From assembly GCA_964543655.1 (NCBI GenBank), contig CAZIZE010000053.1, positions 1 through 45,985 on the forward strand: a stretch of DNA of 45,985 nt, in the 5' to 3' direction. This document shows, piece after piece, positions 1 to 45,985 of this stretch (position 1 is the first letter of the stretch; each line of letters begins with the position of its first letter). The translations under genes and the position numbers were made by a program. The DNA is from an uncultured bacterium. Lineage in GTDB: Bacteria > DYJV01. Below the pieces are notes generated by a model. It did no database searches and had not been told where the DNA came from. It was given only the letters and a program-made list of their open reading frames with translations.

Positions 1-1
1 A

Positions 2-157
2 ACAACTGTATGTTTTGCCGCAATTCCAATTTCATACATTATTACAGGATATGTATCAAACTTCTGCTCAGCTGCCAACCTCTTTTTCATAAATGGTGTA
101 ATGGTTGTGATTATGGGATTTATCCTGCTTTTTTTACCAAGGATAAATGTAGATTAG
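2..157 (+). CDS. Partial CDS (5' end outside window): C-terminal two TM helices of a probable MFS transporter
   Basis: Frame from nt 2 reads TTVCFAAIPISYIITGYVSNFCSAANLFFINGVMVVIMGFILLFLPRINVD* (TAG 155-157). Two hydrophobic helices with the 'xxPxxxxxxG' pattern typical of MFS TM11-12. Not in the ORF track. Confidence 0.6.
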   Translation, partial: TTVCFAAIPISYIITGYVSNFCSAANLFFINGVMVVIMGFILLFLPRINVD

Positions 158-341
158 ATTACTTTATTATAGAAAACAAATATAAAATCCAACAATTTTT
201 TATCGAGTATTCTTATTAAAAAAACTGTAGCAATTATTTTAAGGGTTTTATCTTGACATTAATAATTTGAAATAATACAAAACCAAATACAAAATCCAAC
301 AGCAATTTTTTTACACAGGTGCTCCTATTTGCCATCAAAGC

Positions 342-374
342 TGCCATTTTGAGGGCTTTAGCCCGAAAAATCTC
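342..374. repeat. Degenerate REP-like palindromic element
   Basis: TGCCATTTTGAGGGCTTTAGCCCGAAAAATCTC contains a GGGC-TTTA-GCCC hairpin. It resembles the TCATTCTGA...GAAGAATC units at 28015-28086 and lies between convergent genes. Confidence 0.45.
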
Positions 375-464
375 TTGCTTCAGGGTTGATTTTGTATAAG
401 ATAGTATTCCCGACTTATAAACTTAAAATCTTGTCAAAAACTAAACTTAGCCATAAAAATTAAG

Positions 465-2999
465 CTAATTATTTAATCTTTTTAATTTATTCTGGATATT
501 AGATAGGAATTTTAAAGCTTGAAGTGGTGTGGTGTTTAAAATATCAATATTTTCTATTTCTTTTAAAATATTTTCCTTTTCATTTTTATAAATATTTTCA
601 AAAATAGTTTTCTCTTTAATTTTAAATTTGCTCTTTGGTTCTTGTCTGTTTTCAAGTCTTTTTAGAATCTGCTTAGCCCTTTTTATAATCTCATCTGGTA
701 GCTTTGCAAGCGAGGCTACTTCTATTCCATAGCTCCTGTCAGCCTGGCCCCGTTTTATTCGCCTTAAAAATAGTAATTTATTACCAACCTCTTTTACATC
801 AACAGAATAATTTTTAATATTTTTAAAATCTTGCTCAAGTATTGTTAATTCATGATAATGAGTAGCAAAGAGCAGGAAAAAATTCTTTTTCAAATTTGCG
901 CAATATTCAAGAATTGCCCATGCTATGCTTATTCCATCATATGTGCTTGTGCCTCTACCTATTTCATCTAAAATAATAAAACTTCTATTAGTTAAATTTT
1001 GCAAAATTTTGCTTGTTTCATTCATTTCTACCATAAAAGTGCTTTCCCCTTCAAGAATTCTATCCTTTGCTCCAATACGTGTAAATATTCTATCAAAAAT
1101 GGGAAAATTCATTTTTTTAGCTGGTACAAATGAGCCAATTTGTGCCATTATAATAAGTAGAGCATTCTGGCGCATATATGTTGATTTACCAGCCATATTG
1201 GGACCTGTTATTATATAAATTTTATTATTTTTATCCATGCTGAGATTGTTTGGAATAAAATCTTCTTTTATAACATCAAGCACAGGATGCCTTCCATCTA
1301 TAATAACTATTGTACTTTCATCATTTATCTCTGGTTTTACATAATCGTTTAATATTGCAATTGTAGCAAAAGTTAATAAAATATCAATAGAGGAAATTGT
1401 GTCTGCAATTTTTTTAATTTCAATACATTGCTTTGATAATTCATTAAGGAGGCTAAAGTAGATTTCTTTTTCTATTCTAACAATTTTTTCATCAGCAGTT
1501 AAAATTTTCTCTTCAAACTCCTTTAAATCTTCAGTAATATACCTCTCAGCATTTACAAGGGTCTGCTTTCTTATAAATGATTCAGGGATATTAATATTTG
1601 CCTTTTTTGAAACCTCAATGAAATATCCAAAAACTTTATTAAATTTAATTTTTAAATTAGGAATGTTAAATTCTTCTTTTAATTTAGCCTCATAATTAAG
1701 CAACCATTTTTTTGAATTGTATCTTATACTCATTAGTTCATCTAATTCAGAATTAATGTTCCTATTAATGTAACCTCCATTGTTAATGTTATTTGAAGGC
1801 TCAGGTAATATATATTTTTCTATTTGATAGATAAAATCTTTGCATTCATTGAGATTATTGTAAAATTTTAATGATAGTTCTGTATCAATTTTTAATAATT
1901 CTTCTTTGATTTCAGGAATTAATTTTAAATACTCCTTTAAATTAATCAAATGAGATGGCAAAATATTTTTAAGTGAAATTTTACTGTTTAATCTTTCTAT
2001 ATCTCCTATTTTTTTCAATATTTCAGATAATTTTTTTCTTATTTTTGGTGATTCAGTTAATTTTTCAACAAAATTATAACGCTCTGTTAATTCTGACCTA
2101 TCTGTTAAAGGATATGATAACCATTTTTTTAAATTTCTACTTGCCATTGGGGTATTACATTTATTCAGTAAAGAATAGAGAGACCCTTCTGTTTTATTTG
2201 AACTATTTTTTAAAATTTCAAGATGTGTTAATGCATTTTCATCAAGTAGGAGATATTGGTTAATGTTAAGCTTCTCTGGCTGTTTTAAATGCTCAGGAAT
2301 AAAGGTGTTATTTTCTATAATATAATTTAATGCAACTGTAATCACTTCAGGAAATTTTTCTGAATTTTTTAGCCAGCTTTTTATTTTATCATTAAATGTT
2401 AAATAATTTTCACTTATAAAATTAACAACAATATTATAGAACTCAATGGATATTTCTTTTTTTAAAATTTTTAAATCATCATTTGAAATAATAATTTCTT
2501 TTGGAAAATGTTTTTCAATTTCACCTATTAATTGAGCAATATTAATATCTGTTTCATAATTAAAATCACCAGTTACAAAATTTAGAATTGCCAAACATTT
2601 ATTATAGTAAACAAAAAGAATATAATTTTCATTTGAGTATAAATTATCTATTTCACTGTTAATTGCCGGGGTTAAGATTTTAACAACATCTCTTTTTACA
2701 ATCCCTTTTGCTGCTTTAGGATCTTCAACCTGTTCACATATTGCAATTTTATACCCATTATCAAGGAGTTTTTGAGTATAATTTGCAAGAGCGTGAAAAG
2801 GAATGCCACACATGGGGATATTATCTTCTTTGTGCCTTGATGTTAGAGCAATGTTAAGAATTTTTGATGCAATAACAGCATCTTCAAAAAACATTTCATA
2901 AAAATCGCCCATTCTAAAAAAAAGTATTTTATCATTATGCTTTTCTTTAATTGATAAATATTGCTTTAACATAGGAGTTAAATTACTACTTTTTTCCAT
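465..2999 (-). CDS. mutS: DNA mismatch repair protein MutS
   Basis: TPMLKQY...FFRMGDFYEMF mismatch-binding motif, Walker A TGPNMAGKST, DEIGRGTST, FATHYHEL, SYGIEVA; 844 aa. Confidence 0.98.
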   Translation of the reverse strand: MEKSSNLTPMLKQYLSIKEKHNDKILFFRMGDFYEMFFEDAVIASKILNIALTSRHKEDNIPMCGIPFHALANYTQKLLDNGYKIAICEQVEDPKAAKGIVKRDVVKILTPAINSEIDNLYSNENYILFVYYNKCLAILNFVTGDFNYETDINIAQLIGEIEKHFPKEIIISNDDLKILKKEISIEFYNIVVNFISENYLTFNDKIKSWLKNSEKFPEVITVALNYIIENNTFIPEHLKQPEKLNINQYLLLDENALTHLEILKNSSNKTEGSLYSLLNKCNTPMASRNLKKWLSYPLTDRSELTERYNFVEKLTESPKIRKKLSEILKKIGDIERLNSKISLKNILPSHLINLKEYLKLIPEIKEELLKIDTELSLKFYNNLNECKDFIYQIEKYILPEPSNNINNGGYINRNINSELDELMSIRYNSKKWLLNYEAKLKEEFNIPNLKIKFNKVFGYFIEVSKKANINIPESFIRKQTLVNAERYITEDLKEFEEKILTADEKIVRIEKEIYFSLLNELSKQCIEIKKIADTISSIDILLTFATIAILNDYVKPEINDESTIVIIDGRHPVLDVIKEDFIPNNLSMDKNNKIYIITGPNMAGKSTYMRQNALLIIMAQIGSFVPAKKMNFPIFDRIFTRIGAKDRILEGESTFMVEMNETSKILQNLTNRSFIILDEIGRGTSTYDGISIAWAILEYCANLKKNFFLLFATHYHELTILEQDFKNIKNYSVDVKEVGNKLLFLRRIKRGQADRSYGIEVASLAKLPDEIIKRAKQILKRLENRQEPKSKFKIKEKTIFENIYKNEKENILKEIENIDILNTTPLQALKFLSNIQNKLKRLNN

Positions 3000-3176
3000 A
3001 AATTTTCCTCAAAACTATTTTGCTGATAACAGATTCATAACTCCATAATAAGTTTATTGGTTTGATGTATAACTTATAATTTAAATTTTTTCCATATAAA
3101 ATTTTTATTGAAATAATAGCTTTAGAGTGTTAAATATATTTACAAACAAATTTATGAACTTAATGGAGGAGAAATC

Positions 3177-3674
3177 ATGAAATTTCATGGCAAAGTCTGG
3201 AAATTTGGCTCTGATATTGACACAGATGCTATTATTCCAGCAAGATATTTAAACACAGCAGATGAACAGGAACTTGCAAAACATTGTATGGAAGATGCTG
3301 ACCCTGATTTTGTTAAAAAAATTTCCAAAGGTGATATAATTATGGCTGAAGAAAATTTTGGCTGTGGCTCATCAAGAGAGCATGCACCAATAGCAATTAA
3401 ATATGCTGGTATTTCCTGTGTTATTGCCAAATCATTTGCAAGGATTTTTTTTAGAAACGCTTTTAATATGGGACTACCAATTTTTGAATGTTCAGAGGCT
3501 GTTGATAAAACTGCTCAGGGAGATGAGCTTGAAATTGATGCAATTAATGGTAAAATTTATAATAAGACTAAGGATATCACTTTTACTGCGTCACCAATAC
3601 CAGAATTTATGCAGAATCTAATTAATTCTGGTGGATTATTAAACTATGTAATTAATAAGCAGAAAGGAGCCTAA
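3177..3674 (+). CDS. leuD: 3-isopropylmalate dehydratase small subunit (short type)
   Basis: DIDTDAIIPARYL, NFGCGSSREHA, SFARIFFRNAFNMG; GGAGGA RBS; adjacent to leuB. Confidence 0.93.
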   Translation: MKFHGKVWKFGSDIDTDAIIPARYLNTADEQELAKHCMEDADPDFVKKISKGDIIMAEENFGCGSSREHAPIAIKYAGISCVIAKSFARIFFRNAFNMGLPIFECSEAVDKTAQGDELEIDAINGKIYNKTKDITFTASPIPEFMQNLINSGGLLNYVINKQKGA

Positions 3675-3675
3675 A

Positions 3676-4728
3676 ATGGGTAGATATAATATAGCTGTTA
3701 TTCCAGGTGATGGAACTGGGCCTGAAGTTATCAGGGAATCTGTTAAAGTTTTAAAAGCACTTGAATGTGAAAATTTAAAATTCGATTTTCACTACTTTGA
3801 TTTTGGTGGAGACAGATATTTGAAAACTGGGGAAGTTTTACCAGAATCAGCTATTGAAGATTTAAAAAAATTTGATGCAATTTTATTAGGTGCCATTGGC
3901 CATCCTGATGTTGCTCCAGGGATTTTAGAAAAAGGTATATTGCTAAAATTGAGATTTTCCCTTGACCAATACATTAATTTACGACCTGTAAAACTTTACC
4001 CAAATGTTGATACACCATTAAAAGATAAAAAGCCAGAAGATATAGATTTTGTTGTTATTAGAGAAAATACAGAAGGTTTGTATGCTGGTGCAGGTGGTTT
4101 TTTAAGACAGGGTACAAAAAATGAAGTAGCAATACAGGAATCAATTAACACATATATGGGTGTTGAAAGATGCCTGAGATATGCATTTGAGTATACTAAA
4201 AAAAGAAATAAAGATAATAAATTAATGCTCTGTGGGAAAACCAATGTTTTAACCTTTGCATTTAGCCTGTGGGAAAGAGTTTTTAAAGAGCTATCAAAAG
4301 ATTATCCTGAAATTACAACAGAGTATGGTCATGTTGATGCTGTATGCATGTGGATGGTAAAAAATCCAGAAAATTTTGATGTAATTGTTACTGATAATAT
4401 GTTTGGTGATATTATTACTGACCTTGGTGCAATGATTCAAGGAGGTATGGGAATAGCAGCAGGTGGCAATATAAATCCAGAAGGGGTCTCAATGTTTGAG
4501 CCTATTGGTGGCTCTGCTCCAAAATATACAGGTAAAAATATAATAAACCCATTAGCAGCCATTATGGCTGGAGAAATGATGTTAAGGACACTTGGAGAAG
4601 ATAGTTTTGCAAATAAAATTGAAAAGAGTGTGGTTTATGTTCTTCAAAATCATATTAAAAGTTTATCAGCTGGGAAAATGGGTTATACCACTGAAGAGGT
4701 TGGAGACTTGGTGGTTAAAAATCTTTAA
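3676..4728 (+). CDS. leuB: 3-isopropylmalate dehydrogenase
   Basis: GDGTGPEV, NLRPVKL, RENTEGLY, DNMFGDIITD, FEPIGGSAP motifs of the isocitrate/isopropylmalate dehydrogenase family; follows leuD. Confidence 0.9.
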   Translation: MGRYNIAVIPGDGTGPEVIRESVKVLKALECENLKFDFHYFDFGGDRYLKTGEVLPESAIEDLKKFDAILLGAIGHPDVAPGILEKGILLKLRFSLDQYINLRPVKLYPNVDTPLKDKKPEDIDFVVIRENTEGLYAGAGGFLRQGTKNEVAIQESINTYMGVERCLRYAFEYTKKRNKDNKLMLCGKTNVLTFAFSLWERVFKELSKDYPEITTEYGHVDAVCMWMVKNPENFDVIVTDNMFGDIITDLGAMIQGGMGIAAGGNINPEGVSMFEPIGGSAPKYTGKNIINPLAAIMAGEMMLRTLGEDSFANKIEKSVVYVLQNHIKSLSAGKMGYTTEEVGDLVVKNL

Positions 4729-4743
4729 TTAAAAGGAGTTAAC

Positions 4744-5691
4744 ATGGGTCAACAACTTACAAATATATTACTTGAATCTGGTACAAATGAGTTAGAGTTT
4801 ATAGAATTTGTTTTATATTCCAAAGAACCAGAAGGAGAAGAAACAGTTCACTATTTTGGTATTAATGTAGCAAAAGTTAGGGAAATTATAAAAGCTCCTC
4901 CAATTACTGATGTTCCTCGAAGCAATCCTTATATTCAAGGAATGGTAAATATTAGAGGCAAAGTTATTCCAATGATTAATTTGCCCAAATGGCTCAATCT
5001 TGAAAATAGCAGAGATTTAAATAAAGTTATAATCACTGAATTTAATGAAGTTGTTAATGGCTTTTTGGTTAATGAAGTAACAAGAATTTACAGAATTAGC
5101 TGGAAAGATGTTATGCAGCCAGAAGAATTAGCTCAATCTGATGATAAAAACTGCATTACATCTGTTGTAAGAATGGGTGATAAATTAATTCTTTTACTTG
5201 ATTTTGAAAAGATTATTGGTGATATTTTTCCTGGGACTTATTTTTCAGCAAAAGAGGATATTACATTTATTGAATCTGCAAAAGGTAAAAAGATTTTAAT
5301 AGCTGAAGATTCTCCAGGTATTAGAAAGATGCTTGTTTCTACTTTGAAAAAGGTTGGATATAAGGTAATAGAAGCTGAAAATGGCTCTGTTGCTCTTAAA
5401 TATATTATGGATTCTTACAGAGAAGTGATTAAAAATCATAAAAATATTCATGAGTTTTTGGATGCTATAATTACAGATCTTGAAATGCCCCTTCTTGATG
5501 GTGGCCATTTAATAAAAAGAATCAGGGAACTCCCTGAATTTGAGAAAATTCCAATACTTGTTTTTTCTTCAATGGCTTCAGAGGAAAACAAACGTAAAAT
5601 TTTAGAGTTAGGAGCAGATATTTTTATTAGCAAGCCAGAATTACCAAGGCTGGTTAATATTATAGAAGAGCAAATTGCAAAAAGGAGATAA
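4744..5691 (+). CDS. cheV: Chemotaxis protein CheV (CheW + receiver)
   Basis: ESGTNELE...FGINVAKVREII CheW domain, LLLDFEKI linker, receiver with AEDS and ITDLEMP. Confidence 0.95.
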   Translation: MGQQLTNILLESGTNELEFIEFVLYSKEPEGEETVHYFGINVAKVREIIKAPPITDVPRSNPYIQGMVNIRGKVIPMINLPKWLNLENSRDLNKVIITEFNEVVNGFLVNEVTRIYRISWKDVMQPEELAQSDDKNCITSVVRMGDKLILLLDFEKIIGDIFPGTYFSAKEDITFIESAKGKKILIAEDSPGIRKMLVSTLKKVGYKVIEAENGSVALKYIMDSYREVIKNHKNIHEFLDAIITDLEMPLLDGGHLIKRIRELPEFEKIPILVFSSMASEENKRKILELGADIFISKPELPRLVNIIEEQIAKRR

Positions 5692-5693
5692 TC

Positions 5694-5873
5694 ATGGCAA
5701 CAAGAGTGGAAGATGCAACAAATTCCACCTATTATTATGAGTTACAAAAAATAGAAGATGAAACTAACAGAACTGAAGAAGCTGTTTACTTGCAGAAGCA
5801 GGAAGGATTAGACACAGAAAATAGAGAATACAGAGATGAAAACCTTGGGAACAATATTGATATAGAGACTTAG
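5694..5873 (+). CDS. Small acidic 59-aa protein with a YjfB/putative-motility-protein-like C-terminus
   Basis: AAGGAG RBS at 5682-5687, ATG 5694, TAG 5871-5873: MATRVEDATNSTYYYELQKIEDETNRTEEAVYLQKQEGLDTENREYRDENLGNNIDIET. It fills the cheV-deacetylase gap with 2-nt spacers and falls below the ORF track cutoff. Confidence 0.75.
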   Translation: MATRVEDATNSTYYYELQKIEDETNRTEEAVYLQKQEGLDTENREYRDENLGNNIDIET

Positions 5874-5875
5874 GA

Positions 5876-6715
5876 ATGGTTAAAAATTTTCTAACATTTG
5901 ATATTGAAGAATGGTTTGACCGCAATTTTCAAACAGAGCTTCATAAAGGAAAGAGTAGAGAAAGCACACTACCGAATGATATAGAAAAAATAATAGATAT
6001 TTGTGCAAAATATAATATTCGTTCTACATGTTTTATTGTTGCTAAAATTGCTGAGCAGAAACCTGAAATAGTAAAAAAACTTCATTTAGCAGGGCATGAA
6101 ATAGCAAGTCATAGTTATGAACATAAACTTGTTTATAATATGACCCCTGATGAATTTAATAAAGATTTAAAAAAATCCTGTGATATACTGCAAAATATAA
6201 CAGGAGAAAAAGTTTTTGGTTATAGAGCACCATCATGGTCTGTTAATGAAAATATAGCAAACTGGTTTTATGATATTTTATCTGAAAATGGTTTAAAGTA
6301 TTCCTCTTCAGTTTACCCTGCAAAAACTTATCTTTATGGTTATCCAGAATTTCCTGAGAAAATACATTTTCCTCTTATTAATGGAGATAAAAAAAAGATT
6401 CTTGAAATTCCACAAAGTTTAATAAATATTTTAAATAAAAAGATAGGTTTTAGTGGTGGATTTTTCTTTAGGTTATTTCCATTTTCATTTATAAAAAAAC
6501 AGATTGAGAAAAAAAATAAAAAATTACAATCTGTTTTTATATATTTGCACCCTTATGAATTAAGTTTTAGATTAAAAGGATTTGAATTGAAATTTTTAGA
6601 TAAATTTATTTTAAACTATGGTGTTAAAAATTGTGAAATAAAATTAAATAAAATTCTTTCCATTTACAAACATACTTTTACCACCATGAAAGAGTATGTT
6701 AGCAATTATGTATGA
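5876..6715 (+). CDS. Polysaccharide deacetylase (CE4; EPS-locus/DUF3473-type)
   Basis: LTFDIEEWF, GHEIASHSYEH, GYRAPSWS, YSSSVYP, GGFFFRLFP, IYLHPYE motifs. Confidence 0.9.
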   Translation: MVKNFLTFDIEEWFDRNFQTELHKGKSRESTLPNDIEKIIDICAKYNIRSTCFIVAKIAEQKPEIVKKLHLAGHEIASHSYEHKLVYNMTPDEFNKDLKKSCDILQNITGEKVFGYRAPSWSVNENIANWFYDILSENGLKYSSSVYPAKTYLYGYPEFPEKIHFPLINGDKKKILEIPQSLINILNKKIGFSGGFFFRLFPFSFIKKQIEKKNKKLQSVFIYLHPYELSFRLKGFELKFLDKFILNYGVKNCEIKLNKILSIYKHTFTTMKEYVSNYV

Positions 6716-7029
6716 ATATAGTTGTCAAGAGCATCTTTTCGAACCAACTCTGTAATATTTCTATCAGTTCTTTTAATTTTTGCATGATTTAAAGTTGATA
6801 AGAACCATATTATTGCAATGGCAAGATATATAATCATATCTTTACCTGTACCTATACCAAAAAAATGTGCAACTATATCTGACAATGGCGGAATTGCAAT
6901 AAAAATCAGCAAAATAAAATAAAATAGCACTAAAAAAAGCCTCATAAAGGTCTTGTATCTTCCAGAAAACATCAGTATTACTACTGAAATAGATAAAATA
7001 ATAGCAAGGGTTGTTTTTATAAATATCAT
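6706..7029 (-). CDS. DUF2304-like small membrane protein (partner of DPM-synthase-like GT2)
   Basis: 107 aa, 3 TM, 'AHFFGIGTGKDMIIY' and C-terminal 'ITELVRKDA'; ATGA-coupled to the upstream GT2. Confidence 0.8.
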   Translation of the reverse strand: MIFIKTTLAIILSISVVILMFSGRYKTFMRLFLVLFYFILLIFIAIPPLSDIVAHFFGIGTGKDMIIYLAIAIIWFLSTLNHAKIKRTDRNITELVRKDALDNYIHT

Positions 7030-7715
7030 TTGATTAACCTCTGTAAAATGTATTCAATTACAATATTTATACTATTTGTTAATGATTGGCCTTTTGAAAT
7101 GGAGTATTCTGTATAATATATGTGACACGGTAATTCTTTATATTTTAAATTATTCTCTTTTATAATATCATAGATTTCTGATGCATGCTCCATTCTATTT
7201 TGAGTAATTTTAAAATTAGGGCATTTTTTTATATTTATAACCCTAAAACCATTGTGAGTATCTGTTACTTCAATTCCATTGACTATCCTTGTAAAAATTG
7301 TGGAAAGTTTTAAAACAAACTTTTTCATTTTAGGTATTTCATTTTTTATATCCAAAAATCTTGAGCCTAATACAATATCAAGATCTTCCTGTTTCATAAC
7401 ATTTAAAAATTTTTCTATATCATTTGCATCATGCTGACCATCAGCATCAAATGTTACAATATATGTAACATCTAATTTTTTAGCCATTTCAATACCAGTT
7501 TGAAGTGCAGCACCCTGTCCAAGGTTAATTAAATGCTTCATTAAAAAAATACCTTTTACTGATTTAACTATTTCATAGGTTTTATCAGTTGATGCATCAT
7601 CAACAACTATTATTGCATCATCAGGTCTAATCTTTTTTAGATTTTCAAGTACATCTTTTATAACTTTTTCTTCATTATAAGCAGCAATAACAACAGCAGT
7701 TTCATACTTTTTCAT
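7026..7715 (-). CDS. GT2 glycosyltransferase, polyprenol-phosphate (DPM1-like)
   Basis: VIAAYNEE, VVDDASTD, NLGQGAALQTG, TFDADGQH, GSRF, TDTHNGFR. Confidence 0.92.
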   Translation of the reverse strand: MKKYETAVVIAAYNEEKVIKDVLENLKKIRPDDAIIVVDDASTDKTYEIVKSVKGIFLMKHLINLGQGAALQTGIEMAKKLDVTYIVTFDADGQHDANDIEKFLNVMKQEDLDIVLGSRFLDIKNEIPKMKKFVLKLSTIFTRIVNGIEVTDTHNGFRVINIKKCPNFKITQNRMEHASEIYDIIKENNLKYKELPCHIYYTEYSISKGQSLTNSINIVIEYILQRLIK

Positions 7716-8614
7716 TAACTTTCATCCCTTTTTTGATATTCAAAGTTCATTATTTCAAGTCTTATTGTCCTAAGTTGTTCTGAAAGCAGGGCAAATACTG
7801 AGAGTATAATAGTTACACAGAAAAAGAGAACAGTTGAATCAGATAAGTTGGCAGATATTAAATCTTTGGTTAAAGAAAATATAGTAAAAAATAAAAAAAG
7901 TAAAACTATAGGAGCCATAACTCTAAGTGGTTGAAAAATCATAGCAATTTGTATGATTTTCATAATGGTTTTCAACCCGGCTCTATAATTTACATGAGAT
8001 TTCCCTTTTTCCCTAATTTTTGTCTCTATTGGAACATATTTTACATTCATACCAAAAGCATAGTAACAAAGAGTTGAAGAAGTAGAAAAAGAAAATCTAT
8101 CAGAACAAAAGATAAAAAATTTTTTTATAATTTTTCTGTTAAATAATCTTAACCCTGAATTTAAATCTTGTATATCTTGCTTAAAAAGATAGCTTGACAT
8201 ATACTTTAGAAAGATTTTTCCTGGAATTCTATTATAAAAAGTATTGGTAATTTTCCTTGCTCCTATAATCATATCTTCTTCTTTTTCATATTCATTCAAA
8301 AGCCGGGGGATATCTTCAGGAAAATGTTGGCCATCTGCATCAAATGTTATAATAACATCATGTTTTGCAGCTAAAATTCCAGATTTAATGGCAGCACCCA
8401 TACCTCTATTCTGGAGATGATTTACTAATGTTATATCAGGAATTCTTTTCATTATGTTAAGGGAGTTGTCAGTTGAGCCATCATTAACGCAGACTATCTC
8501 ATAGTTGAGTTTTTTATTATTTAGACAATCTTTTAAATTTTTAATTACATCCTCTATTGTAGCTTCTTCATTATAAACTGGTATAACTACACTAAAGGGA
8601 AGATTAAGGGGCAT
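7715..8614 (-). CDS. GT2 glycosyltransferase, polyprenol-phosphate type with two C-terminal TM helices
   Basis: VVIPVYNEE, VNDGSTD, NRGMGAA, FDADGQH, DLNSGLR; hydrophobic C-terminus. Confidence 0.92.
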   Translation of the reverse strand: MPLNLPFSVVIPVYNEEATIEDVIKNLKDCLNNKKLNYEIVCVNDGSTDNSLNIMKRIPDITLVNHLQNRGMGAAIKSGILAAKHDVIITFDADGQHFPEDIPRLLNEYEKEEDMIIGARKITNTFYNRIPGKIFLKYMSSYLFKQDIQDLNSGLRLFNRKIIKKFFIFCSDRFSFSTSSTLCYYAFGMNVKYVPIETKIREKGKSHVNYRAGLKTIMKIIQIAMIFQPLRVMAPIVLLFLFFTIFSLTKDLISANLSDSTVLFFCVTIILSVFALLSEQLRTIRLEIMNFEYQKRDES

Positions 8615-10154
8615 TTTTCAATTCCTTTGTTTGATTATTTTTATTCTGGTTTTTTAATTCTAAATCAATTTTTAAAAATTTTTGCTCAATACTTCCCATA
8701 GAATCAAAAAAAGCATCAATAATTACCTGATCAACTAATTTATTCCCTGACTTTTCTATAATATCCTTTGCACTTTCAAATGATAAACCTTTTTTGTATG
8801 ATCTATCACTGATTAAACCAACAAAAAATTCAGAAAGTGCCACAATTTGAGCAAGCTGAGGTATTTCATTTCCAGCAATACCAAAAGGATACCCGGAGCC
8901 ATCTACTTTTTCATGGTGAAATTTAATTATTGGTGAAATAGGATAAATATTTGACACAGGCTCAAGTAAAGTTGCACCTATTAAAGGGTGCAATTTTATT
9001 AACGACATATCTTCTTTAGATAAATCATCTGTTTTATCAATTAAATTACCTAAATCACCTATCATACCTATATCATGCAAAAGAGCACCAAGCCTTAAAA
9101 AGTGCAACTCTTCTCTATCTAAAAATAGAGCTTTCCCAACTTCCATAGAAACTTCTGTGACTTTTTTTGTATGGTTCACAAAATAAATGTTCTGATTTTC
9201 ATACATTTCATTTGCATTAATTAAAAAGTCAATGTAGTAATCAGCAGTGCTATTATCTCTATTTAAGGTTGACAATAAATTTCCTGACATGTCAAGGAAT
9301 GAGCCAACCCTTTTTAATTCATCTACCTGAAAATTTCTATCTGAGTATATATCTGCAAAATATCCAGTGTTGTGAATAAAAAATCTTTTTTTATTTAAAT
9401 TTTCACTGCAATCACCAATGTGTATAATCTCCTCATTTTTCTCATATAATTTAATACCAGTAGCACCAAGAGCATTTTTTACAATAGAGATAACATACTT
9501 AAGATAACCCTCTCCAGAGAAGAAAGATTTGTTAACAGTGCTCAAAACCTCTTTTGTAATATTTGACATTTTGATTTTTAAGCTAACTTCATTATTGGTT
9601 AATAACTTTTTGTATAAAGAAAAAACAATTTCTATGTAACCACTATACTGTTTTAAATTAATGAAGCTTCTTCTATATATCTGCAGCAAAAAGTCATTAT
9701 TTTCAGATATATAACTTGATACTATAAAATTCCCTGAAGTGGATTTTATTTTAATTAAAGTTTTAGCAATGTACATATTAGCAGCAACCCTATCTTTTTC
9801 ATTAAATTCCAGGTTATGTGTTTTTAAAACAAAAGTTTCACCTTTTAACAAGTAGAATGCTATATATTTGGCATTAAATAGTTCTCTAAACTCAAGGAGT
9901 TTTTTTTCAAATTCTTTAATATTTTCAATTGATGATATTTTTTGCAAAAACTTGTTAAACTTTTCTCTCTCCTTATAAAGATTATACATTTGCTTATAAA
10001 TTTTGATAATAATAAAAATACAGATTATTGAAATTAATAGAAAAACCCACCATAAAGAATTTGATAAAAAATCAATAAAATCATAAAACCGCTCTTTTAT
10101 AATATCTGGTAAAATATAATTTAAATAGTATCTAATTTGACTTAAGTTTATCAC
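8604..10154 (-). CDS. Membrane-anchored HD-GYP domain protein (possibly catalytically degenerate)
   Basis: N-terminal TM (LWWVFLLISIICIFIII); C-terminal LLHDIGM, HPLIG, HHEKVDGSGYP, ISDRSYK. Confidence 0.88.
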   Translation of the reverse strand: MINLSQIRYYLNYILPDIIKERFYDFIDFLSNSLWWVFLLISIICIFIIIKIYKQMYNLYKEREKFNKFLQKISSIENIKEFEKKLLEFRELFNAKYIAFYLLKGETFVLKTHNLEFNEKDRVAANMYIAKTLIKIKSTSGNFIVSSYISENNDFLLQIYRRSFINLKQYSGYIEIVFSLYKKLLTNNEVSLKIKMSNITKEVLSTVNKSFFSGEGYLKYVISIVKNALGATGIKLYEKNEEIIHIGDCSENLNKKRFFIHNTGYFADIYSDRNFQVDELKRVGSFLDMSGNLLSTLNRDNSTADYYIDFLINANEMYENQNIYFVNHTKKVTEVSMEVGKALFLDREELHFLRLGALLHDIGMIGDLGNLIDKTDDLSKEDMSLIKLHPLIGATLLEPVSNIYPISPIIKFHHEKVDGSGYPFGIAGNEIPQLAQIVALSEFFVGLISDRSYKKGLSFESAKDIIEKSGNKLVDQVIIDAFFDSMGSIEQKFLKIDLELKNQNKNNQTKELKNAP

Positions 10155-12309
10155 GTTTTAACTTCCTTTCATATAAATATTTGGTATAAGCTCTATTGTC
10201 AATTTCATAAACTGTTAAAAAATCTCTTTCATCAAATACCCTGATATTGTTGTGAGTTTTAGAATAAAGATTGAGCCAGGATTCAAGTTGTAGTTCCACA
10301 TCTCTTTTCCATCTGAAAAACCATTCACCAGAGCCCCTGTAAGAATTTGGAAATGTTTCTTTCATAATATACACCCAATCAGTAGGAACTTTTAAATATT
10401 TATCAAGAGGATTATATTTTTCAATAAAAGTTTGTGTGTTTATATGAAATCCCTTGTCAAGAACCCTTGCATAACTTTGAACATATCCCACAATTGTCCA
10501 ACTGTATGGTTGTCTTAATTTTTTTATTTTGTAAATATCAAGAACTATTGCATTATATTGAATATTGTCAAGTGATGAGAAAAAAGTTTTTGTTTGATTC
10601 CATGTTGGTACAATAAAAATAGAAGTTATAAAAAAAGAGGTTAAAAAGAAAATAAGAAAAATATTTGAATATTTTTTTAAAATTAGATTAATAAATTTTT
10701 CAAAAAAATTAAAATAGATACCTGCACCAATCCCTGAAACAAGGAGGAGATATTCACAACTTCTTGATTTTGCAACTAACCTTGGAAATCCCAAGTTTTC
10801 ATGTACATATATTAGAATAATGGAAATAATAGCAAGGGAAACAGATGATAAAATAAATCTTTTATTTTTTTTGTAAAAAAAGGTTAAAGGGTATAACAGT
10901 GCAAGTAAAAAATAAAATATTAATTGTATTGGATAAAAAACAAGCTCAAAAATATTGGTAAGTCCACCACGTTGCAATTCTTGAAATTCTCTTTTGGTTT
11001 TAAATAATTTGTCCAACATTGGAGCTGCAATACCAAAGTTTTGTGGAATCCCAAATTTTAGAGCTGACAAAACCCATAGATTTCCAACTAAAGTTGCTAC
11101 TAAAATTGCAATAATACCTTTTTTAAAAATATTAAAATCAATTTTTCTAAAAATAAATGCATTAATTAAAATCAAAACACTTCCTACAAATAGATATAGT
11201 GCAGCACCTCCGTGGAATGTAAACACAAGACATAAGGTAATTGCATATAGTAAAAGCATGTGTAAATTTTTTTTCACAAATGTCATAATGAAAAAGTATA
11301 TGTAAAGTGGATAAAATGAGTATGCCATTTCATAAGGAAGCCCAGAATTAATTCTTATAAAAGGTATATAAGAATAATCAATTAACTCTTTTTTAGGAAA
11401 AGAGTAATAAAAATCAAAATAAACACTTAATCCATGAAAATTTAAAATATGAGGGTTATCAGTTCTATATACAAATCCCATGAGATAGGTTGAAAGAGGA
11501 GACAAAGTGTATAAACCAAAAATTATAACTGCAAATAGAGCACTATAGTGGGAGTTTGTAGTTTTATACATAAGGTAGTAAATACCTATTAATAGAAACA
11601 TGAAAAATAGAGAGGGGTATAAATTTAATAATACGTTTAAATCAATATTGGTAATGGCATTTAAAAAGAATATAATAATAGGAGGCCCAAAAAAGTAAGC
11701 ACCAATAGTGAGATTGTTTGCATATAGATAATTTCTTTTCATTAATGAAACCCATTCCATATATAAGGGCATATCAGTTGACCTGTAGCTTAGGGAAAGA
11801 AAATTTAATACATTCATGTTGTAAAGTATATAAATCAGCATAAGTATTGAAATTAAAATTCGCAAAGATTGTATAGAGGTAAGAGCTTTTATATTAATTA
11901 ATTTGGTATAATCTTTATACGTTTTTCCAAATTTTTGAAACCTGTAAAAATTCTCTAATAAATTGAAGACTTTTACCATTCCATCCTGATATTTTCGTTG
12001 TAAAATTACAAAATAGTTTTTCTTTTCAAAATAGTAAACCATAAAAGTTTTAAGTAAGAAAAAAGATAAAATCAGGGTAATAAAGGAAAAAATTCTTAAA
12101 AATAGAAGTAGAGCCACTATTAAAACAACAGAAATTAACATATACAACACATTAAATACTATTTTATCAAGATAATCTTCTATATTATCCTGAGGAAAAA
12201 TATATTGTGGCAGTTTGTAAAAAACAAGGAAAGTCATTACTAACAATTTTAGAAAATTTGGAAGAGTAACTTTTAATACTTCTGAAAATACTGAAATATC
12301 GGCAATCAT
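10132..12309 (-). CDS. Large polytopic membrane protein, GT-C-like; paralog of 22718-24913
   Basis: 725 aa, many TM helices, loop 'TDMPLYMEW', FTFHGG, soluble C-terminal domain; colinear similarity with 22718-24913. Confidence 0.6.
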   Translation of the reverse strand: MIADISVFSEVLKVTLPNFLKLLVMTFLVFYKLPQYIFPQDNIEDYLDKIVFNVLYMLISVVLIVALLLFLRIFSFITLILSFFLLKTFMVYYFEKKNYFVILQRKYQDGMVKVFNLLENFYRFQKFGKTYKDYTKLINIKALTSIQSLRILISILMLIYILYNMNVLNFLSLSYRSTDMPLYMEWVSLMKRNYLYANNLTIGAYFFGPPIIIFFLNAITNIDLNVLLNLYPSLFFMFLLIGIYYLMYKTTNSHYSALFAVIIFGLYTLSPLSTYLMGFVYRTDNPHILNFHGLSVYFDFYYSFPKKELIDYSYIPFIRINSGLPYEMAYSFYPLYIYFFIMTFVKKNLHMLLLYAITLCLVFTFHGGAALYLFVGSVLILINAFIFRKIDFNIFKKGIIAILVATLVGNLWVLSALKFGIPQNFGIAAPMLDKLFKTKREFQELQRGGLTNIFELVFYPIQLIFYFLLALLYPLTFFYKKNKRFILSSVSLAIISIILIYVHENLGFPRLVAKSRSCEYLLLVSGIGAGIYFNFFEKFINLILKKYSNIFLIFFLTSFFITSIFIVPTWNQTKTFFSSLDNIQYNAIVLDIYKIKKLRQPYSWTIVGYVQSYARVLDKGFHINTQTFIEKYNPLDKYLKVPTDWVYIMKETFPNSYRGSGEWFFRWKRDVELQLESWLNLYSKTHNNIRVFDERDFLTVYEIDNRAYTKYLYERKLKRDKLKSN

Positions 12310-13331
12310 TTGATTTCATTTAATGTTTTGTTGTCTTTTATTTTTTCTCCTGTGGAATTATCTTTTGCTTTATAATCTGTATTAACTATATCAGGCTGTG
12401 AATAATGTGGCTTTGAGTAAATATATTGAAGTAGTTTCCATCTTAAGAGTTCACCATTTTTATAGGAATCTACGTATTCAAAAGGAAATAAAAATATAAT
12501 TTTCCCTTCATAATAAGGAATAATAGATACAAGTGGATTACCAGCCCTATCTTTTATTACAGCTCCTTCTGGGATACTAAAAAAAGTTTCCACAGGGTAT
12601 CTTAATATTACTTTCAGGCTTTCCAAACCATTAAAAAAAGAATCGGTTATTTTTAAATTATTAAAAGAGATTGTTTTAGGTGTGTATCCACTTATTGATA
12701 TATACTTTGATACATAAGTTACTGTTGATACAGGAAAATTTATAAAGTGCAAATTGTTTGTAAGAATATTGATTCTATGTTTTATAAACTTTAAATTAAC
12801 CCTACCATATTTAGTAAGTTTTTCAAAACCTGTTGCATAAATTCCTGATTCTACCCATAAAACACCACCATTTTTTAACCACCATTTTAATACTGCTTGT
12901 TCTCTTTTTGAGATATTATAGCTGTAACAGATATTTTCAAAAAGATCTTTGCTAACATATTTATAATTTTCAAGCCAGATAGGCTTTACATAAATAACAT
13001 CAAGAATAAATGGATAATCTCTTAATTTCCAGAAATCAACATCTTTTATATCAGCTGCATTAATATGATAATTTTTGGTCTGGTAAAATTCAATGGGAAA
13101 ATTGCCTTTGAAATCAAGCATAGGATCTGTTGATATAAAAGGAAATTCATGCAGCCTTTTGTAAATACCTTGAGTTCTGCTTAATTTATCAAGGTTAATG
13201 TCATAAATTTTAACTGTAGTGCTTTGCATTAGAGATTTATCTAAGTTATTTAACATCTGGTCTTTACCAGAACAACCAAAGATTGATAAAATAAAAATAA
13301 TTATTCCTAAAAAATAGATTTTTTTTTGCAT
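12306..13331 (-). CDS. Lipoprotein of unknown function (class-I GATase-like fold suspected)
   Basis: Signal MQKKIYFLGIIIFILSIFG-C (lipobox); GGAGAG RBS favours ATG 13331 over GTG 13343; 'WLKNGGVLWVE' and 'GNPLVSIIPYYEGKIIFL' patterns. Confidence 0.7.
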   Translation of the reverse strand: MQKKIYFLGIIIFILSIFGCSGKDQMLNNLDKSLMQSTTVKIYDINLDKLSRTQGIYKRLHEFPFISTDPMLDFKGNFPIEFYQTKNYHINAADIKDVDFWKLRDYPFILDVIYVKPIWLENYKYVSKDLFENICYSYNISKREQAVLKWWLKNGGVLWVESGIYATGFEKLTKYGRVNLKFIKHRINILTNNLHFINFPVSTVTYVSKYISISGYTPKTISFNNLKITDSFFNGLESLKVILRYPVETFFSIPEGAVIKDRAGNPLVSIIPYYEGKIIFLFPFEYVDSYKNGELLRWKLLQYIYSKPHYSQPDIVNTDYKAKDNSTGEKIKDNKTLNEIK

Positions 13332-13344
13332 TTCTCTCTCCACT

Positions 13345-14925
13345 TTAATATGCAGAATAATAATAATAATCTAAATTTTTAAACATTTTTGATGTAAAAT
13401 TGAATGTTCCGTACCAAAAAATTATTGAACCAACTAATAACCCCACAACTGCAAATGGGTAACCAAAAGCTCTACTTAAAATAATACCTATAATTACATC
13501 AGCCATAACAGCATACCTTATATATCTTACTGGCACTTCATGCCTTGAAAGAGCAAACATAAACAGAATATTCATCAAAGAATTAACAAGCAATATGTAT
13601 GCCACTCCAGCAAGTAAAAAAATTGTAATGGTAGGTTGTACAAGGAAACTCCTTAAAAAATACAAATTAAAAAGCTTATCTGGTATATACACAGCTAAAA
13701 ATGTTAAAACAAAAATTATAAAAGAGTATAAGAAATAAAAAGCATTAAATTTTTTATAATGATTATACACTATTTTGTTAAATTTGTCCACATTTTTATA
13801 ACTAATTTGTGTAACATGAGTATTAATTTCATACATAAATTCAAAAATACTAATTTCAGTTACACCCATCATAAACACAAGTACTATTAATGCCCAGTCA
13901 AGTCCCAATTCGTATGGTACAATGAACCATATAAAATATGGTGTTTGCTCTCCAGCACTCCATGCAATAAACCTGTCAAATACCAGAAAAGAAAAGTAAA
14001 AAAATCCATATAGAAAATATGGATAAAGAGAATAAAAGAGAGCAGATGGCTTTGGCAAAATATCACCTTCTGCAAGGATATTTTTATGCTTTAATCTGTA
14101 AAGTTTTATTCCAGCAATTAACATAGTAACAATATCAAGGAAAAATATTCCATACTCCTGTGCAACAGGTAGAGGAATTTTCATTAACCTATAGAAAATA
14201 TATACTAAAACCATACCAATAAATGTAACAAATACTATTATCTCATAAGCCTCAAACATGTAAAATATAGCAAGAGTTAGAAAAAAAATTGAAAGTTCTA
14301 CAAAGAAAACAAGCGATAAATAGAAGAAATGAGGTGGAAATACTTCAAAAATATAATTAAAAGCTATTGCTAATAATGATAAAATCAAAATGCCAATAAA
14401 GCTAACAGAATAGATTAAAACTGTTACATTTCTTGCAAGAATATACTCTTTAAATTTCAGGTAAAAAAGTCCTTTCCTACCAATAGCCTGTGCTGGACCA
14501 CCTGATACAACAAGGGCTATTAAAGTACCTATTGCTATAGCTGTTGCATCTTCAAGAGTCAATTCTAAACTTGACCAGATAGCGTAACCTAACAGCAGTG
14601 TTGCTATAATTTGTACAAGCATAGGTAGAGCAAAAGCCAATCCTCTTAAATAATTTTTGGCGTATCTTTTTAAAACATTTGTCTCTATTTCTTCAAGAAG
14701 GGCAATTTTTTTCTCTTTATAATCTTCTTTTTCATCTACATATTTAAGTAATTTTTTTGCAAGTTCAAATAAGTTTTCTTCATTATATTGCTCTTTGGCA
14801 TCTATATCTCTTAATCCATTTGTTTCCAAAAGCGCAGTAATTTCGTAGTGGTCAATTGGTTTACCTTTATTTTCAGTAATTTTAAATAAAAGTTCTTTTA
14901 ACTTTTTTTCTTCACTATAAACCAT
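13345..14925 (-). CDS. Polytopic membrane protein in PelG position (putative polysaccharide transporter/synthase partner)
   Basis: Likely start ATG 14925 (MVYSEEK), 1 nt after the pelF stop; ~90-aa soluble N-terminus then ~11-12 TM helices; lacks the canonical PelG MAGIGF N-terminus. Confidence 0.6.
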   Translation of the reverse strand: MVYSEEKKLKELLFKITENKGKPIDHYEITALLETNGLRDIDAKEQYNEENLFELAKKLLKYVDEKEDYKEKKIALLEEIETNVLKRYAKNYLRGLAFALPMLVQIIATLLLGYAIWSSLELTLEDATAIAIGTLIALVVSGGPAQAIGRKGLFYLKFKEYILARNVTVLIYSVSFIGILILSLLAIAFNYIFEVFPPHFFYLSLVFFVELSIFFLTLAIFYMFEAYEIIVFVTFIGMVLVYIFYRLMKIPLPVAQEYGIFFLDIVTMLIAGIKLYRLKHKNILAEGDILPKPSALFYSLYPYFLYGFFYFSFLVFDRFIAWSAGEQTPYFIWFIVPYELGLDWALIVLVFMMGVTEISIFEFMYEINTHVTQISYKNVDKFNKIVYNHYKKFNAFYFLYSFIIFVLTFLAVYIPDKLFNLYFLRSFLVQPTITIFLLAGVAYILLVNSLMNILFMFALSRHEVPVRYIRYAVMADVIIGIILSRAFGYPFAVVGLLVGSIIFWYGTFNFTSKMFKNLDYYYYSAY

Positions 14926-14926
14926 T

Positions 14927-16402
14927 TTAAACTCTTTCCATATCAGCTGAGGTAAAGTAAAGATTGGAATAGTTTTCCACCATATCCTCAAGGGTAAAAC
15001 CTAAAAGAATTCTCTCTCTTGCTGCAATCCCCATTTGTCTGGTTTCTTCAGGATTTTTTAATGACCAGATAATATGTTTTGCAAATGCTTCATAATCTTT
15101 AGGTTTTACAATAAAACCAAACCCTTCAAGCACCTCCTTTGTACCACCAACATCAGAAGATACAACAACTTTTTCACAGGCCATTGCTTCAATTACGGTA
15201 AAAGGAAAAGCTTCAGATATACTTGTAAGTGCAACTACATCCCCTTCATTGTAAGCTAATTCGGGTCTGTCTGTTTGGCCGGCAAATATAAAATTATCTC
15301 CTAAATTTAGTTTGCTATGTAAATCTTGGCATTTTTTATAATATTCCTTATCAACATAAGGACCATAAAGTTTAAAGAGAACATCTGGAATTTCTTTTCT
15401 AACAAGGTCACAGGTTCTAATAAAAGTTTCTATATCTTTTAATGGGTCTATACGTGCAACCATGGTAACTGTAGGACGATCATTTTTATCAACATCTATT
15501 TTATTAAATTTTAATACATCTATACCATTATAAATAGTATGAATTTTATCCTCTGTTGCTCCCCATTTTGTTTCCCATCTTTTATTGTAGTTACAAACTG
15601 GAGAGATAACATCAGCAAAATAGTAGTTTAATTTTACTATTGCACCAATAAGCCCAAGTAAAAACTCCTTGGTTCTATATGGAATGCCTTCTCTGGATGC
15701 GTATAAATATTGCTCTCTTGTATATATCCCATGTTCTGTTAAAATAAATTTGCTTTTATGTTTCAATTTTGCAACAATGCACGGTAAACCACAGAAAGCA
15801 GCAGCTGAAGAATGATAAATATTAGCTTCTGGCACAGGAGCAAGTAAAACTATAAAAAATCTAAATAAAAACCTTAAACTTTCTATCATATCGTAAATTG
15901 AAGGTATTTCAATATCTCTCTGTTCATATATTTTTTCCATTTTTTTTATATAAGCTTTCCATACAATTTCACTTCTAAATGCTTCATGATAATCGTAAAC
16001 TTGAAAGAAATCGTAAAATTTTAAAATTATTTCTCCTAATTCCTGATAGTTATTTTTGTTGTTGTAAATAAAATCAACAATACCATCAATTAAATCAACA
16101 ATATTATTAACAGCATCTTTTTGTCTCATAGTTTTTAATTTTCTAATGTAGATTTGTGAAAATTTATCACTATGTACAAACTCAGATGGCTCTTCAGAAC
16201 CCCATAATGGAATTTTTATCATCCTTATAACATTTGCAGGTAATTGATATTTGATTTTTATATAAGGAGTCATGAGAATTGGAATAAGAATAAAATCTAC
16301 CTCTTTCATTTTATTTATTAAAATATCAGCCCAGGTAGAAACCCCACCAGTAACATAGGGATAAGTTCCTTCTCCTGTAAATGCTACCTTTAACCTCTCC
16401 AA
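14927..16402 (-). CDS. pelF: PelF-like GT4 glycosyltransferase (DUF3492 + GT4)
   Basis: EGTYPYVTGGVSTW N-terminal signature, LTEHGIYTRE, RIDPLKDIETFI, SISEAFPFTVIEAMA (EX7E). Confidence 0.85.
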   Translation of the reverse strand: MERLKVAFTGEGTYPYVTGGVSTWADILINKMKEVDFILIPILMTPYIKIKYQLPANVIRMIKIPLWGSEEPSEFVHSDKFSQIYIRKLKTMRQKDAVNNIVDLIDGIVDFIYNNKNNYQELGEIILKFYDFFQVYDYHEAFRSEIVWKAYIKKMEKIYEQRDIEIPSIYDMIESLRFLFRFFIVLLAPVPEANIYHSSAAAFCGLPCIVAKLKHKSKFILTEHGIYTREQYLYASREGIPYRTKEFLLGLIGAIVKLNYYFADVISPVCNYNKRWETKWGATEDKIHTIYNGIDVLKFNKIDVDKNDRPTVTMVARIDPLKDIETFIRTCDLVRKEIPDVLFKLYGPYVDKEYYKKCQDLHSKLNLGDNFIFAGQTDRPELAYNEGDVVALTSISEAFPFTVIEAMACEKVVVSSDVGGTKEVLEGFGFIVKPKDYEAFAKHIIWSLKNPEETRQMGIAARERILLGFTLEDMVENYSNLYFTSADMERV

Positions 16403-16456
16403 ATATAACCCCTTAAATTTTTAGTTAAGTATAGCTGTATATGCAAAAAGTTTGCC

Positions 16457-17902
16457 TCAAACTTTATTTATCCTTTTCTTATAGCTAAATTTACCAAAAA
16501 CACTTGAAATTAAAGCTAATCCTTCTTTAATATTATTTATTAATTCATGCAAGGTTCTAATTGATAATAGTTTTTTTAAAATATATTGTGGCCTTAAATA
16601 GAATTTTTTTACAGCATAGTCTCTCCACTCTATTAGTTGCTCAAAGTTTAACCCTTCTGGAACATAAGCTTGAAATGCAAGAAAAGATGCCTGCTTTGAT
16701 TCATCTATTAAGCCATTTTTAATTGCTTCTTCTCTGAGCTTTGTGCCAAGAGGAGCTTCTGCAATGTTAAATGATGCATAATCACAATCAAGTTTTATTG
16801 CATATTCAACAGTAGCTTTTACAGTAGCATCAGTCTCTCCTGGTAATCCAATAATAAAATGGCCTAAAGTTTTTATTCCAAGCTCTTTGCATTTTTTAAA
16901 AACTTTATAATATTTATCAGTTGTTAAACCTTTGTGGCTCTTTTCTAAAATTGTATCACTACCGCTCTCAACACCATACTGTATTGTGTGGCAACCTGCT
17001 TTTCTCATTAGTGTCAACAAATTGTCATCAGTAACATCAACTCTTGACATACATATCCATCTAAGATTCAAATTCCTTTTAATCATTTCTTCACAAAACC
17101 TGATTGTATCCTCTCGCCTTGCACCAAAAGTTTGGTCAAAGAACTTTACCTCTTTTATTCCAAGAGATTTTATATATTCCATCTCTTCTATTACTTCATC
17201 TATATCCCTATATTTAAACAGAATCCTTTGTTGTGGACAGAAATCACAAGTATATGGGCATCCATAGGTAATAATGGTTAAAGCAAACTTTTTAAACATT
17301 CCATGTGGTATTCTATAATTTAACTTTGTAAAAAGATCGTGTCTTGGAATACCTATTTTCATATTTTTTTGATTTTTAATATCTCCATAAATTTTCACCT
17401 TTTTATCAGGCAAATTTGGATATATTATTTCCCCATTCTCCCTGTAAACAAGTGCGTCAATAGAATCAAAATTATTTTCAAGGTAATCTAAAATATCAAA
17501 GGTTGTTTGATCCATTAAAATTGCATCTAAAAAACTCCATTTTTTTATATAAGTTTTATACTCAAAAAGTAATATATCTCCACTCCCTATTAGTTTAACA
17601 TCAGGGATTTCTTCCTTAAGTTTTAACAGAAATTTTTCATCTCTATTTTCAGATATTCCACCTGTTACAAAAATAATTGCATAAGGGTTAATTTCTTTTA
17701 TCCTTCTGATTGTTTCAGAATCAGATAACTTCTCCACAACAGAATCAATTAAAAAAATATTATATTTTGGGGATAGAATAGCACTTTGCATAACAAGATC
17801 AAGTGCAGGAATATAGTAATTGGCTTTGCTTTCATTGCTACAATAATTTCCTCGTATAACAAGTCTTTCATGAGGTGGATTTAATAAAATTATATTTTTC
17901 AA
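16457..17902 (-). CDS. Cobalamin-binding radical SAM protein
   Basis: N-terminal LLNPP B12-binding-type domain, CPYTCDFC (CxxxCxxC), FFDQTF, GVESGS, FIIGLPGET; GGAGG RBS with TTG start. Confidence 0.9.
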   Translation of the reverse strand: MKNIILLNPPHERLVIRGNYCSNESKANYYIPALDLVMQSAILSPKYNIFLIDSVVEKLSDSETIRRIKEINPYAIIFVTGGISENRDEKFLLKLKEEIPDVKLIGSGDILLFEYKTYIKKWSFLDAILMDQTTFDILDYLENNFDSIDALVYRENGEIIYPNLPDKKVKIYGDIKNQKNMKIGIPRHDLFTKLNYRIPHGMFKKFALTIITYGCPYTCDFCPQQRILFKYRDIDEVIEEMEYIKSLGIKEVKFFDQTFGARREDTIRFCEEMIKRNLNLRWICMSRVDVTDDNLLTLMRKAGCHTIQYGVESGSDTILEKSHKGLTTDKYYKVFKKCKELGIKTLGHFIIGLPGETDATVKATVEYAIKLDCDYASFNIAEAPLGTKLREEAIKNGLIDESKQASFLAFQAYVPEGLNFEQLIEWRDYAVKKFYLRPQYILKKLLSIRTLHELINNIKEGLALISSVFGKFSYKKRINKV

Positions 17903-17911
17903 AATATCCTC

Positions 17912-18700
17912 CTAAATAAATTTTTTCCCCTTTTTTCGGAACAATTTAGCATCTTTTTTAGTTGGAAAAGAATAATATTTTGCAAGCTTTATATTATTTT
18001 CAATTCTCTCGCAGTTATTATTTGCTATTCTGTTAATTGCATCTAAAAGTAGCTTGGGGCCAATTTTAATGCTTTTTTTATATAAAGAGTGTAGAGAGTC
18101 CTTGCTATTTATTGGAAACTTTTTTTGCACAATAATTGGACCATTATCAAGTTTCTCATCCATTTCATGAATTGTTATTCCAAATTCCTTTTCATCATTT
18201 AACATTGCCCAGAAAAGAGGCTGCCTGCCTCTATATTCAGGGAGAAGTCCAGAATGATAATTTATGCATCCGATTTTAGGAGCAGATAGAATTTCTTTTT
18301 TAAATATTTCTGGAGAAGCAATAGATAGGATAATATCAATTTTATTTGATTTAATATATTCTACAAAATTTTTAGAATTAATAGATTTAAAATTTACCTT
18401 TTTTATATTATATTTATTAATTACATTTTCCACTGAATAGCATTTCATTTTTGGAAAGAATATCCATAATATTGACATGAACTTATTAAATAGAATATAT
18501 ATTACCATTTTAATAAAAGCAATTAAACCATAATAGTTAAACCTATTTTTAAGCTCTTTAATAAAGTTTTTTTTATGAAATGGTGAAAGGCATATTATTC
18601 CAGCAATAATAAAAGATGATTCATTTAAAATTTCAATAAAATTATCTAAAAATTCAGGAATATATATTGGCACACTCTGTGTAATAATAAATATTTTCAT
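17912..18700 (-). CDS. Formyltransferase (probable sugar N-formyltransferase)
   Basis: INYHSGLLPEYRG...WAM, GITIHEM, LDNGPII; lacks the Fmt C-terminal domain; lies in a polysaccharide operon. Confidence 0.85.
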   Translation of the reverse strand: MKIFIITQSVPIYIPEFLDNFIEILNESSFIIAGIICLSPFHKKNFIKELKNRFNYYGLIAFIKMVIYILFNKFMSILWIFFPKMKCYSVENVINKYNIKKVNFKSINSKNFVEYIKSNKIDIILSIASPEIFKKEILSAPKIGCINYHSGLLPEYRGRQPLFWAMLNDEKEFGITIHEMDEKLDNGPIIVQKKFPINSKDSLHSLYKKSIKIGPKLLLDAINRIANNNCERIENNIKLAKYYSFPTKKDAKLFRKKGKKFI

Positions 18701-18719
18701 TGAAATTCCACTATCTCAG

Positions 18720-19487
18720 TTAATCTATCTTTTTTAACAAACATAGCACAAAAAGTGAAAATATAGCAGGCTGTATATTTGTTAAAATTTTTTCTATAAA
18801 AATCAGAGGTTTATAATAATATTTTACAATATTTAAAGGTATTCTAAATATCATTGAAGAGTTTACAAGAAGATATGCAATGTTACCACCATACACTGTT
18901 TTTATAATTTCAAATTTATTGTTAAACTTTCTCTTAAATAATGAAATATCAATAGATTGCTCATTTTGCTCAAAGAATTTAGGGTCAGTTTTGTACCAGA
19001 GCCTTCTTAAAAGATCAAATAACGATTTATAATTTGGTTCCCAGCAACAGAAATAACCATCTGGTTTTAAAATTCTATGAATTTCAATTAATCCTTTTTC
19101 TACATTTGGATGTAGATGATGCAGAGAATCTGTAATAATTATGTCAAAATAGTTATCTTTAAAATCTGTATTTAATATTGAGGCACAGATAACTTTATTT
19201 TGAGGAAACTTTTGCTGGTAAATTTTACAACACTCTTCTGATATATCAAGTCCAACTACTTTAGCTCCTCTTTTTAATAAGTAGGTTGTTGCTTCTCCAC
19301 CTCCACACATTGCATCAAGTGCTAATTTACCTTTTAATTCCATGTTGTTAAAAACCATATCATAAACCCAGTGTCTATACTCAAGAGCATATGGACTTGC
19401 ATAATGTTTGTCATACAATTCAGCTATGTTGTTATAATAACTTTTTTGAGTTACTTCAATATCAGTAAGATTTTCTTTTTTTTTCAT
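18720..19487 (-). CDS. Class I SAM-dependent methyltransferase
   Basis: LDAMCGGG motif I, GLDIS, FDIII...LHH, RILKPDG. Confidence 0.9.
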   Translation of the reverse strand: MKKKENLTDIEVTQKSYYNNIAELYDKHYASPYALEYRHWVYDMVFNNMELKGKLALDAMCGGGEATTYLLKRGAKVVGLDISEECCKIYQQKFPQNKVICASILNTDFKDNYFDIIITDSLHHLHPNVEKGLIEIHRILKPDGYFCCWEPNYKSLFDLLRRLWYKTDPKFFEQNEQSIDISLFKRKFNNKFEIIKTVYGGNIAYLLVNSSMIFRIPLNIVKYYYKPLIFIEKILTNIQPAIFSLFVLCLLKKID

Positions 19488-19505
19488 AATAGTTCTCCTT
19501 TTTAA

Positions 19506-20762
19506 TCAGGAAAAGATAAATTTTTTCCCTAAAAAATAGAGCATTACATTTTGAAATGTAAATACAATTCCTGTTGCAATTGCAGCACCTATTAAATTAA
19601 AATGAGGTATTAAAATTGAATTTAAAGTAATATTTAAACTTATGCTAATTAAAATGGTCATAGAAAAATACTCTGGCTTTCCAGCAAGATTAACAAAGCC
19701 GATAAATGGTTGAATAAAAGATGTACAGATATTAAAACCAATTAATATTAAAATAACATGCCAGCTTTTAAATACAATCTCCCTGTCAATATGAAGAATT
19801 TTCCCAAAAACAAATGGGTAAATGGAAACAATGGTGATTCCTGCTGTAATTATAAATGGAACATATCTCTTCCTGAATTGCCTGATAGTTTTTACTATTA
19901 TTTCAGGTTCCTTTTTGAAAAAAGCATTTCCAATAATAGGCTCAATATTTTTTCTTAGAACATAGTACAACATTGAGAAGCCATCTGCAATCATAGAGGC
20001 AAAACTATAAATCCCAATAGATTTTTCACTTAAAAAGTAACCTATCATTAGAATATCAATTTTAGTGTTTGTTTCCATTAATGCACCACCCCACAATCCT
20101 CTAAATCCAAAAGAAAGATGGGTTTTTATCCATTCTATATCAGGCATTTGAAATCTATTTACATAGTAGAAGAAATACACAACCAATATTAAAAATATTG
20201 TAAATTCAGAACAGCTAAATATCAATCCTAAAAGCTTATCTGGAATAGAAACAAAATAAAATATTATTAAATAAAAAAGTAAGAATATATATCTAATTCC
20301 ATTAAAAAAGGAATATCCCCTTATATTATTTAGCCCAATTAATCCCATTAATAACACTTTGTTTAAAGAAAAGAATAAAATAGCTGGCAACATGCTCAAA
20401 AATGGATAGGTGAAATCTCTAATATTAAATTGATTTAATATATGATTTGAAAAAGTATAAAGTAGAGAGATAATAATCAGTGAAATTACTATAACTATTA
20501 ACATAGCAGAAGTTACAACATTTGAAGCAAGTTTTTTATTAGAATGAAAGTGGGTGTTATATTTTAACACAGAGAGATGAACTCCTGCTGTAGAAAATTG
20601 AGAAATAATAATCAGGAATGAAAGCAGTAAATTGAATTTCCCTAAAAATTGAGCATCATATTTTTTTATTATAAAAGTATTTATTAAAATACCACAAAGA
20701 CCTAATGTAATAAAACTTAAAATAGTGAAAAATACATTTAAATCTAATTTCTTAGTATCCAT
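19506..20762 (-). CDS. Wzx/MOP-family oligosaccharide flippase
   Basis: 418 aa, ~12 TM, 'DILMIGYFLSEKSIGIYSFA', 'LNSILIPHFNLIGAAIAT'. Confidence 0.88.
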   Translation of the reverse strand: MDTKKLDLNVFFTILSFITLGLCGILINTFIIKKYDAQFLGKFNLLLSFLIIISQFSTAGVHLSVLKYNTHFHSNKKLASNVVTSAMLIVIVISLIIISLLYTFSNHILNQFNIRDFTYPFLSMLPAILFFSLNKVLLMGLIGLNNIRGYSFFNGIRYIFLLFYLIIFYFVSIPDKLLGLIFSCSEFTIFLILVVYFFYYVNRFQMPDIEWIKTHLSFGFRGLWGGALMETNTKIDILMIGYFLSEKSIGIYSFASMIADGFSMLYYVLRKNIEPIIGNAFFKKEPEIIVKTIRQFRKRYVPFIITAGITIVSIYPFVFGKILHIDREIVFKSWHVILILIGFNICTSFIQPFIGFVNLAGKPEYFSMTILISISLNITLNSILIPHFNLIGAAIATGIVFTFQNVMLYFLGKKFIFS

Positions 20763-20778
20763 AAGAATATCCGTTAAA

Positions 20779-22716
20779 TTAATAAAGTTTTGGCATTTTA
20801 TCTATAACTTTAATAACTTCGTCAAAATCAAGATTAATCAATTGTAAATATTCTCTTATTGAGTCCCATCTGGGTCTATTTTCACTTTTAACCTTTTTTA
20901 GAGCTTCTTCACGTGTAATCTGCCCCATTCTAATCTGATTGCTTCTTAAAGTGTCATTCTCTGTAAATCCTGCAACAGTATAGTAAATGTAATTGTAGAA
21001 AGCAGCTGTCCCATCTCCTATCCTCCATGTGGATGTGGTATCAGGAGCAACTTCCCAATTATACTCCTTTATTAATGTGGTGTTTATTTCATTTTCATCC
21101 CATGGAATGTAATCGTATAAAAATAGATAATCTTGTTTTATAAAGTAGTAGCTGAAGTACCCGAAAATAGTGTCAAAAATAGAAAGATTCAGATAAGATG
21201 GATTTAATAAAAATTCTTTTCCATAATAGAACGCTAATTTTACCCTTTTAAATAGGTCTATTTTATAATATTTACTATCTTTTCTTTTTTCTGGAGGCAC
21301 ATTTGCAAAGCCTGTTTTAAACTCAGTCTTTTCAAGGGGATTTTGAGAAAAAAACATTAGCTCTATTCCTGTGTGCTTCATTAATTGATTGGCAAAATAG
21401 AAAAATTGCTTATCTCCAGCGATAAATATTGGTATCATACCAAGTCGAGGCCGTTTTAACCAGGCTTTTACATTTTTGGCAATATTTCTTCTTTTCCATT
21501 TAATATCTGCTGATACCCATATATGCTCAATTCCCAATTTCCCGGTAAGTCTGGCTTGATTTCTTCTTGCAAGATTATTAACCATTCCCCAATCATAAGT
21601 GTAGGCAATGGGGTGCATTTGAAGTTCTCTTTTTATATAATGCAATGCAAATGAGCTATCTCTTCCACCACTAAATGCAACAATACAATCTGGTCTTCCA
21701 TTCTCTTTTCTATGTTGAGATAAAATTTCTTCTAACTTCTCCTTACCTTTTATTTTTGGCTTTGAAAAATTTTTACAATAATTGCATACTCCATCTTCAT
21801 CATAATGAATAAATGGCATGGTCTCTGGTAAAATACATTTTGAGCATCTTTTTAATTTATTTCTTCGTTCTTCTATTTTGTCATATTTATCTTCTATTTT
21901 TCTATTCTTTATTAAATTAGAGGTTACTATAATTTGTTTATTTTTATTTTTAATAAAAAATTTTTTATAGTTTAAGGTGCCTAAATCAACACTTACTATT
22001 TCACCTGCATTTATATGATATATTTCACTCTCACTTTTAATCCCTTTTAATTTATTCCTGCCTGCCAATGCTTGCTTTGCAATGTATTCTTCAGAAACAA
22101 ATAGAAAATCTGAATCCTGCTTAATAAAGTATAGTGAGCCAACATTTGTAGCAAGAATCAATATATTGTAATTTTCAAAAAGAATTGCAACAGATGCTTC
22201 ACCTTCAATTTCATTAAAAGTTTTTCTAATAGCATCTATTAAATTATCACCTTTATTTAAAAATATCTTTATTAAAACAGGAAAAAGCTCAGAATCAAGT
22301 TCAGATACCCTTTTAATTGATTGATGTTTTTCCCACAACTCATGCTCATTTGTAATAATGCCATTATGTACAACAACTATTCCATCTCGTTTAAAAGGTT
22401 GGTTATTAACATCAATTGCCTGTAATCCATTGGTAACTAAACGAGTATGGCCAATTACAGCAAAGTAATCTTTATTCTTAATTCTATTATAATTTCTCAT
22501 TAAATATTCTAAATAATCTTTTGTTTTTATCATTTTATGAGCTGGTAAAGAATCTTTATATATATCAATTACATTTTCAGAAACAATGGCTAATCCTGCT
22601 GCTTCTTTTCCTCTTGTTTCTGACATAAGAAATAATTTTTTTAAATTATTTCTCAGATGATTATATTCAAATGGCAACTTGTTTAAATGGTGAATAAAAC
22701 CAAAAATTCCACACAT
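20779..22716 (-). CDS. Class II glutamine amidotransferase fused to WbpG-like N-acetyl-sugar amidotransferase (PP-loop)
   Basis: N-terminal MCGIFG, GHTR, HNGIITN, DSE; C-terminal CSKCILPET...CNYC and SGGRDS PP-loop. Confidence 0.85.
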   Translation of the reverse strand: MCGIFGFIHHLNKLPFEYNHLRNNLKKLFLMSETRGKEAAGLAIVSENVIDIYKDSLPAHKMIKTKDYLEYLMRNYNRIKNKDYFAVIGHTRLVTNGLQAIDVNNQPFKRDGIVVVHNGIITNEHELWEKHQSIKRVSELDSELFPVLIKIFLNKGDNLIDAIRKTFNEIEGEASVAILFENYNILILATNVGSLYFIKQDSDFLFVSEEYIAKQALAGRNKLKGIKSESEIYHINAGEIVSVDLGTLNYKKFFIKNKNKQIIVTSNLIKNRKIEDKYDKIEERRNKLKRCSKCILPETMPFIHYDEDGVCNYCKNFSKPKIKGKEKLEEILSQHRKENGRPDCIVAFSGGRDSSFALHYIKRELQMHPIAYTYDWGMVNNLARRNQARLTGKLGIEHIWVSADIKWKRRNIAKNVKAWLKRPRLGMIPIFIAGDKQFFYFANQLMKHTGIELMFFSQNPLEKTEFKTGFANVPPEKRKDSKYYKIDLFKRVKLAFYYGKEFLLNPSYLNLSIFDTIFGYFSYYFIKQDYLFLYDYIPWDENEINTTLIKEYNWEVAPDTTSTWRIGDGTAAFYNYIYYTVAGFTENDTLRSNQIRMGQITREEALKKVKSENRPRWDSIREYLQLINLDFDEVIKVIDKMPKLY

Positions 22717-22717
22717 A

Positions 22718-24913
22718 TTATCTCCTGTTTTTAAATTTTTTTAGCTTTTCAAGATATTGTTTCCTATCCATCATTTTCACATACTCTCTGTTATCAATTT
22801 CATAAATAGTTGCCAGTTCAGAGGAAAAATATATTTTTATGTTATTGTGATATTGAGAATATATATTTATCCAAGCTTTTAAATTTTCCATAAGATCTTT
22901 TCTCCATCTGTAATACCATTCATTTAGCCCTTGAAAATTTGTATTTGGAATATTTTCAACAATTATAAAAATATACTTTGTATCTATTGGTAGATATGGT
23001 GCATAAGGGTTGTATTTTTGCAAAAAAGTACCAATATTAATATGGTATCCTTTATCAATAACTTTTGAAAAAGATTGCACAAACCCAACAACAGTAAAAG
23101 TGTAACCTTCTCTGAAAGTTTTTATTTTACTTAATGCAAGGGCAATTGAATTGTATTGAATATTATTAACATATTTAAAAAAAAGATCTGTGGAATTATA
23201 TGTTGGAACAAGAATCAATGAACATGCAATAAATATTGTTACTATAAACATGTTAATCCATTCTGCAAATTTTTTAAAGATAAATTTTATTACTCTTTCA
23301 AATGTATGAAAATATAAACCACTGTTAATTGCAGTAGCAAGGAATAAATAATCAGCACATCTTACCTGAGATACAACTCTTGGAAAGCCAAGGTTTGCAA
23401 AGTTAAAAATCAGGAGAATACCTATAGTGGCAATTGAAAGTGATGAAATTATAAATCTTTTCTTTTTAAAAAAAATTATGGATAAAAAGTAGAAAATCAA
23501 GAAAAGAAAGAATATAAATAGCTGGACTTTATAGTAGACTATGAAAGTTGTAATCTCCTTACCAGCTTCAAGAAGCTGTTTCTTCTGATTTGCTGTGTGG
23601 AATATTTTGTCAAGTATTGGAGCTGCGTTACCAAAATCTTGGGGAATACCATATTTTAACCATGAAAATAACCACATATTGCCAAATATTGCAGGAATAA
23701 GAATTGCCAGGCTTCCTCTTTTTAAAACTTTAAAATTAATTTTACCAAATATAATGGCATTAAGAAAAACTAAGAAACTTGATATAACGAGTAAAATTGC
23801 TCCACCACCATGAAATGTAAAAATGCAGAAAAGAGTACATGCATATAAAATAAAGTATTTTAATTTTTTTTTAAAAAAACATTGTATAAGGAAAAAAATA
23901 TTTAAAAAAAAGAATGAAGATGAAAACTCATATGCTAATCCTGCATTTAACCTTGCCCATGGAGAAGAGTTTATATCAATTAATTCCTTTTTTAATTCAG
24001 GTGATAAATTACCAAATGTTGCAAAATATATTTTAAAGTTAAAAATATGTAAAATAGGTGGGTTTTCTGTGGCTAACACATGTCCGGTAAGATATTTTGA
24101 AATTGGAGAAAGACAGTAAAGAATATACACAGATATTGCAAAAGTTGCACTGAAATGTGAATCAGTGGTTTTATAAATCACATAATATATTCCAAGCAAA
24201 ATAAATATCAAAAGCAAACTTGGATAAACTGAAAAAAGTATAACTGAATCAATATGGCTGATAATTTGTAAAAAAAATACAAAAATTGCCTGACCATAAA
24301 AATCTGCCCCACCTGTTTTATGGTCAGCATAAAGAATATTTTTTTGAAGATTTGCAACCCATTCAATAAATTGAGAAACATCTGGAGCTTTATTGCTAAG
24401 GCTAAAAAAATTAATAAGATTAATATCATATATTGCATAAACAAAAAATAGAAAAATAAAGGTATTTCTAAAAAATTTAAAATAATTTATATTTAAATTC
24501 TTTATTTTTTTGATTTTCAAATATTTTTTCTGTGAGAAGTATAAATAGAAGTCATCTAATTTTCTTAAAATTTTAAAAAAGAAAGGTGGATATGCCTCTC
24601 TAACCATTTTAAAAAAATTTTTTTTATAAAAAATATAAATAAGAGCTGCTTTAATTAGAATAAAAGCTAAAATTAAAGTAACAATGGAATATATTTTAAA
24701 AAATACAAGGAAAGGAAGAACTGCAAGAATGGTAGCAACCATATAAATAATATTATACATAAGTTTATCAAGGGGATCTTTAATATGGTCCTGCGGGAAA
24801 ATATACTTTGGCAAGATAACAAAAACAAAAAAAGAAATTAAGAGGAGTTTGTAAAAGTTAAAATTTGTTATTTTGAATACATTAGTAAATTCACTAAAGT
24901 CAACTATCAACAT
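22718..24913 (-). CDS. Large polytopic membrane protein, GT-C-like; paralog of 10132-12309
   Basis: 731 aa; shares YIFPQD, FTFHGG, GIPQxFGxAAPxLDK, LGFPR, NIQYN, DKGxHIN, EWxxRW, YEIDNR with 10132-12309. Confidence 0.6.
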   Translation of the reverse strand: MLIVDFSEFTNVFKITNFNFYKLLLISFFVFVILPKYIFPQDHIKDPLDKLMYNIIYMVATILAVLPFLVFFKIYSIVTLILAFILIKAALIYIFYKKNFFKMVREAYPPFFFKILRKLDDFYLYFSQKKYLKIKKIKNLNINYFKFFRNTFIFLFFVYAIYDINLINFFSLSNKAPDVSQFIEWVANLQKNILYADHKTGGADFYGQAIFVFFLQIISHIDSVILFSVYPSLLLIFILLGIYYVIYKTTDSHFSATFAISVYILYCLSPISKYLTGHVLATENPPILHIFNFKIYFATFGNLSPELKKELIDINSSPWARLNAGLAYEFSSSFFFLNIFFLIQCFFKKKLKYFILYACTLFCIFTFHGGGAILLVISSFLVFLNAIIFGKINFKVLKRGSLAILIPAIFGNMWLFSWLKYGIPQDFGNAAPILDKIFHTANQKKQLLEAGKEITTFIVYYKVQLFIFFLFLIFYFLSIIFFKKKRFIISSLSIATIGILLIFNFANLGFPRVVSQVRCADYLFLATAINSGLYFHTFERVIKFIFKKFAEWINMFIVTIFIACSLILVPTYNSTDLFFKYVNNIQYNSIALALSKIKTFREGYTFTVVGFVQSFSKVIDKGYHINIGTFLQKYNPYAPYLPIDTKYIFIIVENIPNTNFQGLNEWYYRWRKDLMENLKAWINIYSQYHNNIKIYFSSELATIYEIDNREYVKMMDRKQYLEKLKKFKNRR

Positions 24914-26823
24914 TAATAAATGTTTTTACCAGACAAAATATATAGTTGAATGGCAGTTGCATGTAAAAAACTGTCATTTAAAAACTTTGCCCTTAATGAA
25001 TCTGTATATACTTTTAATGAATCTGAATATTGCTTATATGTCCCTTCTCCTTTTAAATATCGTGCATAACTGATATCTAACCTTTTCTTTAAAATTTTGT
25101 TCTGCATATTGTATATATCTAATTTTAATTGAAGTTTTTTATAAGATGTGTAAAGTTTATTAATTGTAAGTGCAAGTGTCTTGATTTTGCTTGCAACCCT
25201 TAAAGCAGCTTTTGTAACCTGAAACTTTTTCTGGCTGATTTTAAGATTGGTATCATTTCTATTATAAAGTGGATATGTTGCTCTGAACCCCACCTGCCAT
25301 TCAAAACCTTTTCCTGAGTTTTTTGTCCCTTCCAACTCAGTTGAGTAACCATAGCCTCCATATGAAAAAAAGTCAAAATTCCATCCTTTTTCAGCAGCAG
25401 CAAGTGCAAGGTCGCTTTTGGATAATTTATATTCTTCTTGCAATTTTGCCAATTCTTTGTTCTGGCCAATTGCCTCTTTTTGTAAAGCCTGAACAGGCTC
25501 TCTAATCTCTTTATAAACAGGATCATACAGATAAACAGTTTTTGGTGAATCAAGGTTAATACTCTGTCTAAAAAGGTATTCTTGCTGTAAAAATTGCTCT
25601 CTAATATCACTTACAGCTATTTCAAGGTTATAATAATCATTTTGTGTGTCTATTGTTTCATAAATTGAAGTTGCATCTCCAGTTTCAGATTTGATTCTTG
25701 CAAGGTCAACCAATTTCTCCTGCTGAGTTAAAAGAAAGTTGTATTTATCTATTATTTTTTGCAAATACCATAAATTAAGATAAATCATAGAACCATTTAT
25801 TAACAATTTATCTCTTGCACTTAAAAGGTTAAGCTCACTTAATCTTTTAAAAATTATTTTTCTTTCATTATTGTAAAATCTTTTCTGTGCATCATAAATA
25901 TGCCAGTTAAAATAAAGCCCTGCTGTTGCATCTAATGATGCATAATTTGTGGCATTACCTACATTGTATGTTTTTCTAACAGTGGTACCTGCCTGAAATG
26001 AGAGACTTGGATTGTACCTGTCTGATTCTATTAAGGAATTTATCAAATAAAGTTTCGAATCATACTTGCTTGATTTAAAATCAAGATCACTTTTTTCTAA
26101 AAGAGCAAAATACCTTTTTAAAGAAAATATCTCATATTCAGAGTTGGACTTGTTATTAACTATATTTCGTGTGATTTCTGTGTCAAATTTGTTCATACTT
26201 TCTTGAAGTAGTTTAGCACTTAATGGAATTGAATTTTTATTGATAGTTTTTTTATTTCTATGTTGCTTTTCTGGAATAGTTTCTATGTTTTTATTATTTT
26301 CCACTTTTGCTACTTTAATTTGTGGTGCAGGTTTTCTAATAACCTCAACTGATGGTGGAGCCTCTTCTGCTTTTTTTATATGCTTTGGAACCTGATTGCT
26401 GCTAACTGAGGAGAAATGTGGTTGTGAAACCTTCTCTATTTCAGGTTGATTTTGCTCTATATTTTCTAATTTTTTAAAAGTATGATTAGGTAAAATTTTT
26501 TGAGATTGCTCAATATGATATTTTCTTGCAAAAGCTTTTGGAAATTCTGGCTTAAAATAGGTTACATTTCTACAAGCCTGTGAAAAACTTGAATAATCTC
26601 CACAGCAAATTCCATAAAATTTCCCATTGGCTCTTGGCTCAATAATACAATCATTCCTTGATGTAACAAATGAAGACAGTTTCCTATTATTCCAGATTAA
26701 GTTGATTTCATTTTTTGGATAAGCAGCAATTTGAACACAATAATGGTTGTTAGCTAATATATGACCTGTATATAAAGTAAATGAAACACAGATAATCGCT
26801 ATAAAGCAGGTTATTTTTTTCAT
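24913..26823 (-). CDS. TolC/OEP-family outer-membrane protein with N-terminal SPOR-like domain and low-complexity linker
   Basis: Signal peptide; YCVQIAAY...FPKAFAR SPOR-like segment; P/Q/E/K-rich linker; two repeats of helix + beta strands ending 'FNWHIYD' and 'ATYPLYN' as in OEP repeats. Confidence 0.72.
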   Translation of the reverse strand: MKKITCFIAIICVSFTLYTGHILANNHYCVQIAAYPKNEINLIWNNRKLSSFVTSRNDCIIEPRANGKFYGICCGDYSSFSQACRNVTYFKPEFPKAFARKYHIEQSQKILPNHTFKKLENIEQNQPEIEKVSQPHFSSVSSNQVPKHIKKAEEAPPSVEVIRKPAPQIKVAKVENNKNIETIPEKQHRNKKTINKNSIPLSAKLLQESMNKFDTEITRNIVNNKSNSEYEIFSLKRYFALLEKSDLDFKSSKYDSKLYLINSLIESDRYNPSLSFQAGTTVRKTYNVGNATNYASLDATAGLYFNWHIYDAQKRFYNNERKIIFKRLSELNLLSARDKLLINGSMIYLNLWYLQKIIDKYNFLLTQQEKLVDLARIKSETGDATSIYETIDTQNDYYNLEIAVSDIREQFLQQEYLFRQSINLDSPKTVYLYDPVYKEIREPVQALQKEAIGQNKELAKLQEEYKLSKSDLALAAAEKGWNFDFFSYGGYGYSTELEGTKNSGKGFEWQVGFRATYPLYNRNDTNLKISQKKFQVTKAALRVASKIKTLALTINKLYTSYKKLQLKLDIYNMQNKILKKRLDISYARYLKGEGTYKQYSDSLKVYTDSLRAKFLNDSFLHATAIQLYILSGKNIY

Positions 26824-26830
26824 TTTAATT

Positions 26831-26859
26831 ATAATAGCAATTTATATCATAAAAGTCAA
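26831..26859 (-). promoter_or_regulatory. Sigma70-type promoter of the polysaccharide operon (possibly leaderless)
   Basis: TTGACT (26859-26854), 17 nt, TGc-TATTAT (26836-26831), then 7 nt to ATG 26823; no Shine-Dalgarno. Confidence 0.65.
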
Positions 26860-26867
26860 ACAGTTTT

Positions 26868-27890
26868 TTAAATATATTTCTCCTTTAAATGCTCTGACAA
26901 TAATTTATTTGTTGAAAAAACTTTAATTGCATCCTCTATTTTCATGGAACCAGTTCCACAGCTTGGAGTAATAAATGACTGTTTGAAAATTAGCTCTTTT
27001 TCCACTCCAGCCAAGGTTAGAGATTCAATTGCTTTTTTAAAAATAGCTTCAAGTTGCTCTACAGATATTTTATTTATATCTTCATTTGTTGGCACAAGTC
27101 CCCAGGCTAAAAATCCACCTTTTTCTAAAAAATCCTTTAGTTCTTCTGAGTAAAGGAGGAAGTTGTCCATGTATTGATATGCGTCAAAGTTAATAATTTG
27201 CACATTGGTTTTTAAAATTAATGACCAGTCAGTGTTTCCACAGCAGTGAATACCAGAGTATCCATTTAAACCTTCAAAAGCTCTATTAAACATATCAATT
27301 ATTATCTCCTCTGGTAAATTGAAAAAAGCAGAACCATAAGACACCATATATGGCTCATCAAAAAATATAATCATCTTTTCATTAAAAAATTTCTCCTGCC
27401 ATTTTGCTTTCATATTAATAAGGCTTACCACCATATCTCTCAGCTCATCATCATAAATAATGCTTCTTTTATTTTCATCAGTCACAGTTAGTCCAAAACT
27501 TACAGGTCCAGTAACATGGCCTTTCAACATTTCATAGGTAATCTGATTATTTTCAATATATTTATAAAGCTCATAAATACCTTTGCTGAAAGTTTCACTT
27601 ATTTTAAAATAATCAATGTTATTTTCTATAATATTGTTGTAAAATTCTTCTCTTTTACTATTATCAAGTTCTTTTCTGCTAACAAATATAGAAGCTTTTT
27701 GAATATCTATTTTAATTGCAGGCATGCCTTCTGCATATTGAATATACATATTTTCATAATTGTTAATATTTGGAAGTTGAGGCCAATATGGATAATCTTT
27801 GTAATTTTCAAAAATAGTTGATAAACTAAAATTAATATCAGTAAATGGCATACTCCCAATACCAAGAACATTTAAATCTCCTCTTAACAT
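26868..27890 (-). CDS. Core (single-barrel, folate-independent) methionine synthase-like protein
   Basis: 340 aa; GIGSMP, WPQLP, KGHVTGPVS, FFDEP, Zn-ligand motifs IHCCG and TPSCG; GGAG RBS. Confidence 0.78.
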   Translation of the reverse strand: MLRGDLNVLGIGSMPFTDINFSLSTIFENYKDYPYWPQLPNINNYENMYIQYAEGMPAIKIDIQKASIFVSRKELDNSKREEFYNNIIENNIDYFKISETFSKGIYELYKYIENNQITYEMLKGHVTGPVSFGLTVTDENKRSIIYDDELRDMVVSLINMKAKWQEKFFNEKMIIFFDEPYMVSYGSAFFNLPEEIIIDMFNRAFEGLNGYSGIHCCGNTDWSLILKTNVQIINFDAYQYMDNFLLYSEELKDFLEKGGFLAWGLVPTNEDINKISVEQLEAIFKKAIESLTLAGVEKELIFKQSFITPSCGTGSMKIEDAIKVFSTNKLLSEHLKEKYI

Positions 27891-27945
27891 AGTTAACTCC
27901 CTGTTTTGATTTTAATTTAAATAAAATTATTGAAAAAATATAAAA

Positions 27946-28146
27946 AGACCTTTGCACAGTAAAAAATGGTAAAAATTAATCCAATAGATAAGTAAATAAA
28001 AGTAACTATTTATAATGGATTCTTCGCTTTGCTCAGAATGATTTTTCAAGGTCATCCTGAAGGAGCGTAGAGACTTAAGAATCCATAACTTATTATTATC
28101 AAATAAAAATTTTAGCATATCACTAAAGATACTGTGTAAAGACCTT
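27946..28146. mobile_element. Putative non-autonomous MITE-like element with imperfect terminal inverted repeats
   Basis: Left end GACCTTTGCACAGTA (27947-27961) vs right end TACTGTGTAAAGACC (28130-28144): 12/15 inverted match; encloses a REP-like doublet; no coding capacity. Confidence 0.5.
28015..28086. repeat. REP-like palindromic doublet
   Basis: ATGGATTCTT...AAGAATCCAT perfect 10-bp inverted ends; units GATTCTTCGCTTTGCTCAGAATGA and GTCATCCTGAAGGAGCGTAGAGACTTAAGAATCC in opposite orientation; locally GC-rich. Confidence 0.7.
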
Positions 28147-28179
28147 ATAAAATATTTTCAATTTTTTTTCAATAAAAAC

Positions 28180-28227
28180 TTGACAAATGAACATATGTTT
28201 ATTATATTAGTTTTGAACATATGTTTA
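28180..28227 (+). promoter_or_regulatory. Sigma70 promoter with two identical palindromic operators
   Basis: TTGACA 28180-28185, 17 nt, TATATT 28203-28208; TGAACATATGTTTA at 28188-28201 and 28214-28227. Confidence 0.85.
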
Positions 28228-28239
28228 AAAGGAGTGGTA

Positions 28240-28689
28240 ATGAGACCCAAAAAAGAGAGAATAGTTAATGCACCACCAAAAGTATTGATTTTTAAGCCAG
28301 CTGGTATTCCTGCAATTAATCTTGAGAGGGTTGAGCTTTCTATTGACGAATATGAAGCAATAAGACTTGCAGACCTTTTTGGTGATGAGCAGGAGAGAGC
28401 TGCTAAAAAGATGGGTATTTCAAGACCTACTTTTACAAGATTAATTGAATCAGCAAGAAGAAAAGTTGCAGATGCCATTATAAATTGTAAGGAACTTGTT
28501 ATTGAAGGTGGTAATATACATTTTAAAAACAATATTTTTAGATGTTTAAAGTGCGGACATATTATCAAGGTTGAAATACATAGAAATGCCCCAGCAAAAT
28601 GCCCATCATGCGGTAGTATAAACCTCAAAAATATGGCTGAACATTTTGGACATGGTAAATGCTGCAGAAAGAGATTTGGCTGGGGATAA
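28240..28689 (+). CDS. DUF134 family HTH protein with C-terminal Zn ribbon (probable regulator)
   Basis: AAGGAG RBS then ATG 28240; MRPKKER, FKPAG, DEYEAIRLAD, AAKKMGISRPTFTRLIESARRKVADA; CLKC...CPSC. Confidence 0.9.
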   Translation: MRPKKERIVNAPPKVLIFKPAGIPAINLERVELSIDEYEAIRLADLFGDEQERAAKKMGISRPTFTRLIESARRKVADAIINCKELVIEGGNIHFKNNIFRCLKCGHIIKVEIHRNAPAKCPSCGSINLKNMAEHFGHGKCCRKRFGWG

Positions 28690-28712
28690 TTTTTTAGAAA
28701 GGAGGGGTTAAA

Positions 28713-28913
28713 ATGCCAAGATTTGATGGAACAGGGCCACTTGGTCAGGGACCAATGACAGGTAGAGGTATGGGTTATTGTAATGTTAATTATCCTTCTC
28801 CTGTTAGAAATTTCTGGGGTTTTAGAGGATTTGGTTTTGGAATGAGAAGAGGGTTTATGAATGGCAGGAGATGGTTTGGAAGAGGTTTTAGGTTTGGTAG
28901 AAGATTTTGGTAA
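28713..28913 (+). CDS. DUF5320 family protein (short, RG-rich)
   Basis: MPRFDGTGPLGQGPMTGRGMGYC; GGAGG RBS. Confidence 0.88.
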   Translation: MPRFDGTGPLGQGPMTGRGMGYCNVNYPSPVRNFWGFRGFGFGMRRGFMNGRRWFGRGFRFGRRFW

Positions 28914-28939
28914 AATAAAAATAAAAGGAGGTGATTATT

Positions 28940-29200
28940 ATGCCAGGATTTGATGGCACAGGACCACTTGGTCAGGGACCAATGACAGGTGGTGGTTTTG
29001 GATTTTGTGGAAGAGGTTATGGTAGAGGAATTAGAAGAGGTAGAGGATTTGGAATGGGAAGAGGCTTTGGAAGAAGGTTTTGGGGTGCTGCACCACTAAA
29101 TTACTCTCCTGAAGATGAACTTGAAATGTTGAAAAGGGAGAAAGAGCTTTTGGAACAAGATATTGCAGCTCTTGAAAAAGAGATTAGCGGAAATGAATAA
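28940..29200 (+). CDS. DUF5320 family protein with C-terminal coiled coil
   Basis: MPGFDGTGPLGQGPMTGGGFGFC, RG repeats, ELEMLKREKELLEQDIAALEKEI; GGAGGTG RBS supports ATG 28940. Confidence 0.88.
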   Translation: MPGFDGTGPLGQGPMTGGGFGFCGRGYGRGIRRGRGFGMGRGFGRRFWGAAPLNYSPEDELEMLKREKELLEQDIAALEKEISGNE

Positions 29201-29205
29201 GCTAA

Positions 29206-29225
29206 GGGCAGGTTAAAACCTGCCC
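29206..29225 (+). other. Intercistronic GC-rich hairpin without U-tract
   Basis: GGGCAGGTT-AA-AACCTGCCC perfect inverted repeat followed by AATATAAAA. Confidence 0.6.
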
Positions 29226-29246
29226 AATATAAAAATGGAGGAACTT

Positions 29247-30110
29247 ATGGCACAACTTAAAATAGCTGTTGCAAGTGGCAAAGGTGGCACTGGTAAAACT
29301 TTTTTCTCTACAAATCTATACTTTTCCCTTAAAGATAAATATAAAACATGTCTTGTTGATATAGATGTTGAAGAGCCTAATTCAGGACATTTTATAAATG
29401 ATAATAGTTTTACAAAGAATAATGCATATAATTTAATCCCTGAGGTAGATGTTGAAAAATGCACTTTGTGTGGAAAATGCTCTGAGTATTGTGTTTTTAA
29501 TGCAATTTTTGTAACTCCTGAGAAGTGGATTCTTTTCCCTGAAATCTGCAAAGGTTGTACTGCATGTATTAAATTGTGCCCTGAAAATGCTTTAAAATAT
29601 GGGAAAAAAGAGATAGGCACTATTTCAAATAATAATAGAGGATTTATGGAAGGCCGTTTAAAACCAAAAGAGCCAATTGCTGTGCCATTAATAAAACAAA
29701 CCAAAGAGATGGCTATTAATGAGTATAATGATTATGATGTTATAATATTTGATTCACCACCAGGGACAACATGCCCTACAATTGCTGCTATGAAAGGGAA
29801 TGATTTTATAGTTGTTGTTGGTGAGCCCACACCTTTTGGAGTAAATGATTTTATTATTACTTATGAGGTGCTTAAAAATCTAAAATTGAAATTTGGAGCT
29901 GTAATTAACAGATGCAACATTGGTAACAGCGAGCTTAAAGAATTTTGCATAAAAAATAATATTCCCATTTTAACTGAAATTCCACATAAAGAGGAAATTG
30001 CTCACAGTTATTCAAAAGGAGAAGCAGTTGTTAATCTAAATGCTGAATATAAAGAATACTTTTTATCAGCTTTTGAGAAAATTAAAAATATTGTGGGAGA
30101 AAAATTATGA
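29247..30110 (+). CDS. MinD-superfamily P-loop ATPase with inserted 2x[4Fe-4S] ferredoxin domain
   Basis: SGKGGTGKT, DIDVEEPN, CTLCGKCSEYC, CKGCTACIKLCP, DSPPGTTCP, EPTPFG; GGAGGA RBS favours ATG 29247. Confidence 0.9.
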   Translation: MAQLKIAVASGKGGTGKTFFSTNLYFSLKDKYKTCLVDIDVEEPNSGHFINDNSFTKNNAYNLIPEVDVEKCTLCGKCSEYCVFNAIFVTPEKWILFPEICKGCTACIKLCPENALKYGKKEIGTISNNNRGFMEGRLKPKEPIAVPLIKQTKEMAINEYNDYDVIIFDSPPGTTCPTIAAMKGNDFIVVVGEPTPFGVNDFIITYEVLKNLKLKFGAVINRCNIGNSELKEFCIKNNIPILTEIPHKEEIAHSYSKGEAVVNLNAEYKEYFLSAFEKIKNIVGEKL

Positions 30111-30982
30111 AAGAGATACTGGTAATTAGCGGAAAAGGCGGCGCAGGTAAAACTTCAGTTGCAACAGCTCTCAGTTTTTTTATAAATAGAAATGATATTA
30201 TTGTTGATTGTGATGTTGATGCAGCTGATATGCATATTTTACTCCACCCAGATTATAGTCAAAAATTTGATTTTTTTTCAGGAAAAGAGTGTGAAGTAAT
30301 TTCAGATAAATGCTCTGGTTGTGGAATCTGTGAAGAAAACTGCCATTACAGTGCAATAAAGGTTATTAATAACATTGCATCTATTGACCAATTAGAGTGT
30401 GAACATTGTTTGCTATGTTACAATGTTTGCCCTGAAAATGCAATAAAAGTAAGTGATATGCATTGCGGGGAGTATTTTATTTCAAATACAAGAACAGGAA
30501 AAACACTTGTTCATGCACGATTATTTTCAGGTGCAGATAATTCTGGAAAGCTTGTTTCAACTGTTAGAACAGAAGCAAAAAAGGTTGCTCAAAGTAAGAA
30601 ATCTGATTTCATACTGATTGATGGACCACCAGGAATAGGCTGCCCTGTAATTGCTTCAATTACAGGTATTAATTATGCAGTTCTTGTAACTGAGCCCACT
30701 CTTTCAGGGTTAAGTGACCTAAAAAGAGTTGTTGAAATAGTAAACCATTTTAAAGTTAAAAGTGGTTGCATTATAAATAAGGCAACTATCAACATAGAAA
30801 TAAAAAAAGAAATAGAAAAATTTTGCAGTGAAAGCAATATTCCAATTTTAGGAGAAATTTCATACAATAAAAATTTTTATAGTGCATTAACAGAGAAAAA
30901 ATCAATTGTTGAAATAGATGAAGGTTTTAAAAAAATTTTTAAAAATATCTGGGAAAAAATTTTAAATGAAATCAAAAAATAG
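30107..30982 (+). CDS. MinD-superfamily P-loop ATPase with inserted 2x[4Fe-4S] ferredoxin domain (second paralog)
   Basis: SGKGGAGKT, DCDVDAAD, CSGCGICEENC, CEHCLLCYNVCP, SGKLV, DGPPGIGCP, TEPTLSG. Confidence 0.9.
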   Translation: MKEILVISGKGGAGKTSVATALSFFINRNDIIVDCDVDAADMHILLHPDYSQKFDFFSGKECEVISDKCSGCGICEENCHYSAIKVINNIASIDQLECEHCLLCYNVCPENAIKVSDMHCGEYFISNTRTGKTLVHARLFSGADNSGKLVSTVRTEAKKVAQSKKSDFILIDGPPGIGCPVIASITGINYAVLVTEPTLSGLSDLKRVVEIVNHFKVKSGCIINKATINIEIKKEIEKFCSESNIPILGEISYNKNFYSALTEKKSIVEIDEGFKKIFKNIWEKILNEIKK

Positions 30983-30994
30983 AAGGAGGCAGAA

Positions 30995-31357
30995 ATGAAA
31001 ATAGCATTAACAGTTACAGAAAAATCTGAAAATGCCAAAGTTGACCCAAGATTTGGTAGATGCGCATATTTTTTAATTTACAATGATGAAACAGGAGAGA
31101 AGAGATTTATTGATAATACCCAGAATCTCAATGCACCACAGGGAGCTGGTATTCAGGCATCTCAAAATGTGTTAAAAGAAAATATAGAAGTTTTAATCAC
31201 AGGTAATGTTGGACCAAAAGCCTTTAATTTACTTAAAAGTTCAAATGTAAAGATTTTTACAGGTGCATCTAATATGACAGTTGACGAAGCAATTCAAGCT
31301 TATAAAGATGGTAAATTACAGGAAGCATCAGGTGCTACAAAACCTGGACACTGGTAA
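30995..31357 (+). CDS. NifB/NifX family (Orange-protein-like) metallocluster-binding protein
   Basis: DPRFGRCAYF, GAGIQA, ITGNVGPKAF. Confidence 0.88.
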   Translation: MKIALTVTEKSENAKVDPRFGRCAYFLIYNDETGEKRFIDNTQNLNAPQGAGIQASQNVLKENIEVLITGNVGPKAFNLLKSSNVKIFTGASNMTVDEAIQAYKDGKLQEASGATKPGHW

Positions 31358-31429
31358 AATAAAATCCTTGTAATGTTTAAAATTTTATAATATTAGAGCA
31401 GGGTTTAAGAAAAATCAGGAGGATAAAGA

Positions 31430-32656
31430 ATGAATCAACAGCAGGAAAATACAGAGAGAATGAAGGAAAATCTTGCAAGAATCAAAAGAAAATATATTGT
31501 TTTAAGTGGTAAAGGTGGAGTTGGTAAAAGCACAGTTAGTGTTAACCTTGCAGCAACTTTAAATTTGCTTGGTAAAAAGGTGGGCATTTTAGATGTAGAT
31601 ATTCATGGTCCATCAATTGCCAAAATGACAGGTATTTCTGGTAAACGGTTGGAAATGAATAAAAATGGCAATCCAGTGCCTTTGAAAATCAAAGATAATT
31701 TTTATGTTTTAACAATTGCAGCGCTTCTTGAATCAGATGATACTCCTGTGGTTTGGAGAGGTCCTTTGAAAATGACAGCAATTAAACAGTTTTTAAATGA
31801 TATTGAGTGGCCGGAACTTGATTATCTCATTATTGATTGTCCTCCTGGTACAGGAGATGAACCATTAAGTGCAGTTCAGTTAATAGGACAGGTTGATGGC
31901 TCTATAATTGTTTCAACTCCACAGGAAGTTGCATTTCTTGATGCAAGAAAGACCATTAATTTCTCAAAGATGTTAAAAGTACCGGTTGTTGGGATTGTAG
32001 AAAATATGTCAGGTTTTAAATGCCCAAAGTGTGGTGAAATAACCTATATTTTTAAATCTGGTGGTGCTGAGAAAGCTGCAAAAGATTTTGGTGTGGATAT
32101 TTTAGGAAAAGTTCCTTTTGAAATTGAAATGGTTGAAAGTGGCGACTCAGGCAAATTTTTTGTTGAAAAGTATCCAGAAAGTGAAGGTGCAAAGGTTTAT
32201 AAAGAAATTGCAACTAAGATTATGGAAAAAGAGAATAGCAGTACCACATCTTCAACTGTTGAGCAACATGAGAATCCCTGTTCAACATGTGCTGCAAAGT
32301 GCAATTCAAATGGAGGTAATAAAATGAAAGTAGCTGTTCCACTTGCAAATGGGTTACTCTGTATGCACTTTGGCCATGCAGAGGAGTTTGGTTTGTATGA
32401 ACTTGAAAATGGCAAAATTATCAATAAAGAGTATGTAACACCACCACCTCATGAACCAGGAGTTATACCAAAGTGGTTAAATAGTCTAAATGTAAATATT
32501 ATTATTGCTGGTGGAATGGGTTCAAGGGCACAGCAATTTTTTAATGAATACGGGATAAAGGTGCTTGTTGGAGCACCAGCTAAAAAGCCAGAAGAGCTTA
32601 TAGAAGAAATGGTAAAAGGCACTTTGCAATTAGGCTCAAATGTTTGCGACCATTAG
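31430..32656 (+). CDS. Mrp/NBP35 (ApbC) Fe-S carrier ATPase fused to a C-terminal NifB/NifX domain (MrpORP-like)
   Basis: SGKGGVGKST, DVDIHGPS, WRGP, DCPPGTGD, ENMSGFKCPKC; then CMHFGHAEEF, PPPHEPG, AGGMG, NVCDH. Confidence 0.9.
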   Translation: MNQQQENTERMKENLARIKRKYIVLSGKGGVGKSTVSVNLAATLNLLGKKVGILDVDIHGPSIAKMTGISGKRLEMNKNGNPVPLKIKDNFYVLTIAALLESDDTPVVWRGPLKMTAIKQFLNDIEWPELDYLIIDCPPGTGDEPLSAVQLIGQVDGSIIVSTPQEVAFLDARKTINFSKMLKVPVVGIVENMSGFKCPKCGEITYIFKSGGAEKAAKDFGVDILGKVPFEIEMVESGDSGKFFVEKYPESEGAKVYKEIATKIMEKENSSTTSSTVEQHENPCSTCAAKCNSNGGNKMKVAVPLANGLLCMHFGHAEEFGLYELENGKIINKEYVTPPPHEPGVIPKWLNSLNVNIIIAGGMGSRAQQFFNEYGIKVLVGAPAKKPEELIEEMVKGTLQLGSNVCDH

Positions 32657-32673
32657 ACTTTCTTTTTATATAG

Positions 32674-32703
32674 TGCCTTCCTTTTATAGGAAGGCATTTT
32701 ATA
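32674..32703 (+). terminator. Rho-independent terminator after the metallocluster operon
   Basis: TGCCTTCCT-TTTAT-AGGAAGGCA followed by TTTTAT. Confidence 0.75.
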
Positions 32704-32707
32704 TTTT

Positions 32708-34183
32708 ATGAAAAAAGTAAAATTATTTATTCTTTTAATTTTATTTACAGGATTGGGTGAAATAACCTCACCTATACATTCGCTCTACTTTTTATCTTTT
32801 ATTCTCTATGTTCCTTTTTTTTATGCATTATATATTTACAGAGAAAAATGGTGGCAAATTGCACTGCTATTTGGCTTGCTATATAATCTTATCTATTTTA
32901 GATGGCTGATTTACCCTTTTCAATATACTGATGTCCCGGCTATTTTTTCCTATATTGTTTTACTTTTAATGGCTTTTGCTCTTACCATATTTCTACTGAT
33001 ATTTGCATATTTTTTTGTAAAAGTTTTAAAATTTAAAAATTATGTTATTGCAGCTTCTATTTTCACATCTCTTGAAATAGTCAAAGGTGTTATATTTACA
33101 GGGTTTCCATGGGGTGATTTAAGTTATAATCTTGCTCAAAATCCTGAACTTATTCAAATAGCTTCTTTTACTGGCTCATATTCTATTACTTTTATAATTT
33201 TTTTAATAAACATTCTAATTTTTGATTTTTTAATTTTTAAAAATTTTAAAAATATTCTAACTGCAGTGCTAATATTCATACTATTTTTTATTGCTAATAT
33301 TTATATTTTTAAAATTAACACCAATAGGGGAATTGGTAAAAATATTCTTTTAGTCCAGGGTAATATTCCAGAAAAAATGAAATTTAATGAAAAAAATGCA
33401 GGAAAAATTATAGATATTTATATTAAATTAACAGAGAAAAATTTAAGCACTAAAACTGATTTAATAATCTGGCCAGAGTCAATCTATATTAAATTTTTAA
33501 ATGAAGATAAAGCTCTTAAAGAAAAGTTATTTAATTTTTTATGCAAAATAAAAAAGCCTGTAATTATAGGGATGCCATCAATAAAGTTTTTTGATAATAA
33601 AAAATACAAAATTTATAACAGCTTATATTTATTTATTAATGATAAAAAGTTTCTAAAATATGATAAAGTTCATCTTGTGCCTTTTGGTGAATACACTCCA
33701 TTGAAGAAATTGCTCTTTTTTGTGAATAAAATAGTTCCAGGTGTGGATTTTTCTCCTGGTGAAAAATTAAAAATAGTAAAATATAAAGATTTTAAAATAA
33801 TACCTTTAATTTGCTTTGAAGGTATTTTTCCATGGCAAATTTTAAAAATGAACAAACTTGGAGGAAATATTATTGTTAATATTAGTAATGAAGCATGGTT
33901 TGGAAACAGCTTTGCTTTGTATCAGCATATTGCTGCAAATATCCTCAGGGCAGTTGAAAGTGGAAAGTATTTTATTAGATGTTCCAATAGTGGTATAAGC
34001 GCTATAATTAACAGCAAAGGGGAAATTTTATCCAAACTTGATTACAATAAAAAAGGAGTTTTATTTTCCCATGTAAAATTGTTTAATAAACTTTCATTTT
34101 ATGATAAAACAGGTTACTTTATAAATTTTTTCTTTTTCCTTCCTATTATATTTCTTCTTTTAATGATGCAGAAAAAATATTGA
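32708..34183 (+). CDS. lnt: Apolipoprotein N-acyltransferase
   Basis: TM region with FTGFPW; nitrilase domain VQGNI, WPES, YDKVHLVPFGEY, ICFEGIF, SNEAWFG, RAVE, NSGIS. Confidence 0.95.
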   Translation: MKKVKLFILLILFTGLGEITSPIHSLYFLSFILYVPFFYALYIYREKWWQIALLFGLLYNLIYFRWLIYPFQYTDVPAIFSYIVLLLMAFALTIFLLIFAYFFVKVLKFKNYVIAASIFTSLEIVKGVIFTGFPWGDLSYNLAQNPELIQIASFTGSYSITFIIFLINILIFDFLIFKNFKNILTAVLIFILFFIANIYIFKINTNRGIGKNILLVQGNIPEKMKFNEKNAGKIIDIYIKLTEKNLSTKTDLIIWPESIYIKFLNEDKALKEKLFNFLCKIKKPVIIGMPSIKFFDNKKYKIYNSLYLFINDKKFLKYDKVHLVPFGEYTPLKKLLFFVNKIVPGVDFSPGEKLKIVKYKDFKIIPLICFEGIFPWQILKMNKLGGNIIVNISNEAWFGNSFALYQHIAANILRAVESGKYFIRCSNSGISAIINSKGEILSKLDYNKKGVLFSHVKLFNKLSFYDKTGYFINFFFFLPIIFLLLMMQKKY

Positions 34184-34208
34184 CAAATATTAAAAATCAA
34201 GATATATT
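34180..34208 (+). promoter_or_regulatory. Sigma70-type promoter for the TonB receptor operon
   Basis: TTGACA 34180-34185 (contains the lnt TGA stop), 17 nt, TATATT 34203-34208. Confidence 0.7.
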
Positions 34209-34236
34209 AATAATTAATATTACAAAAAGAGATTTA

Positions 34237-36159
34237 ATGAAAAGATATTTATTTTTAATATTAATATTTTTTACTTCACAAATATTTGCATCTGATATTT
34301 TATTTTACGACCTACCAAAAGTAGTATCTTCTACTGCTTTAACTCAAGATATTACAACTGAGTACAATCCTGACATTGAAGTTTTTACAGCAAAGGATAT
34401 AAAATTATTTGGAGTTGAAAATATCCCAGATCTTTTCTCTCTATTCCCCGGTGTTAATATGTACCGTTCGAACACTTCCACTGTGAATATTGGTATTAGA
34501 GGTTTTTCAGCTTTAATGGATGCTTCTCCTACAGTGCTTATTGATGGACAGGAGGTTGAGGATAGATTTTTAACAAAGCAATATTTTTATAATTTACCAA
34601 TAACCATTGAGGATATAGACAGAATAGAAGTGGTGAAAGGTCCATCATTTTATTCTGATTCTTTTAATTCACCAGCAGGATTAATAAATATAGTTACCAA
34701 ATCTCCTGAGCTACTTGGAGCCAATTATGTTACAGGAGTTGCTGGCTCAGAATCATTGAGAAAGTTTAATTTTTCAATTAACAGGTTTATTGCAAAAACT
34801 TATTTTAAATTAACAGGTGAGATAAGAGGAATTGATGATTATAACAGAACTAAGAGAGATAATAAAAATAAATTTATTAATCTCACAGCTACAAAATTTA
34901 TTGGAGAAAATTCTCTTATTTATATGAAGCTAAGCTATACAAAATCTTATGGTGTTTTTAAAAGTGATTTTATGTATGAATTTTTTTATAAACCTATGAC
35001 ATTCCCATATCAGGTAAAAGCAGAAAATGCTAAAAATAAAACTTTTTTTATTAGTTACAAATATCCATCTTTTGAAGCTTCATTGTATTATGCGTATAAC
35101 AGGGCTTATATAAAAACTGATTCACCTGTTGGTGCTGAAAATTCTATTGGGAAATCAGATTTTTACAAATTTAATATTAAAAAAAGCATCAATGTAGCTA
35201 AAAATGACATTACATTGGGGTTTGAAAGTAGATTTTCCAAGCTTTCTTTAGGTATGTATAATAAAAGCAGAACTGAAAATTATATTTTCTATGTTAAAGA
35301 TAAATTTGATTTTTCTAAAAATGTAACTTTAAAAGCTTTAATTAAAAATGATAAGCCAAAAGATTATGGAAAAATTTTTACCTATTTTTTTAGTGGAGAT
35401 ATTCATCCTGCTAATAAAAAATATGGGATAAATTTTAGTTATTCAAAGAGTGTTCAATTATTAGGGGATTTTTACAAATATTTTAATTTTAAGATGGATT
35501 TACCCAAAGTTGCTCGTGATGCAGTTCCAATAAATGTAAAAGATGTAGAAATGTTTTCAAATAAAAATCTTAAAGCAATTAAAGTTTATTCAACAAATCT
35601 AACTTTTTATTATTCAAATAAAAATTTTACATTTAATACCAAATTATATTACAATAGATTTAAAGACATGGTTAGTATTGATGGTAATGTGGATTTTTCT
35701 GATTTATTTAATCCTTCAATTACTTTTAAAGCAGAAAATAACTATGGATTAATTGTTCATGGTTTTGAAACAGATGTTAAATATAAGTTTTCAAGATACT
35801 TAAAACTCTATGCATCATACTATTTACAACAATCTAAAATAAAAGGAAAAGTTGCTGATTATAACCATTTTTCAAAATATTTTATGATGCCAAAATATAG
35901 AATTATTTCAGGGTTGATTTTTAAAAATAGCTATTTTTCTGGTAGCCTATTTGTTTCAAATATGCCCAAAATAGAGCAAATTGCTGGCTCATCAGATGAT
36001 TATACAGAGGTTGATTTAACACTTAATAAAAATTTTTATAAAAATAAGCTTGAATGTATTTTTAGAATTAGAAACCTTTTGAACAACGTCCACAGAGAAA
36101 AGGAAAATGGATTAAATATTGATAGAGGATTTTTTGTAAAGGTTAAATATAACTTCTAA
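34237..36159 (+). CDS. TonB-dependent outer-membrane receptor
   Basis: Signal peptide from ATG 34237 (MKRYLFL...IFA); plug motifs IPDLF...PGV, IRGF, VLIDG, DIDRIEVVKGP; C-terminal ...VKYNF. Confidence 0.9.
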   Translation: MKRYLFLILIFFTSQIFASDILFYDLPKVVSSTALTQDITTEYNPDIEVFTAKDIKLFGVENIPDLFSLFPGVNMYRSNTSTVNIGIRGFSALMDASPTVLIDGQEVEDRFLTKQYFYNLPITIEDIDRIEVVKGPSFYSDSFNSPAGLINIVTKSPELLGANYVTGVAGSESLRKFNFSINRFIAKTYFKLTGEIRGIDDYNRTKRDNKNKFINLTATKFIGENSLIYMKLSYTKSYGVFKSDFMYEFFYKPMTFPYQVKAENAKNKTFFISYKYPSFEASLYYAYNRAYIKTDSPVGAENSIGKSDFYKFNIKKSINVAKNDITLGFESRFSKLSLGMYNKSRTENYIFYVKDKFDFSKNVTLKALIKNDKPKDYGKIFTYFFSGDIHPANKKYGINFSYSKSVQLLGDFYKYFNFKMDLPKVARDAVPINVKDVEMFSNKNLKAIKVYSTNLTFYYSNKNFTFNTKLYYNRFKDMVSIDGNVDFSDLFNPSITFKAENNYGLIVHGFETDVKYKFSRYLKLYASYYLQQSKIKGKVADYNHFSKYFMMPKYRIISGLIFKNSYFSGSLFVSNMPKIEQIAGSSDDYTEVDLTLNKNFYKNKLECIFRIRNLLNNVHREKENGLNIDRGFFVKVKYNF

Positions 36160-36160
36160 T

Positions 36161-36934
36161 ATGATTAAAAAAATACTATTTTTAATAATATTTTTTATTT
36201 TTTTCATATCTATATCCAATGCAGAGGTTGCATACATTCCCTACAACACCCATGAGGGAAATTTATTTATTTCCGGGATAAAAAAGATTATTCCTGATAT
36301 TTCTATTTTCAACAGTGAAAATATTAATGATAATATTAAAATAATTTTAACTATGAGTTTAAAAGATTATCTAAATATTAAAGTTACAAATAAAAAAATT
36401 TTTGCTGCTTTTTTAGATGATTATGTAAAAGGATTAAACAATACAAAAAATCTTATTGGTGAGTTTATCCCGGATTTTCCATATTATCAGATTATTATGA
36501 AAATTAAAGAGCATTATCCCCATATTAATAGTATTGGAATAGTTTTGCATAATGAAAGATTAATAAAGAAAATAGCAGGGTTAAGAATTTATTCCCCTTT
36601 AATAAAAATTTATGAAGTTACCAATAGACAGGAGTTATTTTATAAGTTTAATCAAGCTGTTAGAAATAATGACTTTATCCTTTTAGTGCCAGATAACTTT
36701 ATTTTCAATTATTTTAGTATTCAAAAAATTTTAAAAATTTTAAATAACAACGATATAATATATGGTGGCTATTCAAAAGCTTTTTTAAAATATGGAGCTT
36801 CAATGGGGTTTGAAATAGATTATTATAAAGAAGGTGTTAAAGTAGGTCATTTTTTGAAAAATTACAAATGTATGGATGAAAAGAAAATAAAAATATTCTA
36901 TCCTGACAAAATAGAATACTTTTTTAATGATTAA
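36161..36934 (+). CDS. Exported protein, ABC substrate-binding/YfiR-like
   Basis: Signal peptide; 'PHINSIGIV', 'ILLVPDNFIFN', 'GYSKAFLKYGA...IDYYKEG' resemble the ABC_sub_bind family; no permease or ATPase nearby. Confidence 0.6.
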   Translation: MIKKILFLIIFFIFFISISNAEVAYIPYNTHEGNLFISGIKKIIPDISIFNSENINDNIKIILTMSLKDYLNIKVTNKKIFAAFLDDYVKGLNNTKNLIGEFIPDFPYYQIIMKIKEHYPHINSIGIVLHNERLIKKIAGLRIYSPLIKIYEVTNRQELFYKFNQAVRNNDFILLVPDNFIFNYFSIQKILKILNNNDIIYGGYSKAFLKYGASMGFEIDYYKEGVKVGHFLKNYKCMDEKKIKIFYPDKIEYFFND

Positions 36935-36942
36935 CTGGCAAA

Positions 36943-39900
36943 ATGAGAAAAAAATCAATAGTATCAAATATTACAAAAATATCACTGCTTTTGTTCTCTC
37001 TATTTACTATATTTGTTATAATTGTTGTAACATTTTCATATTACAAAAATTATATTGATAATCTAAACTTTCTACAAACCAAATCTTTTGACAATTATAA
37101 AAATATTATTTCCAAAACATGTGATAATATTTTAACCCGTTATGAAATTGAATATAAATTAGGTATATTAAATAAAAGACAAGAAATTAAAAATAGAGCG
37201 TATTTTGCATATTCTCTACTTCAGAACTTATACTTTAGCAACAAAGATAAACTTTCCCTTAAAAAAATGAAAGAATATGCAATAAACCTTCTTGATTTAA
37301 TAAGGTTTGACAATGGAATTGGTTATTATGATATATTTGATGTGAATGGAGATGTTGTCCATTCTCCATATATTAACAATTATGAGGTTGCAGCATTTCA
37401 AAATATTCTTGTAAATATAAAAAATGGCAATAACAAATTTTTTATTGTTAACTGGGTTCATCCCTTTAAAAAGAATAGCTTGAGTCCAAAGATAATTTTT
37501 GGAATATATTTTGAAAAATTCAAATGGATAGTAATTACAGGGTTTTATATTAATGATTTTCAAAAGTCTTTTGATAAGCAATTTATTGCTAAAATTAATG
37601 TATTGAAAATTCCTGTTAACATTGGATTATTAATTTTAGGTAAGAAAAATAATATCCTCGCAAAAGTTCAGGTTCCTAACAAAGGATTATTGGAGAAATT
37701 ACAAAATGTAAAAGATGTTGATAAATTTAGCTTTATTTCATGTAATAATTTACACTATACTGTATTTAGCAACAGAATATTTGCAAATGGTTGGAGGGTA
37801 ATAACATATTTCAATAATGAAGTTGTTGAATCAAACTTTGCTCAAACCAAGAAAAAATTATTAAAAACTTTTTATATGCAGTTAATAATAATTTTATTAG
37901 CTACTTTTATAAGTTTCATTCTCTTTTTATATTTTATAAAGAATTTTAGATTTTATCTATTTTCTCAGTTTAACAAGTTAATCGACTTTATTAAGAAAGT
38001 TCCAGAAAATTATGAAAAGATTAATTTAGATGACCTTGACTTTTATGAAATTCATGAAATAGCAAAATATACAAATGAGATGGTTGATACAATAAGCCAT
38101 TTAAACAAAGAAAAAGAGGCAATACATAAACAGGTTGTTAAAGAGAGGAATTTTTTAAATACAATTCTTGAAAATTTACCAATAGGAATAACTGTTTTAG
38201 CCTCTGATTTAACAATAGAGTATGGAAACAAAATATGTTTTGATATGTTGGATTATGATTCCTCTGTAATTGGTAAACATTTTGACCTTTTTATTCCAGA
38301 AGATATTTCAAAGGAAAAATTTCTTTTACCTCAAATTTTAGAAGAGGTTAAAAAAACATTAAAACCTTTAAAATTAGAGAAAATTAAATTTTTCAAAAAA
38401 GATGGTTCACCAATTTATGTATTTTTCTCAGTTGCTCCAGTAATTTCTGAAGATAAAAAGCAAGTTGACAAATATGTAATGTTATTTTTTGATATAACAG
38501 AAGAAGAGAAATTAAAAAGAGAGATATTAAAATTAAATAGAGCTGTTGAAAATGCACCTATTTCAATTGTGATAACCAATACAAATGCTGAAATAGAATA
38601 TGTTAATCCATTTTTTGTTGAAACTACAGGTTATTCATTAAATGAAGTAAAAGGGAAAAAACCAAGTTTTTTTGGAACTACTCATAATAGACAATTCTAT
38701 CAAGAGATTAGAAAGAGCCTTTTAAAAGGAGAAACCTGGTCTGGTGAATTTTTAAATAGGAAGAAAAATGGAGAAGAATTCTGGGAACAAACCTTAATTG
38801 CACCAATAATAAATGAAAAAGGTGTTGTTATAAATTTTGTTGCAGTTAAAGAAGATATTACAGAGAGGAAAAATTTCATTGAGCAATTACGAATTGCAAA
38901 AGAGAAAGCAGAGCTTGCCAATAAGGTTAAATCTGAATTTCTTGCAAACATGAGCCATGAGATAAGAACACCGATGAATGCAATTATGGGTTTTATTGAT
39001 CTTGTTTTAAATACTAATCTTGAAGAAAATCAGAGAAAATATCTTGAAATTGTTAAAGAATCAACAGAGAATCTATTGAGAATATTAAATGACATACTTG
39101 ATATTTCAAAGTTTGAGTCATCAAAAATGGAATTTGACAACAAGCCTTTTAATTTAAAAAGATTTATCAACAATTCATGCCAGATATTTTCAAGTAAAAT
39201 ATATGAAAAAGGTCTTGATTTTAAAATAGAGATTGATGAAAATATCCCTGATGTTTTAATAGGTGATGAAGTTAGAATAAGTCAGGTTCTTAATAATCTC
39301 CTTAATAATGCAATAAAATTCACAGAAAAAGGAAGAATTTCATTAAAAGTAAAGGTTTTAAATATAGAAAACAATTTAGCAGAAATTTTATTTAGCATTA
39401 GTGATACAGGTATAGGAATTCCAGAAGATAAGATAGATGCTATATTTGATGCATTTACTCAGGCAGATGGCTCAATAACAAGAAGATTTGGTGGAACTGG
39501 CTTGGGTTTAACAATTTCATCAAAAATAGTTCAGGAATATCAAGGTAAAATCTGGGTTGAAAGTGAGGAAGGAAAAGGTTCCACTTTTTATTTTACATTG
39601 AAGTTACCTGTTTCCCATGTTAAAATTGATGAACATGGCAAAAAGGAAGATAAAAAAGTAATTTTTTCTAAAACCAAGCCTGATATATTAGTTGCAGAGG
39701 ATAATGAGACCAATCAAATATTAATAAAAGAATTATTAACATCTATAGGGATTAATGTTACCATTGCAGAGAATGGCCTTGAAGCTATAAAGATTCTTTC
39801 TGAAAAGGATTTTGATTTGATATTTATGGATTGGCACATGCCTATTATGGATGGTGTGGAAGCACTTGAAATTTTAAGAGCTGTTGAAAAAGGTAAAGAG

Positions 39901-40431
39901 GTTGCAAATAGCAAAGTTTCACCTGAAATTTTAGAAAAATTAAAGGGTAGAAAGTTTAAAATTGTTGCTTTAACAGCAGCTGCAATGAAAAAAGAGAAAG
40001 AGGCGCTTCTTAAAAAAGGGTTTGATGATTATATCTCAAAGCCTTTTAAAGTTGAGGAGCTTAATGAGATTTTATTGAAATATTTAGGTAATAAACTTGA
40101 TAAAAGCAGTACTGGGTCAGATAAAAAAATTGATTTAAGTTACATAAAAAAATTGGTTGGTGATAATGAGCAGTTGGTTAATAAAATTTTGAATTCATTT
40201 AAGAGTACTTATGCAACTTCAATTGAAAATATTAAAAAAGGATTAAGTAAAGAGAATTTTGATGAAATTTACACAAATGCCCATACTTTAAAAGGCACAG
40301 CCTTTAACATTGGCTTTAATGAAATAGGAGAAATTGCAAAAGCAATTGAAATGGCATCTAAAAATAAAGATATTGAGGAAATAGAAAACCTTTTAGAAAA
40401 ACTTGAAGAAATAGGAGAGTTGATTCCTTGA
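36943..40431 (+). CDS. Hybrid sensor histidine kinase (TM-Cache-TM-PAS-PAS-HisKA-HATPase-REC-HPt)
   Basis: FLANMSHEIRTPMN H-box, NLLNNAIKFT, DTGIGI, GGTGLGL, IFMDWHMP receiver, AHTLKG HPt; two PAS/PAC repeats. Confidence 0.95.
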   Translation: MRKKSIVSNITKISLLLFSLFTIFVIIVVTFSYYKNYIDNLNFLQTKSFDNYKNIISKTCDNILTRYEIEYKLGILNKRQEIKNRAYFAYSLLQNLYFSNKDKLSLKKMKEYAINLLDLIRFDNGIGYYDIFDVNGDVVHSPYINNYEVAAFQNILVNIKNGNNKFFIVNWVHPFKKNSLSPKIIFGIYFEKFKWIVITGFYINDFQKSFDKQFIAKINVLKIPVNIGLLILGKKNNILAKVQVPNKGLLEKLQNVKDVDKFSFISCNNLHYTVFSNRIFANGWRVITYFNNEVVESNFAQTKKKLLKTFYMQLIIILLATFISFILFLYFIKNFRFYLFSQFNKLIDFIKKVPENYEKINLDDLDFYEIHEIAKYTNEMVDTISHLNKEKEAIHKQVVKERNFLNTILENLPIGITVLASDLTIEYGNKICFDMLDYDSSVIGKHFDLFIPEDISKEKFLLPQILEEVKKTLKPLKLEKIKFFKKDGSPIYVFFSVAPVISEDKKQVDKYVMLFFDITEEEKLKREILKLNRAVENAPISIVITNTNAEIEYVNPFFVETTGYSLNEVKGKKPSFFGTTHNRQFYQEIRKSLLKGETWSGEFLNRKKNGEEFWEQTLIAPIINEKGVVINFVAVKEDITERKNFIEQLRIAKEKAELANKVKSEFLANMSHEIRTPMNAIMGFIDLVLNTNLEENQRKYLEIVKESTENLLRILNDILDISKFESSKMEFDNKPFNLKRFINNSCQIFSSKIYEKGLDFKIEIDENIPDVLIGDEVRISQVLNNLLNNAIKFTEKGRISLKVKVLNIENNLAEILFSISDTGIGIPEDKIDAIFDAFTQADGSITRRFGGTGLGLTISSKIVQEYQGKIWVESEEGKGSTFYFTLKLPVSHVKIDEHGKKEDKKVIFSKTKPDILVAEDNETNQILIKELLTSIGINVTIAENGLEAIKILSEKDFDLIFMDWHMPIMDGVEALEILRAVEKGKEVANSKVSPEILEKLKGRKFKIVALTAAAMKKEKEALLKKGFDDYISKPFKVEELNEILLKYLGNKLDKSSTGSDKKIDLSYIKKLVGDNEQLVNKILNSFKSTYATSIENIKKGLSKENFDEIYTNAHTLKGTAFNIGFNEIGEIAKAIEMASKNKDIEEIENLLEKLEEIGELIP

Positions 40432-40455
40432 CAATGAATATTTATTAACTAAAAT
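40428..40455 (+). promoter_or_regulatory. Sigma70-type promoter for the DUF3365-MCP-gmhB genes
   Basis: TTGACA 40428-40433 (contains the kinase TGA stop), 16 nt, TAAAAT 40450-40455. Confidence 0.6.
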
Positions 40456-40487
40456 ATAAAAATATATTAAATTAAAGGGGGGGAGTT

Positions 40488-41225
40488 ATGAAAAAGATTG
40501 CAATATCATTAGGTATGGTTTTTATTTTTGTGATTTCTATTTTTGCAATGTCTGTTAATGATGCCAAAATCAAGGCAAAACTTATAGCTGAATTTCTACA
40601 TCTTGGAAGGGTTACTGTTGCTCAAAGTTTAAAAAAGTATAAAATAAATGATCCAAATATTGGCTACAAAGGTTTTAAGTGTGATTGGTTTATTCAAGAA
40701 ATTAACAAAAAATTTAAAAAGAAAACAGGGATTGATATTATTGCAGGCACCAGCAAAGAGAAATTGCCAGAAGGCACAATGGATATTTTAAAAACTCTAC
40801 TTGCTGGTAGCAAAAAGGTTTGTGAAGATAATCAGGTTTTGATTAATACACCAGGTATTGGATTTAAAGGATTTATACCTGCAAGTTATGGAAGGCAGCT
40901 TGGTGATTATTTTAAAGCAAAAACAGGTATAACGCTTAAGCAAACCACTCTTCCTTCTACTTTAAGAAATACGTATAACAGACCTGATGATTTTGAAATT
41001 CAGGTTTTAAAAGATATGATTAGTGGAAAGTATAAAAAAGGAGAAATAGTAGCTAAAAAAGTAGGAGATAAGCTTAGATTAATGAGACCTATTTATATAA
41101 AGAAAGCATGTTTGCCTTGTCACGGTACACCAAAAGGAGCTATTGATATTGCTGGAAGAAAAAAAGAAGGCTACAAACTTGGTGATTTACGTGGAGCTAT
41201 AAGTGTTACTATCCCGTTGAAATAG
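40488..41225 (+). CDS. Stand-alone periplasmic DUF3365/Tll0287-like c-type heme protein
   Basis: Signal peptide; [24 protein letters not shown] heme motif, [16 protein letters not shown]. Confidence 0.88.
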
Positions 41226-41277
41226 TGCTAAAAATAGGCTTGCTCAGCTTTATAAATTTTACAAACTGGAGTTCTTT

Positions 41278-43581
41278 ATGAAAATAAGGACAAAAATATT
41301 GCTCAGCTTTCTAATCCTGCTGATTTTCATTATAATTAATGGAATTTATTCTTTTTTTTCTTCAAGAAATATTATTTCAAATATTGATTTTATTCATGTT
41401 AATGTTTTTAAAAAAGCATCTGATATTTATAAAATTAAAGCAACCCTTGATAAAATAAAAGATTTGAGAAAAGTTTTTCTATTAACATCAGCTACAGATA
41501 CAAAAAAGGAAATTGAAAAAAAGTATAAAAAGCTTTTTAAAGAGATTAATTTAGTAAAAATAGAGGTTTCTTCAAAAAGTATTCAGACAAATTTCTTAAA
41601 ATTAATTAAAGAGATTAAAAAGTATAAGAAGGCGAATAATTTTCTTGACAATATTTTAATGAAAGCTCCAAATCCTGTTGTAAAACAGGTTATACTTGCA
41701 CAAAAAGAGAAAGATATTTTAAAAATAGAAAAAAATTTAGACCAGATAATTCAAAATATTATAAATGAATTTAACCTTCAGTCCAAATTAAGAATTAATG
41801 ATATTAGAAAATCTGCAAAAAATAATGTTTTGATTACAGCTCTTTTTGCTGGAATTGCAATTATTTTGGTGTTGGTGCTGACAATTCTTTTATCAAGAAT
41901 TATTACCATTCCTCTTGAAAAGGTTTCTGCTATTATAAAAAAACTTACAGAGCAGTTCTCAAAAGGTGAAGGTGAGCTTACAGAGCGATTAGCTGTTAAA
42001 GGAAAAGATGAAATTGGTGAAATAGCATTAAATTTCAATATATTTCTTGATAATTTAACTAAAATTTTAATAAAAATCAAAAATTCAAGTGCTACTGTGA
42101 AAGAAACTTCCATAAACCTCTCTGAAAATTCTGCAAAAATTGATAGTAGCAGTAATATTTTAATAACATCTCTTGAGAATGTTGCTCAATCAGTTAATGA
42201 TATTACTCTTGTTTTAAAAAACCTTGCTCAGAATGCTTCTAATCTTGCACAAAAAAGTAAAATTTTAAGAAGTGAGCATGAAGATGTATTCAATTCAATA
42301 GAAGATATTGGCAATTATATTTCCAAACTTAATGTAGAAGTAGAAAATATTAGTAAAAACTCCCATTTAATATTTTCAAATTCTACAAAATCTAAAGACA
42401 ATTTTTTAAAAACTATAGATATTATTAACTCTTTTAATGACAGTTTACATAGTATTACAAATGCAATTGATACTGTTAAAGATACAATAATTAAAATTAG
42501 CTCCTTTACAGAAGAGATAGCAGCTTCAATAGAAGAACAGTCAAGAAGTATAGAAGATGTGTCAAAAAGCTCTGAAACAGCATATGAAATATCAGAAATA
42601 TCAGCAAATGAGGCTGAAAACTGTAAATTAGAGATGTCCAAAGTTATGGATAAGGTGCATAACCTTGGTGATGATATAACATCTCTTGGAAAAACCATGG
42701 AAAGATTGTCAGGAGCAGTAAAAGATATTGAGAAAATTTTACAGCTTATTGATGAAATCAGTGAGCAAACAAATCTACTTGCATTAAATGCAGCTATTGA
42801 AGCTGCAAGGGCAGGTGAAGCAGGCAAAGGTTTTGCTGTTGTTGCTGATGAGGTTAGAAAGCTTGCAGAGAGAAGTGCTCAATCTACTAAAGAGATTAAA
42901 GAGATAATCAACTCGATGGTACAGGAAACAGAAGAAGCATATTCAAAAAGTGTTAGTGGTATAAATGAAATGGAAGAGAGTATTAATCTTTTAAATAACA
43001 CTTCAGATTTGTTAAATAACCTTGTATTAAAATCAAATGAAACTAAAAATTTTGTTCATCAAATTTCCATTGCATCTTCAGAGCAGGGTGAAGTTATAAA
43101 AGGGATAACAATTTCTATTAATAATCTTGTTGATAAGATGAAGGATATTAATGAAAAAGTTGAAGTTGTATCAAATCAAGCAGAATCAATGCAAAATGAA
43201 TTTGTTAAAGTTGTGGAAATATCAGAGGAAACTTCCAATATGCTATTAGAGCTACAAAGTTCTTCTGAGCAGTTAAAAAATAATGCTGAAAATTTATACA
43301 AAGTTAATATTGAAACTGGAAAGGTTTCACAGGTTACCCTGGCGTGCTCAAAAGTTGCTCTTTTTGCAATTCAGGAGGTTGATGGTAGAATTTCATCTAT
43401 ACAAACAGGCACAGAAGAGCAAGCAAAAGCATCAGAAATTATTACAGAGTCAATTGAGGAGTTAAATAGCGTTAGTAAAACTCTTGGTAACATTGTAAAT
43501 GAAACAAATAAAGTTGTTCATGTGTTAAACAAAGAGTCTGACGAACTTGAAAAAATGGTTGGTAAATTCAAATTACTTTAA
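41278..43581 (+). CDS. Methyl-accepting chemotaxis protein with unusually long cytoplasmic domain
   Basis: TM-helical sensor-TM-HAMP (DEIGEIA); tip [40 protein letters not shown]; 767 aa. Confidence 0.95.
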
Positions 43582-43583
43582 AA

Positions 43584-44111
43584 ATGCCCAAAGCTGTTTT
43601 TCTTGATAGAGATGGTACTTTAATAGAGGAAGTAAATTATCTTTCAGATTTTTCACAAATAAAAATTTACCCATTTGCATATGATGCAGTTAAGATATTA
43701 AATAAATTAAATTTTTTGGTGTTTATTATTACAAACCAATCAGGTGTAGGAAGAGGATATTTTAGTGAAAATTTTGTTAAGGAAACAAATAGAATTATTA
43801 TAGACGATTTTAATAATAAAGGAGCATTAATCTCAGATTTTTTTTACTGCCCACATCACCCGGATAATAACTGTAATTGCAGAAAACCAAATATAGGAAT
43901 GATAGAAAAAGCTGTTGCAAAATATAACATAGAATTAAGCAGCTCTTTTATTATTGGTGATTCTGATAAAGATGTTCAAACAGGTATAAATGCAGGTATT
44001 TTTCCTATACAGGTTTTAACTGGCCATGGCAAAGATAATATTTCTGATTCTGGAATAGTTTTACCTGATTTATACACAGCCTCTCTTTATATTCAAAATT
44101 TAGCAGTTTGA
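43584..44111 (+). CDS. gmhB: D-glycero-D-manno-heptose 1,7-bisphosphate phosphatase (HAD IIIA)
   Basis: FLDRDGTL, ITNQSGVGRG, CPHHPDNNCNCRKP, IGDSDKD. Confidence 0.88.
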   Translation: MPKAVFLDRDGTLIEEVNYLSDFSQIKIYPFAYDAVKILNKLNFLVFIITNQSGVGRGYFSENFVKETNRIIIDDFNNKGALISDFFYCPHHPDNNCNCRKPNIGMIEKAVAKYNIELSSSFIIGDSDKDVQTGINAGIFPIQVLTGHGKDNISDSGIVLPDLYTASLYIQNLAV

Positions 44112-44136
44112 CTTTTTTTCTCTACAATGATATTAA
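44108..44136 (+). promoter_or_regulatory. Putative promoter of tRNA-Arg
   Basis: TTGACT 44108-44113 (contains the gmhB TGA stop), 17 nt, TGa-TATTAA 44131-44136. Confidence 0.5.
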
Positions 44137-44147
44137 TTTGAAAATCT

Positions 44148-44221
44148 GCGCCTGTAGCTCAGCTGGATAGAGCGGCGGACTTCGAATCCGTAGGTTGGGG
44201 GTTCAAGTCCCTCCAGGCGTG
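44148..44221 (+). tRNA. tRNA-Arg (anticodon UCG), CCA not encoded
   Basis: Acceptor GCGCCTG/CAGGCGT, D arm GCTC/GAGC, anticodon arm GCGGA-CTTCGAA-TCCGT, T arm GGGGG-TTCAAGT-CCCTC, discriminator G. Confidence 0.96.
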
Positions 44222-44301
44222 CTTCTTTATTTTCACTTATTTTAGGTCTATACATTTCATTTTTTTGTAAATCAAAATAAAAAGAAAAATCGTATTAACC
44301 T

Positions 44302-44330
44302 CTTGACATTGTTAAAAACTTTCCTATTTT
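44302..44330 (+). promoter_or_regulatory. Promoter of hsp20 (sigma70- or RpoH-like)
   Basis: CTTGACA 44302-44308 and CCTATTTT 44323-44330. Confidence 0.5.
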
Positions 44331-44364
44331 AATTTTAGAAAAAAACAATACAGGAGGTGGAAAG

Positions 44365-44811
44365 ATGAGCTTAATAAAATGGTCACCAATCAGAGATTTA
44401 CTTTCTATTCAAGAAGAAATGAACAAATTATTTGACGAAAGGCTTGACAAATTTACAGGTGGTGCTGATATTCAAAATAGAGTTTGGGAACCACTTGTAG
44501 ATATTTATGAGCAAGATGACAAATTTGTAATTAAAGCTGAAGTTCCAGAAGTAAACAAAGAAGACATTCAAATTAATATTGAAAATAATGTGCTTACTTT
44601 AAAGGGTGAAAGAAAGTTTGAAAAGCAAGAAGAGAAAGAGAATTATCACAGAGCAGAGAGATACTACGGAATGTTCCAGAGGTCTTTTACACTGCCATCA
44701 ACAGTTGATGCTGATAAAATTAAAGCAAGCCTTGACAAAGGTGTTCTCACAATTGAGATACCTAAAAAAGAAGAAGTAAAACCTAAGAAAATTGAAATTG
44801 ACATTAAATAG
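44365..44811 (+). CDS. Small heat shock protein Hsp20/alpha-crystallin family
   Basis: [54 protein letters not shown]. Confidence 0.96.
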
Positions 44812-45985
44812 AGGGGATTTCCCCTCTTTTTTTTTCAAGTACAATAAAACCAAGAGGTGGTAATGTGATACTTACATATTGCTGATAATTATGATACCAT
44901 CCTTTAATTGGATGAACCCTCCCTAAATTTCCAACATTACTGCCACCATAGATGTATGAATCACTATTGAAAATTTCAATATAAAGCTCATTTTCAGGCA
45001 CACCTAATTTATAATTAAACCTTACCACAGGAGTAAAATTAAATATAAATATAAGGTAATTTCCTTCTTTATCTTTTCTTATAAATGAGATAATACTGTT
45101 TTCAGAATCATTGCAATCTATCCACTGAAATCCATTATAATCAGAATCAAGTTCGTATAATTCCTTTTTTTTCAAATAGAGCAAATTTAAATCTTTAACA
45201 AAAACATTAAAAGATTTATGCAAATTATTAGAGAGTAGATACCATGGTAGCTCTTCTTTAAAATTCCATTCATTGATTTGTGCAAGTTCAGCACCCATAA
45301 ATAAAAGTTTTTTACCTGGATGAGCCCACATATAACCTAACAGCAACCTTAAATTTGCAAATTTTTGCCACATATCACCTGGCATCTTGCATAGAAGAGA
45401 TTTTTTTAAATGAACAACCTCATCATGTGAAAGAACAAGAATATAATTCTCACTAAATGCGTAAAACATCGAGAAAGTAAGTTTATCATGGTGATACTTC
45501 CTGTAAATTGGATCTTGAGAAAAATAAAAAAGAGTATCATTCATCCAGCCCATATTCCACTTGTAACCAAATCCAAGGCCACCAAGATGAACTGGCCTGG
45601 TAACCATTGGCCAGGCTGTTGATTCCTCTGCAATGGTCATTATTCCATGAAAGTTCCCATAGCAGATATAGTTCAGCTCTTTTAAAAACTCTATTGCTTC
45701 AAGGTTTTCTCTGCCGCCATACTTATTGGGCTCCCATTCACCATCCTTTCTTGAATAATCAAGGTATAGCATTGATGCAACTGCATCTATTCTTAACCCA
45801 TCAACATGAAATTCTTTAAACCAGAAATATGCGTTTGATATTAGAAAATTTCTAACTTCATTTCTACCATAGTTAAAAATATATGTGTCCCAGTCAGGAT
45901 GATAACCTTTTAAAGGACTTGCATGCTCATAGAGATGCGTTCCATCAAACATTGCAAGACCATGTGAATCTTTAGGGAAATGTGC
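44804..45985 (-). CDS. glgB: 1,4-alpha-glucan branching enzyme, partial (5' end outside window)
   Basis: Open frame to the window edge ([15 protein letters not shown]...), [47 protein letters not shown]. Confidence 0.97.
44810..44835 (+). terminator. Rho-independent terminator of hsp20, lying inside the glgB 3' end
   Basis: AGAGGGG-ATTT-CCCCTCT followed by a T8 run. Confidence 0.85.

Follow-up and report, generated by a model that had tools for sequence, protein, structure and literature searches.

Whether a run of genes built around relatives of PelF and PelG can form a glycan system of its own, with none of PelA–E beside them, is the question raised by this locus. In this work, the window, the whole 45,985-nucleotide stretch of an uncultured bacterium's DNA, was analysed with Pfam and NCBIfam profiles (17 proteins scanned), and four genes without a family match (g2, g9, g10 and g11) were assigned by paralogy, fold or lipobox. 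The ORF listing gives 15 co-oriented genes, g1–g15, on the minus strand from 26823 to 6706, and g16, encoding a CE4 protein, converges on the end of the operon, sharing 10 nt with g15 (Table 1). This layout is as described in the initial annotation, and nearly all of its domain calls were verified by Pfam, NCBIfam and folds. The junctions g1/g2, g8/g9, g10/g11, g11/g12, g12/g13, g13/g14 and g14/g15 overlap by 1–23 nt, g8/g9 being counted with the corrected start of g9, and the remaining junctions are gaps of 1–54 nt. Contigs of run X1, which may be the source sample, tile positions 8000–20843 and span the g7|g8 junction. Nearly identical fragments of g3, g4, g8 and g1 occur in run X2 of a second study. 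The promoter-like site upstream of g1 is a consensus match in AT-rich DNA, where 21 sites were counted against 9.6 expected. Homologous loci were counted in two sets: 20 well-flanked diderm-type loci (Campylobacterota, Nitrospirota, Desulfurellales), many of which are from related Campylobacterota and not independent, and 21 loci from other phyla (Bacillota, Chloroflexota, Actinomycetota, Bacteroidota), mostly monoderm.

Table 1. Features of the locus, with positions in the window.
Feature	Position	Strand	Assignment	Basis
Promoter-like site	26831..26859	-	candidate promoter in 44-nt gap upstream of g1	TTGACT-17-TATTAT + upstream TG, 10/12 matches
g1	24913..26823	-	TolC-like outer-membrane channel, 636 aa	Pfam OEP 71.9 bits, two stretches
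g2	22718..24913	-	GT-C-fold membrane glycosyltransferase, 731 aa	g11 paralogue
g3	20779..22716	-	class-II glutamine amidotransferase fused to WbuX-like N-acetyl-sugar amidotransferase	GATase_7
g4	19506..20762	-	Wzx/MATE-like MOP flippase	Polysacc_synt 31.1 bits (cut-off 28.2), MatE 29.4 bits
g5	18720..19487	-	class-I SAM methyltransferase	Methyltransf_11 74.7 bits
g6	17912..18700	-	formyltransferase, ArnA N-terminal domain/Fmt-like	Formyl_trans_N 86.7 bits
g7	16457..17902	-	radical SAM enzyme, B12-binding class	Radical_SAM 90.2 bits
g8	14927..16402	-	PelF-paralogue GT4 glycosyltransferase, 491 aa	DUF3492 + Glycos_transf_1
g9	13345..14925	-	distant PelG relative, MOP-fold membrane protein, 526 aa	corrected start
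g10	12306..13343	-	lipoprotein of no known family, 345-aa ORF	lipobox cysteine
g11	10132..12309	-	GT-C-fold membrane glycosyltransferase, 725 aa, uncatalogued family	structure model
g12	8604..10154	-	membrane-anchored HD-GYP protein, 516 aa	HD_5 86.4 bits
g13	7715..8614	-	GT2 with C-terminal TM helices, ArnC/GtrB/PgfS type	Glycos_transf_2 117 bits
g14	7026..7715	-	soluble GT2, PpgS-like (polyprenyl-phospho-GalNAc synthase type)	Glycos_transf_2
g15	6706..7029	-	DUF2304 small membrane protein, Rv3632-type PpgS partner	PF10066 61.6 bits
g16	5876..6715	+	CE4 deacetylase with DUF3473	Polysacc_deac_1 75.3 bits, DUF3473 90.1 bits

Assignment of the genes

Homology, fold and conserved linkage identify g8 as a PelF-type cytoplasmic GT4 and g9 as a PelG-type MOP-fold membrane protein. 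The g8 protein scored 180.8 bits against the PelF model NF038011 (cut-off 100), shares 30% identity with the canonical PelF encoded on contig C9 of the same genome, and has the invariant residues E397 and E405. The two genes are adjacent in 57 of the 60 loci with at least 1.6 kb upstream. The start of g9 was corrected from its orthologue in the closest relative (G005) and from the database gene call. Its structure model (pLDDT 84.4) superposes over residues ~72–526 on MATE1 (Z 23.0), WzxE (20.1) and MurJ (20.1), and the protein carries an appended N-terminal cytosolic domain of ~70 aa. Pfam PelG matches 17 of 35 g9-family members at E ≤ 1 (best 2e-8); the g9 of the window itself reached no PelG threshold in Pfam and profile searches, and hhalign of the family against this genome's PelG, with a single sequence as template, gave no match (probability <1%). 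Weak near-full-length PelG matches were observed in two further genomes (G041, G042) on the ORFs that, by coordinates, lie immediately downstream of the g8 orthologues. The N-terminal domain of g9 is predicted to dock on g8: the complex model scored 0.90 against 0.00 for the best control. Of solved complexes, 116 of 157 attained that mark, as did 2 of 215 mismatched pairs; these counts are an approximate guide here, as own alignments were used for the g8–g9 model. The contacts of the three runs agree to at least 82%, with partner pLDDT of at least 78, and 12 of the 16 invariant residues of the domain lie in the g8 interface against 4.6 expected, a figure not independent of the alignment-driven model.

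By the same three lines of evidence, g1 is a TolC-type channel and g10 a lipoprotein. The g1 protein has a signal peptide, its N-terminal extension (~230 aa) is poorly conserved, and its family profile (A4) aligns to residues 46–400 of E. coli TolC (1ek9) with E 1.7e-16. The SPOR-like N-terminus that the initial annotation had read into g1 was not confirmed; SPOR is the only Pfam match of the isolated segment, at E 0.15 and 12.9 bits with a cut-off of 21. The likely start of g10 is a conserved Met at codon 5, the lipobox Cys24 is invariant in all 22 family members, four of these have a C-terminal OmpA domain, and a PDB search returned no sequence relative. Both genes are present in every one of the 20 diderm-type loci and each in 0/21 other-phyla loci, as expected for outer-membrane parts. 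We know of no TolC-type duct that conducts a polysaccharide.

Homology, fold and conserved linkage also establish g12 as a membrane HD-GYP protein, with a single TM segment (residues 34–52). H328, H360-D361, H389, H413-H414-E415 and D418 are invariant in 28/28 members of its family, and the other DGxGYP positions are kept in 26–27 of the 28. The canonical DxFDAL segment reads E-x-[YF]-x-G-[IL] in 26/26 aligned sequences, and this conserved Asp-to-Glu change, at what we take to be a metal-ligand position, makes the HD-GYP activity of g12 uncertain. A g12-like gene was found in 19 of the 20 diderm-type and 14 of the 21 other-phyla loci; it is GAF-linked in 12 of those 14, a layout presumably analogous to PelD. 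The genome holds 13 GGDEF matches.

The same evidence makes g2 and g11 GT-C glycosyltransferases, g13 and g14 with g15 polyprenyl-phosphate sugar synthases, and g16 a cytoplasmic CE4. Foldseek ranks 1–31 for the g11 model (pLDDT 81.4, pTM 0.82) are GT-C enzymes throughout, with Z 20.5 to STT3 (8agb_A; rmsd 7.7, 428 aligned) and Z 18.5 to ArnT (5ezm). Within the loop after core TM1, D179 is invariant in 15/15 and E185 in 14/15 members. The g11 family, with 663 representative clusters at E ≤ 1e-3, has an N-terminal extension of ~140 residues, and 0/15 members matched a Pfam family. The g2 and g11 proteins are 44% identical over their full length and group with the two G005 copies in a single clade (support 100); the pairing is a lineage-specific duplication and no general feature of the system. 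The g13 protein, with TM-like segments at 230–278, matched PgfS (97 bits) and the ArnC model (89 bits) below cut-off. The match of g14 to PpgS (NF058614) covered positions 3–223 of the 226 in the model at 208 bits, the cut-off of 370 not being reached, and g15 comes after g14 in 10/10 loci that have g14; the role of Rv3632 as PpgS partner is given in PMC9671496. The g16 protein (208.8 bits against TIGR03006, below the cut-off of 276) keeps the H-S-x-x-H motif, has no hydrophobic leader or signal peptide, and has a homologue in 18/20 well-flanked loci. NaxD deacetylates undecaprenyl-phosphate-linked GalNAc, as stated in PMC10927774.

Between g2 and g8 lie five accessory genes. The score of g3 against TIGR03573 (142.8 bits) did not reach the cut-off of 203; its fusion family is widespread, and g3 was not found in five other genomes of the same order. 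The g4 protein has ~12 hydrophobic segments, g6 scored 111 bits against the ArnA model, below cut-off, and the best NCBIfam matches of g7, to B12-binding radical SAM families, were HpnJ (164 bits) and PhpK (128 bits), neither of which reached its cut-off, with no separate B12-binding domain reported by Pfam. These genes are absent from the cluster of G005, the sole relative with the system, and no homologue of them was found in any of 67 related loci; they are an insert specific to this genome. Most other carriers have a FemAB/GNAT acyltransferase in their place, and a few also an MprF-type flippase-like protein.

Conservation and relation to canonical pel

In the 20 well-flanked loci, g1, g8, g10 and a GT-C gene were each found 20 times, HD-GYP (g12) 19 times, and GT2 (g13 or g14) and CE4 (g16) 18 times each. 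Three phyla share the order g1-g8-g9-g10-GT-C-g12, its genes overlapping or abutting, and G005 has the compact order g1-g2-g8-g9-g10-g11. The other-phyla loci retain g8–g9, often with GAF-HD-GYP, and a GT-C gene occurs in 6/21. The distribution is patchy: one of 40 relatives carries the system, a genome of the same genus (94% complete) lacks it, and in the order of genome G043 it occurs in 11/201 genomes. Many vent and sulfur bacteria have the same combination. Literature searches returned no description of the system, and for a Pel core combined with different export, regulation and decoration parts we could not find a published description.

Profile searches recognised none of PelA–E in the window. 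On contig C9 of the same genome there is a canonical pel locus with PelF (395 bits), PelG (348 bits), GH114, a 1089-aa TPR protein and a 425-aa PelD-like protein that matches GGDEF weakly. This locus could supply the missing functions, which counts against the proposal made below. Among five other carrier genomes, one of only 1.1 Mb and none with a completeness figure given, canonical PelF was found in 0/5 and PelG above cut-off in 0/5, which argues that the system is not dependent on canonical pel. A GH114 gene lies directly upstream of g1 in 5/20 loci, and the locus-linked GH114 is 44% identical to that of the canonical pel locus of this genome; we count the linkage as support for a Pel-like product.

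The interpretation of the initial annotation is partly supported by these results. Its PelF/PelG-type core without PelA–E is supported by the searches of the window, and the co-occurrence of PelF-like, HD-GYP, TolC-like, lipoprotein and GT-C genes is that of a conserved unit (19–20 of 20 loci). However, the 15 genes are not conserved as one, since g3–g7 are missing in G005 and the related loci, and paired GT-C genes are not general. Canonical pel genes elsewhere in the genome, which it had named as damaging, do exist, but the dependence on them is contradicted by the other carriers.

Proposed route and rival explanations

We lean towards the view that the locus is a self-contained envelope-glycan secretion machine, descended from Pel, in which only two Pel core proteins were kept; the product, we infer, is a secreted, aminosugar-decorated, Pel-like glycan. 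The g8 enzyme would dock onto the added N-terminal domain of g9 and assemble a hexosamine-rich polymer from UDP-sugar, possibly GalNAc-rich by analogy with Pel, and g9 would pass this polymer across the inner membrane. In parallel, g13 and g14/g15 may load N-acetyl-hexosamine onto polyprenyl phosphate, and g16 may strip the acetyl group on the cytoplasmic face in the manner of NaxD and ArnD. In this genome, g3–g7 (amidotransferase, formyltransferase, two methyl-type enzymes and Wzx-like flippase) could re-tailor and flip the lipid-linked aminosugar. The GT-C enzymes would transfer the sugar onto the polymer, their putative acceptor, in the periplasm, the lipoprotein g10 and TolC-like g1 would carry the product over the outer membrane, and g12 may couple the output to c-di-GMP as phosphodiesterase or sensor. 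Conserved linkage suggests that HD-GYP stands in place of PelD, and TolC with the lipoprotein in place of PelB/C. The GT2/CE4/GT-C trio is known as the logic of lipid A and arabinogalactan modification, not of exopolysaccharide decoration.

A rather unlikely alternative is a lipid-linked route, where g8 glycosylates a cytoplasmic lipid primer, g9 is a Wzx/MurJ-type flippase, and GT-C is the main periplasmic elongation enzyme, working from polyprenyl-phosphate sugars. The product would be a cell-bound lipoglycan or wall glycan and not a free exopolysaccharide, and the logic would be that of mycobacterial lipomannan and arabinan synthesis. Such a route suits the superposition of g9 not only on MATE exporters but also on the lipid flippases WzxE and MurJ, the GT-C gene that is as constant as g8 and g9 in the diderm-type loci, the polyprenyl-phosphate sugar synthases in 18/20 loci, and the peptidoglycan-binding OmpA domains on 4/22 g10 orthologues. 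On the other hand, 15/21 other-phyla loci have g8–g9 without a recognisable GT-C, so the pair apparently works alone, the cluster has no initiating phosphoglycosyl transferase, a TolC-like channel suits export better than a cell-bound glycan, and the GH114 linkage together with PelF/PelG homology favours a Pel-type polymer.

Distinctly improbable is a mere juxtaposition of independent modules, namely an Arn/Nax/Lgm-type aminosugar set for lipid A/LPS (GT2, CE4, GT-C and formyltransferase), a TolC efflux channel and the PelF/PelG pair. The sub-threshold matches of g13 to ArnC, g6 to ArnA and g16 to ArnD point that way, as do HlyD-type adaptor genes near the cluster in 10/20 well-flanked loci and the NaxD precedent, which concerns lipid A (PMC10927774). 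Against it stand the gene order preserved over three phyla and the absence of an HlyD or RND/ABC partner from the window and genome (tblastn, E 1e-4, with the HlyD of related loci as query). Moreover, GT-C directly follows g9 in L060–L063, whose Bacillota, Chloroflexota and Actinomycetota hosts have no lipid A, and three of these loci as well as L064 have GT2, CE4 and HD-GYP genes nearby. It is very improbable that g8–g9 and their neighbours modify or re-route the Pel of the C9 locus and need its PelA–E; C9 does hold PelF, PelG, GH114, the TPR protein and the PelD-like protein, but the five other carriers have neither canonical PelF nor PelG above cut-off. An ordinary Wzx/Wzy O-antigen or capsule cluster would account for the Wzx-like g4, the sugar-tailoring g3 and g5–g7 and the several glycosyltransferases, yet it is hardly credible: none of the 17 proteins scanned matched a family of Wzy polymerases, O-antigen ligases, initiating phosphoglycosyl transferases or Wzz/Wza, and g4 sits in the genome-specific insert with a homologue in 0/67 related loci.

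Comparison with known systems

The Pel-descended machine that we favour shares with Pel (pelABCDEFG in P. aeruginosa, pelDEA(DA)FG in Bacillus cereus) a PelF-type DUF3492 GT4 with a PelG-type membrane protein directly behind it; both also include a GAF-linked signalling protein of the c-di-GMP family, and GH114 is linked in some carriers. The roles of the Pel proteins follow PMC7112194 and PMC7112168. However, PelA, PelB, PelC, PelD and PelE are missing from this locus, g8 is only 30% identical to canonical PelF, and g9 is below the PelG threshold with an N-terminal domain added. For export the locus has a TolC-like channel with an unrelated lipoprotein, whereas Pel has a TPR-porin and PelC; the signalling part is an HD-GYP protein where Pel has a degenerate GGDEF receptor; the CE4 lies in the cytoplasm instead of the periplasm; and the GT-C enzyme and lipid-linked sugar synthases are extra. 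In contrast to most carriers, this copy has the five-gene insert instead of FemAB/GNAT, MprF-type flippase-like and ~440-aa genes; it also differs from the Campylobacterota copies in belonging to a deep-branching vent lineage, one with a canonical pel locus besides, and in its duplicated GT-C.

The set g13–g16 with GT-C resembles PpgS-Rv3632-Rv3779, which puts galactosamine on mycobacterial arabinogalactan by a logic described in PMC9671496, and also GT2-NaxD-GT-C, which puts galactosamine on lipid A (PMC10927774), and ArnC-ArnD-ArnT. Common to these lipid-linked aminosugar modules and this locus are a polyprenyl-phosphate HexNAc synthase of the GT2 type with its DUF2304 helper, a CE4 without signal peptide and a GT-C enzyme. 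However, g14, g13 and g16 do not reach the equivalog cut-offs of PpgS, ArnC and ArnD, the GT-C is of an uncatalogued family, and the module lies inside a PelF/PelG operon and is found also in L060, L062, L063 and L064, in phyla without lipid A or arabinogalactan. Like TolC/OEP channels, g1 has two OEP repeats and a profile that aligns along TolC. It differs from them in that the operon and genome hold no membrane-fusion protein or inner-membrane pump partner at the sensitivity used, in its long variable N-terminal extension, and in being fixed beside glycan-synthesis genes.

Locus organization and distribution of related loci

In the genome under study (2.26 Mb, 94% complete, ~28% GC), the 15 minus-strand ORFs g1 to g15 are joined by overlaps of 1-23 nt or gaps of 1-54 nt. 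Housekeeping genes flank the operon: mutS, leuD, leuB and cheV lie to one side of it, DUF134 and Fe-S NTPase genes to the opposite side. A promoter-like site was found within the 44-nt gap preceding g1. Almost all domain names of the initial annotation were verified by Pfam and NCBIfam, except the "SPOR-like" N-terminus of g1, for which the SPOR match is sub-threshold (E 0.15, 12.9 bits against a cut-off of 21). The sole match of the upstream neighbour g17 is weak and methionine-synthase-like (NF002272, E 1.2e-4), and because this protein has no counterpart in any of 67 related loci (phmmer, E<=1e-5), it was left out as probably foreign to the system. The Rfam search returned one tRNA and, near the operon, no riboswitch (none for c-di-GMP) or other family, and no terminator-like sites were found in 26700-28300. 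Among the matches listed, no RNA data set contained the g8-g10 stretch and no piece of X2, a sequencing run from a second study, bridged the junctions of the g3-g7 block with its neighbours. Read-mapping "joints" in the window were many, but their sides measured 21-39 nt in AT-rich DNA and they were taken as spurious.

Features of the operon, its surroundings and related loci, with occurrence in the 20 well-flanked loci
Feature	Position	Strand	Assignment	Basis	Well-flanked loci
Operon g1-g15	26823 to 6706	-	15 ORFs		
g17	26868-27890	-	340 aa, immediately upstream of g1	no Pfam match	
g1		-	TolC/OEP	Pfam/NCBIfam	20/20
g2, g11		-	GT-C		20/20 (GT-C)
g3	20779-22716	-	glutamine amidotransferase + WbuX-like	Pfam/NCBIfam	
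g4		-	Wzx/MATE-like	Pfam/NCBIfam	
g5		-	SAM methyltransferase	Pfam/NCBIfam	
g6		-	formyltransferase	Pfam/NCBIfam	
g7		-	radical SAM, B12-binding class	family similarity only	
g8		-	DUF3492 + GT4	PelF model passed	20/20
g9	start corrected to 14925	-	PelG-like		
g10		-	lipoprotein		20/20
g12		-	HD-GYP	Pfam/NCBIfam	19/20
g13, g14		-	GT2, two genes	Pfam/NCBIfam	g13 9/20; g13 or g14 18/20
g15		-	DUF2304	PF10066	g14 with g15 10/20
g16	5876-6715	+	CE4 + DUF3473; convergent on operon end, 10-nt overlap with last gene	Pfam/NCBIfam	18/20
Neighbouring genes	28180-32656	+	DUF134 with zinc ribbon, then two Fe-S-cluster P-loop NTPases; also a Nitro_FeMo-Co domain protein and a ParA/NUBPL-type NTPase fused to a Nitro_FeMo-Co domain		
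tRNA	44148-44221				
FemAB/GNAT-like acyltransferase					18/20
~440-aa conserved gene	e.g. L043:2300-3613, L055:18343-19671			no Pfam family	10/20
HlyD-like					10/20
GH114	e.g. L030:6061-6849		immediately upstream of TolC-like gene (five Sulfuricurvum-type loci)		5/20
MprF-type flippase-like					5/20
GAF-HD-GYP locus of an Actinomycetota MAG	L065:2969-7328				
Canonical pel locus	contig C9, ~64213-75030 (L007:8214-19030)		near-canonical; PelG first, LpxK last		

To obtain the related loci, named genomes were searched by pattern scan with the profile of g9; this yielded 67 loci, and the 17 window proteins were compared with all their ORFs (phmmer, E<=1e-5). By locus number, which is a similarity rank, 46 of these (L014-L059) fall to Campylobacterota, Nitrospirota, Desulfurellales and one "Pacearchaeota" contig. 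The well-flanked set comprises the 20 of them with at least 3.3 kb upstream and at least 9 kb downstream of g9; these loci are kin to one another, and the counts in the table overstate independent support. The ~440-aa gene lies between the GT-C and HD-GYP genes in Nitrospirota and Desulfurellales, or at the downstream end past the CE4 gene in Campylobacterota, and was not found in this genome. The contig labelled Candidatus Pacearchaeota archaeon (L052) carries a full bacterial diderm-type system including a TolC-like gene, and its GT-C protein is placed on the tree among Nitrospirota sequences; the archaeal label is probably a binning error.

Profile HMMs applied to 21 other loci from Bacillota, Chloroflexota, Actinomycetota and Bacteroidota detected g12-like genes in 14 and GT-C genes in 6, and neither g1 nor g10 in any (0/21 each). 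All 14 g12-like genes encode HD_5 proteins, with a recognised GAF domain in 12. The GT-C gene lies immediately 3' of g9 in L060-L063. GT2, CE4 and HD-GYP genes are further found in L060, L062 and L064, and a GH114 gene in L062. In the Actinomycetota locus L065, a SpoIIE-GAF phosphatase lies upstream of the GAF-HD-GYP gene, which is separated from two GT4 genes and the g9 homologue by a STAS protein and an anti-sigma-type kinase; this arrangement resembles partner-switching control acting on the shared core. Among 40 relatives of this genome, the GT-C gene was present in only one (G005, same taxonomic order), and a same-genus genome (94% complete) gave no match. Of 201 genomes sampled from the order to which one Campylobacterota carrier belongs, 11 have the g9 family. 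Proteins of the g9 and GT-C families are also recorded for the cultured species Caminibacter pacificus. The system is widespread but patchy.

PelF/PelG-type core, glycosyltransferases and accessory proteins

The transferase g8 scored 180.8 bits on the PelF model NF038011 (cut-off 100) and is 30% identical to the canonical PelF encoded on contig C9 of the same genome, which reached 395 bits on that model. The predicted structure of the membrane protein g9 (pLDDT 84.4) has the fold of the MOP superfamily, with Z 23.0 to MATE1 and 20.1 to each of the lipid flippases WzxE and MurJ. These structural alignments span residues ~72-526, and the first ~70 residues lie outside all of them. No match of the window g9 to the Pfam PelG family PF16933 was obtained even at E<=10; in its family, 17 of 35 members match at E<=1 (best 2e-8). 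Furthermore, the PelG model gave weak, near full-length matches to ORFs immediately 3' of g8 orthologues in two other genomes. With hhalign, the g9 family showed no relation to the genome's own PelG or to the Wzx-like g4 (probability <1% in both cases), weak negatives in that each template was a single sequence. In our reading, g9 is remotely related to PelG and has gained an extra domain at its N-terminus.

When g8 was modelled in complex with residues 1-90 of g9, the score was 0.90, the best control scoring 0.00. Among solved complexes 116 of 157 attain that value, among mismatched pairs 2 of 215, a calibration that holds roughly for runs supplied with our own alignments. At least 82% of contacts were common to the runs, and partner pLDDT was at least 78. 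Of the 16 residues invariant in the g9 N-domain, the interface contains 12 (4.6 expected) and 9 of the 63 invariant g8 residues (3.2 expected), an enrichment not independent of the alignment-driven model. Docking of this kind would explain how the transferase can stay at the membrane without PelD and PelE.

The proteins g2 and g11 are 44% identical over their full length. With the predicted structure of g11 (pLDDT 81.4, pTM 0.82), ranks 1-31 of a Foldseek search were exclusively GT-C glycosyltransferases. In VIA-align, g11 was aligned with yeast STT3 (Z 20.5, rmsd 7.7, 428 aligned) and ArnT (Z 18.5, rmsd 6.8, 422 aligned), whereas SEDS proteins, as the fold class that follows, reached Z 5-6; the model has a GT-C membrane fold. 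The GT-C core starts near residue 142, the first four helices being an extension, and the match of helix 145-171 to the beginning of STT3 and ArnT is read from alignment ranges. In GT-C enzymes generally, the first periplasmic loop, which follows core TM1, holds a conserved acidic residue, the catalytic acid. Just after helix 145-171 of g11, D179 is invariant (15/15) and E185 is retained in 14 of 15 family members. Since none of these 15 matches a relevant Pfam family, g2 and g11 represent an uncatalogued GT-C family. An exhaustive profile search for it returned 663 representative clusters at E<=1e-3, of which 75 remain at the stricter E<=1e-30. On the tree, g2 and g11 group with the two copies of G005 in a single clade with support 100, whose closest neighbours are sequences from Helicobacteraceae and Sulfurimonadaceae, and the pair is a duplication inside this taxonomic order. 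A fixed pairing of g2 with g14/g15 and of g11 with g13, hinted at by best matches, was rejected, as the duplication is recent and only G005 shares it; GT2 type clusters on the GT-C tree, and so does taxonomy.

Two polyprenyl-phosphate-type GT2 genes are present in the operon, and one such gene in 18 of the 20 related loci, so that a lipid-phosphate-linked sugar donor for GT-C would be available from the operon itself. Against the PpgS equivalog, g14 scored 208 bits in a full-length alignment, below the cut-off of 370. Its 4-nt overlapping partner g15 matches PF10066 with 61.6 bits, and the pair is retained in all 10 loci possessing g14. According to PMC9671496, PpgS with Rv3632 produces polyprenyl-phospho-GalNAc; unknown factors flip and deacetylate this product, and the GT-C enzyme Rv3779 carries out the transfer. 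NaxD, according to PMC10927774, deacetylates undecaprenyl-phosphate-linked GalNAc. Because the CE4 protein g16 has no signal peptide, by analogy a role in deacetylation at the cytoplasmic face fits it better than PelA-type deacetylation of the polymer.

On the contig of G005 the gene order is g1-g2-g8-g9-g10-g11. Since nothing lies there between g2 and g8, g3-g7 are regarded as an insert in the lineage of this genome; g3 was not found in five other genomes of the same order. Homologues of the GNAT, MprF-type flippase-like, ~440-aa and HlyD genes were absent from this genome (tblastn, E 1e-4; one query for HlyD), which instead carries both GT2 types and the five-gene insert. By inference, the insert provides another way of tailoring the donor, in which formyl or acetamidino groups replace the acyl group and a Wzx-like flippase is added. 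Novelty of the g3 fusion itself was rejected: GATase-WbuX fusions form a large family (at least 120 matches, mostly of full or near-full coverage, ~50% identity). Such fusions are variously named asparagine synthetase B, GlmS or amidophosphoribosyltransferase.

Regarding export, g1 contains two OEP repeats and can be aligned to TolC. Channels of the TolC type generally act together with an adaptor in the periplasm and a pump in the inner membrane; HlyD-like genes occur close to the cluster in 10 of the 20 well-flanked loci, and the search of this genome with one HlyD query gave none. The lipobox cysteine of g10 is invariant in 22 of 22 members, 4 of which have an added OmpA peptidoglycan-binding domain; no consistent Pfam family was found for the members, nor a PDB sequence relative of g10 at E<=1.

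In the g12 family, H328, H360-D361, H389, H413-H414-E415 and D418 are invariant (28/28), G419 and G421 are kept in all but one of the 28 sequences, Y422 and P423 in all but two. The g12 protein possesses the HD and HHExxDGxGYP motifs of HD-GYP c-di-GMP phosphodiesterases. When g12 was aligned to the solved enzyme 4mcw, its counterpart of the DvfDAL segment read S-E-F-F-V-G-L, and E-x-[YF]-x-G-[IL] was found in 26 of 26 aligned family sequences. The first Asp of this segment, replaced here by Glu, is presumably a metal ligand. With this change conserved in 26/26, the view of g12 as simply an active phosphodiesterase was dropped. The genome has 13 GGDEF matches.

Alternative readings and their implications

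We hypothesize, tentatively, that the locus represents a new class of c-di-GMP-linked polysaccharide secretion. A docking domain would hold the PelF-type synthase on a PelG-type exporter, making PelD and PelE unnecessary, and the new GT-C family would add lipid-carried, N-remodelled aminosugars in the periplasm as amino or cationic groups, in place of PelA-type deacetylation. The polymer would leave by a TolC-type duct, as the first TolC-dependent exopolysaccharide export, and the HD-GYP protein with its Asp-to-Glu change would act as a c-di-GMP sensor; the invariant, RxxD-like R39-D40-x-D42 of the docking domain could serve nucleotide control at the g8-g9 interface. The main rival, which we consider rather unlikely, is a route of lipid-linked flippase and GT-C elongation leading to a cell-bound glycan. 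It would make use of the flippase-like fold of g9 and of polyprenyl-phosphate sugars, while the PelF/PelG homology points to a Pel-type polymer; the GH114 linkage, seen in 5 of 20 loci, gives no more than a hint of a Pel-like product. That unrelated modules merely adjoin is improbable.

The initial annotation had named canonical pel genes elsewhere in the genome, co-occurring with this pelF, as evidence against a separate system. Such genes are present on C9, so that half of this objection holds, yet the five other genomes carrying g8 and g9, of unstated completeness, lack them: in each, the sole PelF-model match is of the g8 type (153-177 bits), and none has PelG above the cut-off, although one genome spans just 1.1 Mb. 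The system thus seems independent of canonical Pel, and a role as its accessory is very improbable. An ordinary Wzx/Wzy cluster, to which the Wzx-like g4 would belong, is equally remote; O-antigen and capsule clusters of that kind are distinguished by a Wzy polymerase and an initiating phosphoglycosyl transferase, and neither gave a family match among the 17 scanned proteins.

Pel is among the few well-studied synthase-dependent biofilm polysaccharides, and the F/G pair without PelA-E in several phyla would be a natural minimal variant of it, with the predicted direct F-G docking domain offering a simpler model to dissect. Literature searches, including Sulfurimonas, Sulfuricurvum and Caminibacter, retrieved no published description of a PelF/PelG system with GT-C, TolC and HD-GYP components, so the combination of a Pel-type core, GT-C enzymes fed by lipid-linked aminosugars and a TolC-type channel is new by these searches. 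In the available portion of its main text, the systematic Pel survey (PMC7112194) does not mention TolC, HD-GYP or Epsilonproteobacteria; it does refer to a locus of Leptospirillum ferrooxidans. If the TolC-like protein does convey polysaccharide, the known scope of that channel family would be widened. Moreover, the GT-C family, with its 663 representative clusters, and the g9 family, with hundreds of "hypothetical" proteins, would acquire a function. Bacteria that carry the system are sulfur oxidisers and inhabitants of hydrothermal vents, for which mats and biofilms are ecologically central.

Comparison with Pel systems

PelA-E, which the initial annotation could not recognise in the locus, are indeed not recognisable in it; the canonical pel genes of this genome occur on C9. 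They are arranged there as PelG (348 bits), a 610-aa protein without family and a 268-aa GH114 protein, both on the opposite strand, a 1089-aa TPR protein, a 425-aa protein with a weak C-terminal GGDEF match, a 276-aa protein, PelF and LpxK. The 610-aa and GH114 pair is possibly a split PelA, a PelD-like protein is encoded, and no PelC-like gene was found among ORFs of at least 100 aa. The GH114 protein of the Sulfuricurvum-type loci is 44% identical to that of C9.

Pel itself is described, in PMC9135694 and PMC12022489, as a partially deacetylated alpha-1,4-GalNAc polymer. PelD, a c-di-GMP receptor, combines GAF and degenerate GGDEF domains, whereas no GGDEF match was found among the locus proteins and HD-GYP occupies the regulatory slot. 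PelA is a periplasmic GH114-type hydrolase joined to a CE4 part; in contrast, the window contains no GH114, the only copy of the genome being on C9, and the CE4 protein g16 is without signal peptide. Instead of the TPR and porin parts of PelB, of which the locus has no TPR protein, there is the TolC-like g1, and the candidate for the place of PelC is a lipoprotein, g10, without known family as judged by Pfam and PDB sequence searches. The g8 protein passes the PelF model, while g9 falls outside PF16933. On these grounds, the system can be classed, from its sequences, as Pel-derived, with non-homologous export, regulatory and decoration modules.
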